Below are positions 1-64,000 of a stretch of DNA of 64,000 nucleotides, piece after piece. Position numbers and translations under genes: made by a program. This stretch comes from Nannocystis bainbridge (GTDB lineage Bacteria; Myxococcota_A; Polyangia; Nannocystales; Nannocystaceae): positions 3,520,001 through 3,584,000 of the forward strand of contig NZ_JAQNDL010000001.1 of NCBI RefSeq assembly GCF_028368995.1, in the 5' to 3' direction. The first letter of the stretch is position 1; every line of letters starts with the position of its first letter. The notes beneath the pieces are model-generated. The model made no database searches and was not told the origin of the DNA. It was given only the letters and a program-made list of their open reading frames with translations.

Positions 1-2660
1 TCGATGCCCGCCAGCGGGTCCGGGTCGCCGGGGTAGCGACGGATCATCGGCGCGACGATCGAATCCTCCGGGTCGGGCTCCGCCTCGTCGACGTTCACGT
101 CGAAGCTGCCGCTGGTGTCGGGCCCCTCGAGGATGGTCGCCGGCGCCAGCGACACGCGAGCCAGGCGGGCCCGCTCGCTGTCGAGGAGGCGCTCCAGCTC
201 GGCGATCTTGGCCTGCGCCTCGACCAGCAGGTTGCGCGTGACGTCGAGCTCGTCGGCGAGATCTTCGTACTGCTCCTTCTGCTTCTCGAGCTGGGCGAGA
301 CCGGCAGCCAACCGCGCGGCCGAGCGGTCGGTCGCGTCGTTCATCTCCCAGATCTTCTGCTCCGCGGTGTCGAGCTGGAACAGCATGTATTCCATCTCTT
401 CCGAGCGGATGCCGGCCTCGAGGCGAGAGCGACGCAGGCGGGCGCGCTCGTGCTCGACGATCCGCTGATGCTCGGCCTCGCTGCGGGCCAGCGCCTCGGC
501 GTGCTCGGCGGCCTGATCGGCCAGCTCGCCGCGCAGATCGAGGATCTCGGCCCGCGCCGCGTCCGACAGCGGCCCCGAGCCTTGACCGATCCGGCTCGCG
601 CCGAGCGACACGATCTGCTGCAGCTGATCGATCGCTTGGTGCTTGGCCTCGAGCTCGCGGCGCAGGCGGAACAGCTCGACCTCGGCGCCCTGCTTGGCCC
701 CCGCGAGCCCCTCCATGTCCTGTCGCTGCCGGCGCAGGCGGCCGCGCAGGTGCTCCTGCTCGGCCACGCCTTCCTCGAGCCGGCGCTGCAGCTCGGCCGC
801 CTCGTCCTCGCGCTCGATCGTCTTGCGCTGCTGGTCGCGCAGGCGCTCCTGCAGGCTGGGCACCGTCTCTTCGAGGCGCTGGATGTGCACCTGCAACACC
901 GCCAGCTCGCCGCGCAGCTGGGCCGCGAGGGTCGCGTGGTCCTCGACCGAGCGCCGCAGCTCGCGGACCGTGCGGGTCGAGTCGGCCAGCTCGCGGTCGC
1001 GGCGGCGGACGATGTCGGCGGCGGCGCGCTCGCGGGCCCGCAGCTGATCGCGCTGCGCGGTGACCTTCTCGAGCTCTTGCTGACGCGCCGCGTTGTCGAC
1101 CGGCGCCGCCGCCCCGCCGTGCGCCCCGGACTCCGCGCGCGAGCGCAGCCGCTGCTCCTGCGTGTTGTAGAGCCCTTGCAGCTCGGCGTGATCGAGCTCG
1201 AGCTTGCGCAGCTCGTGACCGAGGCGCTCGAGCTCCTGCACCCGGTCCTGCTCGATCGCCCGGCTGCGCTCGACCTGCTCGCGCAGGCGATCGACATCCG
1301 TCACCAGGCGCACGTTCTCGAGGTGCTCGCGCCGGATCTCCTCTTCTTGTTGCAGCACTCGCGTCTCGAGCTCTTGCAGCTCCCCGGTGCGGCGCGCCAG
1401 CTCCTCGCGCAGGCGGTTGCGATCGATCGCCGCGTCGGCGGTGGCGCGGCCGCTCTCGGGCGCGGCCAGCGGGGCGACCTCGTCGACCAGCTCGTGGGTA
1501 GCGACCGCGTTGTCGGCGTCGGGCCGGCGCAGCAGCGCGGCCAGCGAGTGCATGCGGCTGTCCTCTTGGACATGTTGCAGCGACTCGAGGCGGTTCCGCG
1601 CGGCGTGCAGCTCGGCGTCGGTGCGGGCCTTCTCCTCGCGCACGCGATCGAGATCGCTGGCCAGCTTGACCGCGTGCGCCAGCAAGCCCTCGCGCTCGGA
1701 CGAGAAGTTGTTGACGATCTCCCGCAGGCGATCGAGCTCGACGAGCGTCTCCGGGTCGGCGAGGCCCGGCGTGGGTTCGGGGGCCGCGACGACCGGCTCG
1801 GGCTCCGGCTCGTCCTGCGACTCGGGCTCGGGCTCCGGCTCGGGCAGCGGCGCGGGGGCCGAGATCTCGTGCAGCCGCGGCTGCGGGGTGCCGAGCAGGG
1901 CCGAGGCCGACTCGGCGGCGAACAGCGCCACGAGGTCGAAATCAGTGCTCTCGGTCGGCTCGGGCGGCGAGTACTGCCGCGGCCCGGGCGGAGGCTCCGG
2001 CGGCAGCGGCATCGCCGAGATGACCGTCACCTCCCCCATGTCGATCACCGGCGTGAGCGGATCGACCGGGCCGGTCGGCACGATGATGCACTCGCGCAGC
2101 TGGGCGTCGAGCTCCGCCTGCGACGCGATGAGGAGGTAGCGCTGGATCGGCAGCGGCTCGTCGAGCAGGCCCTCGCGCAGCACCGGCACCAGCGCGTCGC
2201 CGGGCGCGGTCGGCAGCAGCGGCGCGATGCTCACGCCTTGCCACTCGAGCTGGGCGAAGGCGCCGACGTGAGCGAAGACGCCGCGGAGATCGTCCTCGAC
2301 CTCCCAGAGGTGATCCGGGTCGGGCTCGACGGCGAGAGCCAAAATGCCACCGTCCCGTAACACTCGCTTCGACTCGAGGATCAGCGCGTGCCGGGCGGAG
2401 GGATCGTGCGTCACGCCGCCCTCGATGCACGTCACGGCGTCGAGGCTGCGATCACGCAGCGGCAGTCGTGACAGCTCCAGCGGGCCCGACCACACTTCGA
2501 GACCGGGCTCGGCAGGACAGTCGCCGCCGAGCACGAGCACGCGGGCCACACCGGCCGCCGCGAGCCGTCGCGGTCCTTCCGGCCCCCCGGGGAGCACGAC
2601 GGCCACGCGCTTTTGGAGCAGCCAACGCTCCAAAGCTACATATGCGGGCAGGTGGTACAC
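1..2660 (-). CDS. Long coiled-coil protein with N-terminal methyltransferase-like (probably degenerate) domain; runs off the left edge of the window
   Basis: Not in the ORF track. Manual translation from GTG at 2660 gives MYHLPAYVALERWLLQKRVAVVLPGG...RLPLRDRSLDAVTCIE...SKRVLRDGGILAL. The same frame reads ...PMIRRYPGDPDPLAGI at the left edge. The middle is E/R/A/L/Q-rich with a PE-repeat linker near 1790-1850. ORF 450..2360(+) is its antisense shadow. The full length was not translated codon by codon. Confidence 0.75.
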   Translation of the reverse strand, partial: MYHLPAYVALERWLLQKRVAVVLPGGPEGPRRLAAAGVARVLVLGGDCPAEPGLEVWSGPLELSRLPLRDRSLDAVTCIEGGVTHDPSARHALILESKRVLRDGGILALAVEPDPDHLWEVEDDLRGVFAHVGAFAQLEWQGVSIAPLLPTAPGDALVPVLREGLLDEPLPIQRYLLIASQAELDAQLRECIIVPTGPVDPLTPVIDMGEVTVISAMPLPPEPPPGPRQYSPPEPTESTDFDLVALFAAESASALLGTPQPRLHEISAPAPLPEPEPEPESQDEPEPEPVVAAPEPTPGLADPETLVELDRLREIVNNFSSEREGLLAHAVKLASDLDRVREEKARTDAELHAARNRLESLQHVQEDSRMHSLAALLRRPDADNAVATHELVDEVAPLAAPESGRATADAAIDRNRLREELARRTGELQELETRVLQQEEEIRREHLENVRLVTDVDRLREQVERSRAIEQDRVQELERLGHELRKLELDHAELQGLYNTQEQRLRSRAESGAHGGAAAPVDNAARQQELEKVTAQRDQLRARERAAADIVRRRDRELADSTRTVRELRRSVEDHATLAAQLRGELAVLQVHIQRLEETVPSLQERLRDQQRKTIEREDEAAELQRRLEEGVAEQEHLRGRLRRQRQDMEGLAGAKQGAEVELFRLRRELEAKHQAIDQLQQIVSLGASRIGQGSGPLSDAARAEILDLRGELADQAAEHAEALARSEAEHQRIVEHERARLRRSRLEAGIRSEEMEYMLFQLDTAEQKIWEMNDATDRSAARLAAGLAQLEKQKEQYEDLADELDVTRNLLVEAQAKIAELERLLDSERARLARVSLAPATILEGPDTSGSFDVNVDEAEPDPEDSIVAPMIRRYPGDPDPLAGI

Positions 2661-2953
2661 GAGTAGGGGACTTTGGCCCCGGCATCATACTGCAAGGGCC
2701 GTCGCTTTCCCCCCAGAGACAGCGGTGGCGCAAACGCGCGCGGCGGTCCGCACGCGGGCCGGAGAGGCCGGGTCCGCGGCCGAACTCGCGGGCCAGCCCC
2801 GGCCCCGACGGCAGACCGGCGCGGGCGGGGGGGCCGGGCCGACGCGGCCCGAGACGGACCCGGGGGCGCGTCGCGGTCGATCGTCCGGCTCGCGATGGAA
2901 CGACGAGGGCGGTTGATCCGCGGATTTACCTGCCCTACGATGCGGAATCGTCG

Positions 2954-4552
<1,599 letters not shown>

Positions 4553-4560
4553 GGCCGCGC

Positions 4561-4810
4561 GAGGAGGCGAGGCCGCGCGAGCGGAGGCGAGGCCACGCGA
4601 GCGGTGTTGCTGTCGCGCGTGCGGTGTTGCTGTCGCGCGTGCGGTGTTGCTGTCGCGCGCGCGGCGTTGCAGTCGCGCGAGCGGTGTTGCGACCGCGTGA
4701 GCAGAAGTACCGTCGCGCGAGCAGAGCTGAGTCCGCGCGAGCGAGCTGCGGTCGCGCAAGCGGAGTCGCGGCTGCGCCAGCGGAGCCGAGGCCGCGGCAG
4801 CGAAGCCGAG
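4561..4810. repeat. Degenerate 20-bp tandem repeat (core GCGGTGTTGCTGTCGCGCGT), about 12 units
   Basis: Near-identical units start at 4601, 4621 and 4641. More diverged units start at 4581, 4661, 4681, 4701, 4721, ~4760 and ~4780. Lies between convergent genes. Confidence 0.85.
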
Positions 4811-4934
4811 TGATGGGCTGCCCGCGCCCGGATGTCGGAGCCACGGGATCACGGGCTTTCCCTTGGTGACGGGAGGCGTCGCGCGATCGCCTTCGGTCTC
4901 ACCCGCCCTGCCCCGCCCGCCTGGCGACCAAACG

Positions 4935-4964
4935 CCGAGAGGGCGGCCTGGGCCGCCCTCTCGG
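4935..4964 (-). terminator. GC-rich hairpin downstream of gltI; probable intrinsic terminator
   Basis: Perfect inverted repeat CCGAGAGGGCGGCC-TG-GGCCGCCCTCTCGG about 30 bp past the gltI stop. The U-tract is short. Confidence 0.6.
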
Positions 4965-4995
4965 ACATGTCCTTACGGACAGCTCACTGTCGATT

Positions 4996-7900
4996 TCAGG
5001 CGACCGATACGCCGATGCCCTTGCGCGCCTTGAAGTAGTCCTCGCTGATGCTGTAGAGGACCAGCTCCTTGATCTTGTCCTTCGGCGTCATCGACGAGCC
5101 GAACGCGGCCTGCTCCTGGGAGATCAGGTGTGCGGCGGTGATGAGGTCGTCGCACAGCAGGAAGCCGATGCGATAGGCGGTGATCTCGGTGCCGAGGGCC
5201 CACTTCTTGACGTCGGTGGAACCGCCGGCCTCGACGAAGCGGCGCATGAGGCTGCGCATCTGGTCGCGGGCGTTGGCCGGCAGGCGCGAGAGGATCTCGC
5301 GGGCGATCTGGTCGAGCTCCTGACGGTTGCCGCCGGTCTCCATGTCGCACATGTGCATGCAAGCGAGGAACACCTGCTTGAGGTTCTGCGGCGAGCGGTC
5401 GAGCGCGACGTAGGCGTAGTGCGGCAGGTAGAGGTCGGCCATGTAGCGGCCGAGGGCGAAGGCGAGGTGCTTCTCGTTCTTGCCCTTCAGCAGGTTCTGG
5501 AACACGACCATCGTCGGGTGGACGCGACCGTCGCGCTGCGCGTTGAGCAGCGAGACGTCGCCGGGGTCTTCCGGCCGGAGGTAGAGGTCCGGCTGGCCGA
5601 CGTTGAGCAGCTGCATGACGTACTTGGCCATGCGGGACACCGGCGCGGGGTCGGTGTTGATGTCCGTGCGCTCGTTGGGCTTGAGGTACGCGGGCAGCGG
5701 GTTGGCGCGCCAGGCCGCGATCGCCGGGGCGATCGAGCCGAGGATGCCGGTGAGGTACAGGTCCTCGTCCGGGTGGAACACGTGGCGGCGGAGGATCTCC
5801 TCCGAGAGCCGCTGACGCGCCTGCCGGAACTCGTTCGACGCGTACTTGTCGTGGATCTGCTGCTCCTCGGGCGTGGCCTGCTTGAGGAACACCAGCGTCC
5901 GCGCCAGGCAGTACGCCTTATCGAACTGATTGCTCTTCCGGTAGATGTTGAAGAGCGCGTGGTAGCTCTCGTAGCGGAAGGGCTCCTGGGCGATGAGGAT
6001 CTGGTGCTCCTTGACCGCCTGGGTCGCGTACTCCTGCGGGTTGTCCTGCATGAGCGCCTCGTAGAGCTCGGCCAGCAGGTAGTGCCGCTCGGTGTTGCCC
6101 GGGTCGAGCTTGGCCGCGACCTCGAAGGCCGCGGTGGCCGCCTTGAAGTCCTTCAGGCGCGTCCGGTAGATCTCCGCGAGGTTCGACCACAGGGTGATCT
6201 TCAGGTCGCCCATGCTGTCGGCCGGGAGCCGCTTCAGCATCTTCCGGTACGACCGCTCGAGGGTCTTCCAGTCCTTCGACTTGGTGACCATCGCGTCGAT
6301 CGCCTGGAACGCCTTCAGGTACGCCGGGTCGTCGTCGAGCACCGAGTTGAAGCGGTCGATCGACTCGTCGTGGGCCTTGAGCTCGTCGCGGAGCAGCACC
6401 GCCGCGGTGTAGTTGTACTTCGAGCGCCGCTTGGGATCCTTCTCGATCTCGACGATGCGGTCGATGATCCGGATCGACTCCTCCCACTGCTTGTTGCGGG
6501 TGTAGATGTCCAGCAACGTGTGCAGCAGCGGGTAGTCCTTCGGCTGCAGGTCGAGGGCGTTCTGGTAGGCGGCTGCCGCCTTCTGCCAGTTGCCCAGCTT
6601 CTCGAGGTACAGCTTGCCGATCTCGTTGTAGATCGCCGCCTGCTGATCGCCGGTGGCGGCCACGTCGATCATGGCCCGCTTGGCCTGGATGACGCCCTCC
6701 CAGTCGCCCGCGCCCGTCTGCAGCTCGATGACCGCGTTCAGGGTGGCGAGGTCGTGCGGGTCCACCTCGAGCGCCTTCTCGAGGTAGTTGAGGGCCTTCC
6801 GCGGCTCGTTCTGCCGCTTCTTGATCATGCCGAGGCGGTAGTAGACGAGGACCGTCTCGGACGAGCTCTGGGTGTCGCGGTGCTGGACCAGGATCGTCTG
6901 GTACAGCTTGAACGCCTTCTCCCAGTCCTCCTTCTCGAACAGCAGGTCGGCCATGCCGACGAGCACCTCGCGGTTGGTCGCGTCGATGTCGTAGGCGCGC
7001 TTGAACTGCTTGAGCGACTTGTCGCTGTTGCCGAGCTTGCGAGCGACCTTGGCCGCGCGCAGGTAGAGGTCGCGCTGGTCCTGGTCGCCGAGCCCGAGCT
7101 GGTCGGCCTTGCGGGTCAGGACGTCGAAGATCGGGTCGGCGTCGGCGAAGCGACCCTCGTCGTAGTAGATCTGGCCGATCACGCGGCCGACCTTGACGTG
7201 CTCCGGATCGAGCTTGAGCACCTCGGCGAACAGCGCGACGGCCTTCTCCTTGTTCTCGAGCTCCTCGTAGTAGATGAAGCCGGCCTCGGCCGCGAGCGCG
7301 ATCTTCTCGAGCTTGGTGTTCGAGTAGCCGAACGCCGCCTCGAGGTTGCGAGCCGCCTTGAGCCAGTCGCGCCGGCCCTTGTACAGCTCTGCCAGGCTGA
7401 CGATCGCCGGCACGTAGCCCGGATCGATCTCGGTCGCCTGGGTCAGGCGCCGCTCGGCCTCGTCGAGCTGGCCCAGCTTCTCCTGGTAGACCTGGCCCAT
7501 GCGGGTCAGGTGCTGCACGCGGACCGGGGGGTCGCGCGACAGCTCGACCAGGCGCGCCAACGTCTTGAGCGCGGCCGGCCAGTCCTCGATCTGCTCCTGC
7601 AGGCGAGCGAGCGTGACCGCAGAGTCGAAGTGCTGCGGGTTCAGCTCGAGGATCTCGCTGTAGGTCTCGATCGCGCGGTCGATGTCCTGGATCTGCTTCT
7701 CGTAGACCTGACCCATCGCCACCAACAGGTCGGTCTTGGCGGCGGGCGCCGTCGTGACCACGATGTGGTTGCGGTAGGTCTCGACCAGCTCGGTCCACTT
7801 CTCGAGCCTGGTGTACAGGTCCTCGAGCTGGCGGTAGGTCGCGTCGCGGTACTTGTCGAGGAGGAGGATCTTCTCCAACGCCTCGGCCGCCCGCGCCGGG

Positions 7901-10900
7901 TCCTGCGCCAGGTTGACGTGCGCGGCCGCCATGCGGTCGTAGATGCCGATCTGCTCGTCACGCACCGTGGTGGTGTCGAGCTCGGCCTCGAGCACGCCGA
8001 GGTACTGCGGGACGTTGCCGCCCGCCAGGTACAGGCGCTCGAGCGCAGCCAGAGCCTCGCGGTCACCCGGCTCCGAGTCGACGATGGTCCGGTAGGTCTC
8101 GATCGCCGCCGTGGCGTCGCCGAGCTGACCCTCCTGCACGCCGCCGATGCGCTTGCGCAGGGCGATGACCTGCTCCGGCTCGTCGAGGGTGCCGACGCGC
8201 CGCTCGAGCACACCGACCAGGTCCTGCCACTGACCCTGGTTCTGATGGAGCCGGGCCAGCGCGTCGAGGGCGTTGATGTTCTCGCCGTCGATCTCGAGCA
8301 CCTTGCGGTAGCTCTCGATCGCCGCCGGGATGTCGCCGAGCCCGCCGTCCTGGACCTCCGCCAGCTGCGTCAGCGTGCGGATCTGGATGTTCGGGTCGGT
8401 CTCGAGCGGGACGATCCGCGCCAGCGTCTTGGCCAGCTCGACGTTGTTCATCGCCCGGCGGTAGAAGCCGGCCTGCTCGCGCAGCGCGTTGATGTTGTTG
8501 GCGTTGAGCTTGAGCGCCTCTTCGAGCGACTTGAGGCCGTAGTCGACGCGGTTGAGGTGCTCGCCGTACCAGCGACCGATCTTCACCCACAGCTCGGCCT
8601 GCTCGCCCTTGTCGGGGATCGAGCGGACGATGCCGTTGTACTCGTTGAGCAGCTCGCCCCACTTGTTGGCCTGGGTGGCGAGGCGCTCGAGCTCGCGCGA
8701 GGTGTCCTCGTTGGCGTAGTCGATGTTGAACGCGTACTTGAGGACCTCGAAGGCGTTGCCCGGGTCTTCCTGGTTCTCCTCGAAGACCTTCGCCATCTTC
8801 TGGTAGGTCGTGACCTTGAACTTGGCGTCTTCGAAGATCTCGACCTGACGCAGGTAGAGGTCGATGAGGTCGCCCCACGCCTCGGTCTCGCGGTAGATGA
8901 CCTCCAGCGCCTCGTGAGCCGGCATGTAGGCCTGGTCGAGGTCGAGGATCTCGAGGTAGGCGCCGGCCGCCTCGGTCTTGTTGCCGAGCTGCTGCTCCCA
9001 GATCGCGGCGATCTGCATGAGCACGTCGATCTTCTCGGGCGCCGACTCGACGACCTTGCGCTTCTTCTCGAGGACGCGGATGACCTCGTCCCAGCTGGCC
9101 TCGCTGCTGTGCAGGCGCTCGAGCGCCGCCAGAGCCTCGAGGCTGGTCGGCTCGAGCTCGAGGACGTGGCGCCAGGCAGCGATCGCCGCCTGGGTGTCCA
9201 TGAGGTACTCGGCCTGGATGCGGCCGACCTGGGCGTAGTAGGCGCGGAGCTGCTCCGTGCCGAGGGCGTCAGGGCCGAGCTCGATCAGGTTGGCGAGCAC
9301 GTCGTTGAGCTCGACCCAGGACTCGTTGCGCTGGTAGATCGCGTGGAGCGCGGTCAGCGTCTCGAGATCGCGGCCGTTGAGCTCGCGGGCGTTGAGCCAG
9401 GCGTCGAGGCTGTTGCGCTCCTTGCCGAGCCGGTCGCCGTAGACGAGGGCCAGCTGCTGGTAGATCGCAACCTTCTCGGTCGGGTCCTCGACCGCGAACA
9501 CCTGCCGCTCGAGCACCTCAGCGAGGTCCTCCCACCGCTGCGAACGCTCGTGCAGCACGGCCAGCTCGCCCAGCGCGAGCGGGTCCTCGCCGCGCAGCTC
9601 GAGCACCTTGCCCCACAGGTCGACAGCGTTCTCCTCACGGTCGAGCGCCTCGGCCGCGATCTTCGCCATGCGCTGGTAGCAGGCCGCGGTGTCCTCGTCG
9701 GTGTTGGCGATCGCCGCGGTCCGCTCGTACGTCTTGTACAGGTCCTCCCAGCGGGCGGCGCTGAGGTACAGGGCCTCGAGCCGCTCGAGGGCGCGGAGGT
9801 TGTTGCCGTCGATGTCGAGGGCGCGGTTGTAAGCGGCGATCGCCGCCTCGGGGTTGGCCAGCCACTGCTCGAAGGCGGCGGCAAGGCGCATCTCGAGGTC
9901 GACGAGGACCTCGCCGTCCATGGTCGCCTGGATCCGGCGCTGAAGGATCTCGGCGAGCTCCTCCCAACGGCCGGTCTGGGTGTACAGGCGGTCGAGCGCC
10001 TGCAGGCCGTCGCCGTGGTCGGGCACCAGCGCGAGCAGGCGGTTGTAGACCTCGATGGCCCGCGCGCGGTCGCCGAGCCGGGTCTCGAGGACCTGTCCCG
10101 AACGACTGAGCACGGCGACCCTCGCGTCCTGCGAGAGGTTCGGGTTCTCGAGGATCTGCTCGCCGACGTCGACGATGTAGCCCCACTCCTGCGTGGCCTC
10201 GGCGAGGCGCTCGATCTCCTCGGCGACGCGCTCGCTGAGCGGGTCGTCCATGTACGCCCGCAGCCACCAGTAGAACGCCTGGCCCGGGTCGCCCAGCTGC
10301 TGCTCGCAGATCTGCGCGGTGTTCTCGATGATCTGCAGCCGCTCCGCGGTGTCGGCGGTGGCGTTGAGCTTGACGTCCGCGAGCTTGATCAGCGCGTCCC
10401 AGTTGCGGGACGCCTGGTACAGCGGCTCGAGGATCGAGCCGATCTCGCTCTGGTGCTCGCCCTCGGCGAAGATGAGCTCGAGCGTCGCCTGCGTGGCCGA
10501 GCTGTCGGGGTCGATCTCGAGGATCGTCCGGTAGGCCTCGATGGCCTTCGGCAGGTCCTGGATGTTGTTCTGGTAGATCTGGCCCATGCGGTACTGCAGG
10601 GCGATGATCTCCTGCTCGTCCGCGGTGATGGCGATCTGCCGGCGCAGGTTCTCGACCAGCGGCTGCCAGCGCTCGAGCCCGGAGTAGATCCGATCGAGCT
10701 GGGCGATCGCGTCGCTGTTCTCACCGTCGATGTCGAGGATCGCCAGGTAGCGCTCGATCGCGTCGTCGATGCGGTTCAGCTTGGTCTCGAGCACGCCCGC
10801 GAGGCGGTGCAGCATGCCGACCTTGGTCGCCGGATCGGGGATCGCGGCGGCCTGCTCGGCCAGCAGGCTAGCGAGCTTCTCGTGGTCGCCCGTGACCTCG

Positions 10901-13900
10901 GCGAGGCGGTGGAGCTGGCCCAGAGTCGCCTCATGGGTCGGCTCGATCACCAGCGCGCGAGCGTAGGCGGCGAACGCCTGCTCGAACTGCTGCAGCTGCC
11001 GCTCGTGGATCGCGGCGATCTGGTGCAGCAGCTCGATCTGCTGCGCCGGATCCTGGGTCTGCCTGACCATCACCTCGTAGATGTCGACCAGCTTCTCCCA
11101 CTCGGCGAGCTGGTTGTAGAACGGCGCCAGGACCTCGGCGGCCAGCATCGGCTGGTCCTCGCCGTGGACGATGCGGTCGAGCGCGGCGATCGTCGGCGCG
11201 TGGTCGGGGGCGTGCGCGAGGGTGTCGCGGTAGGCCTCGACGGCGCGGACGATGTCGGCGAGCTGGGTCTCGTAGAGCCCGCCGATCCGGTGACGCAGCG
11301 CGGTCTTCTCGTCGCGCTGCGGCGCGACCTCGACGGCCCGCTCGAGGATCCCGAGCTGGTCCTGCCAGCGCTCGGCCTGCCCGTAGAGGCGGTCGAGCGC
11401 CTGGATGGCGTCGTAGTCGGCCGGCTCGAGGTCGAGGATCGAGCGATAGGTCTCGATCGCCTGCTCGACGTCCTTGAGCTTCTCGTCGTAGATCGGGCCG
11501 AGCTGGTGCAGCCAGTAGCGCCGGTGCTCGGGGGACTCCGCCAGCTCGGTCTTGCGGCGGTAGATGTCCTTGAGGTTCTCCCAAGCCTCGGTCTGCGTGA
11601 ACAGCTTGGCGAGGGCGTCGAGCGCCGAGGCGTCGGCGTCGTCGAGCGCGAGGACCTGCTGGTACAGGGCGATCGCGCCGGCCGGGTCTTCCATGGCCGT
11701 CTCGCGCGTCTGCGCGGCGTAGAGGAGGAGCGCCTTGCGGTCGGCGACCTCGGTGACCATCTCCGACTTGCGCACCACCGCCTCGACCAGCGACCCGAAG
11801 TTCGAGTTCTTGAGGTGGAGGTTGATGAGCGCGTCGACGGCCTCGAAGTTGCCGGGGTCGACGCCGAGGATCCGCTCGTAGCTCGAGGCGGCCTTGGCCG
11901 GGTCCTCGATCACGAGCTCGTAGATCTGGGCGATCTTTACCAGCAAGCGGATGATGAGGGCGTCGTCGACGATGTCGGGGATCGACTCGTCGTAGAGGGC
12001 GACGAGGCGCGGGTAGTCCTCGAGCTGGCGGGCCAGCGTCTCGAGCCGCTCCTGCGTGGTGGCGTTGCTGGGATCGACCTTGAAGGCGCGACCGAGAGCG
12101 TCGAACGCCTTGCTCGGCTCCTCGCCGGCGATCTCGTACAGCTCGGCGATGCGGTGCAGCAGGCCGATCTTCTCCTCGGCGTCGGAGGCGTGCGTCACCA
12201 TGATCTCGTACGCCTGGATCAGCCGCGGCCAATTGTTGTTGACGCGGTAGAACGGCTCGAGGGTCTTGGCGACGGTGAGCTGCTGCTGCTCGTGGGTCAG
12301 CAGCGTCTCGAGGGCGCCGAGCGCGGTGGCGTTGCCGGCGTCGAGCGCGAGCACGCGGTGGTAGGTCTCGACGGCCTGGCCGGCCTGCTCGAGCTTGGTG
12401 AGGCGGAGGTCGCCGAGGCGGAGGTTGAGCTCGATCTGCTTGTCGGGGTCGTTCGACAGCGTCAGCTGGCGCTCGAGGTTCTCGGCCAGCTCGGTCCAGG
12501 CCTCGCGCGCGAGGTAGAGCCGGTCGAGGGCGACGATCGCCTGCAGGTTCTCGAACTCGTCGGCGAGGATCTCGTTGTAGGTCGCGATCGCCTCCTCCTT
12601 CTGGCCGAGCATCTCGTCCTGAAGGTAGGCGATGCGGAACCGCAGCTCCTGACGCTTGCTGCCGTCATTGGTGAGCGGGATCTGGCTGCGGTACACGCCG
12701 AGCAGCTCGCCCCAGTTCTGGTCGCGGCTGTAGAGCTTCTCGAGCGCCTCGAGGGCATCGACGTTGTCGGCGTCGACCTCGAGCGCCTTCTTGAAGTTCT
12801 CGATCGCCTTGGGCGCGTTGCCGATGCGCTGGTCGTACAGGCCGGCCAGGCGCATGAGCAGGGTGCGCTGCAGCTCGCTCGGCAGGTCGCCGGCGACCGC
12901 CTCCTCGAACAGCGCGGCGTAGTCGGCGTAGCGGTTCTCGAGGTGGGCGAGCTTCTCGAGCTCCTCCTGCGCGGCCTCGTTGCGCGGGTCGTGGCGGAAC
13001 GCGCGGCTGTAGGCGTCGAACGCCGCCGCGGTGTTGCCGATGTTGTTGGCCAGGATGCCGCCGATCTGCAGCAGCAAGCCGACGCGCTCGTCGACGGTGC
13101 CGGCCGCGGCGACCTGGATCTCGAGCGTCTGGACCATCTTCGGCCAGTCGAGCAGGCGCTCGTAGACCGGGAGCAGGATGCCGGCCACCGTGGTCTTGAG
13201 CGCGTCGTCCTCGAGGTAGCCCTCGAGCCGCTTGCGCGCCTCCTCGTTGGCGGCGTCGACGTCGAGGACCTGACGGAACAGGTCCACGGCCTCGGGCGCC
13301 GAGTTCAGCTTGTCCTGCTGGACGATGCCGAGGCGGAGCAGCAGGGTCGCGCGGGCCTCGATCTCGTCGGGCGCGGTGACGTCGAGCTCGCGCCGCAGGA
13401 TGTCGGCGAGCTCGTTCCACTTGCCCTGACCGAGGTAGAGGCGGTCGAGCGCGGCGAGCACGGTCGGGTCCTCGACGCCGGTGGCGAGCACGGCCTCGTA
13501 GGCGGTGACGGCCTGGTCGACGTGACCGAGCTGCTCGTGGATGCTGCCGATGCGGGTCTGGATCGCGCGGCGGTCGTCGTCGTTGCCGGCGAGCGAGAGC
13601 TGGGTGCGGAGGACGTTGAGCAGGTCCTCTTCACGGCCGAGCGCGAGGTAGAGCCGCTCGAGCGAGGCGAGCGCGGTCGCCTCCTCGGCGTTGATCTCGA
13701 GGATCGCCTGGTTGGCGGCCAGGGCCGCCTCGAGGTCGCTCGAGCGCTTCTCGTAGATCTCGGCCAGCTTGAGCCGCAGCGGGATGCTGTCGGGGTCGGT
13801 GCCGTACTTCTCGATCGCGGCGCGCAGCGACTCGATCTGCTCGGTCCAGGCGCCGATCGACTCGCCGAGGCGGAACAGGTGCTCGCGCGTGTCGGCCTGC

Positions 13901-16900
13901 GTGTGGTCCTCGGTGAAGGCCTGGCGGTAGTAGGAGAACGACAGCGCCTCGTCCTGGCTGATGCGCTCGGCCAGCTCGGCCAGCCGGCGGAGCAGCGCCT
14001 GCCGCTGCGCCGGATCCTCGCTGTGGTTGAGCTGGATCTTCAGCGGGACCGAGATGTGACGCTCGTCGTGCGCCTGCTCGTAGAGATCGATCAGGGCGTC
14101 GGCGACGGTGAGGTTGTTGTCGTCGAACGACAGCGCGCGCTCGAGGGCGCGGGTGGCCTTGTCGGCCTTGTCCATGCGCGTCTTGTAGAGATCGGCGATC
14201 TTGAGCAGGAGCGTGGTGCGAGCCGCACCCTCGGCGGTCTCGGCCTCGCGCTCGAGCACGCGGATGAACTCGCCCCACTTGTCTTGCTTGGCGTAGAACT
14301 CCTGGAGGCTCTCCATGTCGCCGAGGGCGAGGTAGAGCTTCTTGAGGGCGTCCTGCGCGCGGCGGTTCTCGGAGTCGAGCTGGTACAGCTGCTCCCACGC
14401 CTTGATGGAACTGGCGTTGTCGTCGAGCTTGTCGCTGTAGTTGGAGCCGAGCTTGACGAGGTAGTTGGCCTTCTTGGTCGGGTCGCCCTCGACCTCGGCC
14501 AGCGTGCGCAGCACGCCGGCGAGCTGGCCCCACTCCTTCTCGCGCTCGAGGAGACCCTCGAGCTGCTCGAGCGCCTCGTGGTGGGTCGGCTCCATCGCCA
14601 GGACCTGGTTCCACAGCTCGATCGAGAGCGGGTTCTTCTTGATCTTCGAGACCGCGGTGCGGGCGACGTCGAGCAGCTGCTCCATGCGCTGCGCCGGGTC
14701 CTCGATCAGCGTCAGCTCCTTCTGCTGGACGTGAACGAGCTTCTCCCAGTCGCGCCGCTTGGCGTACAGGTCCTTGAGCTTGGTGATCGCCTCGACGTTG
14801 TACTCGTCGGCCTCGAGCACCGACTCGAAGCTCTTGATCGCCTCGGCCTGGTTGTTGAACTTGTCGAGGAAGAGGCGACCGGCCTCGAGGTGCAGGGCGG
14901 TGCGACCGACGGGGTCGGTGGTGAGCTCGGCGCGGCGGCGGATCCGGCTGATGAGGTCCGGCCAGCGCTTCATCTGCTCGAACTGGTTCTGCTGGGTCTC
15001 GACGACCTTGAGCAGTGACTCGGTGTCACCAGCGTCCTCGAGCACCTTCTCGAACGCGGCCAGCGTGGTGACCACGAGGCCGGGCTGACGAAGGTGATCG
15101 CGGTAGATGTCGAGGAGCTGCCAGTACGAGGCCTTGGTGTGCTCGAGGTCCTTGTTCGGATCGCCCTTGAGCTCGTCCTTCAGCAGGTCGGCGACGTTGC
15201 TCCACTTGCCAGCCTCGCCGTAGAGCTCCTTGAGGCGCGTCCGCGGGTAACGCTTCTGCGGCAGCTTGCCCATGGCGTCGCGCCAGGCGTCGATCGCCTT
15301 GGCGCCACCGGGGGCCTCCGCGGTGCGAGCGGCGTTGTAGATCCGGACCTCCTCGGGGAGGAAGATCTCGCCGTGCATCTCGACGCCGTCAGCCGGGATC
15401 GCGGCGATCTCGGCGGCGATCTTGTCGGCAGCGGCCTTCTCGGCGGCGACCTTCTCGGCAGCTGCGCGCTCGACAGCGGCGGCCTTCTCGGCCTTCTCGG
15501 CGGCGGCCTTCTCGGCAGCAGCGGCCCGCTCGGCGGCGACGCGCTCGCGCTCGGCCTTGTCGGCGGCGACCTTCTCGGCGGCGAGACGCTCACGCTCGGC
15601 CTTGTCGGCGGCGGCCTTCTCGGCAGCAGCAGCCTTGTCCGCGGCGGCCTTCTCGGCGGCAGCGGCCTTCTCGGCGGCAGCGGCCTCGCGCTCGGCGCGG
15701 TCGCGCTCGGACCGCTCGGCAGCGGCACGGTCAGCGGCGACGCGATCGCGTTCCTCCCGCTCGGCGGCCTCGGCCTGCTCGACGGCGGCTTGCTCGGCGG
15801 CGAGGGCAGCGGCGGCGGCTTGCTCGCGTGCGGCGTCTTCGGCCGCGGCCTCGTCGACGGCGGCCCGCTGCGCAGCGGCGGCTTCGGCCTCGGCACGCTG
15901 GGCGGCGGCACGCTCGGCGGAGTCGTCCGCCGGCGCCTCGAGGGCGCCGTGCTGACGCTGGAACTCGACGATCGTCGGGTGATTCGGAGCGTGCGTGACG
16001 CCGTAGGCCAGCAGGCTGCGGGCGCTCTCGACGTCCTGGCGCTGATGCCACGCGACCTCGCCGCCGAGGATCGCGAGCAACGCCACGTCGGTCGGATCGG
16101 TGATGACCTGCAGGCCGCGCACGGCCAGCTCGACGAGGCCCTCGGGGTTGCCGGTGCGCTCGGCGGCCTTCTTGAGCATGTGGAACGCGCCGAGGTGCCA
16201 GTCAGCGTCGTTCTCGTCCTTGAGGACGCTGGCGCCGATCGAGTAGGCGTACTCGAGCGCCTGGCGGAAGAAGTACGCCGCCATGTCGGCGTTGTTGAGG
16301 CGCACCTGCCAGATCAACGCGAACTGACGCAGCAGCGCGACCTTCTTGTCCGGCTCGCGCTCGAGCGCGGCGCGGCGGTCCTGCAGCTTCTGGATGTGCT
16401 GCAGGTGACCGCCGCCGGCGAGCAAGGTCTCGGCGATGTAGCCGGCCTCGTCGTTGCTCGGATCGGCGTCGAGCGCCTTGAACAGCAGCGGCAACAGGCG
16501 CGGGTCTTCGGGCGCCTCTTGCTGCAAGATCCGCGCGGTGCGGAGGTACAGCGCCGACAGCTGGTGGCCGCCGTTCTCGACGTTCGCGGCCAGCGGGTCA
16601 GCCTGGCCGCTGAGCGCGATCAGCTGGTTCATGCAGATGTTCTGCAGCGCGAACTGCCAGTTGCTCCGGTCGTACAGCGACTCCTGGAAGCGGTCCTGGA
16701 ACTCTTGATTGCGACCCTCGGCGCTGGCGGCCGCCTCGAGGTACGGGCGGGCCTGCTCGATCTGCCGCAGGTTGAGCAGCGCGCGGCCGTAGGCGTAGTT
16801 CAGCAGCGCCGCGCGGTCGGGGTCGCGATTGGCCCGCAGCTCGAGCGCCATCAGCTTGGTGACCATCTCGAGGTTGGCCATCTGCTGATAGATCTTGCGC

Positions 16901-17136
16901 GCCGACTCCAGGGCCTTGAGGTTCTCACGGTCGCGCTTGACGGCCGTCTGGTAGAACGTCATCGCCTTGGCCTTGTCGAGCAGCAATCCCTCGCAGGCCT
17001 GGGCGAGGTGGTAGAACGCCGCCGACTGCGCCTGAGGCGTGCCGGCGGAGCTCGCCTGCGACTCGGATTCGTCGATCACCCCGCTCCAGTCGGAGACCTC
17101 GGTGAGCCGTGACTTGATGCGCGTCGTTACTTCCAT
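4996..17136 (-). CDS. gltI: Giant TPR-repeat gliding motility protein GltI/AgmK-like (4046 aa)
   Basis: Dozens of TPR-like helical repeats (e.g. AIEAYRTILEIDPD, ALAALERLY), very large size, and position downstream of gltD-E-F-G as in the Myxococcus G1 cluster. Confidence 0.8.
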   Translation of the reverse strand: MEVTTRIKSRLTEVSDWSGVIDESESQASSAGTPQAQSAAFYHLAQACEGLLLDKAKAMTFYQTAVKRDRENLKALESARKIYQQMANLEMVTKLMALELRANRDPDRAALLNYAYGRALLNLRQIEQARPYLEAAASAEGRNQEFQDRFQESLYDRSNWQFALQNICMNQLIALSGQADPLAANVENGGHQLSALYLRTARILQQEAPEDPRLLPLLFKALDADPSNDEAGYIAETLLAGGGHLQHIQKLQDRRAALEREPDKKVALLRQFALIWQVRLNNADMAAYFFRQALEYAYSIGASVLKDENDADWHLGAFHMLKKAAERTGNPEGLVELAVRGLQVITDPTDVALLAILGGEVAWHQRQDVESARSLLAYGVTHAPNHPTIVEFQRQHGALEAPADDSAERAAAQRAEAEAAAAQRAAVDEAAAEDAAREQAAAAALAAEQAAVEQAEAAEREERDRVAADRAAAERSERDRAEREAAAAEKAAAAEKAAADKAAAAEKAAADKAERERLAAEKVAADKAERERVAAERAAAAEKAAAEKAEKAAAVERAAAEKVAAEKAAADKIAAEIAAIPADGVEMHGEIFLPEEVRIYNAARTAEAPGGAKAIDAWRDAMGKLPQKRYPRTRLKELYGEAGKWSNVADLLKDELKGDPNKDLEHTKASYWQLLDIYRDHLRQPGLVVTTLAAFEKVLEDAGDTESLLKVVETQQNQFEQMKRWPDLISRIRRRAELTTDPVGRTALHLEAGRLFLDKFNNQAEAIKSFESVLEADEYNVEAITKLKDLYAKRRDWEKLVHVQQKELTLIEDPAQRMEQLLDVARTAVSKIKKNPLSIELWNQVLAMEPTHHEALEQLEGLLEREKEWGQLAGVLRTLAEVEGDPTKKANYLVKLGSNYSDKLDDNASSIKAWEQLYQLDSENRRAQDALKKLYLALGDMESLQEFYAKQDKWGEFIRVLEREAETAEGAARTTLLLKIADLYKTRMDKADKATRALERALSFDDNNLTVADALIDLYEQAHDERHISVPLKIQLNHSEDPAQRQALLRRLAELAERISQDEALSFSYYRQAFTEDHTQADTREHLFRLGESIGAWTEQIESLRAAIEKYGTDPDSIPLRLKLAEIYEKRSSDLEAALAANQAILEINAEEATALASLERLYLALGREEDLLNVLRTQLSLAGNDDDRRAIQTRIGSIHEQLGHVDQAVTAYEAVLATGVEDPTVLAALDRLYLGQGKWNELADILRRELDVTAPDEIEARATLLLRLGIVQQDKLNSAPEAVDLFRQVLDVDAANEEARKRLEGYLEDDALKTTVAGILLPVYERLLDWPKMVQTLEIQVAAAGTVDERVGLLLQIGGILANNIGNTAAAFDAYSRAFRHDPRNEAAQEELEKLAHLENRYADYAALFEEAVAGDLPSELQRTLLMRLAGLYDQRIGNAPKAIENFKKALEVDADNVDALEALEKLYSRDQNWGELLGVYRSQIPLTNDGSKRQELRFRIAYLQDEMLGQKEEAIATYNEILADEFENLQAIVALDRLYLAREAWTELAENLERQLTLSNDPDKQIELNLRLGDLRLTKLEQAGQAVETYHRVLALDAGNATALGALETLLTHEQQQLTVAKTLEPFYRVNNNWPRLIQAYEIMVTHASDAEEKIGLLHRIAELYEIAGEEPSKAFDALGRAFKVDPSNATTQERLETLARQLEDYPRLVALYDESIPDIVDDALIIRLLVKIAQIYELVIEDPAKAASSYERILGVDPGNFEAVDALINLHLKNSNFGSLVEAVVRKSEMVTEVADRKALLLYAAQTRETAMEDPAGAIALYQQVLALDDADASALDALAKLFTQTEAWENLKDIYRRKTELAESPEHRRYWLHQLGPIYDEKLKDVEQAIETYRSILDLEPADYDAIQALDRLYGQAERWQDQLGILERAVEVAPQRDEKTALRHRIGGLYETQLADIVRAVEAYRDTLAHAPDHAPTIAALDRIVHGEDQPMLAAEVLAPFYNQLAEWEKLVDIYEVMVRQTQDPAQQIELLHQIAAIHERQLQQFEQAFAAYARALVIEPTHEATLGQLHRLAEVTGDHEKLASLLAEQAAAIPDPATKVGMLHRLAGVLETKLNRIDDAIERYLAILDIDGENSDAIAQLDRIYSGLERWQPLVENLRRQIAITADEQEIIALQYRMGQIYQNNIQDLPKAIEAYRTILEIDPDSSATQATLELIFAEGEHQSEIGSILEPLYQASRNWDALIKLADVKLNATADTAERLQIIENTAQICEQQLGDPGQAFYWWLRAYMDDPLSERVAEEIERLAEATQEWGYIVDVGEQILENPNLSQDARVAVLSRSGQVLETRLGDRARAIEVYNRLLALVPDHGDGLQALDRLYTQTGRWEELAEILQRRIQATMDGEVLVDLEMRLAAAFEQWLANPEAAIAAYNRALDIDGNNLRALERLEALYLSAARWEDLYKTYERTAAIANTDEDTAACYQRMAKIAAEALDREENAVDLWGKVLELRGEDPLALGELAVLHERSQRWEDLAEVLERQVFAVEDPTEKVAIYQQLALVYGDRLGKERNSLDAWLNARELNGRDLETLTALHAIYQRNESWVELNDVLANLIELGPDALGTEQLRAYYAQVGRIQAEYLMDTQAAIAAWRHVLELEPTSLEALAALERLHSSEASWDEVIRVLEKKRKVVESAPEKIDVLMQIAAIWEQQLGNKTEAAGAYLEILDLDQAYMPAHEALEVIYRETEAWGDLIDLYLRQVEIFEDAKFKVTTYQKMAKVFEENQEDPGNAFEVLKYAFNIDYANEDTSRELERLATQANKWGELLNEYNGIVRSIPDKGEQAELWVKIGRWYGEHLNRVDYGLKSLEEALKLNANNINALREQAGFYRRAMNNVELAKTLARIVPLETDPNIQIRTLTQLAEVQDGGLGDIPAAIESYRKVLEIDGENINALDALARLHQNQGQWQDLVGVLERRVGTLDEPEQVIALRKRIGGVQEGQLGDATAAIETYRTIVDSEPGDREALAALERLYLAGGNVPQYLGVLEAELDTTTVRDEQIGIYDRMAAAHVNLAQDPARAAEALEKILLLDKYRDATYRQLEDLYTRLEKWTELVETYRNHIVVTTAPAAKTDLLVAMGQVYEKQIQDIDRAIETYSEILELNPQHFDSAVTLARLQEQIEDWPAALKTLARLVELSRDPPVRVQHLTRMGQVYQEKLGQLDEAERRLTQATEIDPGYVPAIVSLAELYKGRRDWLKAARNLEAAFGYSNTKLEKIALAAEAGFIYYEELENKEKAVALFAEVLKLDPEHVKVGRVIGQIYYDEGRFADADPIFDVLTRKADQLGLGDQDQRDLYLRAAKVARKLGNSDKSLKQFKRAYDIDATNREVLVGMADLLFEKEDWEKAFKLYQTILVQHRDTQSSSETVLVYYRLGMIKKRQNEPRKALNYLEKALEVDPHDLATLNAVIELQTGAGDWEGVIQAKRAMIDVAATGDQQAAIYNEIGKLYLEKLGNWQKAAAAYQNALDLQPKDYPLLHTLLDIYTRNKQWEESIRIIDRIVEIEKDPKRRSKYNYTAAVLLRDELKAHDESIDRFNSVLDDDPAYLKAFQAIDAMVTKSKDWKTLERSYRKMLKRLPADSMGDLKITLWSNLAEIYRTRLKDFKAATAAFEVAAKLDPGNTERHYLLAELYEALMQDNPQEYATQAVKEHQILIAQEPFRYESYHALFNIYRKSNQFDKAYCLARTLVFLKQATPEEQQIHDKYASNEFRQARQRLSEEILRRHVFHPDEDLYLTGILGSIAPAIAAWRANPLPAYLKPNERTDINTDPAPVSRMAKYVMQLLNVGQPDLYLRPEDPGDVSLLNAQRDGRVHPTMVVFQNLLKGKNEKHLAFALGRYMADLYLPHYAYVALDRSPQNLKQVFLACMHMCDMETGGNRQELDQIAREILSRLPANARDQMRSLMRRFVEAGGSTDVKKWALGTEITAYRIGFLLCDDLITAAHLISQEQAAFGSSMTPKDKIKELVLYSISEDYFKARKGIGVSVA

Positions 17137-17193
17137 CTGAGACCCTGTTTTTTGAGCATTATCGGGGGATTACCCCGGGCTCGGGAGATGGCG

Positions 17194-17223
17194 GATATAC
17201 CACGCACCTCGCCGAGCGTTCAA
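17194..17223 (-). promoter_or_regulatory. Possible sigma-70-type promoter for gltI
   Basis: Minus strand reads TTGAAC-N18-TATATC with a TGn extended -10, about 60 bp upstream of the ATG. Confidence 0.3.
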
Positions 17224-17409
17224 CGCGTCCGGAACGATTCAACGCAGGCGAGCCCAGCGGGCCCACCGTGCACACGACGGGGGACCCCCGCGGCGAGCCG
17301 CGGGGTGACTGATGGTAGGTCGGGCCTGGCGGGCCGCGTAAGTCGAGACGACGAGCCGTCCCCGACGGCCCGCGGGGGCCTGGCCTCGCGGGTACCGTCG
17401 CTGTCGGGC

Positions 17410-18318
17410 TCAGATGACGTCCTGCATGCGAGCGACGGTGTCGCGCGCCGCCTTGATGAGGTCGGGACGGGCGTCTCCGGCCTTGCCCAGGAACAGCTCG
17501 AGGTTCTCTTTGGCTTCCTTGCGCTGGCGCAGCTCGGCGAAGGCCATGCCGAGGCCGTAGAGCGCGTCGGCGCCGTCGGGGTCGATGGCCTTGGCCTTCG
17601 TGTAGGCGTCGATGGCCTCTTTCATCTGCCCGAGCTCGAAGTGGGCGCGGCCGAGGCCGTTCCACATGCGAGCGTCCTTGTCGTTGATCTGCGCGCCGGT
17701 ATCGAGCACCGCCATCGCCACGTTGGCGAAGCCGTAGTCGATGTACATGTTGCCGAGCGAGACGAACGCGGGGCTGTAGCTGGGCTTGATCTCGATCGTC
17801 TTGCGGTAGGCGGAGTCGGCCTTCTCCGGCTGATCGAGCTTCTCGTACAGCACGCCGGTGCGGTAATGGGCGCGGTACATCTTCGGGTCGAGCTTCAGCG
17901 CCTCTTGGAACGAGTTGATCGCGGCGTTGAACTTGGTCTCGCGCTCCGACGACGACACGCCGTCGGCCTCGCCCTGGGCCTGCTGCACAGCGCCGAGGTC
18001 GTACCAGTACTCGGCCTGCGGCTCGGCCTTCATGTTGTCGATCGCGCCCGTGAACGCCTTCTCGGCGTCGACCAGCTTGTTCTGCTTCTTGTAGATCTGG
18101 CCCAGGGTGTGATGCGCGGCCGCGTAGCTCGAATCGAGCTGAATGGCGTCCTGGATCGCCTTTTCGGCGCCGGCGGTGTTGTTGCGATCGAACAGCTGGA
18201 TGCCTTCGTTCATCCGGTTGATCGCCTGGACTCGGTTACGGCTCGCCAGGCCATTACAGGCCGGCAGGAGGACAGCACAGGAGACGACGAGAGCGGCCAG
18301 AGGGGAGAGACGACGCAT
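17410..18318 (-). CDS. TPR-repeat lipoprotein
   Basis: Start at ATG 18318 (MRRLSPLAALVVSCAVLLPAC, lipobox LPAC), followed by about 7 TPR repeats. Confidence 0.85.
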   Translation of the reverse strand: MRRLSPLAALVVSCAVLLPACNGLASRNRVQAINRMNEGIQLFDRNNTAGAEKAIQDAIQLDSSYAAAHHTLGQIYKKQNKLVDAEKAFTGAIDNMKAEPQAEYWYDLGAVQQAQGEADGVSSSERETKFNAAINSFQEALKLDPKMYRAHYRTGVLYEKLDQPEKADSAYRKTIEIKPSYSPAFVSLGNMYIDYGFANVAMAVLDTGAQINDKDARMWNGLGRAHFELGQMKEAIDAYTKAKAIDPDGADALYGLGMAFAELRQRKEAKENLELFLGKAGDARPDLIKAARDTVARMQDVI

Positions 18319-18646
18319 CAGAGACCTTTCCGGATCGCGTGCGGATGATAACGGGCGGGGCATCTGGTGACAAGGTTGCACGTCGGCGCGATCGTTCGCG
18401 GCGTTTCTCGGGCTTCGAGAAGGTCGCCGAGGTCGCGAGCGAAAACGCGCCACACGCGCCGGGCTCGCCGAAGATGCCGCTGGGCCCGGCAATCGGCCAG
18501 GTCGTGAGTTGACGCGAGCCCGCGGCCAGGGTCGGGCGATCTCACCGACAGATCTCCGAACGCCCAGCAGTCCTTAAACGCCGAAGGCCCGGCGTGGCCG
18601 GGCATCCTGGCTTTCGAGACAGGCTGTCCTTCAGGACAGCTTTCGA

Positions 18647-20737
18647 TCAACCCGGCTCGAGCACGAACGGGTACGAGACGATGACCGAACCGCCGCCTTC
18701 GGGCTTGGGGAAGGTCCAGCGTTTGACCGCCTGGGCGATGCAGGAGCCGACGGCCGGGTCCTTCAACGTGCTCTCCTGGACCACCGCCGTGGGCACCTTG
18801 CCGGTGCCGCCGATGGTGAACTGGACGGCGACGCGGCCCTTGGCGTTGGGGTCACGCGCGAGGGCCTGGTTGTAGCAGTAGCGGACCTCGTTGATGTGCG
18901 CGCGGACGATGCGGCGAATGATGTCCTTGTCGAGCGCGCCCTGGACCTCGGCCTTGGCCTGACGGACCGTCGGCACGCGGGTGCCGCGGCCGCCGAAGCC
19001 GGCGCCTGCGCCACGACCGTAGCCGGAGCCCGTGCCGCCGCCGCCGCCCTTGCCGATGAGGCCCGTGTTGCCGAGGCCGATCGTGCCCTCGCCGGTGCCG
19101 CCGCCGCCGCGGCCGGTGCCGACCAGGCCGAGGCCGCCGACGCCGTACGCTTCGCCGACCTCGGTGCCGGTGAGGCCGCCCCACACGTCCGCGTCGTCGT
19201 TGCCGACCGCGAACGCGCCGCCGTACGGCGAGGCGAGGAAGTGGCCGCTCTCGGCGCTCATGACCCCGAGGATGCCGGCCTGGCGCGCGGCCATGTCGGG
19301 GTCGAAGTTACGGGCCATCTGCGGGATGGCGTCCTTGGGGCCCTTCATGGCGTAGAGGCCCGACTTGCTCTTCGAGGTGGGCTTGCCCATCTTGCCCTCC
19401 TCGCCCTTGTGACGCTGACCGGTGCCGCCGGCCTCGTCGTCGGAGTTCTCCATGTCCTCCGGCGGCGGCTCCTCCTCCTCCGGCGGCTTGTCGGGCTGGT
19501 TGAGGTAACCGACGAAGCGGTTCTCTTCCATCATCTCGTCGAGGCTGAGGTTGCCGGCCTCGTTGGGGATCAGGTGCGTGAGCACCAGCAGGCTGCCGAT
19601 GACCACGAACGAGGCGCCGTTGTAGATCCAGAACGGCTTGTCGGTCTCGCTGCCGCCCTTGATCACCGCGCCCGGCGCGACCGAGTTCACGTAAAAGGTG
19701 ACGTCCTGGTACTTGACCCGCGCCGTCGCTCCGGGCGGCAGCGGGAAGCTGAACGACGAGCCCTGCGCGCCCGCGCGACCGGTGGCGACCAGCTGCTGCA
19801 GCGTGATCGTCTGGCCGTCGAAGGTGACCTCACCGCTCATGTTCTGGGTGAAGTTGAGCGCGAACTCGTGGTCGCTGCCGCGGACCAGCGGGAAGCCGTT
19901 GGGCTCGGGCAGGCCGGCCGGCGGCACGTGGAACGACGCGCCGTGACCCTCGCCGATCGTGAAGTTCTTGTTGACGTAGTCGCCGGTGCGGATGAGGCCC
20001 ATGCTGAACGGCACGAGGCCCGCGATCGCCAGCAGCATGCCGATCGCCGCCAGACCGTTTCCGGGCGGGGTCGGGCGCGGCGTGCCCTGCTCGATCGAAT
20101 CCTGGACCTTCTTGCCGTAGCCGGGCCAGTCCGCGTTCACGTCGCTGAAGAACACCGCCGCGCCAGCGACCAGCATCGCCCCGCCGATGGCGAGGAAGAT
20201 CGGCGCCTGCGACTTGCGGTTGCGCAGCTGACCGACGTGCTGCACGTCGAGCACCGTCGTGCCGTACATCGCCACGACCTCGGCCACGCGCGAGCCGCCC
20301 TGATTCTCGACCTCGCTGAGGTCGATCTGGATCGGCGCCCGCGTCGCCATCGGCGCGGCCATCGGCGCAGCGGCGACCGCCACAGCCACGGGCGCGGCCA
20401 CCTGCGACGGGGCCGGCGCGACCGCGGCCTGCTGCCGGACGAAGCCGACCTCGAGCCGGTAGGGCCCGAAGTTCAAGGCGTCGCCATCGTGCAGCACCGC
20501 GTTCTTGTCGATCCGCTGGCCGTTGAGCACGGTGCCCGCCGCGCTCCCGAGATCGATCACCCGCACCTCTTCGCCGGACACCTCGATCACGGCGTGCATG
20601 CGGGCCACGGCCTCGTCATCCAGGCAAACATGGCTGCTCTTCAGCTTGCCAATCTTGATGACATCCTGTGTCAGCGTCTGGGTGTCGACGAGCTGGTCGC
20701 CGTAAAAGACTTTGATAGCGAGCGTCTTGGTGGACAT
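18647..20737 (-). CDS. gltG: GltG/PglI-like FHA + TM + TonB-C (AgmX/PglI C-terminal) gliding protein
   Basis: N-terminal FHA-like domain (IKIGK...ARMHAVIE...DLGSAAGTVLNG), TM helices, Gly-rich linker and C-terminal GALDKDIIRRIVRAHINEVRYCY...WTFPKP...VSYPFVL. Confidence 0.85.
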   Translation of the reverse strand: MSTKTLAIKVFYGDQLVDTQTLTQDVIKIGKLKSSHVCLDDEAVARMHAVIEVSGEEVRVIDLGSAAGTVLNGQRIDKNAVLHDGDALNFGPYRLEVGFVRQQAAVAPAPSQVAAPVAVAVAAAPMAAPMATRAPIQIDLSEVENQGGSRVAEVVAMYGTTVLDVQHVGQLRNRKSQAPIFLAIGGAMLVAGAAVFFSDVNADWPGYGKKVQDSIEQGTPRPTPPGNGLAAIGMLLAIAGLVPFSMGLIRTGDYVNKNFTIGEGHGASFHVPPAGLPEPNGFPLVRGSDHEFALNFTQNMSGEVTFDGQTITLQQLVATGRAGAQGSSFSFPLPPGATARVKYQDVTFYVNSVAPGAVIKGGSETDKPFWIYNGASFVVIGSLLVLTHLIPNEAGNLSLDEMMEENRFVGYLNQPDKPPEEEEPPPEDMENSDDEAGGTGQRHKGEEGKMGKPTSKSKSGLYAMKGPKDAIPQMARNFDPDMAARQAGILGVMSAESGHFLASPYGGAFAVGNDDADVWGGLTGTEVGEAYGVGGLGLVGTGRGGGGTGEGTIGLGNTGLIGKGGGGGTGSGYGRGAGAGFGGRGTRVPTVRQAKAEVQGALDKDIIRRIVRAHINEVRYCYNQALARDPNAKGRVAVQFTIGGTGKVPTAVVQESTLKDPAVGSCIAQAVKRWTFPKPEGGGSVIVSYPFVLEPG

Positions 20738-20858
20738 GGTCGGTCCTCGGTCCGGCGGATTGCGCGGGCAGAGACAGCGGGCTTCGGTGGCGGTTCCCGG
20801 GGTTCGGGCGCTTGTTCAAAAAAGAAACGTGAGTGAAAGCACGGGCGTCAGGCCCGGA

Positions 20859-21134
20859 TCACACATCGTTGGCCATCTTGATGAGCTCGGGAATGAAGTG
20901 CGGCCGGATGGTGATGAGGCTGGCGTGCTTGGTGCGGCCGCGCGAGGCGACGTTGGCGCCTTCGGGCGAGAGCAGCTCGCCGTCGACGTTGTCGTCGTCG
21001 AAGTCGTAGACCGTGGTGCCGCTGCCCTTGCCCTTGTTGGCCGCGGAGTCGGCGTCCTGGTCGCTGGCCGGAGCCGCGAAGGCGGTGGTCGAGGCGAAGA
21101 GGGTGGTCAGCAGAGTGATCAGAGCGAGCCGCAT
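20859..21134 (-). CDS. gltF: GltF/CglF-like small secreted gliding protein
   Basis: Signal peptide, then TTVYDFDDDNVDGELLSPEG...HASLITIRPHFIPELIKMANDV, typical of CglF. Located between gltE and gltG. Confidence 0.85.
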   Translation of the reverse strand: MRLALITLLTTLFASTTAFAAPASDQDADSAANKGKGSGTTVYDFDDDNVDGELLSPEGANVASRGRTKHASLITIRPHFIPELIKMANDV

Positions 21135-21290
21135 GATGAACCTCGTGGAACGGTCCCCCTGGGACCTTCACGCACCATACCTCGCTCGGGCCAGCCTTGT
21201 AAACGACCGGCCCTTGTGATGCGGTGGCCGGCGAGCGCGGACACGGGGCGAGGCGGGTTTGGCTGCGAGATCGCTCCGGACGCGTGACCC

Positions 21291-21322
21291 AAAAGAAAAA
21301 GGGGCGGCCGTCCGGCCGCCCC
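21291..21322 (-). terminator. Rho-independent terminator after gltE
   Basis: Minus strand reads GGGGCGGCCG-GA-CGGCCGCCCC followed by TTTTTCTTTT. Confidence 0.8.
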
Positions 21323-21346
21323 TCATGCGCGAATGACGAGCGCTGC

Positions 21347-22807
21347 TTACTTCGGAGCCGCGGCGCCGCCGGCGGGCGGAGCGCTGGGCGCCGGAGCGCT
21401 GCCGGCGGCCTCGGCGGCCTCGGCCTGCTTCTCGAGATCGAGGAGTCGCTTGCGCTCTTCCTCTTCCTGCTTCTTCGCGATCGCCTCGAGCTCCTTGGCC
21501 TTCTTCATCATCTCCTCGGAGACGCGGTTGAAGGCGATGGTCTCATCGATGGTGGCGATGCGGTCCTTGGCCAGCAGCACCTGCTGGGACCACTTCTTGT
21601 CGCTCTTCACCGTCTCGATGAACTTGTTGTAGTGGCCCTTGGCGACGTTGATCAGCTTCTCGTTCTGCGCGGTGTCGACGGTGTCCTGGGTGCTGATGTG
21701 ATCCTGGTACAGCACGCCGAGGTTGTAGATCGGGCGCGGATCGGAGGCATTGAGCTTGAGCGCCTTGTTGTACGACGCCTCGGCCTCCTTGAACTTCCTC
21801 AGGCCGCGCTGCGCCACGCCGAGAGCGAGGTGCGCCTCGGTGTTCTTGGCCTGACGCGAGTCCTTCAGCGCGATCTCGAACGCCTTCTCGGCCGTCGCGT
21901 AGTCGCGGAAGCGGATCGAGATGAAGCCGATGTTGAGGTTCGCCTCGACATGGTTGGCCTCGACTCGCACCGCCTCCTTGAACGCCTTGAGGGCGTTGAC
22001 CTGGTCCTGACGCTCGAGCAGCAGCAGGCCCTGGATGTTGTAGAGGTCGGCGGACTCGCGGCTCTCGGTCTTGAGCACGCGGACGCCCTGGGTCACCACG
22101 AGGTTCGCGAGCACCAGATACGACTTGTCCTTGCTGTGACCGCGGTCGTAGTAGATGCGCGCGAGGTTCTCGTAGGCGGCCTGGTTGCCCGAGTCGAGGG
22201 CCAGCACGCCCTGGATCGACTTCTCCGCCTCGTTGAAGGCGTTGACGTCGGTGTTGCTGGCGTACTGGTTGCGCAGCAGGCCGGCGACGTTGTTGCGGGC
22301 GGCGCGGGCCGACAGCTTGTTGGCCTCGACGCCCTTCTTGAACATGTCGAGGGCTTTCGACTCCTGGCCCTTCTTCCAGTAGATGACGCCGAGGTTGTTG
22401 TAGGCGAGGTCGAACTTGGGCGCCTGCGAGATGAGCTGGGCGTAGATGCCCTCGGCCTTATCGGACTGGCCGCACTCCTCGTAGACGACGCCCGAGTTGA
22501 ACTGCGCCAGCGCCATCTGCACGCCGTGAGTCTTGTAGACCTTCTGGAACGCGCCCGCGACGCGCTCGCACTCGTCGCCGCTGATCTTCCCGTCGCTCTT
22601 GGCCGCGTTGTAGGTCTTCACGGCCGCTGCGAAGTCGTTCTTCGCCTCCTTCGAGGCTTCGGCCGGCGCGGGCCCGCTCGGGCCGCCGCCGCCGCCGCCA
22701 CCGCCACCGCCACCGTCCGGGGTGTTGGTGCTGGTCTTGTTCTTCCCGCAGGCCGTCAATGCGACAGCCAGGGCGCCGATGCTTGCGATCTTGATCAGGT
22801 TACGCAT
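21347..22807 (-). CDS. gltE: GltE/AglT TPR lipoprotein
   Basis: AAAGGAG RBS, ATG at 22807, lipobox LTAC, TPR repeats and a C-terminal coiled coil. Lies directly downstream of gltD. Confidence 0.82.
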   Translation of the reverse strand: MRNLIKIASIGALAVALTACGKNKTSTNTPDGGGGGGGGGGGPSGPAPAEASKEAKNDFAAAVKTYNAAKSDGKISGDECERVAGAFQKVYKTHGVQMALAQFNSGVVYEECGQSDKAEGIYAQLISQAPKFDLAYNNLGVIYWKKGQESKALDMFKKGVEANKLSARAARNNVAGLLRNQYASNTDVNAFNEAEKSIQGVLALDSGNQAAYENLARIYYDRGHSKDKSYLVLANLVVTQGVRVLKTESRESADLYNIQGLLLLERQDQVNALKAFKEAVRVEANHVEANLNIGFISIRFRDYATAEKAFEIALKDSRQAKNTEAHLALGVAQRGLRKFKEAEASYNKALKLNASDPRPIYNLGVLYQDHISTQDTVDTAQNEKLINVAKGHYNKFIETVKSDKKWSQQVLLAKDRIATIDETIAFNRVSEEMMKKAKELEAIAKKQEEEERKRLLDLEKQAEAAEAAGSAPAPSAPPAGGAAAPK

Positions 22808-22839
22808 GGTGGTCGCTCCTTTGCTGGCTGCTGCCGGCC

Positions 22840-25800
22840 TCACTCGCTGTCCTCGTCGCCGTCGTCGGCCTTCTCGGCGGGCTTCTCAGCCGGCTTCTCG
22901 GCCGCGGCGCCGACGCTCGCCTTGCGCTTCTCACCCTCGAGGTCGAGCTGCACGTCCACGCGATCGGGGCGGCTCGCCGTGTACTGCGAGACGCCGAAGA
23001 TCTCTTCGGTCGCCGGATACTTGTCGGGCTCGCGCTGCTGGAGCTCCTCCTCGCACAGGCGGGAGAACTCGTTGAAGAACTGGAAGGTCGTCGAACGCTC
23101 GAGGCAGAACGAGAACTTCTTGACCGCGTCCTCCTGGATCGGCTGGGCCTTGTCGCCGAGCTCGTCGCAGAAGGCGTAGGCCTGCTCCTCGGTCTTGAAC
23201 TCCTTCGGCACCTCGGCGCGATAGAGCTGATCCGCGTAGTTCTGCGAGACCATGGCCGAGCGGGCGGCGGCGGCGAGCATCCAGTACGGGCTCTGCTTGG
23301 CGTTGACGATGCCGTCGTACTGCTGCTGCAGCGCCTGACCCTGCTTGGTCTTCTTCTCGTAGAACTCGAGGAAGCGCTTGGTCGAGTCGGCCTTCTTCGC
23401 GACCTGCTCCTTGTATTCCTTCTCCCACTTCGGCAGGCCGGCGTCCTTCTTCCACTCTTCGACGAAGAAGCTGAGGCCGCCCGGCATCTCGATCTTCAGG
23501 TAGTCCTCGTACTGACGGTCGGCCTTGTACACGCCCGACATGGCGACGGCGTTGGCGAAGTCCTCGCGCCGGTCGCGGTCCTCCTCGGGCACGTTGATCT
23601 TGCTCTTCGCCAGCTTGAGCACGCTGTCGAAGTACTTCTGCGCCTCTTCCGCCTTCTTCTTGTTGCGGGAGTGGACGGTGATGATGCCGGAGGTGGCCGA
23701 GCCGCAGTACTCCGGGATGTCCTGCTTCTTGCTGGCCGAAGCGGCGGCGCCCTTCTTCTCGGTGCCCTTCTTGACCTTCTTCTTCAGCGCCTCGGCGGCG
23801 GCGCGGGCCTTGTCACCGGCCTGCGCCTTCTTGCGCTTGATGGTGATGCACGAGTCGTAGAGCAGGCCCTCGGCGCACGACTGGCGCCACAGGATCTGGC
23901 CGATGTTGGCCTCGGCGACGATGCGACGGTCCAGGCCGCCGTTCTTGCCGTAGATCTTGAGGTACTCCTCGGCGTGCCGGAGCTTCTCGTCCTCGGTCTT
24001 GAGGATGTCGTGCTTCGACCAGAAGATCTTGGCGGCGAGCTCCGGGTTGTCCTTGCGGTAGAGACCCTCGTACTTCGACAGGTCGGCGCTGGCCTGCTGG
24101 TCCTGGCCGAGGCCGAGGCGGAACAGGTAGGCGTTGCGCAGGTAGTCGGGCGACTGCTTGTCCTTGATGTACTTCTCCGCGTACAGCTCCATGTGCTGCG
24201 CGGCCTTGTCGTACATCGCGATGGCCTGGTAGTTGCCGGCGAGGTTCGACAGCGTCTCCTGGTAGTGCTGACTGGTCGGGAACTTCTCGAGCAGGATCTT
24301 GCGGAAGCGAACCGACTGACCGAGCAGGAAGGCCGCCTCGTAGCACTCGGCCGCGTTCCAGATCAGCGTCGAGGCCTTCTCGTGGGCGTCGCCGTACTCG
24401 TTGTAGATGGCGATGAACTGCTCGGCGCACTTGCGGTAGCCGTCGGGGTCGCCCTTCCGGCCGGCCTCGAGGTAGGTCATGCCCTTCTTCCAGCCGATGC
24501 CGGCGAGGAGCCGCGGGATCGCTTCCTTCAGCTCGTCGGCCTCAGGATGCGTGTAGACCTTCATCTTCTGCATCTTCTTCGACCACGTCTCGAGGTCGTC
24601 GGATGCCTTGATCGCCTCCTCGGGCGTCAGATTCTTGTCGATCCAGCGGATCGTCAGGATGTCGAGGAGCATCTCGGAGCACCAAGCGGCGTAGATGGAG
24701 CCGTCGAACTTGACGACCATCTCCTCCAGGAGCGGGCGCGCCTCCTGGAACTTGTTGTGCACCATCATGAGCTTCGCCCGGTGGTAGACGATCTTGGGCA
24801 GCTCGGGGTCCTTCGGGTCTTTGACGTACTTCTGGTAGATGTCGTACGCCTCGATCATCTTCTTCTCGTCCTCGGCGTAGTCGCTCTCCGGGTACGAAAG
24901 ATTCTGATCGCCCTTGGTGTTCTCGTCGGTCTTGGTCTTCTTCTTCTTCTCTTTTTCCTTGTAGACGCAAAGACCTTCGGCGTTCGTCTTGCAGGACTTC
25001 GCCTGACCGCCCGTCTCGTCGTACTCGAGGGCGTTCTTCATCGCCAACATCTGCGCGTAGGCAGCGTCCTGCGTGAACTTGCCCTCGGGGTTGATCTCGA
25101 GGACCTTGACGAACTCTTCGTGGGCGCGACGGAACTTGGTCAGGCCGTCGGGCTTGGTCTTCTTGTCACTGACGAGCGAGCTGGCGCGAGCCCACAGCAG
25201 CTCCGCGTAGAACATCTGGATCTCGTACGAGTCCTTGTCCTTCGGGAAGGTCTTGAGGAAGCCCTCGTAGGCCCGCTCGGCGAGCGTGTACGTGGCCTCG
25301 TTCTTGGTCTTCTCGGCCTCGTCGTGCCACACGGTGGCCATCTGCTTCATCGTGTCGAGCGTCTCGTCTCGGCACTTGCGCTTGACGGCTTCCTTCTGCG
25401 ACCCGTTCTTGAACTTGTCCCAGTACTCGCCCAGGCGCGCCGTCTCGGTCCACTGGACTTCCTTGTTGTCGGTCGCCAGCGCGTTGATGACGACGCGGCC
25501 CTGCCACTCACAGGTCTGCGGGTCCTCGGGGAACAGCTCCTGCAGCTTGTGATAGGTGTACGTCGACTCGGTGTACATGCCCTGCCCGAAGTACTGGACT
25601 GCGAGCAGCTCCATCATCTTGCGGGACATGTTCTCGTCTTCCTTGGGGCCGTCGCCGACCTTCTGGAAGAACTCCCACGCCTTGGACGGCTTGCCCGACA
25701 TGACGAAGGCGCGGACGAGGTCGCGACGGGCGTCGCGGCGCAGCTGCCTGGCGTTCGCTTCGCTGCCGGCGCGGCCCTCGAGGGTCGCGGTGATCGTCTT

Positions 25801-26721
25801 GACGAAGAAGTCGAGGCTGAGGTCGTAGCGCGGGTCGGCGGTGCCGACCGGGTTCAGGTGACACCACGCCATCTTGTAGAGCGCGTAGGCGTAGACCGGG
25901 CTGTCCTTGAAGGTGATGACCTTCTCGTACAGCTGGAGGGCGTCGCCGATCTTGCTCTGGGCGAAGTAGTAGTCGGCGAAGCTGAGGTACGCGTTCGGGA
26001 TGTACTGGCTGTTCGGGTAGTCCTGAATCAGCCGGATGTACGCGTCCTTCATCTCCTGCTCGCGCTTGAGCTGGCCGAGCTCGAACGCGTAGAAGTACAG
26101 GGCCTCGTCGAGGCGCTTGTACTTGCTGAGGCCGGGGTCGGTGACGAGAGCCTTGTAGAGCTTGACGGCCTGCTCGCTGGCGGCCTTGGACTGCGCGTCG
26201 AACTTGGCCTGCTTGGCCTTGAGCTGGTCGGCCTTGCCCTTCTGCTTGGCCTCCTCCGCCTGGAAGATCGGGTCGTAGAGGGCGCCGGACTGGGTCTCGA
26301 AGTACGCCTTCTTCTCGAGGAAGTGGTCCGACAGGCGGTACAGCAGGTCCGGGTAGTCCGGGTGAGACTTGTCGGTCGCGTTGAGGAGGCGCTTGAGCTG
26401 CTCGATCTGCGTGTCGGCGATCTCTTGGGCGACCGCGGCGCGCTTCTTGGCGAACTCCTGCCCCTCCATCATGTCGACGCGGCGCTTGGTCTCTTTCTCC
26501 TGCCGCTCTTTCTCTTCCTTGAACTTCGTGTCGAGCGTGTCCTTGGTGCGGACCTTGCCGGACTTGCGGTTGTACTTGACGGCACTGTTCGCCTCGGCGC
26601 CGCCCTCCGCCGGGGCCTGCGCGCTGGCAGGAGCCGCGGCGGCGAAGACGACCACCGCGAGACCGACGCCGCTCAGGATGTTCAGCTTGCGAAACTTGCG
26701 GGGATGGCTGTGTGGCTTCAT
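22840..26721 (-). CDS. gltD: GltD/AgmU periplasmic TPR gliding protein (1293 aa)
   Basis: Signal peptide, DLLYRLS...DEALYFYA...LIQDYPNSQYIPNAYLSFADYYF, multiple TPRs and C-terminal PIQEDAVKKFSFCLERS...DKYP. Confidence 0.85.
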   Translation of the reverse strand: MKPHSHPRKFRKLNILSGVGLAVVVFAAAAPASAQAPAEGGAEANSAVKYNRKSGKVRTKDTLDTKFKEEKERQEKETKRRVDMMEGQEFAKKRAAVAQEIADTQIEQLKRLLNATDKSHPDYPDLLYRLSDHFLEKKAYFETQSGALYDPIFQAEEAKQKGKADQLKAKQAKFDAQSKAASEQAVKLYKALVTDPGLSKYKRLDEALYFYAFELGQLKREQEMKDAYIRLIQDYPNSQYIPNAYLSFADYYFAQSKIGDALQLYEKVITFKDSPVYAYALYKMAWCHLNPVGTADPRYDLSLDFFVKTITATLEGRAGSEANARQLRRDARRDLVRAFVMSGKPSKAWEFFQKVGDGPKEDENMSRKMMELLAVQYFGQGMYTESTYTYHKLQELFPEDPQTCEWQGRVVINALATDNKEVQWTETARLGEYWDKFKNGSQKEAVKRKCRDETLDTMKQMATVWHDEAEKTKNEATYTLAERAYEGFLKTFPKDKDSYEIQMFYAELLWARASSLVSDKKTKPDGLTKFRRAHEEFVKVLEINPEGKFTQDAAYAQMLAMKNALEYDETGGQAKSCKTNAEGLCVYKEKEKKKKTKTDENTKGDQNLSYPESDYAEDEKKMIEAYDIYQKYVKDPKDPELPKIVYHRAKLMMVHNKFQEARPLLEEMVVKFDGSIYAAWCSEMLLDILTIRWIDKNLTPEEAIKASDDLETWSKKMQKMKVYTHPEADELKEAIPRLLAGIGWKKGMTYLEAGRKGDPDGYRKCAEQFIAIYNEYGDAHEKASTLIWNAAECYEAAFLLGQSVRFRKILLEKFPTSQHYQETLSNLAGNYQAIAMYDKAAQHMELYAEKYIKDKQSPDYLRNAYLFRLGLGQDQQASADLSKYEGLYRKDNPELAAKIFWSKHDILKTEDEKLRHAEEYLKIYGKNGGLDRRIVAEANIGQILWRQSCAEGLLYDSCITIKRKKAQAGDKARAAAEALKKKVKKGTEKKGAAASASKKQDIPEYCGSATSGIITVHSRNKKKAEEAQKYFDSVLKLAKSKINVPEEDRDRREDFANAVAMSGVYKADRQYEDYLKIEMPGGLSFFVEEWKKDAGLPKWEKEYKEQVAKKADSTKRFLEFYEKKTKQGQALQQQYDGIVNAKQSPYWMLAAAARSAMVSQNYADQLYRAEVPKEFKTEEQAYAFCDELGDKAQPIQEDAVKKFSFCLERSTTFQFFNEFSRLCEEELQQREPDKYPATEEIFGVSQYTASRPDRVDVQLDLEGEKRKASVGAAAEKPAEKPAEKADDGDEDSE

Positions 26722-26781
26722 GGACCTCTACCTCAGATGGCGGGTCCACGGGACCCGGCCTTGTTGCTGGCTCTTGTCAAA

Positions 26782-26815
26782 CGCCGGCGAGGTCGCGCGC
26801 ATGACCTCGCCGGCG
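26782..26815 (-). terminator. Hairpin between gltC and gltD (terminator or mRNA-stabilising stem)
   Basis: CGCCGGCGAGGTC-N8-GACCTCGCCGGCG (13-bp perfect stem) followed by TTTG on the minus strand. Confidence 0.5.
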
Positions 26816-26824
26816 CCGCCGCGG

Positions 26825-28591
26825 CTACTCCTCCTTGCAGCGGCTAGTAACCTTGTAGTTGTAGTAACCGAGCTCGTCTTTCCAGTACTCGCCGTTGTAG
26901 TTGTAGATCTCGTGCTCGGCGTCGACCTTCGGTCGCACCGGACGGCGCTCGGTTGCTGCGCCGGCGTCGCCGGCCTTGATGCGGTTCAAGATCTCGTACT
27001 CGATCTTGATCGCCTCGCGCTCGAGGTCGTTGATCTGCTGGATCTGCTGGACCAACCGGTTACGCGCGAGGGCGCCGGTCGACTCCTTGCCCAGCGAGAG
27101 CAAGCCGTCGAGCGTCTCCGTGATCTGCTCGGCGAGCGGGCTGCCCTTGAAGTCGGACTTGGCGTCCTCGAGCTGACCCTGCTCGCGCACCAGCTCGTTG
27201 ACGAACGCGTAGTTCTTCTCGAGCGTCTTGTCCTGCAGCGACTTCTGAGCGACCTCCTCGACGAACGGGTCGAGCTTCGACTCGCTGTTGCGGATCTTCA
27301 CGCTGAGGTCGAACAGCGCGAAGTCCTCGGGCGCCTTGGCGAGCAGGTCCTTGAGGTCGTCGCGGGTCTTCGGGTACTTGCGGTTGAACTCCTCGATCGC
27401 CAGCTTCGCGGGCTGGTAGCGGCAGTTGAAGTAGTACGTGACCGCCTTGAGGATGATCGACTCGGGGTACAGGTAGTCGTAGAAGAACGGCGCGTTGAGC
27501 GTGTGGATGTACCCGAGCGTGCGCTGGTAGTGGATGTTCGACTGCTCCGGCTCGACCTCGACGAGGCGGAACTCCGTCCACGACGACGCGAGGATCGAAT
27601 CGAGCCAGTAGGGCGAGGCCAGCGGAATTTTGTCGTAGTACTTCAGCGCCGTGTCGTACTTGCCGACCTGGTAGAAGATGTAGCCGAGGGCGAGGTTGGC
27701 CCGCTCCTCGTAGCGCTGCATCTCCTCCTCGAAGCTCAGCTCCTCGATCTCGCCGGCGACCTGCTTCTGCTTGTTCTTCTTGGCGAGCTTGGCCTTGGCC
27801 TTGGCTTCCTTCTTGCGCTTCTTCTTGTCCTTGGCCCAACCCTCGCGTAGCGAGATGTTCTTGCGGAGGACGTTCTTGAACGCCTCGACCGCCTGCGGGC
27901 CGTGGAACTCGCGCGTCTCGGCGACGCCGAGGAAGAACTGCGCCGGGATGTAGTAGTCGCTGTTGTCCGGCACCTGGCCGAGCAGCGCGATCGACTGCCC
28001 GAGGTCGCCCTTCTGGTAGTAGAAGCGGCCGAGCAGGTAGTACAGCTCGTCGCGCACCTCGTCGAAGGCCGAGTCCTCGAGCTCGGTCGGCTTGTACGTA
28101 CCGACCTTCTCGAGCACGCCCGCGCCCTCCGGCAGCTCGCGGCTCAGCGACGCCAGCCACGGCAAGGTGAGCTTGTGGTACGGGTGGCTCGGGCCGGTCG
28201 TCACGATCTCGCTGAAGACGGCCAGCGAGACGGCGTAGTACTGCAGCTTGTACAGCGTCTTGCCGAGCCAGAACTGCGCGCGCGACTTGTCGCCAGGGGT
28301 CTTGCCGCTCGCGACCGCGTGGAAGATGACGGCAGCGCCCTGGTAATCCTCGGCCTTGTACTTGTCCTCGGCCTCGGCCAGCACGCCCGTGGCAGCGCCG
28401 TCGGGGTTGCTGGGTGCAGCCACCGGACCCGAGGGCGGCGGGACAGCCGGGCCTGCGGAGGGCGGCGGGACGGCCGGGCCCTTCGCCGGAGGCGGGGGCG
28501 GGGGACCTGCCACAGCCGGCGCCGCGTACAGGGCCCACGTGGCGCAAAGGCTGAGAAGAGTGGTGGACGTCAGTTGGCGGAGCGATTTCAT
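26825..28591 (-). CDS. gltC: GltC periplasmic gliding protein
   Basis: ATG at 28591, signal peptide, Pro-rich linker, AQFWLGKTLYKL, TPRs, HTLNAPFF..YPES.ILKAVTYYFNCRY and the characteristic end YNGEYWKDELGYY.YKVTSRC. Confidence 0.85.
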   Translation of the reverse strand: MKSLRQLTSTTLLSLCATWALYAAPAVAGPPPPPPAKGPAVPPPSAGPAVPPPSGPVAAPSNPDGAATGVLAEAEDKYKAEDYQGAAVIFHAVASGKTPGDKSRAQFWLGKTLYKLQYYAVSLAVFSEIVTTGPSHPYHKLTLPWLASLSRELPEGAGVLEKVGTYKPTELEDSAFDEVRDELYYLLGRFYYQKGDLGQSIALLGQVPDNSDYYIPAQFFLGVAETREFHGPQAVEAFKNVLRKNISLREGWAKDKKKRKKEAKAKAKLAKKNKQKQVAGEIEELSFEEEMQRYEERANLALGYIFYQVGKYDTALKYYDKIPLASPYWLDSILASSWTEFRLVEVEPEQSNIHYQRTLGYIHTLNAPFFYDYLYPESIILKAVTYYFNCRYQPAKLAIEEFNRKYPKTRDDLKDLLAKAPEDFALFDLSVKIRNSESKLDPFVEEVAQKSLQDKTLEKNYAFVNELVREQGQLEDAKSDFKGSPLAEQITETLDGLLSLGKESTGALARNRLVQQIQQINDLEREAIKIEYEILNRIKAGDAGAATERRPVRPKVDAEHEIYNYNGEYWKDELGYYNYKVTSRCKEE

Positions 28592-29363
28592 GCGGTCGAT
28601 GCGTCCTAGGCGTGCGGAGTTTCGGCGATCCGAGAGCAGACCCTCAATCACAAAGTTGCAGGCCGGGGTAGGCGGACCTGCGCGGGGCACTGCGGGCCTT
28701 CATAGGGGTTTTCGGACGATACCAGCGGCGCGCTCACAGCCGCAAGAGCCAGCCGCGAAGGGTTTGGAGAGTCGAGCGCACGGAGAGGAAGAAGCCGAGG
28801 GCCGCGGAGGTTTTCGCGCAGCGACCCGATGACGGCCCCGAACCGAGGCTGCACACCCCGGAGCCGATGAACCGCTCGCCGACCTGCAACGGGGCCCAGC
28901 TTCCGCCGATCTGCGGAGGTTCCGGCGGGCTCGTAAAAATTCCGGAACGGCCTCGACGAGGATTCGTGATTTTTTACACGGGTCGACGGGCAGAACGGCA
29001 CCTGCAGGCATCGCAGCGCGATGCGAGGGCAAGACGGAGATCGCCCACCTGCAGATCCCGGATATTCGTCGCCGAGCAGCGTTCGCCATCGCCGCCCCCC
29101 CGGGGTGCCGGGACCACCGGCGATCGAGGTCCAAGAGCCCGTGCGGACGCTTCTCGGCGCGAACCGGCGTCGCGGTCGGGGCGGCGCCGACGCGCTCCGG
29201 CGGGCACGCGCGGACGGGCGCGCCCGAGTTTGGCCGGCTTTGTCACGCTACAGCCACGTTGAGGTCGGCGCGCATGGCTTCTACGGCGTTTCGCAGCGCT
29301 TGACCCTATGGTCCGGCAGTGTACGATGGGAAACCTGTTCGGCCGCCAAGACTGAGACGCCAC

Positions 29364-29987
29364 ATGCAAGTCACTCGCACGCCTGCTCTCTTGCGCACCG
29401 TCGCCAACGCGTTGGGCGCCCTGCTCCTCGTGCCGCTCCTCGCCGCCTGTCCGAAGGGCGATGTCGGCGCGCCCTGCAATCATGGCGACGTCGACCCGCC
29501 GGCCGACAAGGTCGTGACCTTCCCGGCCCTGAGCTGCAACGACCTCCTCTGCGTCTACGCCGACGAGAAGGACCCGCCGGCCGCCCCCTGCACGACCGAC
29601 GAGATGTGCAACGCGGCCAGCGACGACGGCAAGGCCCGCTTCCAGTGCGTCGAGTCGAAGTGCGAGCTCTCGTCGACCTACGTGCTCGAGCGCTCGATGT
29701 GCTCGAAGACCTGCTCGTCCGACACCGACTGCCAGGACGGCGGCCTCGGCAAGCAAGTGCTCGCGCAGGAGTCCAACTGCGAGGCCGGCTTCAGCTGCGT
29801 GCAGATCCAGAAGCTCGGCGAGTTCTGCTGCCAGAAGCTCTGCGTGTGCAACGACGACCTGTCGCAGGGCACCGTCGACGAGCTCGCCACGCAGTGCGCG
29901 GCGCTCCCGACCGACCAGAACGGCAAGCCGATCTGCGAGGACGAGATGATGCCCACGCCGCCGCCCGCCGACACCACCGGCGCCTAG
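29364..29987 (+). CDS. gltK: Cys-rich lipoprotein, GltK/CglC(AgmO)-like
   Basis: Lipobox LAAC. The pattern VGAPC...VTFPALSCNDLLCV...CSKTC...C resembles CglC. Divergent from gltC. Confidence 0.65.
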   Translation: MQVTRTPALLRTVANALGALLLVPLLAACPKGDVGAPCNHGDVDPPADKVVTFPALSCNDLLCVYADEKDPPAAPCTTDEMCNAASDDGKARFQCVESKCELSSTYVLERSMCSKTCSSDTDCQDGGLGKQVLAQESNCEAGFSCVQIQKLGEFCCQKLCVCNDDLSQGTVDELATQCAALPTDQNGKPICEDEMMPTPPPADTTGA

Positions 29988-29991
29988 CGCG

Positions 29992-30429
29992 TCACGGATT
30001 TCGATCCGCTTCGAAGGCCCCGGGGATCCAAGAGATCCGCGGGGCCTTCTCGCGTGGGTCGTCTTCGGCAGCGAGCGAGTCGTCGCTCGTCAGCACGCTG
30101 ACGACGTCGAAGCGCACGGCCACGGTCTCCCACAAGTCGCGGCCGACCAGCCACGCCGCTGCACCGCGTCGCAGCCGGGCCTGCTTCCGCGAGTCGACCG
30201 TCTCCTCCGGCGTGCCGGCCCGATCGTCTCCGCGGCTGCGGACCTCCACGAATACGTATGTGTCGACGCGATCGTCCACGCCGGCAGGCACGAGCCCGAC
30301 CAAATCGAGCTCCACACCACCCGCGCGGACGTTGCGGTCGACGACGAGGAGGCCGCGCGCCTCAAGGAAGCGTGCGGCCTGTTCCTCCGCCAGTTGGCCG
30401 CGCACCCGGGTAGAGGGTGGCGCGGGCAT
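29992..30429 (-). CDS. yraN: YraN/UPF0102 family putative endonuclease
   Basis: G..AE..AARFL...GL.VVDRN...ELDLV...VFVEVRSR...VRFDVVSV. Usual position after rplS. Confidence 0.9.
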   Translation of the reverse strand: MPAPPSTRVRGQLAEEQAARFLEARGLLVVDRNVRAGGVELDLVGLVPAGVDDRVDTYVFVEVRSRGDDRAGTPEETVDSRKQARLRRGAAAWLVGRDLWETVAVRFDVVSVLTSDDSLAAEDDPREKAPRISWIPGAFEADRNP

Positions 30430-30435
30430 CGTGGC

Positions 30436-30852
30436 TCAGTCGCCCTGGGGCTCGGTCGACTCGCTGCTGGCCGAGGCGAGCCCTTCGTTGCCGTAGCCGC
30501 CGAGGCGGGCGCGAATGCGGGCGGCGTTGCCGCTGAGGTTGCGCAGGTAGTAGAGCTTGGCCTTGCGGACCTTGCCGCGGCTGACGAGCTCGACCTTCAC
30601 GACGCGGGGCGAGTTGACCGCCCAGACGCGCTCGACGCCGACACCGTGGGAGATCTTCCGAACGGTGAAGGAGCCGCGGGCGCCGCCACGCTTGCGGTGG
30701 ATGCAGACGCCTTGGAAGACCTGGATGCGATCCTTGCCGCCTTCGGAGATCTTCGCGTGGACGCGAATGGTGTCACCGGGACGGAACTCGGGGACATCGG
30801 CCCGCTTGTAGGAGGCCTCGATCGCTTCAATCAACGGGTTACTGTTGCTCAT
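30436..30852 (-). CDS. rplS: 50S ribosomal protein L19
   Basis: [12 protein letters not shown]...[10 protein letters not shown]...[14 protein letters not shown]...[12 protein letters not shown]. Confidence 0.97.
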
Positions 30853-32206
30853 GGCGGAGCTCCGAAGGGCGCGTGGAGCGGCAAGTCTTGAGTTCAGCCA
30901 GTGCGTCGGCGACAAGACGTGCTGCCGCTTCCACCGGCTGGGGGCCGGAAGAGTCATTCATCGGGGTCGTTTCTGCAAGTCCCGCGGCGAGTTTGGACGC
31001 CTGCAGAATCACCGGTGAAAACGCCGCCTCGAGCCCCCGGAGGCCCGTGGATGAGGGCGCAGAGGCGGCTCCCGGGGCGTTCGTGACGGGCCGTGCGAGA
31101 TCTCCCGTACCGGCGCAGGCCAGCACCAGTACGAGCGGCGCTGAGAGATCTCCCGTTCCCGAGGCCGCGAGCAGATCGAGCAACGGCGCGGCTCCGCGGG
31201 CGAGCGGCAGCCCGTCCGCGGGACCGAGCGCGACCAACCGCGGGGCGGCGCCGTGGCGACGGCGGAGTTCGCGGGCGAGATCTTTGAGGCTGCGAAACTG
31301 GGCCGCGCGGGGGACGTCGCCGAGGTCGGAGGCCCGACCCGGCGCGACGACCCGCAGCTCCGCCCCGCCGGCGCTCGCGGCAGCGGCTAGGGCGGCGAGC
31401 AGGGCTGACCTTTCGGACATGTCCTTTTCGCCCTGCCCGAACTGCGCGACGAGGTAGACCGGCGCACCCGCGGGCAGCGACCGCTGCGGCCGCAGGTCGG
31501 GCCGCAGGGCCCAGGTGCGCCGCCAGGCCTGCTCGCGGCGCCAGCGAGCGACTTCGGCGTGGGCGCCGGCGAGCAGCACGTCGGGTACACCGAGGCCGCG
31601 GAAGTCGGGCGGGCGGGTGAAGTGCGGGTGCTCGAGCCAGGCACCATGATCTTCAGGACATGTCTCGGACGACATGTCCTGAAGCGAGAAGCTGTCGCGC
31701 GCGGCCGACTCGGGGTTGCCGAGCACGCCCTCGCGCAGACGGGCGACGGCCTCGATGATCGCTAGCGCGGCGACCTCGCCGCCATTGAGGACGAAGTCGC
31801 CGATCGACAGGCACTCGTCGACGAAGTGCTCGCGCACGCGGTCGTCGATGCCCTCGTAGCGGCCACACAGGAGGCCGATCCGCGGGACCGTGGCGAGCCG
31901 CTCGGCGACCCGCTGGTCGAAGCGCGGGCCGGCGGGGGTGAGGAGGATCCGGTGCATCGGCCCGCGCTCGCGCGTGACGTGCTCGAGCGCCGCGACGACC
32001 GGCTCGATCTTCATCACCATGCCCGGGCTGCCGCCGTACGGGGCGTCGTCGACGGTGCGGTAGCGGTCGGTGGCGAACTCGCGGTAGTCGGTGCAATGCA
32101 CGCTGACGAGCTCGCGTGCGACCGCCTTGCCGACCAGGCCGCCGCGCAGGAAACCGGCCACGGCCTCGGGAAACAGCGTGAAGACCTCGAAGGTCTGGCC
32201 GCTCAC
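30839..32206 (-). CDS. trmD: tRNA (m1G37) methyltransferase TrmD with a C-terminal extension of about 210 aa
   Basis: [54 protein letters not shown]. The stop overlaps the rplS start by 14 bp. Confidence 0.93.
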
Positions 32207-32796
32207 GGCGCCTCTCCGCCCTCCTCGAGGGCGTCGGGCAGGAGACCGAGCGGCAGGTCGACGCGCAGGCGCTCACCGTCGAGGTCGGCGATGAACTGCG
32301 GCAGCGCGGGCAAGAGCCAGGTGTCGCGGCGACCGTCGGGGCGCGTCCACTCGACCTCGAGCAGATCTTGCACCCCATTGCTGGTGACACCGGCGACGAC
32401 CCCGAGCGCCTGGGTGCGGCCGTCCGCGTGCACGCGCTCGACCGGGAGGCCGATCGTGTCGGAGATGTAGAACTCGTCCTCGGCCAGCGCAGGCAGATCG
32501 GCGCGAGCGACCCACACCTCGAGCCCGCGCAGGCGCTCGGCATGGTCGCGGTCGGCGACCCCGTCCAGCTGGACGCGCGCCGACGGCTTGCCGGGGATCG
32601 GCTCGACCGAGACGATCACGAAGGACATGTCCGATCGGGCATGTCCTTCGGGGCTACCGGATGGCCGGAGCTCGACCCGCAAGCCGCGCCTCAGGGCGCG
32701 CGAGTCGGGGTCGAAGAGGTGGAAACGAAGCTGACCGCGAACGCCGTGCGGCGCGGAGACCTCGGCGACGGCGATCGCGGCGGAGCGGCCCGACAC
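32203..32796 (-). CDS. rimM: Ribosome maturation factor RimM
   Basis: PHGVRGQL, DRDHAERLRG, LPALAEDEFYISDTIGL, GVQDLLEV, plus synteny. Confidence 0.92.
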   Translation of the reverse strand: MSGRSAAIAVAEVSAPHGVRGQLRFHLFDPDSRALRRGLRVELRPSGSPEGHARSDMSFVIVSVEPIPGKPSARVQLDGVADRDHAERLRGLEVWVARADLPALAEDEFYISDTIGLPVERVHADGRTQALGVVAGVTSNGVQDLLEVEWTRPDGRRDTWLLPALPQFIADLDGERLRVDLPLGLLPDALEEGGEAP

Positions 32797-32808
32797 GGCG
32801 GCCTCCGG

Positions 32809-33066
32809 CTACTCGAGGATCTCGAGGTCGGCGCGCTTGCGGAGCTTGGCCGAAGCGGCGCTGAGCAGCGAGCGCATGGCCTTGACGGTGCGCCCCTGCT
32901 TGCCGATGACCTTGCCGAGGTCGTCGCGGGCGACGCGGAGCTCGAGCACCACGGTCTGCTCGCCGGCGATCTCGGAGACGTGAACTTCGTCGGGACGATC
33001 GACGAGGGCACGCGCGAGGAACTCGACGAGGTCCTTGAGGGAGATGTTCGCGGACGCTGCGGGCAT
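32809..33066 (-). CDS. khpA: KH-domain RNA-binding protein KhpA
   Basis: [16 protein letters not shown]...[29 protein letters not shown] before ATG 33066. Confidence 0.92.
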
Positions 33067-33165
33067 GGGTGCCTCCGGGGGGTGTAGCACCGTCGCGGCT
33101 CATGCGAGCGCGACGGGGCGAGGCGCGAGGACGAGGGACCGGACGAGGAACGCGGGCCGGGAGGC

Positions 33166-33459
33166 CTACTTCGTCTCGGTCTTCTTGGTCTTCGGCTTGG
33201 CGGCCCGGGGGGCCTTGCCGGCGGCGATGTTGCGCGCGCGACGGAGCAGGCGCTCGACGGTGTCGGTCGGCGAGGCACCCTGGCTCTCCCAGTACTCGAC
33301 GCGGGGCGCATTGAGGGTGACCGACTCGGCGTGCGGGTCGTAGGTCCCGAGGCGCTCGAGGAAGCGACCGTCGCGCGGGCTGCGGGCGTCGGCGGCGACG
33401 ATGCGGTAGTAGGGACGCTTCTTGGAGCCCATGCGGGCGAGCCTGATCTTGACGGCCAT
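33166..33459 (-). CDS. rpsP: 30S ribosomal protein S16
   Basis: [42 protein letters not shown]. Confidence 0.97.
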
Positions 33460-33706
33460 GAGTGCGTGCTTTGCTGGAGATCGTGCGCCGGAGGCGAAAA
33501 GGGGTGCGAAGCCTAAACGGCTCGCCGTGCGCGGGTCAAGTCGCTGCGCGCGATAGCCCGGGAGACGGGCGACGCCGCTGGCGGAGGCGTATACCTCGCC
33601 CCGGCGGGCAGGCAAAGCCGGCTGGGCGGGGGCGGACGTGCGCAATGTCCCCTCCCGCGAAGCGGCGTCGGCGGCGGCGCGATCTAAGATCTCCGCCCCC
33701 GCGACC

Positions 33707-35497
33707 ATGCCGATCTCCCCTCCCCGCGCCGCCGGCCTCGCCGTCCTCGGGTCCCGCCCCCGCGCGTTTGCCGGGCTCGCCGCGATCGTGACCTCGGCCA
33801 TCCTGGCCTGTGCGACCTGCGGCGGCCCGGGTTCCGGGCCGACCAAGACCACCCATGTAGAGCCGGCGGCCGCCCCTGCGCGGCTGACGATCGACCTGGT
33901 GGCTTTCGCCCGGGTGATGGGGGCGGTGGCCCCGTGTGGCTGCACCACCGAGCCGCTGGGCGGGCTGCAGTACGTGTTCGGCTATCTCGGGCACGACCTC
34001 GACGCGCAGCGACGCCTGGTCGTCGAGCCGGGCGGGCTCCTGATCCCCGACCCCAAGGGGCCGGAGGCGCCGCCCGACGAGGCGGCGTGGGCGCAGGCGT
34101 ATCAGCGGGCCGACGCGCTCCAGGAGCGGTTCGCGTCGCTGGGCGGTTCGCTGGTGTCGGGCGTGGGCGCCAACGACCTTTCGAGCCCGCTTGCGCAGGA
34201 GGCGCTGAAGAAGTGGCCGCTGCCGCGGGTGCTCGCCAACAGCCGCGCGTTCGACGACGCGGGGGTGGTGCCGCACCGCGTGGTCGATGTCCCCGGGCTC
34301 GACGGCAAGCCGGCGCTGCAGTTCGGCGTGACCGCGGTGCATGAGCCGAGCCCGGAGGCGATCAAATTGCTCGGGCCGCTCGAGCCGACCAAGAGCGCGG
34401 CCCAGCGTGAGGTCGCGGCGATGCGGGCGGCCGGGGCCGACGTGGTGATCGTGCTGGTCCATGGCACGCGCGCCGCGGCGGTCGAGATCGCCGAGGGCGT
34501 GCCGGGGGCGGACATCGTGGTGACGGGCGTGCCGGAGGGCACCGAAAAGGCGCGGCTCGGCGCTCCGGCGACCCGCGTCGGCCACGGCTGGGTGCTGGAG
34601 CCGGGCGACCAGGCGCAGACGCTGACGCACGTGCGGCTCTCGATCGATCCGTCGGCGCTCGCGGCGATGCCCGGGCCCGACGCGTGGAAGGTCCAGCCGT
34701 CGGCCGCGGTGCAGACCAGGGAGCTCGAGCGGCTCGACGCGCGGCTCACCAAGTTCCGCGCCGATCCCGGCGCCGATCCGGGGTACATCGCCCGGCTCGA
34801 GCAGGAGCGCGCGACGCTCGCCGCGGCGATGACGACCGGCGCGGCGCCGACGGGCGCGGTGGCCGTCACGTTCGAGCAGCAGAAGATCACTTGCAAGCTG
34901 CCGGTCGACGCGGCCGGCGCCGAGGCGCTGCGCAGCTACGACGCGTGGGTGGCGACGCAGAACCAGCGGCGCTTCGCGGGCGTGAAGCCGCCGGCGCCGG
35001 CGAAGGGCCAGGCGAGCTACATCGGCGGCGAGCAGTGCGGCGCGTGCCACGACAAGGCCGAGGAGCACTGGGCCGGCACCCGCCACGCGGGCGCCTACGA
35101 GACGCTGGTGAAGGTCAACAAGCAGTTCGACCTGTCGTGCGTCGGCTGCCACGTGACCGGGTTTCGTCAGCCGGGTGGGTCGGAAGTGGTCGAGGTCGCC
35201 GGCCTCGAGGACGTGCAGTGCGAGGTCTGCCACGGGCCTGGCAGCATCCACGCGGAGTCGCCGGAGAAGGCGGGCAAGGCGTTCGGGATCCGCCGCGAGG
35301 CTGCGGTCGACGTGTGCCTCGGTTGCCACACGGCGGAGCACTCGGACACGTTCAACTACGAGGCGTACCTGCGCGACGTGCTGGGCGCCGGCCACGGCGA
35401 GGGGCGGCGCTCGTTGCTCGGGGACGGGCCGACCGGGCGCGAGCTGCGGGCGGAGGGCCTGGAGAAGGCCGGCGGCGCCTGTCCGAAGCAGATGTGA
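33707..35497 (+). CDS. Exported tetraheme cytochrome c fused to a degenerate UshA/5'-nucleotidase-like domain
   Basis: Four CxxCH motifs (CGACH, CVGCH, CEVCH, CLGCH) at the C-terminus. The N-terminal region has PCGC..PLGGL, GANDL, LANS and [10 protein letters not shown]. Start codon uncertain. Confidence 0.8.
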
Positions 35498-35570
35498 GCC
35501 GCCCGGGGCGTGCGCAAGGTCTTGAGCGGCCGGCGTTGACCCCCGGGTGCGCGCGTGCTCTCTTGCCCCG

Positions 35571-36914
<1,344 letters not shown>

Positions 36915-37060
36915 CGGCGTCCCTCGCGGATCAGCGCCGAGCATCCCTCGGCGCTTTTCGCAGGTCACCGCCGCTCACGCCGGGAACGCCTCGCATCGAG
37001 GCGCTCGCCAATCACTCGCGCCGCCGATGACCCGGGCGGCGCGCATCCATTCTCACCGCG

Positions 37061-37993
37061 TCACTTGAGCGCGACCACGTAGCCGAGCCAGGCTTCCTGG
37101 TTCTCGATCTCCGTGTGCTCGACGAACTCGCCGGTGCCGGTCAGGTACTCGTCGTCGTCCTCGTCGGCCTCGACGCGCTCGAAGTAGAACTTCACGCTCG
37201 AGAAGCCGGCCTCGCGCAGCAGCTCACCGAGCTCCGGCAGGGTCCACAGGCGCCAGTCGTAGGTGAAGGCGCGGTACAGCTGCGAGCCGTCGCGGAACTT
37301 CCACGTGATGTGGCACAGCGTGTGGTGGTTGATCGGGTTGAACTTCTCCTGCTCCCACACGTACGTCAGCCCGCCGCGCAGCTCGCGTTCGTCGCTGAGC
37401 TCGACCACCGCCTCGGTGCCGCCGTAGACCTCGAGCGCGAAGGCGCCGTCGGCGACCAGGTTCTCGTGGGCGGCGGCGAAGTAGCCGCGCAGCTCCTCGC
37501 GGGTCTTGAAGATGCAGTAGCTGAAGTTCATCGCCACGATCAGGTCGACCGCGGGCAGGCTGGTGTCGCGCACGTCGGCCTGGGCCAGCGTCACGCGCTC
37601 GACCGCGTCCGGGGGCGCGCCGGCGAGGGTGTTGGTGCGGCCCCACTCGAGCGTCGGGCCGTCGAGGTCGACGCCGAGCGCCGTGCGGCGCGGGTCGGAC
37701 TTGCACCACTCGGTGGAGAACAGCGCGGTGCCGCAGAAGTCCTCACGCACGCTGAGCGGGGGGCGGCCGCGGTGCTTCTGGAACTCGGCGTCGAAGAACT
37801 CGATGTCGACGCCGGGCGACTGGACCGAGCGCTGGTAGAGCGCGAACTTGTCGGCGCTCTCGGCCTGCGTCGGCCCGCGCTTGCGCGCCGGCGGCTTCGA
37901 CGACTTCTTCTTGGCCGCCGCGCTGGCCTGCTTCTTGGCGGGCTGCTGCTTCGGCGACTTCTTGGCGGGGGCCTTCGCGGTCTTTTTGGACAT
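37061..37993 (-). CDS. Class I SAM-dependent methyltransferase with Lys-rich N-terminus
   Basis: LYQRSVQSP, REDFCGTA, GVDLD, DLIVAMNFSY, AFTYDWRLW. Confidence 0.85.
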   Translation of the reverse strand: MSKKTAKAPAKKSPKQQPAKKQASAAAKKKSSKPPARKRGPTQAESADKFALYQRSVQSPGVDIEFFDAEFQKHRGRPPLSVREDFCGTALFSTEWCKSDPRRTALGVDLDGPTLEWGRTNTLAGAPPDAVERVTLAQADVRDTSLPAVDLIVAMNFSYCIFKTREELRGYFAAAHENLVADGAFALEVYGGTEAVVELSDERELRGGLTYVWEQEKFNPINHHTLCHITWKFRDGSQLYRAFTYDWRLWTLPELGELLREAGFSSVKFYFERVEADEDDDEYLTGTGEFVEHTEIENQEAWLGYVVALK

Positions 37994-38013
37994 GTTCGTT
38001 CAGACAGGTTGCG

Positions 38014-38844
38014 TCAGCGCTCGGCGGCCAGGTAGGTCCACCAGATCTCCTGGTTCTCGACGTAGTCCGGCTCGTAGAACACGCCGGTGCCCTCACCCTC
38101 GGCGTTGGTCTTCTCCCAGTAGGCGTGGACCTTGGAGAAGCCGGCCTCGAGCAGCAGGTCGCGCAGCTCGGGGGCCATCCACAGGCGCCAGTCGTAGGTG
38201 AAGGCCTCGAGCAGCTTGGAGCCGTCGGGGAACAGGAAGTGGATGTGGCACAGGAAATCGTGGGTCAGGGCGTCGAAGCGGGCCTGCTCCCAGCGGTAGA
38301 TGAAGTCGCCGTGGTCGTTGTCGGTCGAGCCTTCGACGATCGCCTCGGTGCCGCCGAGCAGGTCGAGGAAGAACAGCCCGTCCTTGGCGAGACCGGCGTG
38401 CACGGCCCGGAAGTAGTCGAGCAGCTCGTCGCGGCGCTTGAAGCAGTAGTAGGAGAAGTTGAGCGCGCAGGCGATGTCGACCTTGGGCTTCTTGACCTCG
38501 CGGACGTCGGCGCAGAGCAGCGAGACGCGGCTGGCGACGTTGCGGCCGGCGGGGACGATGCGGTGCTCCAGGCCCCAGTTGATCGTCTCCTGCGACAGGT
38601 CGACGCCGAGGGCCGTGCGGTCGGCCCCGCTCTTGACCCATTCGGCGCACAGCACCGCGGTGCCGCAGAAATCTTCGCGCAGCGACACCGGGTCGTGGCC
38701 GCGGAGCTTCTTGTAGATGCGGTTGAAGAACTTGACGTCGCTGCCCGGGTCCTGGACGGCGCGCTCGTAGAGGGCGTGCACGTCGGCCTGGGCGGCCTGG
38801 GTCTTCTTCGCGGCGGACTTGCTCTTCGCGGTGCGTGCGGTCAA
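38014..38844 (-). CDS. Class I SAM-dependent methyltransferase, paralog of 37061-37993
   Basis: LYERAVQDP, REDFCGTA, DIACALNFSY, AFTYDWRLW. TTG start. Confidence 0.85.
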   Translation of the reverse strand: MTARTAKSKSAAKKTQAAQADVHALYERAVQDPGSDVKFFNRIYKKLRGHDPVSLREDFCGTAVLCAEWVKSGADRTALGVDLSQETINWGLEHRIVPAGRNVASRVSLLCADVREVKKPKVDIACALNFSYYCFKRRDELLDYFRAVHAGLAKDGLFFLDLLGGTEAIVEGSTDNDHGDFIYRWEQARFDALTHDFLCHIHFLFPDGSKLLEAFTYDWRLWMAPELRDLLLEAGFSKVHAYWEKTNAEGEGTGVFYEPDYVENQEIWWTYLAAER

Positions 38845-38914
38845 CGGGTCCTCGAGACCGGCGCACGGTACCGCAAAAACCGCGCAGCGCCGCGCGGACT
38901 TTTTGCCGCGCGGC

Positions 38915-39391
38915 TCAGCCCTGCTGCTCGAGCAGCGTGGTCAGGCCGTCGTAGGCGCCCGTGATGTTGCGCGTGACCTCGGTCGCGACCTTGTACTTCT
39001 CCGGGTCCTTGGCGAAGCGGTCGGGGTGGTACTGCTTCAGCAGGCGCCGGTAGGACTTGCGGATGTCCTCGAGCGGGGCGCCGGGCTCGAGCTCGAGGGT
39101 CCGGTACCAGCGCAGGCGGTCGGCCTCGGAGCTGCGCTGGCGCGGCGGGTTGTTGCCAGCGGCGCGCTGGCTGGCCTCGAAGGCCCGGTCCCACATATCC
39201 TCGGCGGCGTCGCGGACCAGGCGGGCGCGCTTGCCGGCCTTGGTGCCGACGGTGTCCTTCTCGACCTCGTCGTCGATGACGCGGCGCTCATCCTCGCTGA
39301 GCCCCTCGAGTGGGTCGCCCTTGCGGAAAGCCTGGGAGAAGTCGGTGATGTTGGCCCGCGCGAGGTCGAAGAAGCGGCGAGTGATGCTCAC
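38915..39391 (-). CDS. Small J-domain protein
   Basis: C-terminal YRTLEL...IRKSYRRLLKQYHPDRF with the HPD motif. Confidence 0.88.
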   Translation of the reverse strand: MSITRRFFDLARANITDFSQAFRKGDPLEGLSEDERRVIDDEVEKDTVGTKAGKRARLVRDAAEDMWDRAFEASQRAAGNNPPRQRSSEADRLRWYRTLELEPGAPLEDIRKSYRRLLKQYHPDRFAKDPEKYKVATEVTRNITGAYDGLTTLLEQQG

Positions 39392-39457
39392 CCGCTCACG
39401 ATAGTGAAAATCGCCTCGCTCGCAAGACGGGCGGCCGCGCGCGGGGGGCGGCCGCGC

Positions 39458-40102
39458 CTAGAAGTCCTCGTAATCGTCGTCCTTGGGCGGCGGCGGCGGC
39501 GGCTTGCGGGCTGCCGGGACCGGGGCCGAGGCGCCGAAGCGCGGCGGGGGCGGGAGCGACTGGTGCGACTCGTCGAGGCTGGCGCGCAGCGAGTCCTCGC
39601 GGCCGCGGCGAGCGAGGCCGCTGCGAGCGGCTGCGGGAAGGCTGTCCTCGGCGAGCACCGCGGAGGCGCTGAGGCTCGTGACCGACTCGCCGGCCATCTC
39701 GTCGCCCTCTTCGAGCTGCGCCATCTCCTCCGCGGTGAGCTCGCGCGTGCGGAAGCCCGGCTCGGCGGAGCGTGAGGCCTCGCGCGTGCGATGCCAGGCG
39801 ATCGCGTCGATGACCCGCAAGGTCATCTCGGCGCTGAGGTTGTGGAACGCCACGCCCATGCCGCGCGGCTCGTCCTGCTGATGGACGACGCGGCCGGTGC
39901 CGCTGATGACGACCGGGTCGTCGAGCAAGATCGTGAAGCGGAGGTCGATCGCGGCGCCGACCGGCAGGCGCGCGCGCGTGTTGATGAACACGCCCTGCTC
40001 GCTCAGGTTGCTGACGAAGGAGATGCTGCCAGGCTCGAGCTCGGCGAACTCGGCGTTCACCGTGTAGCGCTCGCCCCGTCGCCGTTCCATCGCTTTCGCC
40101 AT
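39458..40102 (-). CDS. PilZ-domain protein with low-complexity C-terminal tail
   Basis: ERRRGER (RxxxR) and NLSEQG (D/NxSxxG) motifs, GRVV...GMGVAF. Confidence 0.85.
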   Translation of the reverse strand: MAKAMERRRGERYTVNAEFAELEPGSISFVSNLSEQGVFINTRARLPVGAAIDLRFTILLDDPVVISGTGRVVHQQDEPRGMGVAFHNLSAEMTLRVIDAIAWHRTREASRSAEPGFRTRELTAEEMAQLEEGDEMAGESVTSLSASAVLAEDSLPAAARSGLARRGREDSLRASLDESHQSLPPPPRFGASAPVPAARKPPPPPPKDDDYEDF

Positions 40103-40119
40103 GGGTCGCTCCTTCTCGC

Positions 40120-41685
40120 TCAGTCGGCCGCGTTGCTGTTGTTGCTGCGGTTGCCGCCCTTGTTCTTGGTGCGGATCTCGAAGTGCTCGATGTGGAAGTC
40201 CTTGCGGCCCTGGATGTCGATGCCCTTCTGCAGCCGCTTGACCATGTTGTCGATCGCGGCGACCTCGGGACCGTTCATCAGATCGGCCACCGCGGGCGCG
40301 GCCTGGACGACGATGGTGTCGCCGACGAGGTGCGGCCCTTCGCGCCGGACCTCGCGCAAGATCTCGTAGCACATCGTGGACGGGCTCTTGGTGTAGCCCT
40401 TACCGTTGCAGACCTCGCAAGGGGCCGTCAACAGCCGCAGCAGCGACTCCTTGGTCCGCTTGCGGCTCATCTCGACCAGGCCCATCTCCGAGATCTTGGT
40501 GATGTGCGCCTTGGCGCGGTCGCGGCGGAGGACCTCCTGCAGCTTGCGGTAGACCTTGCGCCGGTTCGACTCCTTGTCCATGTCGATGAAGTCGATGATG
40601 ACCAGGCCGCCGAGGTTGCGCAGGCGCAGCTGGTCGGCCAGCTCCTCCGCCGCCTCGAGGTTGGTCTGCGTGATCGTCTCCTCGAGCGTCTTGCCCTTGG
40701 CGCCGACGAACTTGCCGGTGTTGACGTCGATCGCCGTCAGCGCCTCGCCCTGGTCGAACACCAGCGAGCCGCCGCTCTTGAGCTGGACCTTGCGCTCGAG
40801 CGCGCGGTTGATCTCGAGCTCGATGCCGTAGCCGTCGAAGATCGGCTCGCGGCCGGTGTAGAGCTCGACGCGGTCGACCAGCTCGGGCATGAACGCGCCG
40901 ATGAACCGGACCGCCTTGTCGTGGGCGATGCGGTCGTCGACGATGACCTTCTTGAACTCGGGCGTCAGGTTGTCGCGCACGACCCGGAGCATGAGGTTGA
41001 GGTCGCGGTAGAGCAGCGCCGGCGCGCGCTGGTGGCGCTCGTTGAACTGGATGTTCTCCCACAGGCGCAGGAGGTAATCCATGTCGGCGCGGACCTGGTT
41101 GTTGCTGGCCGACTCGGCGACGGTGCGGACGATGAAGCCCGAGCCCGCGGGGCGCATCTGGTCGATCAGGCGGCGCAGGCGACGGCGCTCGCGGTCGCCG
41201 GCGATCCGGCGCGAGATCCCGATGTGGCTCACCGTCGGCATGAACACGACGTTGCGCCCGGGCAGCGAGATGTACGTGGTGATCCGCGCGCCCTTGCTCG
41301 AGATCGGATCCTTCACGACCTGGACCAGGATCTCCTGGCCGGGGCGCACCAGCTCGGTGATGTCGCCGTGGCGACCGGTGCGGCGCGGCGCGACGTCGTC
41401 GTCGTCGTCGCCGCCGAGGGCGCGCAGGGCGGCTTCCTTCTCGCCCTGACCGCCCGGCGCGGCGATGTCACCGGCGTACAAGAACGCGGCCTTCTCCTCG
41501 CCGATGTCGACGAACGCGGCCTGCATGCCCGGGAGCACGCGCAGGACCTTGCCCTTGTACACGTTACCGACCGTGCCGCGCTCGCGCTCGCGCTCGACGT
41601 AGTACTCGGAGAGGATCCCCTGTTCGATGAGAGCGACCCGCGTCTCGGGTCCATCGGCGTTGATGACAATGACGGAATCTGACAC
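40120..41685 (-). CDS. rng: Ribonuclease G (Rne/Rng family)
   Basis: ETRVAL, VGNVYKGKVLRVLPGMQAAFVDIG, KGARITT, AIDVNTG, QLRLRNLGGLVIIDFIDM, CEVCNGKG. GTG start at 41685. Confidence 0.93.
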   Translation of the reverse strand: MSDSVIVINADGPETRVALIEQGILSEYYVERERERGTVGNVYKGKVLRVLPGMQAAFVDIGEEKAAFLYAGDIAAPGGQGEKEAALRALGGDDDDDVAPRRTGRHGDITELVRPGQEILVQVVKDPISSKGARITTYISLPGRNVVFMPTVSHIGISRRIAGDRERRRLRRLIDQMRPAGSGFIVRTVAESASNNQVRADMDYLLRLWENIQFNERHQRAPALLYRDLNLMLRVVRDNLTPEFKKVIVDDRIAHDKAVRFIGAFMPELVDRVELYTGREPIFDGYGIELEINRALERKVQLKSGGSLVFDQGEALTAIDVNTGKFVGAKGKTLEETITQTNLEAAEELADQLRLRNLGGLVIIDFIDMDKESNRRKVYRKLQEVLRRDRAKAHITKISEMGLVEMSRKRTKESLLRLLTAPCEVCNGKGYTKSPSTMCYEILREVRREGPHLVGDTIVVQAAPAVADLMNGPEVAAIDNMVKRLQKGIDIQGRKDFHIEHFEIRTKNKGGNRSNNSNAAD

Positions 41686-41909
41686 GGCGGCCGGGCATTG
41701 GTAGCACAACCGGGGCTCCGGGTGACAACCGCGGACACGCGGGCGGGCCGCTGACAATTCACGGCCGACCGGCGCCCGATGGGCGCCGCCTGCCCGGGGA
41801 GACCCGGGCGTGACCTGGAGCACCCTCGCGCGCGCCGGCCGGCGACGTCGCGCGGCGCGGGATTTTCGACTTTCCTGGCCCGGCCGTCTTCTGTAGTGTT
41901 CCCCGCGCC

Positions 41910-42407
41910 ATGGCCTTCCAGTACCAACCGGGGATCTTCAAGACCACGAAGTTCCTGCCCGAGCACGAGGCGACCGTCGCCCCCAACCTGCTCATCCTGA
42001 TCCGGACCGACGCCGAGTTCGCGCCCGCCTCGGTCCTGCTTCCGGTGCAGAACATCCACAATCAGTGGCGCTTCCAGATGCCCGGGGTGAAGGTCCCGAA
42101 GGTCGACTACGGCTGGGGCTCGTCGCTCGTCAAGCTGCCGCACGAGGGCTTTTACCGGCTGACCCGCGAGTTCAAGTTCGGCGACAACGGCCGCTGGCTG
42201 CCCAACGCGATCGTCCAGCTCGGCTACACCCGCGGCGGCGATCCGATCCTCTTTATCGCCCAGCGCCGCAACCCGCTGGTCGCCAACGACCTGTTCTTCA
42301 GCGACAAGGGCGTCAAGGTCGAGCTCAGCGACATCACCGGCAACAACGCGATGCTCGAGGCCCTGACCTGGTTCCAGGAGCAGGAAGGCGCCGCCGCCAA
42401 GCGCTGA
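41910..42407 (+). CDS. Hypothetical protein (165 aa)
   Basis: Clean host-like codon usage and globular composition. No family recognised. Confidence 0.75.
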   Translation: MAFQYQPGIFKTTKFLPEHEATVAPNLLILIRTDAEFAPASVLLPVQNIHNQWRFQMPGVKVPKVDYGWGSSLVKLPHEGFYRLTREFKFGDNGRWLPNAIVQLGYTRGGDPILFIAQRRNPLVANDLFFSDKGVKVELSDITGNNAMLEALTWFQEQEGAAAKR

Positions 42408-42431
42408 GCGGCGCCCCGCCGTCCGACCCGG

Positions 42432-42734
42432 TCAGCGGGTCGGTCGGTCCTCTTCGGTGATCTCGTCACCGACCTCGACGCGGATCGTCTGGCCCTTCTG
42501 ACCCCGGGCCTGGATCCGCTGCAAGAACATCGCACTGGCGCCGCCCTGGTTGATCCAGCCCTCGTTGGACTCTTCGACGACCTTGTTGAAGACGACGATC
42601 CGCAGGGGCACCGGCGGCGTCACGCGCAGGCCGTTGCGCTGCCAATAAAAGAACGGGCTGTACCACAACGTGTCGATGGTCTCCCAGTCGCCGTCGGTCC
42701 TGAACGTGTGGCTCTTGATATGCATCTCGGCCAT
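42432..42734 (-). CDS. Hypothetical protein (100 aa, Trp/aromatic-rich)
   Basis: ATG preceded by GGGGA, protein-like composition, fills the gap between neighbours. Confidence 0.7.
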   Translation of the reverse strand: MAEMHIKSHTFRTDGDWETIDTLWYSPFFYWQRNGLRVTPPVPLRIVVFNKVVEESNEGWINQGGASAMFLQRIQARGQKGQTIRVEVGDEITEEDRPTR

Positions 42735-42824
42735 AGCGGGGTCCCCGTGGGGGTTTTAAACCTCGCGGCCGCGCCAGGCAAGCGACGCGGTGTCGCAGGC
42801 GACCGCGGCTGCTAAGGTTCGCGC

Positions 42825-43910
42825 GTGACCGGGGTGGACCAGGTCGACGTCGTCGTCGTCGGCGCCGGCGTGGTCGGCTGCGCGGTCGCTGCGACGCTCG
42901 CCCGCCAAGGCCGCGAGGTGCTCGTGCTCGAGCGCGAAGCCCGGGAAGGCACCGGGGTGTCGAGCCGCAACAGCGGCGTCATCCACTCGGGGCTCTACTA
43001 CCCGCCGGCTTCGCTCAAGGCCGAGACATGTCTGCGAGGACAGGAACTTTTGTACAGCTGGTGCGCGCGTCATCGGGTCGACCACGCGCGCCTCGGCAAG
43101 CTGGTGGTCGCCCGCAGCAGCGAAGAAGAGGCCGCGTTGCAGGCGCTGGCGGACAATACGAGCGCGGCCGGGGCGCGGGATTGTGTGCTCGTCGGCGCGG
43201 GCGCGGTGCGGGCGCGTGAACCCGGGTTGCCGGGCGTGCGGGCGGCGCTGTGGTGCCCGAACACGGGGATCGTCGATGTCCACGGGCTGTGCGGCTCGCT
43301 GCGCGCCGAGGCCGAGGCGCACGGGGCGGTGTTCGGCGTGCACGCGCGGGTCGACGGGGCCGAGATCGCCGGCGCCGCGGTGACGCTGCGGACCACGCGC
43401 GGGCCGGTGGTGGCGGGGCGGATCGTCAACGCCGCCGGGCTGCACGCCGACGAGCTGGCGGCGCTGCTCGGGGCCGCGTCGCCGCGGATTCACCCGTGCC
43501 GCGGGGATTACTTCCGCCTGCGCACGCCCGTGCGCTACCGCCACCTGATCTACCCGGTGCGAGCGCGCGGCGCCGCCGGTCTTGGCGTGCACCTCACGCT
43601 CGACCTCGCGGGCGCGTACCGACTCGGACCTGACGTCACGTACGTCGAGGCGCGCGACGACTTCGGCCCCGCGGCCCACAAGCTCGCGGCGTTTCATCGC
43701 GCCGCGTGCGCTCTGCTCGGCCCGATCGGCGAGGACCAGCTGAGCTACGAGGGTTGTGGGATCCGCCCCAAGCTGCGCGGCCCCGACGAACCGGCCGAGC
43801 GCGACTTCGCGGTGTTCACGAGCCCCGGCTGCGTGCACCTGGTCGGCATCGAGTCGCCCGGGCTGACCGCCGCGCTCGCGCTGGCCGAGAAGGTCGCCGC
43901 GCTGGTGTGA
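42825..43910 (+). CDS. FAD-dependent oxidoreductase, L-2-hydroxyglutarate oxidase (LhgO)-like
   Basis: VVVVGAGVVG, SSRNSGVIHSGLYY, GLGVHLT, GIRPKL, GIESPGLTAA. Confidence 0.88.
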   Translation: MTGVDQVDVVVVGAGVVGCAVAATLARQGREVLVLEREAREGTGVSSRNSGVIHSGLYYPPASLKAETCLRGQELLYSWCARHRVDHARLGKLVVARSSEEEAALQALADNTSAAGARDCVLVGAGAVRAREPGLPGVRAALWCPNTGIVDVHGLCGSLRAEAEAHGAVFGVHARVDGAEIAGAAVTLRTTRGPVVAGRIVNAAGLHADELAALLGAASPRIHPCRGDYFRLRTPVRYRHLIYPVRARGAAGLGVHLTLDLAGAYRLGPDVTYVEARDDFGPAAHKLAAFHRAACALLGPIGEDQLSYEGCGIRPKLRGPDEPAERDFAVFTSPGCVHLVGIESPGLTAALALAEKVAALV

Positions 43911-43922
43911 GCGACGCCCGTC

Positions 43923-44711
43923 TCAGGGCTTCTCGATGCGGCAGAGGATCGCGGTGATGTTGTCGCCGCCGCCGGCGTCGTTGGCGGCCTTGATCAGCTC
44001 GTTGCAGCTGGTATCGAGGCTGTCGCGGGCGGTGATGATCTCGAGCAGGACTGGGTCGTCGAGCATGCCGCTGAGGCCGTCGCTGCACAGCAGGTACACG
44101 TCGCCGACCTTGAAGGCGTCGGCGATGACGTCGACGTTGACCTGGTCGGCGAGGCCGAGGGCGCGGACCACCACGTTCTTCTGGGGGAAGTGGACCCCTT
44201 CGTCGCCGCTCAATTCCTTCATGCGCAGGTAGTCATTGAGCAGCGAGTGGTCCTCGGTGAGCATCTGGATCCGCCCCTCGCGGATCCGGTAGACCCGGCT
44301 GTCGCCGACGTGGCCGATGAAGAACCGGCCCTGGTTGAAGTAGATGGCGTCGACGGTGCAGCCCATGCCCTTCTTGCTGCCGTCGACGGCGGCCGTCTGG
44401 AAGATGTTGGAGTTGGCGAGCTGGATGGCGACGCTCATGCGCTGCTTCTCGATCTCGAGCGAGGGCAGCTTGAACGGCCAGGTGTTCTGGCCGCTGCGGG
44501 CGGTGTCGCGGTAGTGCTGGTCGATGGTCTCGACGGTGATCCGGCTGGCGACGTCGCCGGCGGCGTGGCCACCCATGCCGTCGGACACGACGGCGAGGGC
44601 CATCTCGCGCGGGATCAGCAGGCTGTCTTCGTTGTGGGCGCGGACCAGGCCGATGTCGGTCTTGCCGGCGAAGCGGACCCGGTGCGGGCCGACCATGAAG
44701 CTGATGCTCAT
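43923..44711 (-). CDS. PP2C/Stp1-family Ser/Thr protein phosphatase
   Basis: TDIGLVRAHNED, VSDGMGGHAAG, GHVGDSRVY, LLCSDGL, GGGDNIT. Confidence 0.95.
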   Translation of the reverse strand: MSISFMVGPHRVRFAGKTDIGLVRAHNEDSLLIPREMALAVVSDGMGGHAAGDVASRITVETIDQHYRDTARSGQNTWPFKLPSLEIEKQRMSVAIQLANSNIFQTAAVDGSKKGMGCTVDAIYFNQGRFFIGHVGDSRVYRIREGRIQMLTEDHSLLNDYLRMKELSGDEGVHFPQKNVVVRALGLADQVNVDVIADAFKVGDVYLLCSDGLSGMLDDPVLLEIITARDSLDTSCNELIKAANDAGGGDNITAILCRIEKP

Positions 44712-44761
44712 GCGAGGCCAAACGTAGCAGGCCGGCGCGCCGAAGTGCTAGCATCGAAGCC

Positions 44762-46405
44762 ATGGAGACGGCCCCGCCGAGCGCCGACCCGCAGGTCGTC
44801 GACCTGGCCAGGATGAGCCTGCCCCGGCTCATGTTCGCGCTGCTGCACCGCCGCTTCACCGGCACGATCAGCCTCACGCCGGCGGCCCCGGACGCGCCCG
44901 GCCGCAGCGCCGACGTCGGCGCGCGTCGGGTGTGGTTTCAGGGCGGGATGCCGATCTTCACCGACTTTTCCAGCCCGCACGACTCGATCGGCCAGGTGCT
45001 CGTCGATCTCGGGCTCATCGAGCCGGCCGAGCGGGACCGCGCGATGGCCGAACTGGCCCGCCTGGCCCAGCCAGGGGCCCCGCGCGAGCGTTTCGGCCAT
45101 TACCTCGTGCGCCGCCGCCTCGTCACCGGCGGCCAGCTCCGCAAGGCGCTGCGCGTCCAGTGCGCCCGCAAGGTGGTCCACCTGTTCGCCCTGCGCGCCG
45201 GCTCGGCCCAGATCGTCGCCGGCGACGCCGCCGCCGCCGAGACCGACGCCTCGCAGCCGACCCAGGTCAACACCCTCGAGCTCATCCACGCCGGCGTGGT
45301 CGCCCACTTCGACCCACGCCGGATCGCCGCCGAGATGGGCCTCCTGCTCGACGGCCCGCTGCGCCTGCGCTCGTCGTTCGACCGCTACCGGACCCAGTTC
45401 CACTTCGCCAAGGGCGACGAGGCGATCGTCGACGCCCTGCGCCCCGGCAACCTCTACGTCACCGACGTCGCCCGCCTGTCCGGTCAGCCCGAGGCCCGCG
45501 TCGCCGCGGTGGTCTACACGCTGTGGGCCTGTCAGATGTTGAAGTCGGCCAACGCACCGCCCGACCAGGCGACCGGGCCGAACGCCATCCTGCCCGAAGC
45601 GACAGGTTCTTCGATACCTGTCCTCAAGAACAGCAAGCCGGCGGGGCGCGACAGCCTGCGCGCGGCCGAGTTCGCCGGCGAGCTCGAGCGGCTCGAAGCG
45701 GCGATCGCCGGCGGGGCCAACGCGTTCGACCTGCTCGGCCTGGCGGCCACCGCCGACCGGGCCCAGGTCCGCGCCGCCTGGCATGTGCTGAGCCGGCGCT
45801 TTCACCCCGACAGCCTGCCGCACCAGGGCCTCGGCCACCTGCGCGAGCGCTCGCAGGCGGTGTTCGCCGCGCTCAGCGAGGCCTACCAGCGGCTTTCCGA
45901 CGACGCCCAGCGCGAGCAGATCGCGGCGCTGCTGCGCGGCGGGCAGCCGGCCCCGCGCGCGACCGCGGGCCCGAGCGCGCAGGCGGTGCTCGAGAGCGAG
46001 GTGGTGGTCCGCGAGGGCGACAAGCTGCTGCGCGCCGGCAACTTCGACCGCGCGCTCGAGCGCTACCGCAAGGCCGCGGCCCTCAACCCCGACGAGCTCG
46101 AGGTCCGCGCCGCGATCGCGTGGTGCGAGTACCAGCTGGCCGCCGACAAGGCGCCGGTCCGCGACGCCACCCGCGCGGCCCTGTTCGAGGTCCTGGCCCG
46201 CCAGCCGCGCTGCGTCCGCGCCCACTACGACCTGGGCCTGCTGTCCCTCGGGTCCGGTGACGACGAACAGGCGCTGCTGCATTTTAATCAGGTGCTCGAG
46301 CTGGAGCCCGACAGCATCGACGCGAAGCGGCAGATCCACGCGATCCAGCTGCGCCGCTCGACGCCCGAGGGCCCGCGCCGCAAGCTGTTCGGCCCGCGCC
46401 GGTGA
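44762..46405 (+). CDS. DUF4388-like + J-domain + TPR protein
   Basis: N-terminal LHRRFTGTI...VWFQGG...IGQVLVDLGLI, J-domain LSRRFHPD and C-terminal TPRs. Common myxobacterial architecture. Confidence 0.8.
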   Translation: METAPPSADPQVVDLARMSLPRLMFALLHRRFTGTISLTPAAPDAPGRSADVGARRVWFQGGMPIFTDFSSPHDSIGQVLVDLGLIEPAERDRAMAELARLAQPGAPRERFGHYLVRRRLVTGGQLRKALRVQCARKVVHLFALRAGSAQIVAGDAAAAETDASQPTQVNTLELIHAGVVAHFDPRRIAAEMGLLLDGPLRLRSSFDRYRTQFHFAKGDEAIVDALRPGNLYVTDVARLSGQPEARVAAVVYTLWACQMLKSANAPPDQATGPNAILPEATGSSIPVLKNSKPAGRDSLRAAEFAGELERLEAAIAGGANAFDLLGLAATADRAQVRAAWHVLSRRFHPDSLPHQGLGHLRERSQAVFAALSEAYQRLSDDAQREQIAALLRGGQPAPRATAGPSAQAVLESEVVVREGDKLLRAGNFDRALERYRKAAALNPDELEVRAAIAWCEYQLAADKAPVRDATRAALFEVLARQPRCVRAHYDLGLLSLGSGDDEQALLHFNQVLELEPDSIDAKRQIHAIQLRRSTPEGPRRKLFGPRR

Positions 46406-46410
46406 GGCGG

Positions 46411-47154
46411 TCAGTAGGGGCGACTCGCAGCGTCTGCCAAGCCACGACGAACGACTTCAGAGCTGCGGAGTCGGGCCATCGTGGCGAAGTAGGACTTACG
46501 TGCTTGGACGAGCGCCGCGACCGGAAAGCCATTCTTAAGCTGCACGAGTTCGAGGTTGCGAGTGCCGCCGATCTTGAGCTCATCCTTGATGTCTGCGATC
46601 TCGTCGAGGCACCCCGCCGTGGTCTGCCACCTCACCAGCGTCACGTTGTCTGTCAGTTCGGTGACGATCTTGCCGAGATGTCCGAAGTTGGTGAACGCCC
46701 AACTCTCCAGCTCATAGAACGGCATGGCGAGGATCAAGACCCGCTCCAGCTCGGTCAGATCGCCAGGGCCAGTCGCCGACTTGCTTGCCTGGAGGAGTCG
46801 CAAGACGTCCGCGCAGAACCGAGGCCAGTGCTCGCTAAGATGTTCGCAACCGCGCCAGCCGCCCGACCATACCGCGTCTGCATCGACGTGGAAAAACACG
46901 ATTTTCCCGAGCGCAAGAGCTCGCGCCACAGCGCCGACGAGGAGTCGCCGCAGTCTCTGAGCATCGTATGACTTCCAATAGCTGCCCGAGACGCGTTCCT
47001 GCGCGGGCAAGACAGGCTCGACCAACACGTGGTTCGACTTCAACGCCGGCTCCATATGCTTGAGCATGCCCCGGAGCAGATGCTCCAGAGTCTGCAACGC
47101 ATCACCCGCGCGGTCCTCGGAGTAGAGCACGAAGCGGATCGCCGGCTCGCTCAC
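46411..47154 (-). CDS. TOPRIM-like (DUF4276/OLD-type) putative nuclease, partner of the upstream ATPase
   Basis: FVLYSED, FFHVDAD (DxD) and YELESW motifs. GTG start overlaps the ATPase stop (GTGA). Atypical codon usage. Confidence 0.6.
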   Translation of the reverse strand: MSEPAIRFVLYSEDRAGDALQTLEHLLRGMLKHMEPALKSNHVLVEPVLPAQERVSGSYWKSYDAQRLRRLLVGAVARALALGKIVFFHVDADAVWSGGWRGCEHLSEHWPRFCADVLRLLQASKSATGPGDLTELERVLILAMPFYELESWAFTNFGHLGKIVTELTDNVTLVRWQTTAGCLDEIADIKDELKIGGTRNLELVQLKNGFPVAALVQARKSYFATMARLRSSEVVRRGLADAASRPY

Positions 47155-48443
47155 CACAGCCCCTCCGCCTCGAGCACATCACTGGGACTCTGGAGGCCGA
47201 CCTCGATGTTTTTGTAGAGCTCGCGCGCCATCGCCTCGTCGAAGGTGTTGACGACCTGTCGGCCGTCTCCTCGGCGACGGATGATGTGGATCTTCTCGCT
47301 AATATCCTGGGGGCTCCAGAAGTTCGTCGAGTCGATGACGAGATGGTTGTGGCTCGCCAGGAACAGCTGTCGAGCGTCCCATAACTCGAGGAGGTTCCTC
47401 ACCAACCTTGGATGCATCCCGTTGTCGATCTCGTCGCAGACGATGGGGATTCCTGGACGGGGTAGCGAGACAAGGCCGGCGTACAGGTAGCGCCTCTGTC
47501 CGAACGTCAGCCCTGAGTGTGCCACTCGCGTCCCGGCGCCCAGGTCAACACGAAGTCCGAGGCCCCTGCACTCGAACTCTGGCTCTCCATCTCGCACGGC
47601 TTCACGAACGACTTGCGGGTGAAGAGTGATTTTTCGGATCCGAAGAGGCGCCTGCCACTTGTCGAGAAGCTCAACGGGTATCGCTAGATCGACCCCATTT
47701 AGCCAACGGTTCTCGCGGGATGACCATGCCCGAACGAGCAGTCGCACGACGTCATGCCACCACATCCGGCCGGTACCGTCGCCGAATCCGGTGAACGTGG
47801 CCAGGTGCTTGGGATCGAAGTAACGACCGAAGCTGAATTCGAGGGAGTTGGTGAGCACTTCGAATTCGCGGTCGGACTCGCCAACGAAGCACGCCTCACA
47901 CACCGGGAGGAGCGACCCCGTCATCTGCTTCAGGCTGGGACCTTGGGCGGTCACCAATTTCCGGGGCTTGAGTTCGCCGCGATCGCGATATGCGTACTCT
48001 TCGACAAAGCTGCCGTCGTCCGCCTGGTAACGTATGGTGTCCCCTGCGAGCACGAGCGAGAACCCTCCCCCGTCGCTCTCGAAATGGACCGTCGCTCCAA
48101 GCGTGTCACTCTCTTCTGCAGCCTTATCCAGCTTCTTGAGTAAGTCTTCCGAATTCTGAAAGCGCGGCAGATGGATCGCGTTGAAGACGTGGCCTCGGAC
48201 GACGATCGCCGCCGCATCCTCCCCTACTCCATGGGTAGAGAGCTCGAACTCGACATCGAAGGGTTGACGCAAAAACTCACCGAAATCCAGATGGAGGACC
48301 GCCCGGATCAATTTCAGAAGCTGCGTCTTCCCGGCCCCGTTGAGCCCGAGGATCAAATTTTCGCTTCGAGAGAAATCGATGCGGGCTGGCTCGAACTGCT
48401 CGTACTGGTGGATCTGCAGCCAGCGGAGGGTCGGTGTGCTCAT
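47151..48443 (-). CDS. ABC-superfamily (AAA_15/AAA_21-like) ATPase
   Basis: Walker A GLNGAGKT, signature LTFGQRR, Walker B/D-loop IVCDEIDNGMHP, H-loop LASHN. No TM partner. Visibly lower GC. Confidence 0.88.
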   Translation of the reverse strand: MSTPTLRWLQIHQYEQFEPARIDFSRSENLILGLNGAGKTQLLKLIRAVLHLDFGEFLRQPFDVEFELSTHGVGEDAAAIVVRGHVFNAIHLPRFQNSEDLLKKLDKAAEESDTLGATVHFESDGGGFSLVLAGDTIRYQADDGSFVEEYAYRDRGELKPRKLVTAQGPSLKQMTGSLLPVCEACFVGESDREFEVLTNSLEFSFGRYFDPKHLATFTGFGDGTGRMWWHDVVRLLVRAWSSRENRWLNGVDLAIPVELLDKWQAPLRIRKITLHPQVVREAVRDGEPEFECRGLGLRVDLGAGTRVAHSGLTFGQRRYLYAGLVSLPRPGIPIVCDEIDNGMHPRLVRNLLELWDARQLFLASHNHLVIDSTNFWSPQDISEKIHIIRRRGDGRQVVNTFDEAMARELYKNIEVGLQSPSDVLEAEGLW

Positions 48444-48453
48444 GGTGGTCCCT

Positions 48454-49428
48454 TCACAGCCCGTAGCGGCAGTTCTTCACGCAGGTCTGGTTGTGCCGGT
48501 CGGCCGCCGCCCCGAGCTCCGCCGGCTTGAAGTCGTCCTTGAGCACCTCGACCGCGTCTTCCCAGTCGCGGCGCACGTAGTAGCGGGCGGCGAGGCCGAG
48601 CATGTCGGCGTCGAACTGCGGCTGGACCGCGCGGGCGTTGCTGCGGATCTGGTAGGTGCCGACGCGCTCGCGGCCGGCCGAGGCGACCAGCGTGGTCTGG
48701 TTGCCGGTCTCGCTGACGAAGCTGTAGCGCTGGGGGAACACGGCCGAGGTGGTCTCGCGGTCGTGCGGGTACATGCGGGTGACGTTGTGGAGGTTGGCGA
48801 CCACCACCCCGTCGGGCGCCAGGCGGGCCAGGCAGGCCCGGTAGAACTCCTCGGTCTTGAGGTGGTAGGGCACGAACACCCCGCGGAACGCGTCGAGCAT
48901 GATCATGTCCCAGCGCACATCCGCGGCCGCGCGCTCGACGAACAGCCGCGCGTCGGCGACGTGGACCCGATAGGACGGGTCGTCCTTCGGCACGGCGAAG
49001 AACTCCTGGGCCAGGCGCACCACCTCCGGGTCGATGTCGACCGCGTCGATCTCGAGCTCGGGGAAGCGGGCCTTCAAGTAGTTGCTCATGCCGCCGCCGC
49101 CGAGGCCGAGCATCAGCAGCCGGCGCGGGCGCGGCTGCAGCAGGAAGCCGGCCATCATCGTCCGCGTGTAGTCGAGATCGAGGCTCTGCGGGCGCGAGCG
49201 GTCGTGGCGCGACTCGATGAACTGGGTGCCGTCGTCGCCGACGAAGTACATGGTGCGGACGCTGCCGCTCTCGGCCACGCGGATCCGGTTGTAGCGGGAG
49301 ACGGCCTCGGCGAGCACCGTCTCGGCCGCCGCGGCCGGGCGCGCCAGCGTGGCTGCCCCGAAGGCCAGGCTGCCGCCGCCGAGGAGCAAGAGGCCGCGGC
49401 GCGAGAGCGAGGGCGAGGCGTCGGTCAC
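48454..49428 (-). CDS. Spermidine-synthase-like SAM methyltransferase with predicted Tat signal
   Basis: SRRGLLLLGG...AAAA signal, SRYNRIRV, LMLGLGGG, AVDIDPEV, ADARLF, DMIMLDAF. Confidence 0.85.
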   Translation of the reverse strand: MTDASPSLSRRGLLLLGGGSLAFGAATLARPAAAAETVLAEAVSRYNRIRVAESGSVRTMYFVGDDGTQFIESRHDRSRPQSLDLDYTRTMMAGFLLQPRPRRLLMLGLGGGGMSNYLKARFPELEIDAVDIDPEVVRLAQEFFAVPKDDPSYRVHVADARLFVERAAADVRWDMIMLDAFRGVFVPYHLKTEEFYRACLARLAPDGVVVANLHNVTRMYPHDRETTSAVFPQRYSFVSETGNQTTLVASAGRERVGTYQIRSNARAVQPQFDADMLGLAARYYVRRDWEDAVEVLKDDFKPAELGAAADRHNQTCVKNCRYGL

Positions 49429-49471
49429 GGCCAGACCATAGCCCGAGCGCCGGCCCGGCGGTAGGCGGCGC

Positions 49472-50467
49472 CTAGCGGTAGGTGCAGCCGCGCAGGCACG
49501 AGCCGTTGTTGCGCTCGGCGGCGGCGGCCAGGCTGTCGGCGGGGAAGTCGTCGCGCAGCACCTGGGCGCGCTCCCAGTCGCGGCGGACGTAGTAGCGGGC
49601 GCACAGGCCGAGCAGGTCGACGTCGTCGAAGCGCGGCTGGGCCCGGCGGGCGTTGGCGCGGAGCTCGTAGGGGCCGACGCGGGTCCTGGCGGCGCTGGCG
49701 ACCAGAGTGGTTTGATTGCCGGCCTCGCTGAGGAAGCCGTAGCAGCTCGGGTAGACCGCGGCGATCGTCTCGCGGTCGTGCGGGTACATGCGCGTGCCGT
49801 TGTGGAGGTTGGCGACCGCGACCCCGCCGGCGGCGAGGCGCCCCAGGACCTCGCCGTGGAACTCGGCGGTCTTGAGGTGGGGCGGCACCTGGACCCCGCG
49901 GAACGCGTCGAGCACGATCATGTCCCAGCGCTCGGCCGCCGGCGCGCGCTGCAGGAACAGCCGCGCGTCGGCGACGTGGACGCGGTAGCGGGGATCTGCC
50001 GTGGGCACGCCGAAGAACGCCTGGGCCAGGCGCACCACCTCGGGGTCGATGTCGACGGCGTCGAGCTCGAGCCCGGGCATGCGCTCGTAGAAGTAACCGG
50101 GCAGCGCGCCGCCGCCGAGGCCGAGCACGAGGATCCGCCGCGGCTCGGGATGGACGACGAAGCCGGCCAGCATGGTGCGGAAGACGTCGAGGTCGAGGCT
50201 GCGTCGGTGCGCCGCGTCGATGCGGGTCTCGATGAACTGCGTGCCGTCGTCGCCGATGAACAGCATCGTCCGCACCGAGCCGCGCTCGACCACGCGCACG
50301 TGGTTGTAGCGCGAGCGGCCCTCGCCGAGCACGCGCTCCGCGTCGCCTGTCCCCGAGGACATGTGATTGCCCGGCCCGGCGGCTGCGGCCGCGCGAGACC
50401 CGAGGACGCTGCCGAGCCCGGTGACCGCCGCCCCGCCGAGCTGCTGGAGAAAGCCCCGCCGCTGCAC
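49472..50467 (-). CDS. Spermidine-synthase-like SAM methyltransferase with predicted Tat signal (paralog)
   Basis: GTG start at 50467, QRRGFLQQLGG signal, SRYNHVRV, LVLGLGGG, AVDIDPEV, DMIVLDAF. Confidence 0.85.
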   Translation of the reverse strand: MQRRGFLQQLGGAAVTGLGSVLGSRAAAAAGPGNHMSSGTGDAERVLGEGRSRYNHVRVVERGSVRTMLFIGDDGTQFIETRIDAAHRRSLDLDVFRTMLAGFVVHPEPRRILVLGLGGGALPGYFYERMPGLELDAVDIDPEVVRLAQAFFGVPTADPRYRVHVADARLFLQRAPAAERWDMIVLDAFRGVQVPPHLKTAEFHGEVLGRLAAGGVAVANLHNGTRMYPHDRETIAAVYPSCYGFLSEAGNQTTLVASAARTRVGPYELRANARRAQPRFDDVDLLGLCARYYVRRDWERAQVLRDDFPADSLAAAAERNNGSCLRGCTYR

Positions 50468-50546
50468 CGCGCGACTGTAGCCCACCGCCCCGGTCGTCGC
50501 GCCGCAAACTTGGCCGCGCGCGCAGACCATGGCATAGGCCGCGGTC

Positions 50547-50996
50547 GTGAGACCCGCTGCCCTGATCGGCTTCGCCGTTGCCGCCCTTCTGCTCGGCGCG
50601 ATCGTCGTCGGTTACTTCGTCGCAATCCCGACGCTGTCGGCCTCGCCGCTGCTCGACGCCAACCTCGCGCGCGCCCTCGCGGCCCCCCTCGGCCAGCGCC
50701 TCGCCGAGCTCGTGGTCGCCGCCAGCGTCGTGCTCGCGCTCGCCACCCCGCGGTGGATCGCCTCCCGGGCCGGCACCACCATCGCCCTCGTCCTCACCGC
50801 CGCCGCCCTCGCCCACCGCCTGCTGCTCGTGCCGCACCTCGACCGCCTGTGGGCCCGCGTCGACGTCGTGGCCGCTCGCCCGGTCGACGTCCTCGCCGAG
50901 GCCCAGCGCTGGAGCGACCATCAGCAGTGGCTGCTGCTGGCGATGTGTGTGCTCGTCCTCGCGCTGTTCGGCCTGGCCTCGCGCCGGGCCGTCTGA
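50547..50996 (+). CDS. Small 4-TM membrane protein (DUF4149-like)
   Basis: Four hydrophobic segments with the pattern FVAIPTL...LAAPLG...LLVPHL...WSDH. Confidence 0.65.
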   Translation: MRPAALIGFAVAALLLGAIVVGYFVAIPTLSASPLLDANLARALAAPLGQRLAELVVAASVVLALATPRWIASRAGTTIALVLTAAALAHRLLLVPHLDRLWARVDVVAARPVDVLAEAQRWSDHQQWLLLAMCVLVLALFGLASRRAV

Positions 50997-51007
50997 CACC
51001 TTCTGCC

Positions 51008-51023
51008 TGGCCCCGATCTTGCT
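51008..51023 (+). promoter_or_regulatory. Possible sigma-54 (-24/-12) promoter
   Basis: TGGCCCCGATCTTGCT has GG-N10-GC spacing and lies 24 bp upstream of ATG 51047. Confidence 0.4.
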
Positions 51024-51046
51024 ACGGCGAGGTGGCCCCCGCCGAC

Positions 51047-52153
51047 ATGCCCGAAACTCGCCGCGCTCTTCGCCCCTCGCTCGCCCTCTCTGGCCGCCGT
51101 GCTGGCCTTTCGGCCGTGTTCGCCGCCGTCGCGGTGGTTGTCATCCCGTCACGGGCGCAGGCCGCCCCGGGACTCGATGGCACGCGCAACCTCGGGATGG
51201 GCGGAGCGACGCGCGCCTCGTCGACCGGCTCGGGGGCCATGCTGGCCAACCCGGCCAACATGGGCTTCACGCGCCAGTTCTTGATCGATCCGGTCTACCA
51301 GGCCCAGGTCGAGAACAACACCCACGGGGTCGGCATCCAGGCGATGGACTCGCTGATGAACCCGCGGGTGGCCGTCGGCCTCGGCTACGTGGCCACGCTC
51401 GGCCTGCCCAACGTCACCTTCAAGGACGACCGCGGCGGCGATCATCAGATCGCGCTGTTTCACATGGCCCACGAGGTCGGCCTGCCGATCGCCATCAACG
51501 CGGCGCCCGGGTGGCTCGCGTTCGGCGTGCGGCCCAAGTTCCTGCAGTCGAGCCTGCGCTTCGTCGACGCCCAGGGTGATCCGCACGACGCCAAGAAGCA
51601 GCGCCTCGCCTTTGGCCTCGACCTGGCGATGACCGTGTCGATCCTGCAGTTCGCCAACGTCTCGGTGGTCGGCCAGAACCTGGTCGGCCCGGCGCCGCCG
51701 GCGACGTCGCTGAAGCTCGACCCGTACGTGGTCGCGCCCGACAGCCTCGGCCGCAGCCACGTCAGCCTGCTGTCCGACTTCCCGCGCACGCTGGCCCACG
51801 GCCTGGCGGTCTTCCCCACCCGCCAGAGCGGCTTCTCGATCAACTTCGACGGCCTCTACGACTTCACGTCGTTCCGTCACCAGGACAAGTACACGCGGAT
51901 GATCTTCGCCGGCGGCGCCGAGTACACCATCAAGCGCGTGGTGCCGCTGCGCTTCGGCGGCTACTGGGACAGCCGCGGCCGCGGCAAGCAGGACGACCGC
52001 GGCTTCATCGCCTGCGGCATCGGCTTCGTCCGCGACGCGCCCAAGCGAGGGATCGGCTTCGACCTCGGGTTCGGGTTCTCGCGCCAGATCACCGGACCGA
52101 ACCCCGAGACCCGCCTGGCGGTCAACCTCGGCATCCGCATCAATCCCCAGTAA
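51047..52153 (+). CDS. Outer-membrane beta-barrel protein, FadL/PorV-like
   Basis: Signal peptide ending AQA, N-terminal GTRNLGMGGA...MLANPANM motif and alternating amphipathic strands. Confidence 0.7.
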   Translation: MPETRRALRPSLALSGRRAGLSAVFAAVAVVVIPSRAQAAPGLDGTRNLGMGGATRASSTGSGAMLANPANMGFTRQFLIDPVYQAQVENNTHGVGIQAMDSLMNPRVAVGLGYVATLGLPNVTFKDDRGGDHQIALFHMAHEVGLPIAINAAPGWLAFGVRPKFLQSSLRFVDAQGDPHDAKKQRLAFGLDLAMTVSILQFANVSVVGQNLVGPAPPATSLKLDPYVVAPDSLGRSHVSLLSDFPRTLAHGLAVFPTRQSGFSINFDGLYDFTSFRHQDKYTRMIFAGGAEYTIKRVVPLRFGGYWDSRGRGKQDDRGFIACGIGFVRDAPKRGIGFDLGFGFSRQITGPNPETRLAVNLGIRINPQ

Positions 52154-52243
52154 AAGCCTCAGTAAAAGCCGCGACAAAGCCGGCCGGGGCCTGCGCCGGG
52201 CCCGCCTGCGCGCGCGGACGTGCCCGTGACGGACATTCGCACA

Positions 52244-52271
52244 GGAACCTTGCCCCGGCCCCGCGGTCTGG
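52244..52271 (+). promoter_or_regulatory. ECF (sigmaE-type) promoter, probably autoregulatory
   Basis: (G)GAACCT-N16-TCTGG resembles the sigmaE consensus GAACTT-N16-TCTGA and sits immediately upstream of the ECF sigma gene. Confidence 0.55.
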
Positions 52272-52277
52272 ACGACA

Positions 52278-53015
52278 GTGAGTGGCGTGACCGACCCCGA
52301 GCGAGTGTACAGCGCCGAGGAGCTCGCCGCTGCCGCGCCGCCCGACGAGCCCGAGCCGGCGCCGGCTCCCGATGAGACGTTGACCCCGGAGCAGCGGGCC
52401 GAGAACGCCCGCCGCGCCGAGCAGGACCGCCGCGATCGCCAGCTCGTCCGTCGCCTCAAGCAGGGCGACGAGGCCGCGTTCCGCGAGCTGGTGCACACCT
52501 ACCAGAACCGGATCTTCAGCCTCATGCTGCGCATGATCGGCAACCGCCAGGAGGCCGAGGATCTCGCGCAGGAGGTGTTCATCATCGTCTACCGCGCGAT
52601 CGGCAACTACCGCGGCGAGGGTCGCTTCTACACCTGGCTCTACCGGGTCGCCAGCAACACCTGCAAGAACCGGATCAAGTACCTCAAGGGCCGCAACTTC
52701 CACCGCAGCCTCGACATCGACGAGACGCCGCAGGCGCAGATGCCCGCCGCCGAGACCGGCGCCGTCATCACCTTTCAGAGCCAGGTGCCCGGCCCCGAGG
52801 CCGTGACCGAGGGCATGCGCATGGAGAAGATCGTCCAGCGCGAGCTCGCCGCCCTCGATCCGGACCATCGCCTGCTCATCGTCCTCCGCGACGTGCAAGG
52901 CATGTCGTACCAGGACATCATCAAGATCACCGGCCTGCAGGAGGGCACGCTCAAGTCACGCCTGCACCGGGCGCGCCTGGCGCTGAAGGAGCGCCTGGAG
53001 CCGTTCATGCGCTGA
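52278..53015 (+). CDS. ECF RNA polymerase sigma factor (RpoE-like)
   Basis: GDEAAFRELV, EAEDLAQEVF, FYTWLYRVASN, GMSYQDI, GTLKSRLHRAR. Start is 52278 or 52287. Confidence 0.93.
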   Translation: MSGVTDPERVYSAEELAAAAPPDEPEPAPAPDETLTPEQRAENARRAEQDRRDRQLVRRLKQGDEAAFRELVHTYQNRIFSLMLRMIGNRQEAEDLAQEVFIIVYRAIGNYRGEGRFYTWLYRVASNTCKNRIKYLKGRNFHRSLDIDETPQAQMPAAETGAVITFQSQVPGPEAVTEGMRMEKIVQRELAALDPDHRLLIVLRDVQGMSYQDIIKITGLQEGTLKSRLHRARLALKERLEPFMR

Positions 53016-53033
53016 CGCGCCGAGGACCGTCGT

Positions 53034-53447
53034 ATGGCCGAGCCCGAGACCGACAACGCCGAAGCGCTGATGAGCGCCTACCTCGACGAGGAGCTCGACG
53101 CCGAGGGCAAGAGCAAGCTCGAGGCGATGCTCGCGACCTCGCCCGCGGCGCAGAAGGAGCTGTCCGGCCTGCAGAACATGCTGCGGCTGGTCAAGGGCCT
53201 GCCCGAGGAGCAGGCCCCGCCCGACTTCTACGAGAAGGTCGCCAAGAAGATCCGCCGCCGCCGCTGGCTGCGCGGCGAGTACCTGATCGCGCTGGCCCTG
53301 CCGTTCCAGATCATCAACGTCCTCGTGATCCTCGCCGTCGCGGTCGTCTACATGATGCTCCACCTGGACGTCGACGTCGCCGGCCGCAAGCTCGAGCGCG
53401 ACCCGACGGTCCAGCAGGCCAAGCCGCCCGCGACGCCTGCGCCTTAG
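53034..53447 (+). CDS. Membrane-anchored anti-sigma factor
   Basis: LMSAYLDEELD anti-sigma N-terminus without HxxxCxxC, a TM segment, and position directly after the ECF sigma. Confidence 0.8.
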   Translation: MAEPETDNAEALMSAYLDEELDAEGKSKLEAMLATSPAAQKELSGLQNMLRLVKGLPEEQAPPDFYEKVAKKIRRRRWLRGEYLIALALPFQIINVLVILAVAVVYMMLHLDVDVAGRKLERDPTVQQAKPPATPAP

Positions 53448-53507
53448 GGCATGTTCTCCGGGGCATGTCCTCGCGGGCATGTCCCCGGGCGCATGTCCTC
53501 GCGGACA
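53438..53507. repeat. Array of five 14-bp TGTCC-N4-GGACA-like palindromic units
   Basis: TGCGCCTTAGGGCA TGTTCTCCGGGGCA TGTCCTCGCGGGCA TGTCCCCGGGCGCA TGTCCTCGCGGACA. Confidence 0.85.
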
Positions 53508-53520
53508 GCCGCCTTGGCGC

Positions 53521-55785
53521 TCACTTGTGGTGGAACACGGCCACACCGTCCCAGTCGGGCGGCGCCGCCTCGCCGAGGCCTTCCAGCCGCCCCAGGTGCA
53601 GGCGCACCACCGGGTCGTCCGGGTTCTCGGCGGCGAACGCCTGCCAGTGCGCGCGCGCGGCCGCGAAGTCGCCGGCGCGGAAGGCCGTCAGGGCCGCGCT
53701 CCAGCGGTCCAGCGCCGCGTACTCGGCGACGGCCCCGTCCGGCCCCGCCAGCAGCTCGAAGATCGCCACCGGTCGGCCCTTGCCCTTCACGCGCACCAGG
53801 TCGACCTCGCGGAAGCGGTAGCTCGGCGGCGCGGCGGCGCGGGTGCCGGCGCCGACCAGGCAGAACACCCCGTACGTCTTCGTCAGGCCCTCGAGGCGCG
53901 ACGCCAGGTTGACCGCGTCGCCGCACACCGTGTAGTCGAAGCGGTCGGCCGAGCCCATGTTGCCGACCACCATGTCGCCGGTGTTGATGCCGACGCCGAT
54001 CTGCAGCGCCTCGACCCCGAACTGGCGCAGCGACGGCTGCAGCCGGGCCAGCGCGGCGTGCATCGCCAGCGCGGTGGCGAGGCCGCGCGCGGCGTGGTCG
54101 GCCCGGGCCACCGGCGCGCCGTACACCGCCATCACCGCGTCGCCGATGTACTTGTCGAGGTAGCCGGCGCGCGCCATCACCTCCTGCGTCATCGGCGTGA
54201 GGAACGTGTTGAGCAGCGCCACCAGGTCCTCGGGCGACAGCCGCTCGGCCACGCCGGTGAAGTCGCGGATGTCGGAGAACAGCACCGTCAGCTCGCGCCG
54301 CGCCCCGCCGAGCCCGAGGGCCTTGGGGTCGGCCAGCAATTCGTCGAGCACCTCGGCCCCGAGGTAGCTGGAGAACGTCCGCCGCAGCCGCGCCCGCTGC
54401 AGCGCCTCGCCGGCGTACGCGGCCGCCAGCGCCGCCGAGCCCGCGACCACCGCGGCCAGCAGCGGCCACACCAGCGCCAGCCACAGGTGCATGCGCGTGA
54501 ACGCCAGCGCCGCCGCGGCGACGTCGAGGCCGATCACCGCCAGCACCCCGGCGATGCGCGCGAGCGGCCCGGCCCGCAGCGCCGCGGCGAACAGCAAGCT
54601 GACCAAAAGGCCAGATATCAGCGTGACCAGGGCGTCGGTCAGGGCCGAGCTGCGGACCAGCGGGTCGCCGGCGAGGATCGTGTCGACGGCGGTGGCCTGC
54701 AGCTCGACGCCGGGCAGATCGCCGGCGAACGGGGTGCGGACGACGTCGTGGCCGAAGTAGGTCACGCCGAGCAGGACGATCTTGCCGCGCAGCAGCGCGT
54801 CGGCGCGGCCCTCGACGACATCGGCCGCCGACACCGTGGGGAAGGTCCCGGGCCCGCCGCGGAAGTTGAGCACCACCGCCTCGTCGGCGCCGAGCGGGAC
54901 CCGGCGTGCGCCGATCTGCAGGCTCGCCTCGCCGCCGAGGAACGCCAGCTCGGCCCGCCCGAGGCCCTCGCGCAGGGCGACCAGCTGGACCGACAGCGGC
55001 GCGTAGGCGGCGTCGCCGACCCGCCAGGCCGCGGGGATCGTGCGCACCGCGCGGCCTGGGTCCTCCTCGACGGTGATCCCGCCGAGCGCCCGCGCCCGCG
55101 CGACCAGCTCGGGCAGCGACACCAGCCCCGCCTCGGCGATCCGGATCGGGGGCGAGCGCGCGTCCTGCTGGCCGTAGCGCCCGTGACGCAGCGTCGCCGG
55201 GTCCGGCAGAGGCCGCCCATCACCTGACTCTTGGGTCAGATGAATCGCCAGCGCCACGTTGCCCGCGGCCGCCACCGCGCTCGCCAGCTCGGCGTCGCCC
55301 GTCAGCTCGCGCGCGACCTCCCGCAGCAGCGCCTCGGCCTGGCCTTCGGGACCTGCTCCGACGGGCATGTCCTTTTCGACATGTCCCTTGATGCGGGCGC
55401 CGAGCTCCGGCGACAGCAGCTCCTCGGGGTCGACGTAGACCTGGTCGATGCCGATCGCCGCCGGCCGCGCCGCCGCCAGCGCGCGCACCAGCGCGGCCGT
55501 GCCGGCGCGGCGCTGGTAGAGCTCGGGCCGGCGCTCGAGCGTGGCGTCGTCGATGGCCACGATCACCACCTCGCCGGTGGTCGGGACCGGCCCGCGCCAG
55601 CGGAACCGCTGGTCGAGGCTGGCCCGCTCGAGCGCGTCGACCCACCGCACCCGCCAGCCCGCGCGCTCCAGACCGCACAGCAGGGCGATCGCCACGCTGA
55701 GCAGCCCGGCCAGCAGCGCCGGCGAGCGCAGCAAGGCCCGCCGGCGCGCGCCGGGCCGCGACGGGCTGGCCGGGGCGCCGCGCAT
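53521..55785 (-). CDS. CHASE2-domain class III adenylate cyclase
   Basis: LDQRFRWRG, VVIVAIDD, GKIVLLG, PGVELQATAVDTIL, three TMs, FSDIRDFT, LDKYIGDAVMA, YTVCGDAVNLASRLEGLTK. ATG 55785 overlaps the upstream stop (TGATG). Confidence 0.92.
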   Translation of the reverse strand: MRGAPASPSRPGARRRALLRSPALLAGLLSVAIALLCGLERAGWRVRWVDALERASLDQRFRWRGPVPTTGEVVIVAIDDATLERRPELYQRRAGTAALVRALAAARPAAIGIDQVYVDPEELLSPELGARIKGHVEKDMPVGAGPEGQAEALLREVARELTGDAELASAVAAAGNVALAIHLTQESGDGRPLPDPATLRHGRYGQQDARSPPIRIAEAGLVSLPELVARARALGGITVEEDPGRAVRTIPAAWRVGDAAYAPLSVQLVALREGLGRAELAFLGGEASLQIGARRVPLGADEAVVLNFRGGPGTFPTVSAADVVEGRADALLRGKIVLLGVTYFGHDVVRTPFAGDLPGVELQATAVDTILAGDPLVRSSALTDALVTLISGLLVSLLFAAALRAGPLARIAGVLAVIGLDVAAAALAFTRMHLWLALVWPLLAAVVAGSAALAAAYAGEALQRARLRRTFSSYLGAEVLDELLADPKALGLGGARRELTVLFSDIRDFTGVAERLSPEDLVALLNTFLTPMTQEVMARAGYLDKYIGDAVMAVYGAPVARADHAARGLATALAMHAALARLQPSLRQFGVEALQIGVGINTGDMVVGNMGSADRFDYTVCGDAVNLASRLEGLTKTYGVFCLVGAGTRAAAPPSYRFREVDLVRVKGKGRPVAIFELLAGPDGAVAEYAALDRWSAALTAFRAGDFAAARAHWQAFAAENPDDPVVRLHLGRLEGLGEAAPPDWDGVAVFHHK

Positions 55786-56930
55786 CACCGCCTTACGTGC
55801 ACGATCGCCCAGCCGTCGGCCACGCCGCCGACCCGCTGGTTCAGCAGCTCCCGCGCGCACGCCGGGGCCGGCTTGCCGCCGCCGAGCGCGACCTCCTTGA
55901 CCACCCCGCCCACGACCTTGAGCCGCAGCTCGGGCCCCGCCACGCCGGGCAGCGCCTCGGCGACGCACTGCGCCAGCGCCTGCCGTCGCGCCTTGAGGGC
56001 CTCGGGCAGGCTGGTGCGCGTGACCCGGGTGTCGGGCGCCGTCTCGAAGATCCACGTGTCGGCCAGGTCGACCGCGGCCGACGACGACTCGGCCTCCGCG
56101 CTGCCGAGGCCGGGCGCGCCGCCGGGCGGCTCCTGGCTCGGCTCGGCCGGCCGCGACTCGGGGCTCTTCGTCGACGACTTCTTCCCGGGGCCCGCTGGCG
56201 ACTGGGGCGGCGGCGCCGGGTCGGCCGGGCCGGCGAGAGCGTCGTCCTGATCGGTCGGCGGCGCCGTCGGGCGGTTCTTGTCCGCCGGCGCCTTGGCCTC
56301 GGTCTTGGGCTTGGCGCCGTCGAGGTCGTCGTTGTGGCCGCGCGTCGTCTCCGGCTCGTCGGTGAGCGGCGCCGTCGGCCGGTCCTCTGCTTCGGGCGCG
56401 GGCTCGGCGATGGATTTCGTCGGCGCCGGCGGGGCCTCTGTCCGGGTGACCGGCGCCGGCGTCTCGCCCGAGGCGCGGCGGGCGTTCCAGCCGGCGATGC
56501 GCTCGAGCCGGTCGGCCCCGCCCACGCGGGCCAGCGCCTCCGGGCCCAGCGCCCGGGCGAACAGCTCGGCCACGCTCTCGGCCGGCGGAGGGTCGTCGAG
56601 GTGGGCCAGCGCGCGCACCGGCGTCGCCTGGTCCTCCTCGAGCTTGATCACGTAGCCGCTCGCCAGCACCACCACCGCCAGCGAGCCGGGCGTGGTGATC
56701 ACCGTGTCGCCGCGGCGCAGCGGCAGCTCCGGGCGCCCGGGCGTCTCGGCCCCCCCGGCGTCGCGGACCGTCACCGTGCCCTCGACCACCGCCAGGAGCG
56801 CCACTTCGGCGGCCGGATCTGCCACCGGCGCCGGCCCCGTCGCCGCGCTCGTGGCCGGCTCTCCGCAGCCCAGCAGCAGCAGCAGCGCCGCTGGAACCCC
56901 CCACATGCCTCGACGAGCCGTGACGCGCAT
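55785..56930 (-). CDS. Lipoprotein with FecR-like N-terminal domain, Pro-rich linker and small Cys-containing C-terminal domain
   Basis: Lipobox LLGC and VEGTVTVR...LRRGDTVITTPGSLAVVVLASGYVIKL (FecR-like). Translationally coupled to the cyclase. Confidence 0.7.
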   Translation of the reverse strand: MRVTARRGMWGVPAALLLLLGCGEPATSAATGPAPVADPAAEVALLAVVEGTVTVRDAGGAETPGRPELPLRRGDTVITTPGSLAVVVLASGYVIKLEEDQATPVRALAHLDDPPPAESVAELFARALGPEALARVGGADRLERIAGWNARRASGETPAPVTRTEAPPAPTKSIAEPAPEAEDRPTAPLTDEPETTRGHNDDLDGAKPKTEAKAPADKNRPTAPPTDQDDALAGPADPAPPPQSPAGPGKKSSTKSPESRPAEPSQEPPGGAPGLGSAEAESSSAAVDLADTWIFETAPDTRVTRTSLPEALKARRQALAQCVAEALPGVAGPELRLKVVGGVVKEVALGGGKPAPACARELLNQRVGGVADGWAIVHVRR

Positions 56931-57198
56931 CGTGCCTCCTGCCGCTCAGACGCGCCTATACCACGAAATCCGGCCACCTCGCGGCGCCGCGGCCCCGCGG
57001 CTGGCCACGAGGACAGCCGCCCATCGGGCCGGCGCGCGGCCCCGCCCATTTTCGCCGTGCGGGCGCGCGTGACCGCGAATTCGCCGCTTGACATTTCGAG
57101 TTCTTCGCGCCTCCCCCCCTCTACGTGGTTCCCTCGGGCGGCTCGCAAAAGCTCCGCGGAATCTTAGCGGACCTGTGATAAAAACCGGCTGTTCCCTC

Positions 57199-57819
57199 AT
57201 GCCGCGCGAAGTCATCCTGGTCGACAGTCAGCTCGGGAACCTGGACAGCGTCGAGCACGCGCTCATCCAGGTCGGCGCCTCGGTGATCGTCTCCAGCGAC
57301 CCGGACCGCGTCGCCACCGCGCGCATGGTCGTGTTCCCCGGCCAGGGCTCGTTCGGACCGACCACCCGCGCGCTGGTCGACGGGGCCATGGGCGCGGCCC
57401 TGCGCATGGTCATCGAGCGCGGCGACCCGTTCCTCGGCATCTGCCTCGGCATGCAGCTGCTGTTCGAGCAGAGCGACGAGGGCGGCGGCTTCGACGGCCT
57501 CAAGGTCCTGCCGGGCCGCGTGCGCCGGTTCCCGGCCGACATGCGGGCCGGCGACGAGCCCGACGCCGCGCGCCTGAAGATCCCCCACATGGGCTGGAGC
57601 GACGTGCAGCCGACCGGCGAGCACTTCTACTTCGCCCACAGTTACTACGTCGAGACCACCGACCCCAGCCTCGTGATGTGGTGGTGCCGCTACGGGAGCA
57701 TCGAGTTCCCGGCCACCATCTCGCGCGGCAACGTGTTCGGCTGTCAGTTCCACCCCGAGAAGAGCCAGTGGTCGGGGCTCCGCTTCCTCCGCAGCTTCAT
57801 CCTCGGAGGCCGCGCCTGA
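57199..57819 (+). CDS. hisH: Imidazole glycerol phosphate synthase glutaminase subunit
   Basis: GNLDSV, FPGQGSF, LGICLGMQLL, IPHMGW, YFAHSY, QFHPEKS. Confidence 0.96.
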   Translation: MPREVILVDSQLGNLDSVEHALIQVGASVIVSSDPDRVATARMVVFPGQGSFGPTTRALVDGAMGAALRMVIERGDPFLGICLGMQLLFEQSDEGGGFDGLKVLPGRVRRFPADMRAGDEPDAARLKIPHMGWSDVQPTGEHFYFAHSYYVETTDPSLVMWWCRYGSIEFPATISRGNVFGCQFHPEKSQWSGLRFLRSFILGGRA

Positions 57820-58541
57820 TGCTGGCGATCCCCGCCATCGACCTGATGGGCGGCAAGGCGGTGCGCCTGCGCGAGGGCGACCCGCGGCGCGCCACGGTCT
57901 ACGCCGACGACCCCGGCGCCGCGCTGCGCGACTTCCTGGCCGCGGGTGCGCGACGGATCCACGTCGTCGATCTCGACGGCGCCTTCGCCGGTCGCCCGGT
58001 CCAGACCGACCTCATTCGCGAGCTCGTCGGCATCGCCCACGCCGCGGGCGCCGAGGTCGAGGTCGGCGGCGGTCTGCGCGACGTCGCCGCCGTCACCGCC
58101 GTGCTCGACACCGGCGCCGACTACGTCGTGGTCGGCACCCTCGCCGTGCGCGACCCCGACGCGGTCTCGCTGCTGTGCCGCCAGTACCCCGGCCGCATCA
58201 TCGTCGCCATCGACGCCCGCGACGGCCTGGTCGCCATGGCCGGCTGGCAAGAGCCGACCACCGTGCCGGCGCTGGCGCTGGCCAAGACCGCGGCGATCTG
58301 GGGCGCGGCGGCCTTGCTGCACACCGACATCGCCCGCGACGGCCTGCAGTGCGGGCCGGCCGTCGACGCCACCATCAGCCTGCAGCGCGCCGTCCCCAGC
58401 GTCCTCGTGATCGCCAGCGGGGGCGTCGGCTCGCTCGCCGACCTCGACGCCCTGCGCGCCGCCGACGTGCGCGCGGTGGTCCTCGGGCGCGCGCTCTACG
58501 AAGGTAGCTTTACGTTGGAGGAGGCCCTCGCTCGATGTTGA
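57819..58541 (+). CDS. hisA: ProFAR isomerase
   Basis: [42 protein letters not shown]. Confidence 0.96.
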
Positions 58542-59350
58542 AGCGCCGTGTGATCCCCTGCCTCGATATCAAGAACGGCCGGGTCGTCAAGGGCGTCCAT
58601 TTCGCCAACCTGCGCGACACGGGCGACCCTGTCGAGGCTGCGCGCGCCTACGACACCCAAGGCGCCGACGAGCTGTGCCTCCTCGACATCACCGCGACCA
58701 CCGAGGGGCGTGACACCTTCGTCGACGTGGTCCGGCGCGTGGCCGGGCAGATCTTCACGCCGCTGACCGTCGGCGGAGGCGTGCGCCGCGAGGCCGACGT
58801 CCGCCGCCTGCTGGCCGCCGGCGCCGACAAGGTCGCGGTCAACAGCGCCGCCGTCGCCAACCCACTGCTGATCCGCCAGCTCGCCGACCGCTACGGCAGC
58901 CAGTGCATCGTCGTCGCCGTCGACGTGCGCCAGCTGAAGCCGCTGCCGGGCGAGACCGACCCGCTGTACGAGGTCGTGATCCACGGCGGCACCCGCTCGA
59001 CGGGCCTCGACGCGGTGTCGTGGTGCGAGCAGGCGACGGCGCTCGGCGCCGGGGAGATCTTGCTGACCTCGATGGACAAGGACGGGACCCGCGACGGCTA
59101 CGACCTGGCGATCACCCGCGAGGTGTCCAGGCGTGTGCCGATCCCGGTGATCGCCTCCGGCGGCGTGGGCTCGCTCGAGCACCTGCGCCAGGGCCTCGAC
59201 CCCAAGGAGGGCGCCGCCGACGCCGCCCTCGCCGCGTCGATCTTCCACTTCGGCCTCTACACCATCGCCCAGGCCAAGCACTACCTGGCCGACCACGGCA
59301 TCCCCGTCCGCCCGCAAGAGGCGCCGCGCGGGGTGCTCATCACCGGCTGA
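58535..59350 (+). CDS. hisF: Imidazole glycerol phosphate synthase cyclase subunit
   Basis: [53 protein letters not shown]. Confidence 0.97.
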
Positions 59351-59431
59351 CCGAACGGACATGTCCTCCGGGGCATGTCCGTTCGCACCTGGCCATTTGA
59401 ACCTGGCGACTCGGACATGTCCCTCCAGACA
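59348..59431. repeat. Array of six 14-bp TGTCC-N4-GGACA-like units spanning the hisF stop to the hisIE start
   Basis: TGACCGAACGGACA TGTCCTCCGGGGCA TGTCCGTTCGCACC TGGCCATTTGAACC TGGCGACTCGGACA TGTCCCTCCAGACA. Confidence 0.8.
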
Positions 59432-60133
59432 GACCCCGCCGCGCTGTGGTCGACGCTGACGCCCGGCCCCGACGGCCTGGTCGCCGCGGTGGTCCAGCAC
59501 TTCAGCACCGGCGAGGTGCTGATGCTCGGGCACATGAACGCCGAGGCGCTGGCGCGCACGCTGGCGAGCGGGCGGGTGACGTTCTGGAGCCGCAGCCGGC
59601 AGCAGCTGTGGGAGAAGGGCGAGACCTCGGGGCACACGCTCGAGCTGCGCGGGCTCGCGGTCGACTGCGACGCCGACGCACTGCTGGTCCGCGCCGCGCC
59701 GCGCGGGCCGACCTGCCACACCGGGGCGCCGAGCTGCTTCTTCAGGCCGGTCGGTGAGCCGGCGGCGCCCGGACCGAGCGCGGTGTTCGAGCGGCTGTTC
59801 GCCGAGATCTGCGAGCGCAAGGCCGGGCGCGGGATGACGAGCCGCGGCGGCAAGAGCTACGTCCGCGACCTCATCAGCGCCGGGACGCCGAAGATCGCCG
59901 CCAAGCTGCACGAGGAGGCCGGCGAGCTGGCCGAGGCGCTGGCCGAGGACGACCGCGGCCACATCGCCCGCGAGGCCGCCGACCTGCTGTTCCACGCCCT
60001 CGTCGGCCTGGCCCACCGCGACGTCCCGCTGGCCGACGTCGCCGCCGAGCTGGCGCGCCGCATGGGCCGCAGCGGCCTCGACGAGAAGGCCGCCCGCGCC
60101 CCGGCGGCGGGCCCCGACGGCCACGAGAGCTGA
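59417..60133 (+). CDS. hisIE: Bifunctional PR-AMP cyclohydrolase / PR-ATP pyrophosphatase
   Basis: GEVLMLG, FWSRSR..LWEKGETSG, DCDADA, PTCHTG..SCF, then KLHEEAGE...EAADLLFH. Confidence 0.95.
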   Translation: MSLQTDPAALWSTLTPGPDGLVAAVVQHFSTGEVLMLGHMNAEALARTLASGRVTFWSRSRQQLWEKGETSGHTLELRGLAVDCDADALLVRAAPRGPTCHTGAPSCFFRPVGEPAAPGPSAVFERLFAEICERKAGRGMTSRGGKSYVRDLISAGTPKIAAKLHEEAGELAEALAEDDRGHIAREAADLLFHALVGLAHRDVPLADVAAELARRMGRSGLDEKAARAPAAGPDGHES

Positions 60134-60145
60134 CGCCGCGCGCGT

Positions 60146-60306
60146 CAGCCAGCGCTGCACCGATCGCCGCGCCCGCGCAGGCCGCTCGCGCCTCGTCGTC
60201 GCGTGCGCCGATCGCCGGGCCCGCGCGGGCCCAATTGCGCAGCCATCGCTGCACCGATCGCCGGGCCCGCGCAGGCCGCTCGCGCCTCGTCGTAGCGTGC
60301 GCCGAT
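60146..60306. repeat. Imperfect 67-bp direct repeat (60146-60212 and 60240-60306)
   Basis: CAGCCAnCGCTGCACCGATCGCCGnGCCCGCGCAGGCCGCTCGCGCCTCGTCGTnGCGTGCGCCGAT occurs twice with 3 mismatches and a 94-bp offset. Confidence 0.85.
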
Positions 60307-60572
60307 TTCCTCCGCCGTGGGCCGCGACCGTCGCGCCCGCTCGGGCGCTCGGGCCGCGGCGTGCGCGTGCGTGGGCGACTCTACCGCCAGCGACAGGCGA
60401 GCCGACCGCGACCGCGCCTGCGAGGCTGCTCGTGCCGATCCGTCGGCGAATCACCGCTCACCGTGGCCGCTGCGCGCGAGACCACGAGCGACGCGGCCCG
60501 CGACGAGCGCGACCCGGCCCCTCCGCGCTCTCCCGCGACGGCGCGGCGGAGAGCGGATATGCTGGGCGTGTC

Positions 60573-61169
60573 ATGGCTCTGAGCGTCCTCGGGTGGTCTC
60601 TCTTCGCCTACCTCATCGCAGCGATCCCCATGGGCGTGGTGGTCGGCTATTTGCGCGGGGTCGACATCAGACAGCTCGGCTCCGGCAACATCGGCGCCAC
60701 CAATGCGTCGCGGGTGCTTGGCGCGCGGTGGGGCCTCGTCGTGTTCGCGCTCGACGTCGTCAAGGCCTACTTGCCCGTCCGCATGGCCATGGACTCCGGC
60801 CTCGGCGACCTGCCGGACGCGCCGTCGGCACTCGCCTGGGTCGGTCTTGCGGCGACCCTGGGGCACATCTTCCCCGTCTATCTCGGGTTCCGCGGCGGCA
60901 AGGGTGTCGCCTGCGCGCTCGGGGTCTTCTCCGCCCTGTTGCCGGCCGCGGGCCTGCTGGCCGCGGTCATCTACGTGCAGACCCTCGCCCTCACCCGCGT
61001 GTCTGCGATCGGCTCGCTCACCGCCGTCAACGCCGCCGCGCTCCACATCTTGATCACCGATGCGCCGCCGGCCTACAAAGGGCTGGTCGTCGCGATCGCC
61101 GCGCTCATCTGGGTCCGGCACCGCGGGAACCTCCGCGAGCTCGTCCGCTCGCGCCGCGCCTCGCCCTGA
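60573..61169 (+). CDS. plsY: Glycerol-3-phosphate acyltransferase PlsY
   Basis: AYLIAAIPMG, DIRQLGSGNIGATN, GHIFPVYLGFRGGKGVA, RHRGNL. Confidence 0.95.
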   Translation: MALSVLGWSLFAYLIAAIPMGVVVGYLRGVDIRQLGSGNIGATNASRVLGARWGLVVFALDVVKAYLPVRMAMDSGLGDLPDAPSALAWVGLAATLGHIFPVYLGFRGGKGVACALGVFSALLPAAGLLAAVIYVQTLALTRVSAIGSLTAVNAAALHILITDAPPAYKGLVVAIAALIWVRHRGNLRELVRSRRASP

Positions 61170-61172
61170 ATT

Positions 61173-61415
61173 ATGCCCGCGCCCAAGTCTCGCACGCTCT
61201 ACATCGGAGGCTTACCGCCCTCGGCCTCCCCCGAAGCGCTGCGCGAGGCCTGGGCCCGCTTCGGCGTCATCCACGACGTGCGCCTGATCCCCCGCCGCGA
61301 GCTCGTCATCGCCTACGTCACCTTCGCCGACGAGGCCGCCGCCCACGGCGCCCGCCGGGCCCTCGACGGCTCGACCTTCGCCGGCCACCGCCTGCGCGTC
61401 GAGTTCGCCATCTGA
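61173..61415 (+). CDS. RRM-domain RNA-binding protein
   Basis: RNP2 LYIGGL, RNP1-like IAYVTF and C-terminal LDGSTFAGHRLRVEFA. Confidence 0.85.
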   Translation: MPAPKSRTLYIGGLPPSASPEALREAWARFGVIHDVRLIPRRELVIAYVTFADEAAAHGARRALDGSTFAGHRLRVEFAI

Positions 61416-61496
61416 CCACACGGACATGCCCTTGGGAGCATGTCCATGCGGTCATGCTCCCAAGAACATGCCCTCGGGGACATGTCCCAAGCGACA
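61413..61496. repeat. Array of six 14-bp TGTCC-N4-GGACA-like units
   Basis: TGACCACACGGACA TGCCCTTGGGAGCA TGTCCATGCGGTCA TGCTCCCAAGAACA TGCCCTCGGGGACA TGTCCCAAGCGACA. Confidence 0.85.
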
Positions 61497-61543
61497 AGGC
61501 TCGCACCGTGCTGGAGCTATGGGTGAGCCAGGCGCTCGCCGCC

Positions 61544-62647
61544 TCAGGCCGCGCGCGACCACAGCGCCGCGTCGAGCTCGCCGCACAGGCGGACCGCCGT
61601 GGCCACCGGCGGCAGGCCGAGCGCGCGCAGGCCGGGCGCCTCGAACCCCGCCAGCGACGCCTGCAGCTCGGCGATCGCCGCCCGCCGGGCGGTCGCCACC
61701 GCCTCGCGGCCGGCGGCGTCGAGCTGTCCCATGAACCAGGCGTCGATCGCCCACGCCAGCTCGGCGTGGCGCGCCTCGTCGCCGGCGATCTCGGCGTACA
61801 TCGCCCGCAGCGCGGGCGCGGCGGCGAAGCGGGCCTGATGCGCGGCGGCCAGCGCGGCCCAGGTCTCGCGCACGCAGCCCTCGACCGCGTTCTCGACCGC
61901 GATCGCCAGCAGCTCGCGCACCGCGAGGGCCGCGTGCGCCGGCGGCGTGACCTCGGCCCCGCGGGCGCGCGCCGCGGCGGCCACGACCTCGGCGTGGCGC
62001 ACCTCGTCGGCGGCGGCGGCGTCGATGCGCGCCAGCAGCTCGGCCGGCGCGCCCCAGGCCGCCAGCTCGCGCGCGAGCGAGCGGAACGCGTGGACCGAGG
62101 CGGCCTCGTCGTGGGCCGCGCGCGCCAGCCAGGCCCCGGCGGCGTCGGCCTCGGCCCGTTCGCCCCGCGAGGTCACGCAGGCGTGGCGCCGACCCTCGCA
62201 GTAGGCCGGATACGTGCACGCGACGGTCACCTTCGTCGCCTCCTCGGTGACCTCGCACCCCAGCAGCTCCTCGAAGTCGTTGACCCGGGTCTTGCACACC
62301 AGCGCGCACGTCTCCGCCTCGGACAGCAGCTCACCCCCGGTGGTGCTCGTCTCGGTCGCGCTTCCGTCCCCGTCGGTCGTGCCCGTGCTCGCGTCCGTCG
62401 TGCCCGTGCTCGCGTCCGTCGTGCCCGTGCTCGCGTCCGTCGTGTCGGTGCCGGCGGACGTGGTCACCGCATTCGGATCCGGCTCGATGGGATTGTTCTT
62501 CTGAAACTCGGCGTACACCTCGGGGGTCAGCTCGACCTTTTCGGTGTACTTGGAGGCCTTGCAGCCGTGGACCGAATCGCCGCAGCCGGCCAAGAGGTTG
62601 GCGAACAGCGCAGCGAGGGGCAGCGACAAATAATGAGGCGAATGCAT
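61544..62647 (-). CDS. Lipoprotein with C-terminal ferritin-like (diiron-type) domain
   Basis: Lipobox LAGC, Thr-rich repeats, CEGRR, then EAASVHAF...DEVRHA...ENAVEGCVRET...DEARHA (two ExxH). Confidence 0.85.
   Translation of the reverse strand: MHSPHYLSLPLAALFANLLAGCGDSVHGCKASKYTEKVELTPEVYAEFQKNNPIEPDPNAVTTSAGTDTTDASTGTTDASTGTTDASTGTTDGDGSATETSTTGGELLSEAETCALVCKTRVNDFEELLGCEVTEEATKVTVACTYPAYCEGRRHACVTSRGERAEADAAGAWLARAAHDEAASVHAFRSLARELAAWGAPAELLARIDAAAADEVRHAEVVAAAARARGAEVTPPAHAALAVRELLAIAVENAVEGCVRETWAALAAAHQARFAAAPALRAMYAEIAGDEARHAELAWAIDAWFMGQLDAAGREAVATARRAAIAELQASLAGFEAPGLRALGLPPVATAVRLCGELDAALWSRAA
62376..62444. repeat. 21-bp coding tandem repeat (TTDASTG x3)
   Basis: GTCGTGCCCGTGCTCGCGTCC repeated three times exactly. 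Confidence 0.9.
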
Positions 62648-62686
62648 GCGGCCGAGCGTAGCAGCCCGTTCGCTGCGCGCCACGCT

Positions 62687-64000
62687 TCAGCCGCCGCGGG
62701 CGATGCCCAGCAGCTTCATCTTTTTATGAAGGTGTGTGCGCTCGACATCGAGGGTCTCGGCCGTCTTTGAAACATTCCAGTTCTGCTCGCTCAAGCGCTG
62801 GAGGATGAACGCCCGCTCGACCGAGTCGCGGAACGCCTTGAGCGACATGCCCGGAGGGACAGCTCCCTCGCCGAACTGGACCACCGCGTCGCCACCGACC
62901 GGCGCCCCGGCTTCTTCTTCTAAATCGCCGCGGATCTCCAGCGGCACGTCGCCGATGTCGATGTCGCCGTCGGACAGGATCGCGGTCCGCTCCATCACGT
63001 TGCGCAGCTCGCGGACGTTGCCCGGCCACGGGTAGGTCTCGAGCACCGCCTGGGCGGCCGGCGACAGCCGCTTGGGCGCGATGCCGTTCTCGTGGCAGGC
63101 CAGGTCGAGGTAGTAGCGGCACAGCAGCGCGACGTCGCCCGGGCGCTCGCGCAGCGACGGCACGGCGATCGGCACCACCGCCAGGCGAAAATAAAGGTCC
63201 TCGCGAAACTCGCCGGTGCCCACGAGCTCGCGCAGGTTGCGGTGGGTCGCCGCGAGCACGCGGACGTCGACCTTGATGGGCCGCTCGCCGCCGACCCGCA
63301 TCAACTCGCCGCTCTGCAGCACGCGCAACACCTTGGCCTGCGCGTTCAGGTCCATGTCGCCGATCTCGTCGAGGAAGAGCGTGCCGCCGTGGGCCAGCTC
63401 GAACAGCCCGCGCTTCTGCGCGGTCGCGCCGGTGAACGAGCCGCGCTCGTGGCCGAACAGCTCGCTCTCGATCAGCTCGCGCGGGATCGCGGCGCAGTTG
63501 ACCTTCACGAACGCCGCGGCCCGCCGCTCGCTGGCGTCGTGGATGGCCCGCGCCACCAGCTCCTTGCCGGTCCCGCTCTCGCCCTCGATCAGCACCCGCG
63601 CCCGCGTGCCGCCGACCTTGATCACCTGCCGCAGCAGCTCCTGCATCGGCCGCGACTCGCCGATGATCTCGCGCCGCGCCAGCGCCCGCAGGCTGCGCAG
63701 CTCGGCCTCGGTCTGGTAGTGACGCAGGGCGTTGCGCACGCTGACGATCACGCGGTCGCGCGCGAGCGGCTTCTCGAAGAAATCAAAGGCGCCGAGCCGG
63801 GTCGCCCGCACGGCGTCGGTCACGGTGGCGTGGCCGCTGATGAGGATGATGGGCAGCGGGGGCGTGCCGCCGCCGATCTCGCACAACTTCTCGAGCAGCT
63901 GCAGGCCCGACATGCCGGGCAAGCAGACGTCGACCATGACGACCTGGATCGGTCGCTGGCCCTCGGGACCCTCGACGAGGGCGCGCTGGATCATCGCCAG
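62687..64000 (-). CDS. Sigma-54-dependent response regulator (NtrC family), 5' end outside the window
   Basis: Receiver ([17 protein letters not shown]), AAA+ [30 protein letters not shown] and Fis HTH. Confidence 0.95.

Follow-up and report, generated by a model that had tools for sequence, protein, structure and literature searches.

Results

A palindrome repeated across the window

We analyzed a window of 64,000 nt from Nannocystis bainbridge (GCF_028368995.1, NZ_JAQNDL010000001.1, 3,520,001 to 3,584,000, forward strand), whose genome comprises 11.05 Mb in five contigs. A 14-bp palindrome, TGTCC-N4-GGACA, recurs in it, inside genes and between them, as single units and as rows of units joined head to tail. 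The loci are listed below together with the state of each in related genomes (G numbers).

1559..1572: perfect single unit inside a long minus-strand ORF (window 1-2660), read as CAT GTC CAA GAG GAC, using codons that this GC-rich genome seldom employs
4954..4981: a two-mismatch unit and a perfect one, located 15 nt past the stop codon of a minus-strand TPR gene (4996-17136, 4046 aa) and ahead of a GC-rich, terminator-like hairpin
18625..18638: a lone perfect unit, 9 nt past the stop codon of a minus-strand FHA-domain gene (18647-20737) and ahead of a terminator-like hairpin; the unit itself would form a 7-bp hairpin if single-stranded
31406..31433: one-mismatch unit and the junction GGACATGTCC, in frame in the ORF running on from trmD; the stretch is 45 nt in five close relatives as well
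31647..31688: a 42-bp run of three degenerate units, inserted in frame into the linker between the TrmD domains; solved TrmD proteins do not have these 13 residues, and the stretch measures 76 nt across six close genomes, against 64 nt and a single unit in G009
32628..32655: a pair of units within rimM, where the close clade carries 18 extra nt (6 codons); five of six close genomes have 61 nt here and G010 has 70, whereas G009 and G002 have 43 nt and no units
37979..38006: two degenerate units lying across the ATG of the minus-strand gene 37061-37993 and providing it; conserved in five relatives
43029..43042: one-mismatch unit inside an FAD-oxidoreductase (DAO) gene; G002 and G008 have equal length and a one-mismatch unit too, and the unit is probably encoded by the protein sequence, or ancient
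45591..45632: units with two mismatches and one mismatch, set 28 bp apart in the part of a DUF4388/DnaJ/TPR gene that encodes a linker; 76-85 nt in close genomes, 64-66 nt in G006, G008 and G009
50348..50361: perfect unit within the minus-strand ORF 49472-50485, in its 5' portion; shared by all five close relatives
53438..53507: five units in a row where the plus-strand gene 53034-53447 and the minus-strand gene 53521-55785 converge; a row occurs here in every close relative, with differing centres and unit numbers; its RNA fold has -50.2 kcal/mol (z -4.3)
55340..55395: four in-phase units inside a CHASE2 adenylate-cyclase gene; 76 nt, constant in length, in six close genomes
57002..57015: one-mismatch unit upstream of hisH, in a spacer between divergent genes, a rare promoter-side copy; perfect in five close relatives, with the centre GCGA unchanged
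59348..59431: six units filling the hisF-hisIE spacer, from the hisF TGA (inside TGACC) to the hisIE ATG (inside GGACATG); four relatives keep the frame with other centres, G003 is one 14-bp unit shorter, and the spacer is 56-72 nt and unit-free in G002, G006, G008 and G009
61413..61496: six units 3' of an RRM-domain gene, convergent with 61544-62629; the stop TGA lies within the first half-site, units 2 and 4 are mutual inverted copies, and the corresponding stretch has 65 nt in G005 and 387 in G010
62848..62861: one-mismatch unit in a gene for an NtrC-type activator, in the linker preceding the HTH; the motif-less G002, G006 and G009 have the same length and the same peptide (AVPPGMS), with differing synonymous codons

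All five perfect units reported by the first-pass annotation (1559, 4968, 18625, 50348 and 53494) were found at these coordinates. Its 12 further starts are real as well, but more degenerate than the "near-perfect" it had assigned to them: they carry one mismatch (31406, 32628, 43029, 57002, 59348, 61413 and 62848), two (31647, 37993, 45591 and 55340) or three (53438). One-mismatch singles in genes at 13311 and 48906, outside its list, may be chance occurrences.

The motif is hyper-abundant, exactly spaced and phased

The window holds five exact copies against 0.05 expected, a number reached in none of 100 shuffles, ten matches to TGYCC-N4-GGRCA (0.22 expected) and 22 sites with up to one mismatch (1.64 expected). 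Genome-wide, the spacer length was decisive: the perfect N4 form occurs 1987 times, as opposed to 16 copies with N3 and 5 with N5. The other spacers from N0 to N12 gave 0-11 copies each, and the motif read backwards gave 3. Beyond the perfect units there are approximately 4000 with one mismatch, and all forms together reach about 10^4 copies (~9835 when summed over our genome-wide locus table). These fall in 5446 loci, or about one per 2 kb of the 11.05 Mb. The initial observation is therefore confirmed, on a scale far larger than the window.

The two half-sites are enriched as a pair. While 5934 of the 7160 GGACATG heptamers in the genome lie inside units, the 1226 outside are ordinary for their base composition (rank 117 of 420), and the half-site alone showed no genome-wide enrichment relative to heptamers of like composition. 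More than half of the perfect units (1145/1987) have no adjoining half-site. The extended consensus is R-C-M-TGTCC-N4-GGACA-K-G-Y.

The head-to-tail phasing noted in the window also extends to the genome. TRF reported a period of 14/28 at 53447-53504 and of 28 at 61439-61491, and genome-wide CATG-CATG distances peak at 14 (3736), 28 (2073), 42 (1586) and 56 (751), against roughly 60-480 counts at non-peak distances. The longest rows reach 9 units. The 4-bp centre, described earlier as free, is largely so, except that three complementary pairs (TTCG/CGAA, CTTC/GAAG and CTCG/CGAG) account for 2166 of the ~9835 units. Some rows are plain tandem duplications of a single unit (e.g., G000 C3:1085845). 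Neighbouring centres are mostly unrelated: of 4389 pairs at offset 1, 128 are identical, compared with 1.6% at random; given this and the diversity of centres, the copies are not recent replicas of a few masters. The motif looks like neither a chance occurrence nor a slippage repeat.

Units accumulate behind stop codons

The sites had been described as placed regardless of location, and here the genome-wide data disagree: units crowd behind stop codons and between convergent genes and are nearly excluded from divergent promoters. Based on the gene calls of a crude caller made for this analysis, unit density per kb is 5.2 in convergent spacers, 1.84 in co-directional spacers, 0.64 in divergent spacers and about 0.25 in genes. 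A unit is present in 50-53% of convergent spacers of 30-299 nt, compared with 116 of 2929 divergent 5' regions (4%). Among 7130 genes, 2154 units start 0-59 nt after the stop, as opposed to 132 in the last 60 nt of ORFs, and for 1991 of 8131 genes a unit lies no more than 100 nt past the stop codon. The position of the units at 4968 and 18625, right after stops and upstream of terminator-like hairpins, implies that many copies are transcribed. Between co-directional genes, the centres CGAA and TTCG are equally frequent (85 vs 84). Along the chromosome, the five contigs have similar densities (mean 56.5 per 100 kb), and neither of the two GC-skew switches (C1 ~4.4 Mb and C3 ~1.5 Mb) brings a change; lower-GC stretches are poorer in units (r = 0.48). 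The distribution is that of REP/BIME elements and uptake sequences.

Copies inside genes and between species

About 2300 copies lie within genes. Against a codon-aware background, 5677 CDS contained 720 perfect units, 71 times the 10.1 expected from their proteins and codon usage; control patterns in the same test gave observed/expected ratios of 0.2-3.1. The in-gene excess has a DNA-level cause. Most anchored in-gene loci are kept in G005 (45/47), 43 of them without length change. In-frame insertions were found in trmD (39 nt relative to solved homologues) and rimM (18 nt), and G005 shows a 16-nt gap facing a G000 unit.

Surveying relatives revealed that the motif is abundant in Nannocystis, 10-20 times lower in two sister genera and at the background level in the family's 14 other genera surveyed. 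In small samples of units compared between G000 and G005, half-site identity was 91-100% and centre identity 76-89% in genes (n = 54), and 66-85% and 49-59%, respectively, between genes (n = 41). Similarly, the hisF-hisI row kept its half-sites in five relatives while nearly every centre changed. Turnover was also evident: 4 of 13 anchored intergenic loci differ in presence or absence between close species, and the G003 row has gained or lost exactly one 14-bp unit. One motif-bearing viral record (59 kb) has 2 one-mismatch units between 10 kb and 58 kb and 4 near its ends.

Tests for an RNA hairpin and for associated proteins

The rows can fold strongly as RNA (-43 to -50 kcal/mol, z -3.3 to -4.3). 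The two half-sites vary independently. Among 4435 degenerate units beside good ones, we saw no compensatory pairing (787 vs 774 +/- 23 with right halves shuffled), and Watson-Crick pairs numbered 13,136 compared with 13,333 +/- 42 in shuffled units; the test rests on decaying units, which may be free of any constraint, and is therefore weak against a model of pairing plus sequence. G.U-type variants showed no clear strand bias (314 sense vs 269 antisense; 257 vs 327 in genes). A terminator scan yielded 3 sites, with 3.2 expected, and none at the intergenic rows, which have no U-tracts. No Rfam family was found in the 64-kb window.

Searching for a partner protein, we obtained no match to PF01797 (Y1/RAYT transposase) in the genome, which is 90% complete, although the same search detected the family in 6 of 14 reference genomes; PF05635 likewise had no match. 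Scanning 60 of the 63 small genes beside promoter-side units for a self-regulated binder revealed no candidate and no enriched family; they include one Rrf2, one MarR, one ArsR and two TetR regulators. An HNH gene and a methyltransferase-like gene were rejected as candidates, each being present also in genera without the motif. ComEC is present, as it is in 10 of 14 controls. We found no published description of the motif in the literature.

Discussion

A putative site of a dimeric DNA-binding protein

We propose that TGTCC-N4-GGACA is a putative site of a two-fold symmetric (homodimeric) DNA-binding protein of Nannocystis and its two nearest genera, a reading to which, from sequence patterns, we give an even chance. 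Recognition of duplex DNA by a dimeric protein had been suggested from the window, and the genome lends this idea indirect support: half-sites are kept while the centre drifts, spacing is exact and half-sites alone are unenriched. Conservation of half-sites around a spacer that is not read is characteristic of dimeric major-groove readers, and what RNA-binding and HUH proteins recognize are loops, bulges and flanks, not perfect stems. Together with the missing compensatory pairing and strand bias, this makes a dimeric DNA-binding protein a better fit than a hairpin.

Alternatively, the units could be selfish non-autonomous hairpins of the REP/REPIN or miniature-transposon kind, copied by an enzyme encoded elsewhere that reads the folded single strand, with a distribution mirroring insertion tolerance. 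The REP-like placement, the rows, the true insertions in rimM, trmD and opposite the G005 gap, and the turnover of intergenic loci and single units agree with such an origin. We nonetheless consider it unlikely: the 90% complete genome gave no match to Y1/RAYT or PF05635, centres are very diverse and mostly unrelated between neighbours, orthologous half-sites are conserved between species as would not be expected of a decaying insert, at least one in-gene copy (62848) differs from motif-less relatives by synonymous substitutions only, and 14-18 bp is very small for a transposase substrate. Somewhat less probable still is a 3' UTR RNA element, whose hairpins would block exonucleases, pause or terminate transcription both ways, or affect translation termination. 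The pile-up just past stops, the occupancy of convergent rather than divergent regions, the units lodged between stop codon and terminator-like hairpin, and the strong folding of rows all suit it. A palindrome also provides the same stem on both strands, as convergent genes would require, and REP elements near stop codons reportedly affect translation in E. coli. However, the stem sequence is conserved beyond pairing and the loop is free, the reverse of the usual preference of RNA-binding proteins; compensatory changes are absent and the sense-strand G.U excess is weak. The many in-gene copies, the lack of U-tracts, the terminator scan and the missing Rfam family in the window argue against it as well.

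As a special case of protein recognition, the motif might mark DNA for uptake or as "self"; a competence or recombination protein would read it, and it would spread via biased uptake and gene conversion, like Neisseria DUS and Pasteurellaceae USS. Known uptake signals are asymmetric single motifs, whereas here the half-site alone is unenriched and the exact N4 pair is required; neither phased rows nor in-frame insertions are known features of DUS or USS, and ComEC is nearly universal. We therefore regard this as improbable, despite the density, the one-lineage range dropping in sister genera like dialects, the conserved in-gene copies made without length change, the scarcity in lower-GC stretches and in the interior of the viral record, the presence of ComEC, and an accumulation behind genes resembling that of DUS pairs in terminators, as described in the available part of PMC2397512. 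Even less probable is a HIP1-like modification motif, in which an orphan methyltransferase, with or without short-patch repair, would sustain abundance by repair bias or selection. A bipartite 5-N4-5 site is unusual for a methyltransferase, and no candidate enzyme emerged; HIP1 is a contiguous octamer and is not known to form phased rows or to pile up behind stops. In its favour, the motif exceeds controls more than 100-fold and is conserved within and between ORFs as HIP1 is (PMC5861425, in part), and HIP1 is recognized by two methylases (PMC13756078, in part). Finally, the first-pass annotation had invoked chromosome organizers of the parS/ParB, matS/MatP, SBS/SlmA and NBS/Noc kind. Palindromes also within genes, in rows suggestive of spreading or polymerization, would be in line with such systems. 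The analogy is not supported, given ~10^4 copies rather than tens, a similar density on five contigs that is unchanged at both GC-skew switches, and a strong bias to gene 3' ends, and we judge it the most improbable of these explanations. To our knowledge, the motif matches no parS, matS, SlmA or Noc site.

Under the favoured dimeric-protein reading, each subunit would read one half-site in duplex DNA, leaving the 4-bp centre unread. We infer the protein reader, its dimeric state and its role from the patterns above. Dimers every 14 bp in a row would lie ~120 degrees apart around the helix; since the 42 bp of three units correspond to four turns, an unbroken protein spiral could form along a row, and this geometry suggests cooperative polymerization. 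New copies may come from 16-18 bp insertions and from gain or loss of whole 14-bp units, and those in genes through base substitution, synonymous changes included. Copies would persist by selection or site-dependent drive and gather where they are least harmful: after stops, in convergent spacers, operon junctions and protein linkers. Some observations sit less easily with a dimeric protein. De novo insertions of 16-18 bp need more than a binding protein, the 6-bp overlap of sites at 14-bp pitch demands a small footprint, and the G.U asymmetry (314:269) leans slightly to the RNA side.

Comparison with known systems

REP/BIME elements of enterobacteria and pseudomonads (REPINs with RAYT) are likewise short, lineage-specific palindromes in hundreds to thousands of copies, located behind stops, in operon junctions and in convergent spacers, clustered in rows and rare in promoters. 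The Nannocystis motif differs in having no RAYT gene, a unit of only 14-20 bp with an unread 4-bp centre, rows joined head to tail at a strict 14 bp instead of alternating REPs and spacers, no pairing covariation and thousands of in-gene copies. Rickettsia palindromic elements (RPE) are in-frame palindromic inserts in genes, of about 100-150 bp. The Nannocystis insertions in the housekeeping genes trmD and rimM resemble them, but measure 18-42 bp, consist of 14-bp units and belong to a motif with mostly intergenic copies. FNR-type operators (TTGAT-N4-ATCAA) are 5-N4-5 dimer sites found in promoters in tens of copies. They share the geometry, unlike the sequence, the ~10^4 copies and the occupancy of merely 116 of 2929 divergent 5' regions seen here.

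The cyanobacterial HIP1 (GCGATCGC) is also a hyper-abundant palindrome, over-represented by two orders of magnitude. It is conserved within and between ORFs and its function is not known, according to the part of PMC5861425 available; in contrast to the Nannocystis motif, it is a contiguous octamer read by known methylases (PMC13756078, in part), is not known to form phased tandem rows, has no reported concentration behind stops, and differs in phylum and sequence. Like the Nannocystis motif, DUS/USS sequences, as far as the available text of PMC2397512 describes them, occur about once per 1-2 kb in lineage "dialects", lie in permissive places yet are conserved, are rare in newly acquired DNA and form inverted pairs behind genes. 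They are asymmetric and work as a single copy, whereas the Nannocystis motif needs the exact N4 inverted pair and forms 14-bp rows. The motif thus behaves as a genome-wide tag of the REP/BIME, HIP1 or uptake-sequence class, unlike a centromere or nucleoid-occlusion system.

An abundant phased palindrome in the Nannocystis genome

The first-pass annotation had reported a dispersed 14-bp palindrome, TGTCC-N4-GGACA (hereafter a unit, composed of the half-sites TGTCC and GGACA around a centre, N4), whose copies join at a 14-bp pitch into rows. All five perfect units that it placed in the window were recovered, against 0.05 expected, and each of its remaining sites proved to be a unit with one to three mismatches. 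The Y/R-degenerate pattern gave 10 units in the window (0.22 expected), and allowing one mismatch gave 22 (1.64 expected). We then extended the count to the genome behind the window (11.05 Mb, 5 contigs, 71.5% G+C). Here, the N4 spacing occurs 1987 times, compared with 16 copies for N3, 5 for N5, at most 11 for each of the other spacers from N0 to N12, and 3 for the pattern read backwards. Units with one mismatch number 4258 (about 100-270 in the N3, N5, and N6 controls) and those with two mismatches 7530 (2058-4617 in controls); these counts put the genome total at roughly ten thousand units.

The 14-bp pitch is equally evident genome-wide. Successive good units are most often spaced by 14 (485), 28 (274), or 42 bp (165), with further peaks at 56 and 70 bp, and CATG-CATG distances likewise peak at 14 (3736), 28 (2073), and 42 bp (1586). 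Extending good units in 14-bp steps yielded 5446 loci, ~60% of them single units, with the longest rows reaching 9 units.

Unit anatomy and row composition

Isolated single units share the extended consensus R-C-M-TGTCC-N4-GGACA-K-G-Y. The inverted pair, not the half-site, is the entity: 1145 of the 1987 perfect units have no adjoining half-site, and the half-site heptamer is not enriched outside units, where its 1226 copies place it 117th among 420 heptamers of equal composition. The centre, described initially as free, is largely but not wholly so, as three complementary centre pairs account for 2166 of ~9835 units.

Adjacent units carry identical centres in 128 of 4389 pairs (2.9%, compared with 1.6% at random), and at an offset of two units the centres complement each other in 96 of 2207 pairs (4.3%, compared with 1.5% at random). 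Higher-order palindromes of the latter kind are real and confined to a minority. Since the centres of neighbours are mostly unrelated, most rows are not products of slippage, in agreement with the original assertion; that assertion fails for a minority of rows that are clear duplications, such as the eight near-identical, slippage-like units at C3:1085845. Elsewhere on the same contig (C3:1816596-1816721), a three-unit block of 42 bp is present three times, in frame, within one gene, giving its protein a 14-residue repeat encoded by the units.

Units accumulate behind genes

Gene calls came from a simple caller based on codon usage (8134 genes, 83-86% coding), in which stops are exact and starts approximate. 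Units with no more than one mismatch total 6245: 3461 in intergenic DNA, 2625 within called genes, and 159 on an edge. Their density is highest in convergent spacers (5.2 units/kb), followed by co-directional spacers (1.84), divergent spacers (0.64), and genes (about 0.25). Unit starts fall 2154 times in the 0-59 nt past a stop codon and 132 times within the final 60 nt of an ORF, with phased post-stop peaks at offsets 0, 14, 28, 42, and 56; at offset 0, the stop TGA itself opens a TGACC half-site (63 cases). Overall, 1991 of 8131 genes are followed by a unit no more than 100 nt past their stop; units occur in 50-53% of convergent spacers of 30-299 nt and in 116 of 2929 divergent 5' regions. 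A role as a start-codon context element was rejected, because merely 83 of the 6245 units lie at a called start.

On the larger scale, density is alike across the five contigs (mean 56.5 units per 100 kb), falls in lower-GC stretches (r = 0.48), and does not shift at the two GC-skew switches. The placements observed within the window are as follows.

Representative units and rows in the window
53438 and 61413: rows between convergent genes
59348: row that spans the hisF-hisIE spacer, TGA through ATG
4968 and 18625: single units 9-15 nt past stops, ahead of terminator-like hairpins
57002-57015: promoter-side copy, the sole one in the window, upstream of hisH

In contrast to row units, the unit at 57002 retains its centre, GCGA, in five relatives, and it may be a true operator.

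The window holds other repeats as well. A tandem repeat with a 20-bp period (4551-4810; about 12 copies, 60-bp higher order) lies just past an FHA-GAF-cyclase gene (2954-4552) and ahead of the units at 4954; another, with a 21/42-bp period and 95% matches (62343-62451), lies inside the gene at 61544-62629, and a third, with a 46-48-bp period (60141-60306), follows the hisIE gene. Two genes at 46411-48443 have low codon-usage scores (39 and 56) and contain no units; one encodes AAA_21/AAA_23 domains of the AbiEii/OLD type, and this segment may be acquired DNA.

Copies inside genes

Within 5677 confident CDS, we counted 720 perfect units, compared with 10.1 expected from the encoded proteins and codon usage, a 71-fold excess; seven control motifs in the same test gave observed/expected ratios of 0.2-3.1. 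Some of these copies are insertions. Three degenerate units encode 13 residues of the TrmD inter-domain linker that are missing from TrmD proteins of solved structure, and the corresponding insert in the distant congener G009 is shorter, with one unit. In rimM, the close clade (this genome and five close relatives) shares 18 extra nt holding two units, which are absent from G009 and from a second distant congener, G002. Other copies left length unchanged: the unit at 62848 encodes the peptide AVPPGMS, which is the same in motif-less relatives with different synonymous codons, and the unit at 43029 recurs in distant relatives and agrees with a conserved protein motif, and hence may be ancestral or a chance match. 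The trmD frame itself (30842-32206, 455 aa) extends ~200 codons beyond the usual TrmD end via an in-frame unit at 31406, representing a gene fusion or, alternatively, two genes run together because a stop is missing.

Conservation and turnover among relatives

We compared the genome with that of G005, a close relative with 90% coding identity. In-gene units persisted at 45 of the 47 anchored loci, and at 43 of these the length was unaltered. Identity across in-gene units (n = 54) was 91-100% in half-sites and 76-89% in centres; across intergenic units (n = 41), it was 66-85% and 49-59%, respectively. The rows at 53438 and 61413 differ in unit number and centres in every species. In four relatives, the hisF-hisI row has retained its frame and changed its centres, and in one close relative (G003) it is shorter by exactly 14 bp; in four distant congeners, this spacer is short and without units. 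Alignment to G009 covered about 99 kb and contained one conserved unit, and a survey of gaps against G005 for insertion or substitution origin gave few clean cases.

Phylogenetic range

Of 10 genomes of the genus, 8 contained the double unit; of 30 genomes of other genera, none did. A public genome collection held 78 stretches matching it: 64 from Nannocystis, 9 from one Nannocystaceae MAG, 2 from one Myxococcales MAG, and 3 single matches in unrelated organisms. Perfect units number 1987 in this genome, 1793 in G005, and 333-563 in two fragmented congeners; 87-169 and 67-295 in the sister genera g2 and g4 (four genomes each); 6-20 in genus g32; and 0-10 both in the other 13 genera and in controls. 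This corresponds to about 170 perfect copies/Mb in Nannocystis, about 10-30 in the two sister genera, and background elsewhere, a range with which an 18-mer survey agrees. In 400 kb of sequence from the distant congener G009, 54 perfect units were counted, indicating that the entire genus is motif-rich. In the one viral record with the double unit, four of six units lie near the ends and two one-mismatch units in the interior.

The sister-genus sites were considered as a small regulon, which we rejected, as 20 sites formed a mixture whose intergenic members lack a common neighbour. Some are protein-encoded coincidences (EHHVRGDM, from a single conserved gene; TGMSxWTC, from a ketosynthase), and several single intergenic sites adjoin DUF4215 genes. 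In g2, genes for cysteine-rich DUF4215 proteins occur no more than about 1 kb from four intergenic sites (L120, L123, L124, and L125), and a lipoprotein-like signal peptide takes its ATG from the L124 site.

A putative dimeric reader

The best-supported reading of these sequence patterns is that the units are sites for a putative homodimeric DNA-binding protein. Sequence-conserved arms around an unread centre are the typical output of dimeric major-groove readers. The site would be retained by selection or drive, and copies would build up in permissive places, multiplying there through small insertions and unit duplication. More speculatively, and in our estimate improbably, the units could be genome-wide DNA tags of Nannocystis and its two nearest genera: an abundant dimer polymerised on the phased palindromes, behind a quarter of genes and in half of the convergent 30-299-nt junctions, would form a two-way barrier to transcription read-through or supercoil diffusion, with the tag strong enough to enter housekeeping genes.

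Several candidate readers were examined. Scanning 60 of the 63 genes of up to 260 aa beside divergent-spacer units for a self-regulated binder revealed no enriched DNA-binding family. An HNH gene adjoining two units occurs in 13 of 17 genera and a methyltransferase-like gene (37064-37993) in all 17 of 17 genera sampled; accordingly, neither tracks the motif. The product of the latter (310 aa) has a Lys/Ala/Pro-rich N-terminal tail and weak SAM methyltransferase similarity, under curated cut-offs, and its ATG lies within a unit. Separately, at C1:596565-597504, genes for a regulator of the Rrf2 family and for a bacterial globin diverge from an 82-bp spacer; its one unit is 9 nt away from the start of the regulator gene.

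A description of the motif was found neither in the full-text library searched nor by term look-up in two Nannocystis genome papers, and GGACATGTCC appeared in that library in p53 papers only. Lineage-specific hyper-abundant motifs are known (REP, HIP1, DUS), their purpose mostly unsettled. The Nannocystis motif is unusually tractable owing to its dimer-site architecture, strict 14-bp pitch, graded range, and post-stop position, which offer a direct handle on the reader through pull-down or phylogenetic profiling and allow roles of such tags in transcription termination, DNA topology, or DNA exchange to be tested. In practical terms, rows break short-read assemblies, supply stop and start codons, and insert peptides into conserved proteins, thereby affecting the annotation of these large, natural-product-rich genomes.

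Alternative explanations and known systems

Rows might instead act as an RNA 3'-end element, and single-stranded rows are predicted to fold strongly. A search of sequencing runs turned up soil-metagenome contigs only, with no RNA run from this organism. The centres favour neither the sense nor the antisense strand; TTCG is as common as CGAA on the sense strand, and selection for a UUCG-type tetraloop was rejected on this basis. One-mismatch variants that keep a sense-strand G.U pair barely outnumber their mirror images (314 vs 269; in genes, 257 vs 327). A scan of 48001-64000 for intrinsic terminators (GC-rich stem and U-tract) gave 3 sites, against 3.2 expected and none at an intergenic row, and no Rfam family matched the window at gathering score. 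Degenerate units beside good ones, which may merely be decaying, show no excess of compensatory changes (787 vs 774 ± 23), and Watson-Crick pairs in degenerate units are slightly fewer than in shuffles. Together, the absence of strand bias and compensation and the near absence of G.U asymmetry speak indirectly for recognition as duplex DNA. The same data bear on a selfish hairpin element, mobilised by a putative enzyme. The units resemble REP/REPIN sequences in being extragenic at 3' ends and operon junctions and in clustering; unlike in REP/REPIN-RAYT systems, their pairing is not kept (as judged from degenerate units only) and no RAYT gene was found. A search of this genome (90.5% complete) for RAYT (Y1 transposase, PF01797) gave 0 matches, with 6 of 14 control genomes positive in the same search, and a PF05635 gene was not found in the genome.

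The dimeric-binder idea already put forward in the first-pass annotation stands, and its analogy to nucleoid organisation or occlusion clashes with the copy number and distribution: parS/ParB, matS/MatP, SBS/SlmA, and NBS/Noc have few to about 100 sites, regionally confined or excluded, unlike the about 6245 units (at most one mismatch), which occur on all five contigs at a density that stays level across the skew switches. As regards an uptake signal, the genome encodes ComEC, a nearly universal protein; the enriched unit of DUS/USS is a single asymmetric motif, whereas the Nannocystis half-site alone is not enriched. A modification-linked motif would be of the HIP1 kind, a contiguous short palindrome targeted by orphan methyltransferases, in contrast to the bipartite Nannocystis motif. 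One HIP1 study characterises such motifs by a 15-300 fold over-representation and by conservation within and between ORFs (PMC5861425); the units number 1987 compared with 3-16 in controls, are 71-fold enriched in CDS, and are conserved. In its behaviour, the motif belongs to the REP/BIME, HIP1, or DUS (PMC2397512) class.
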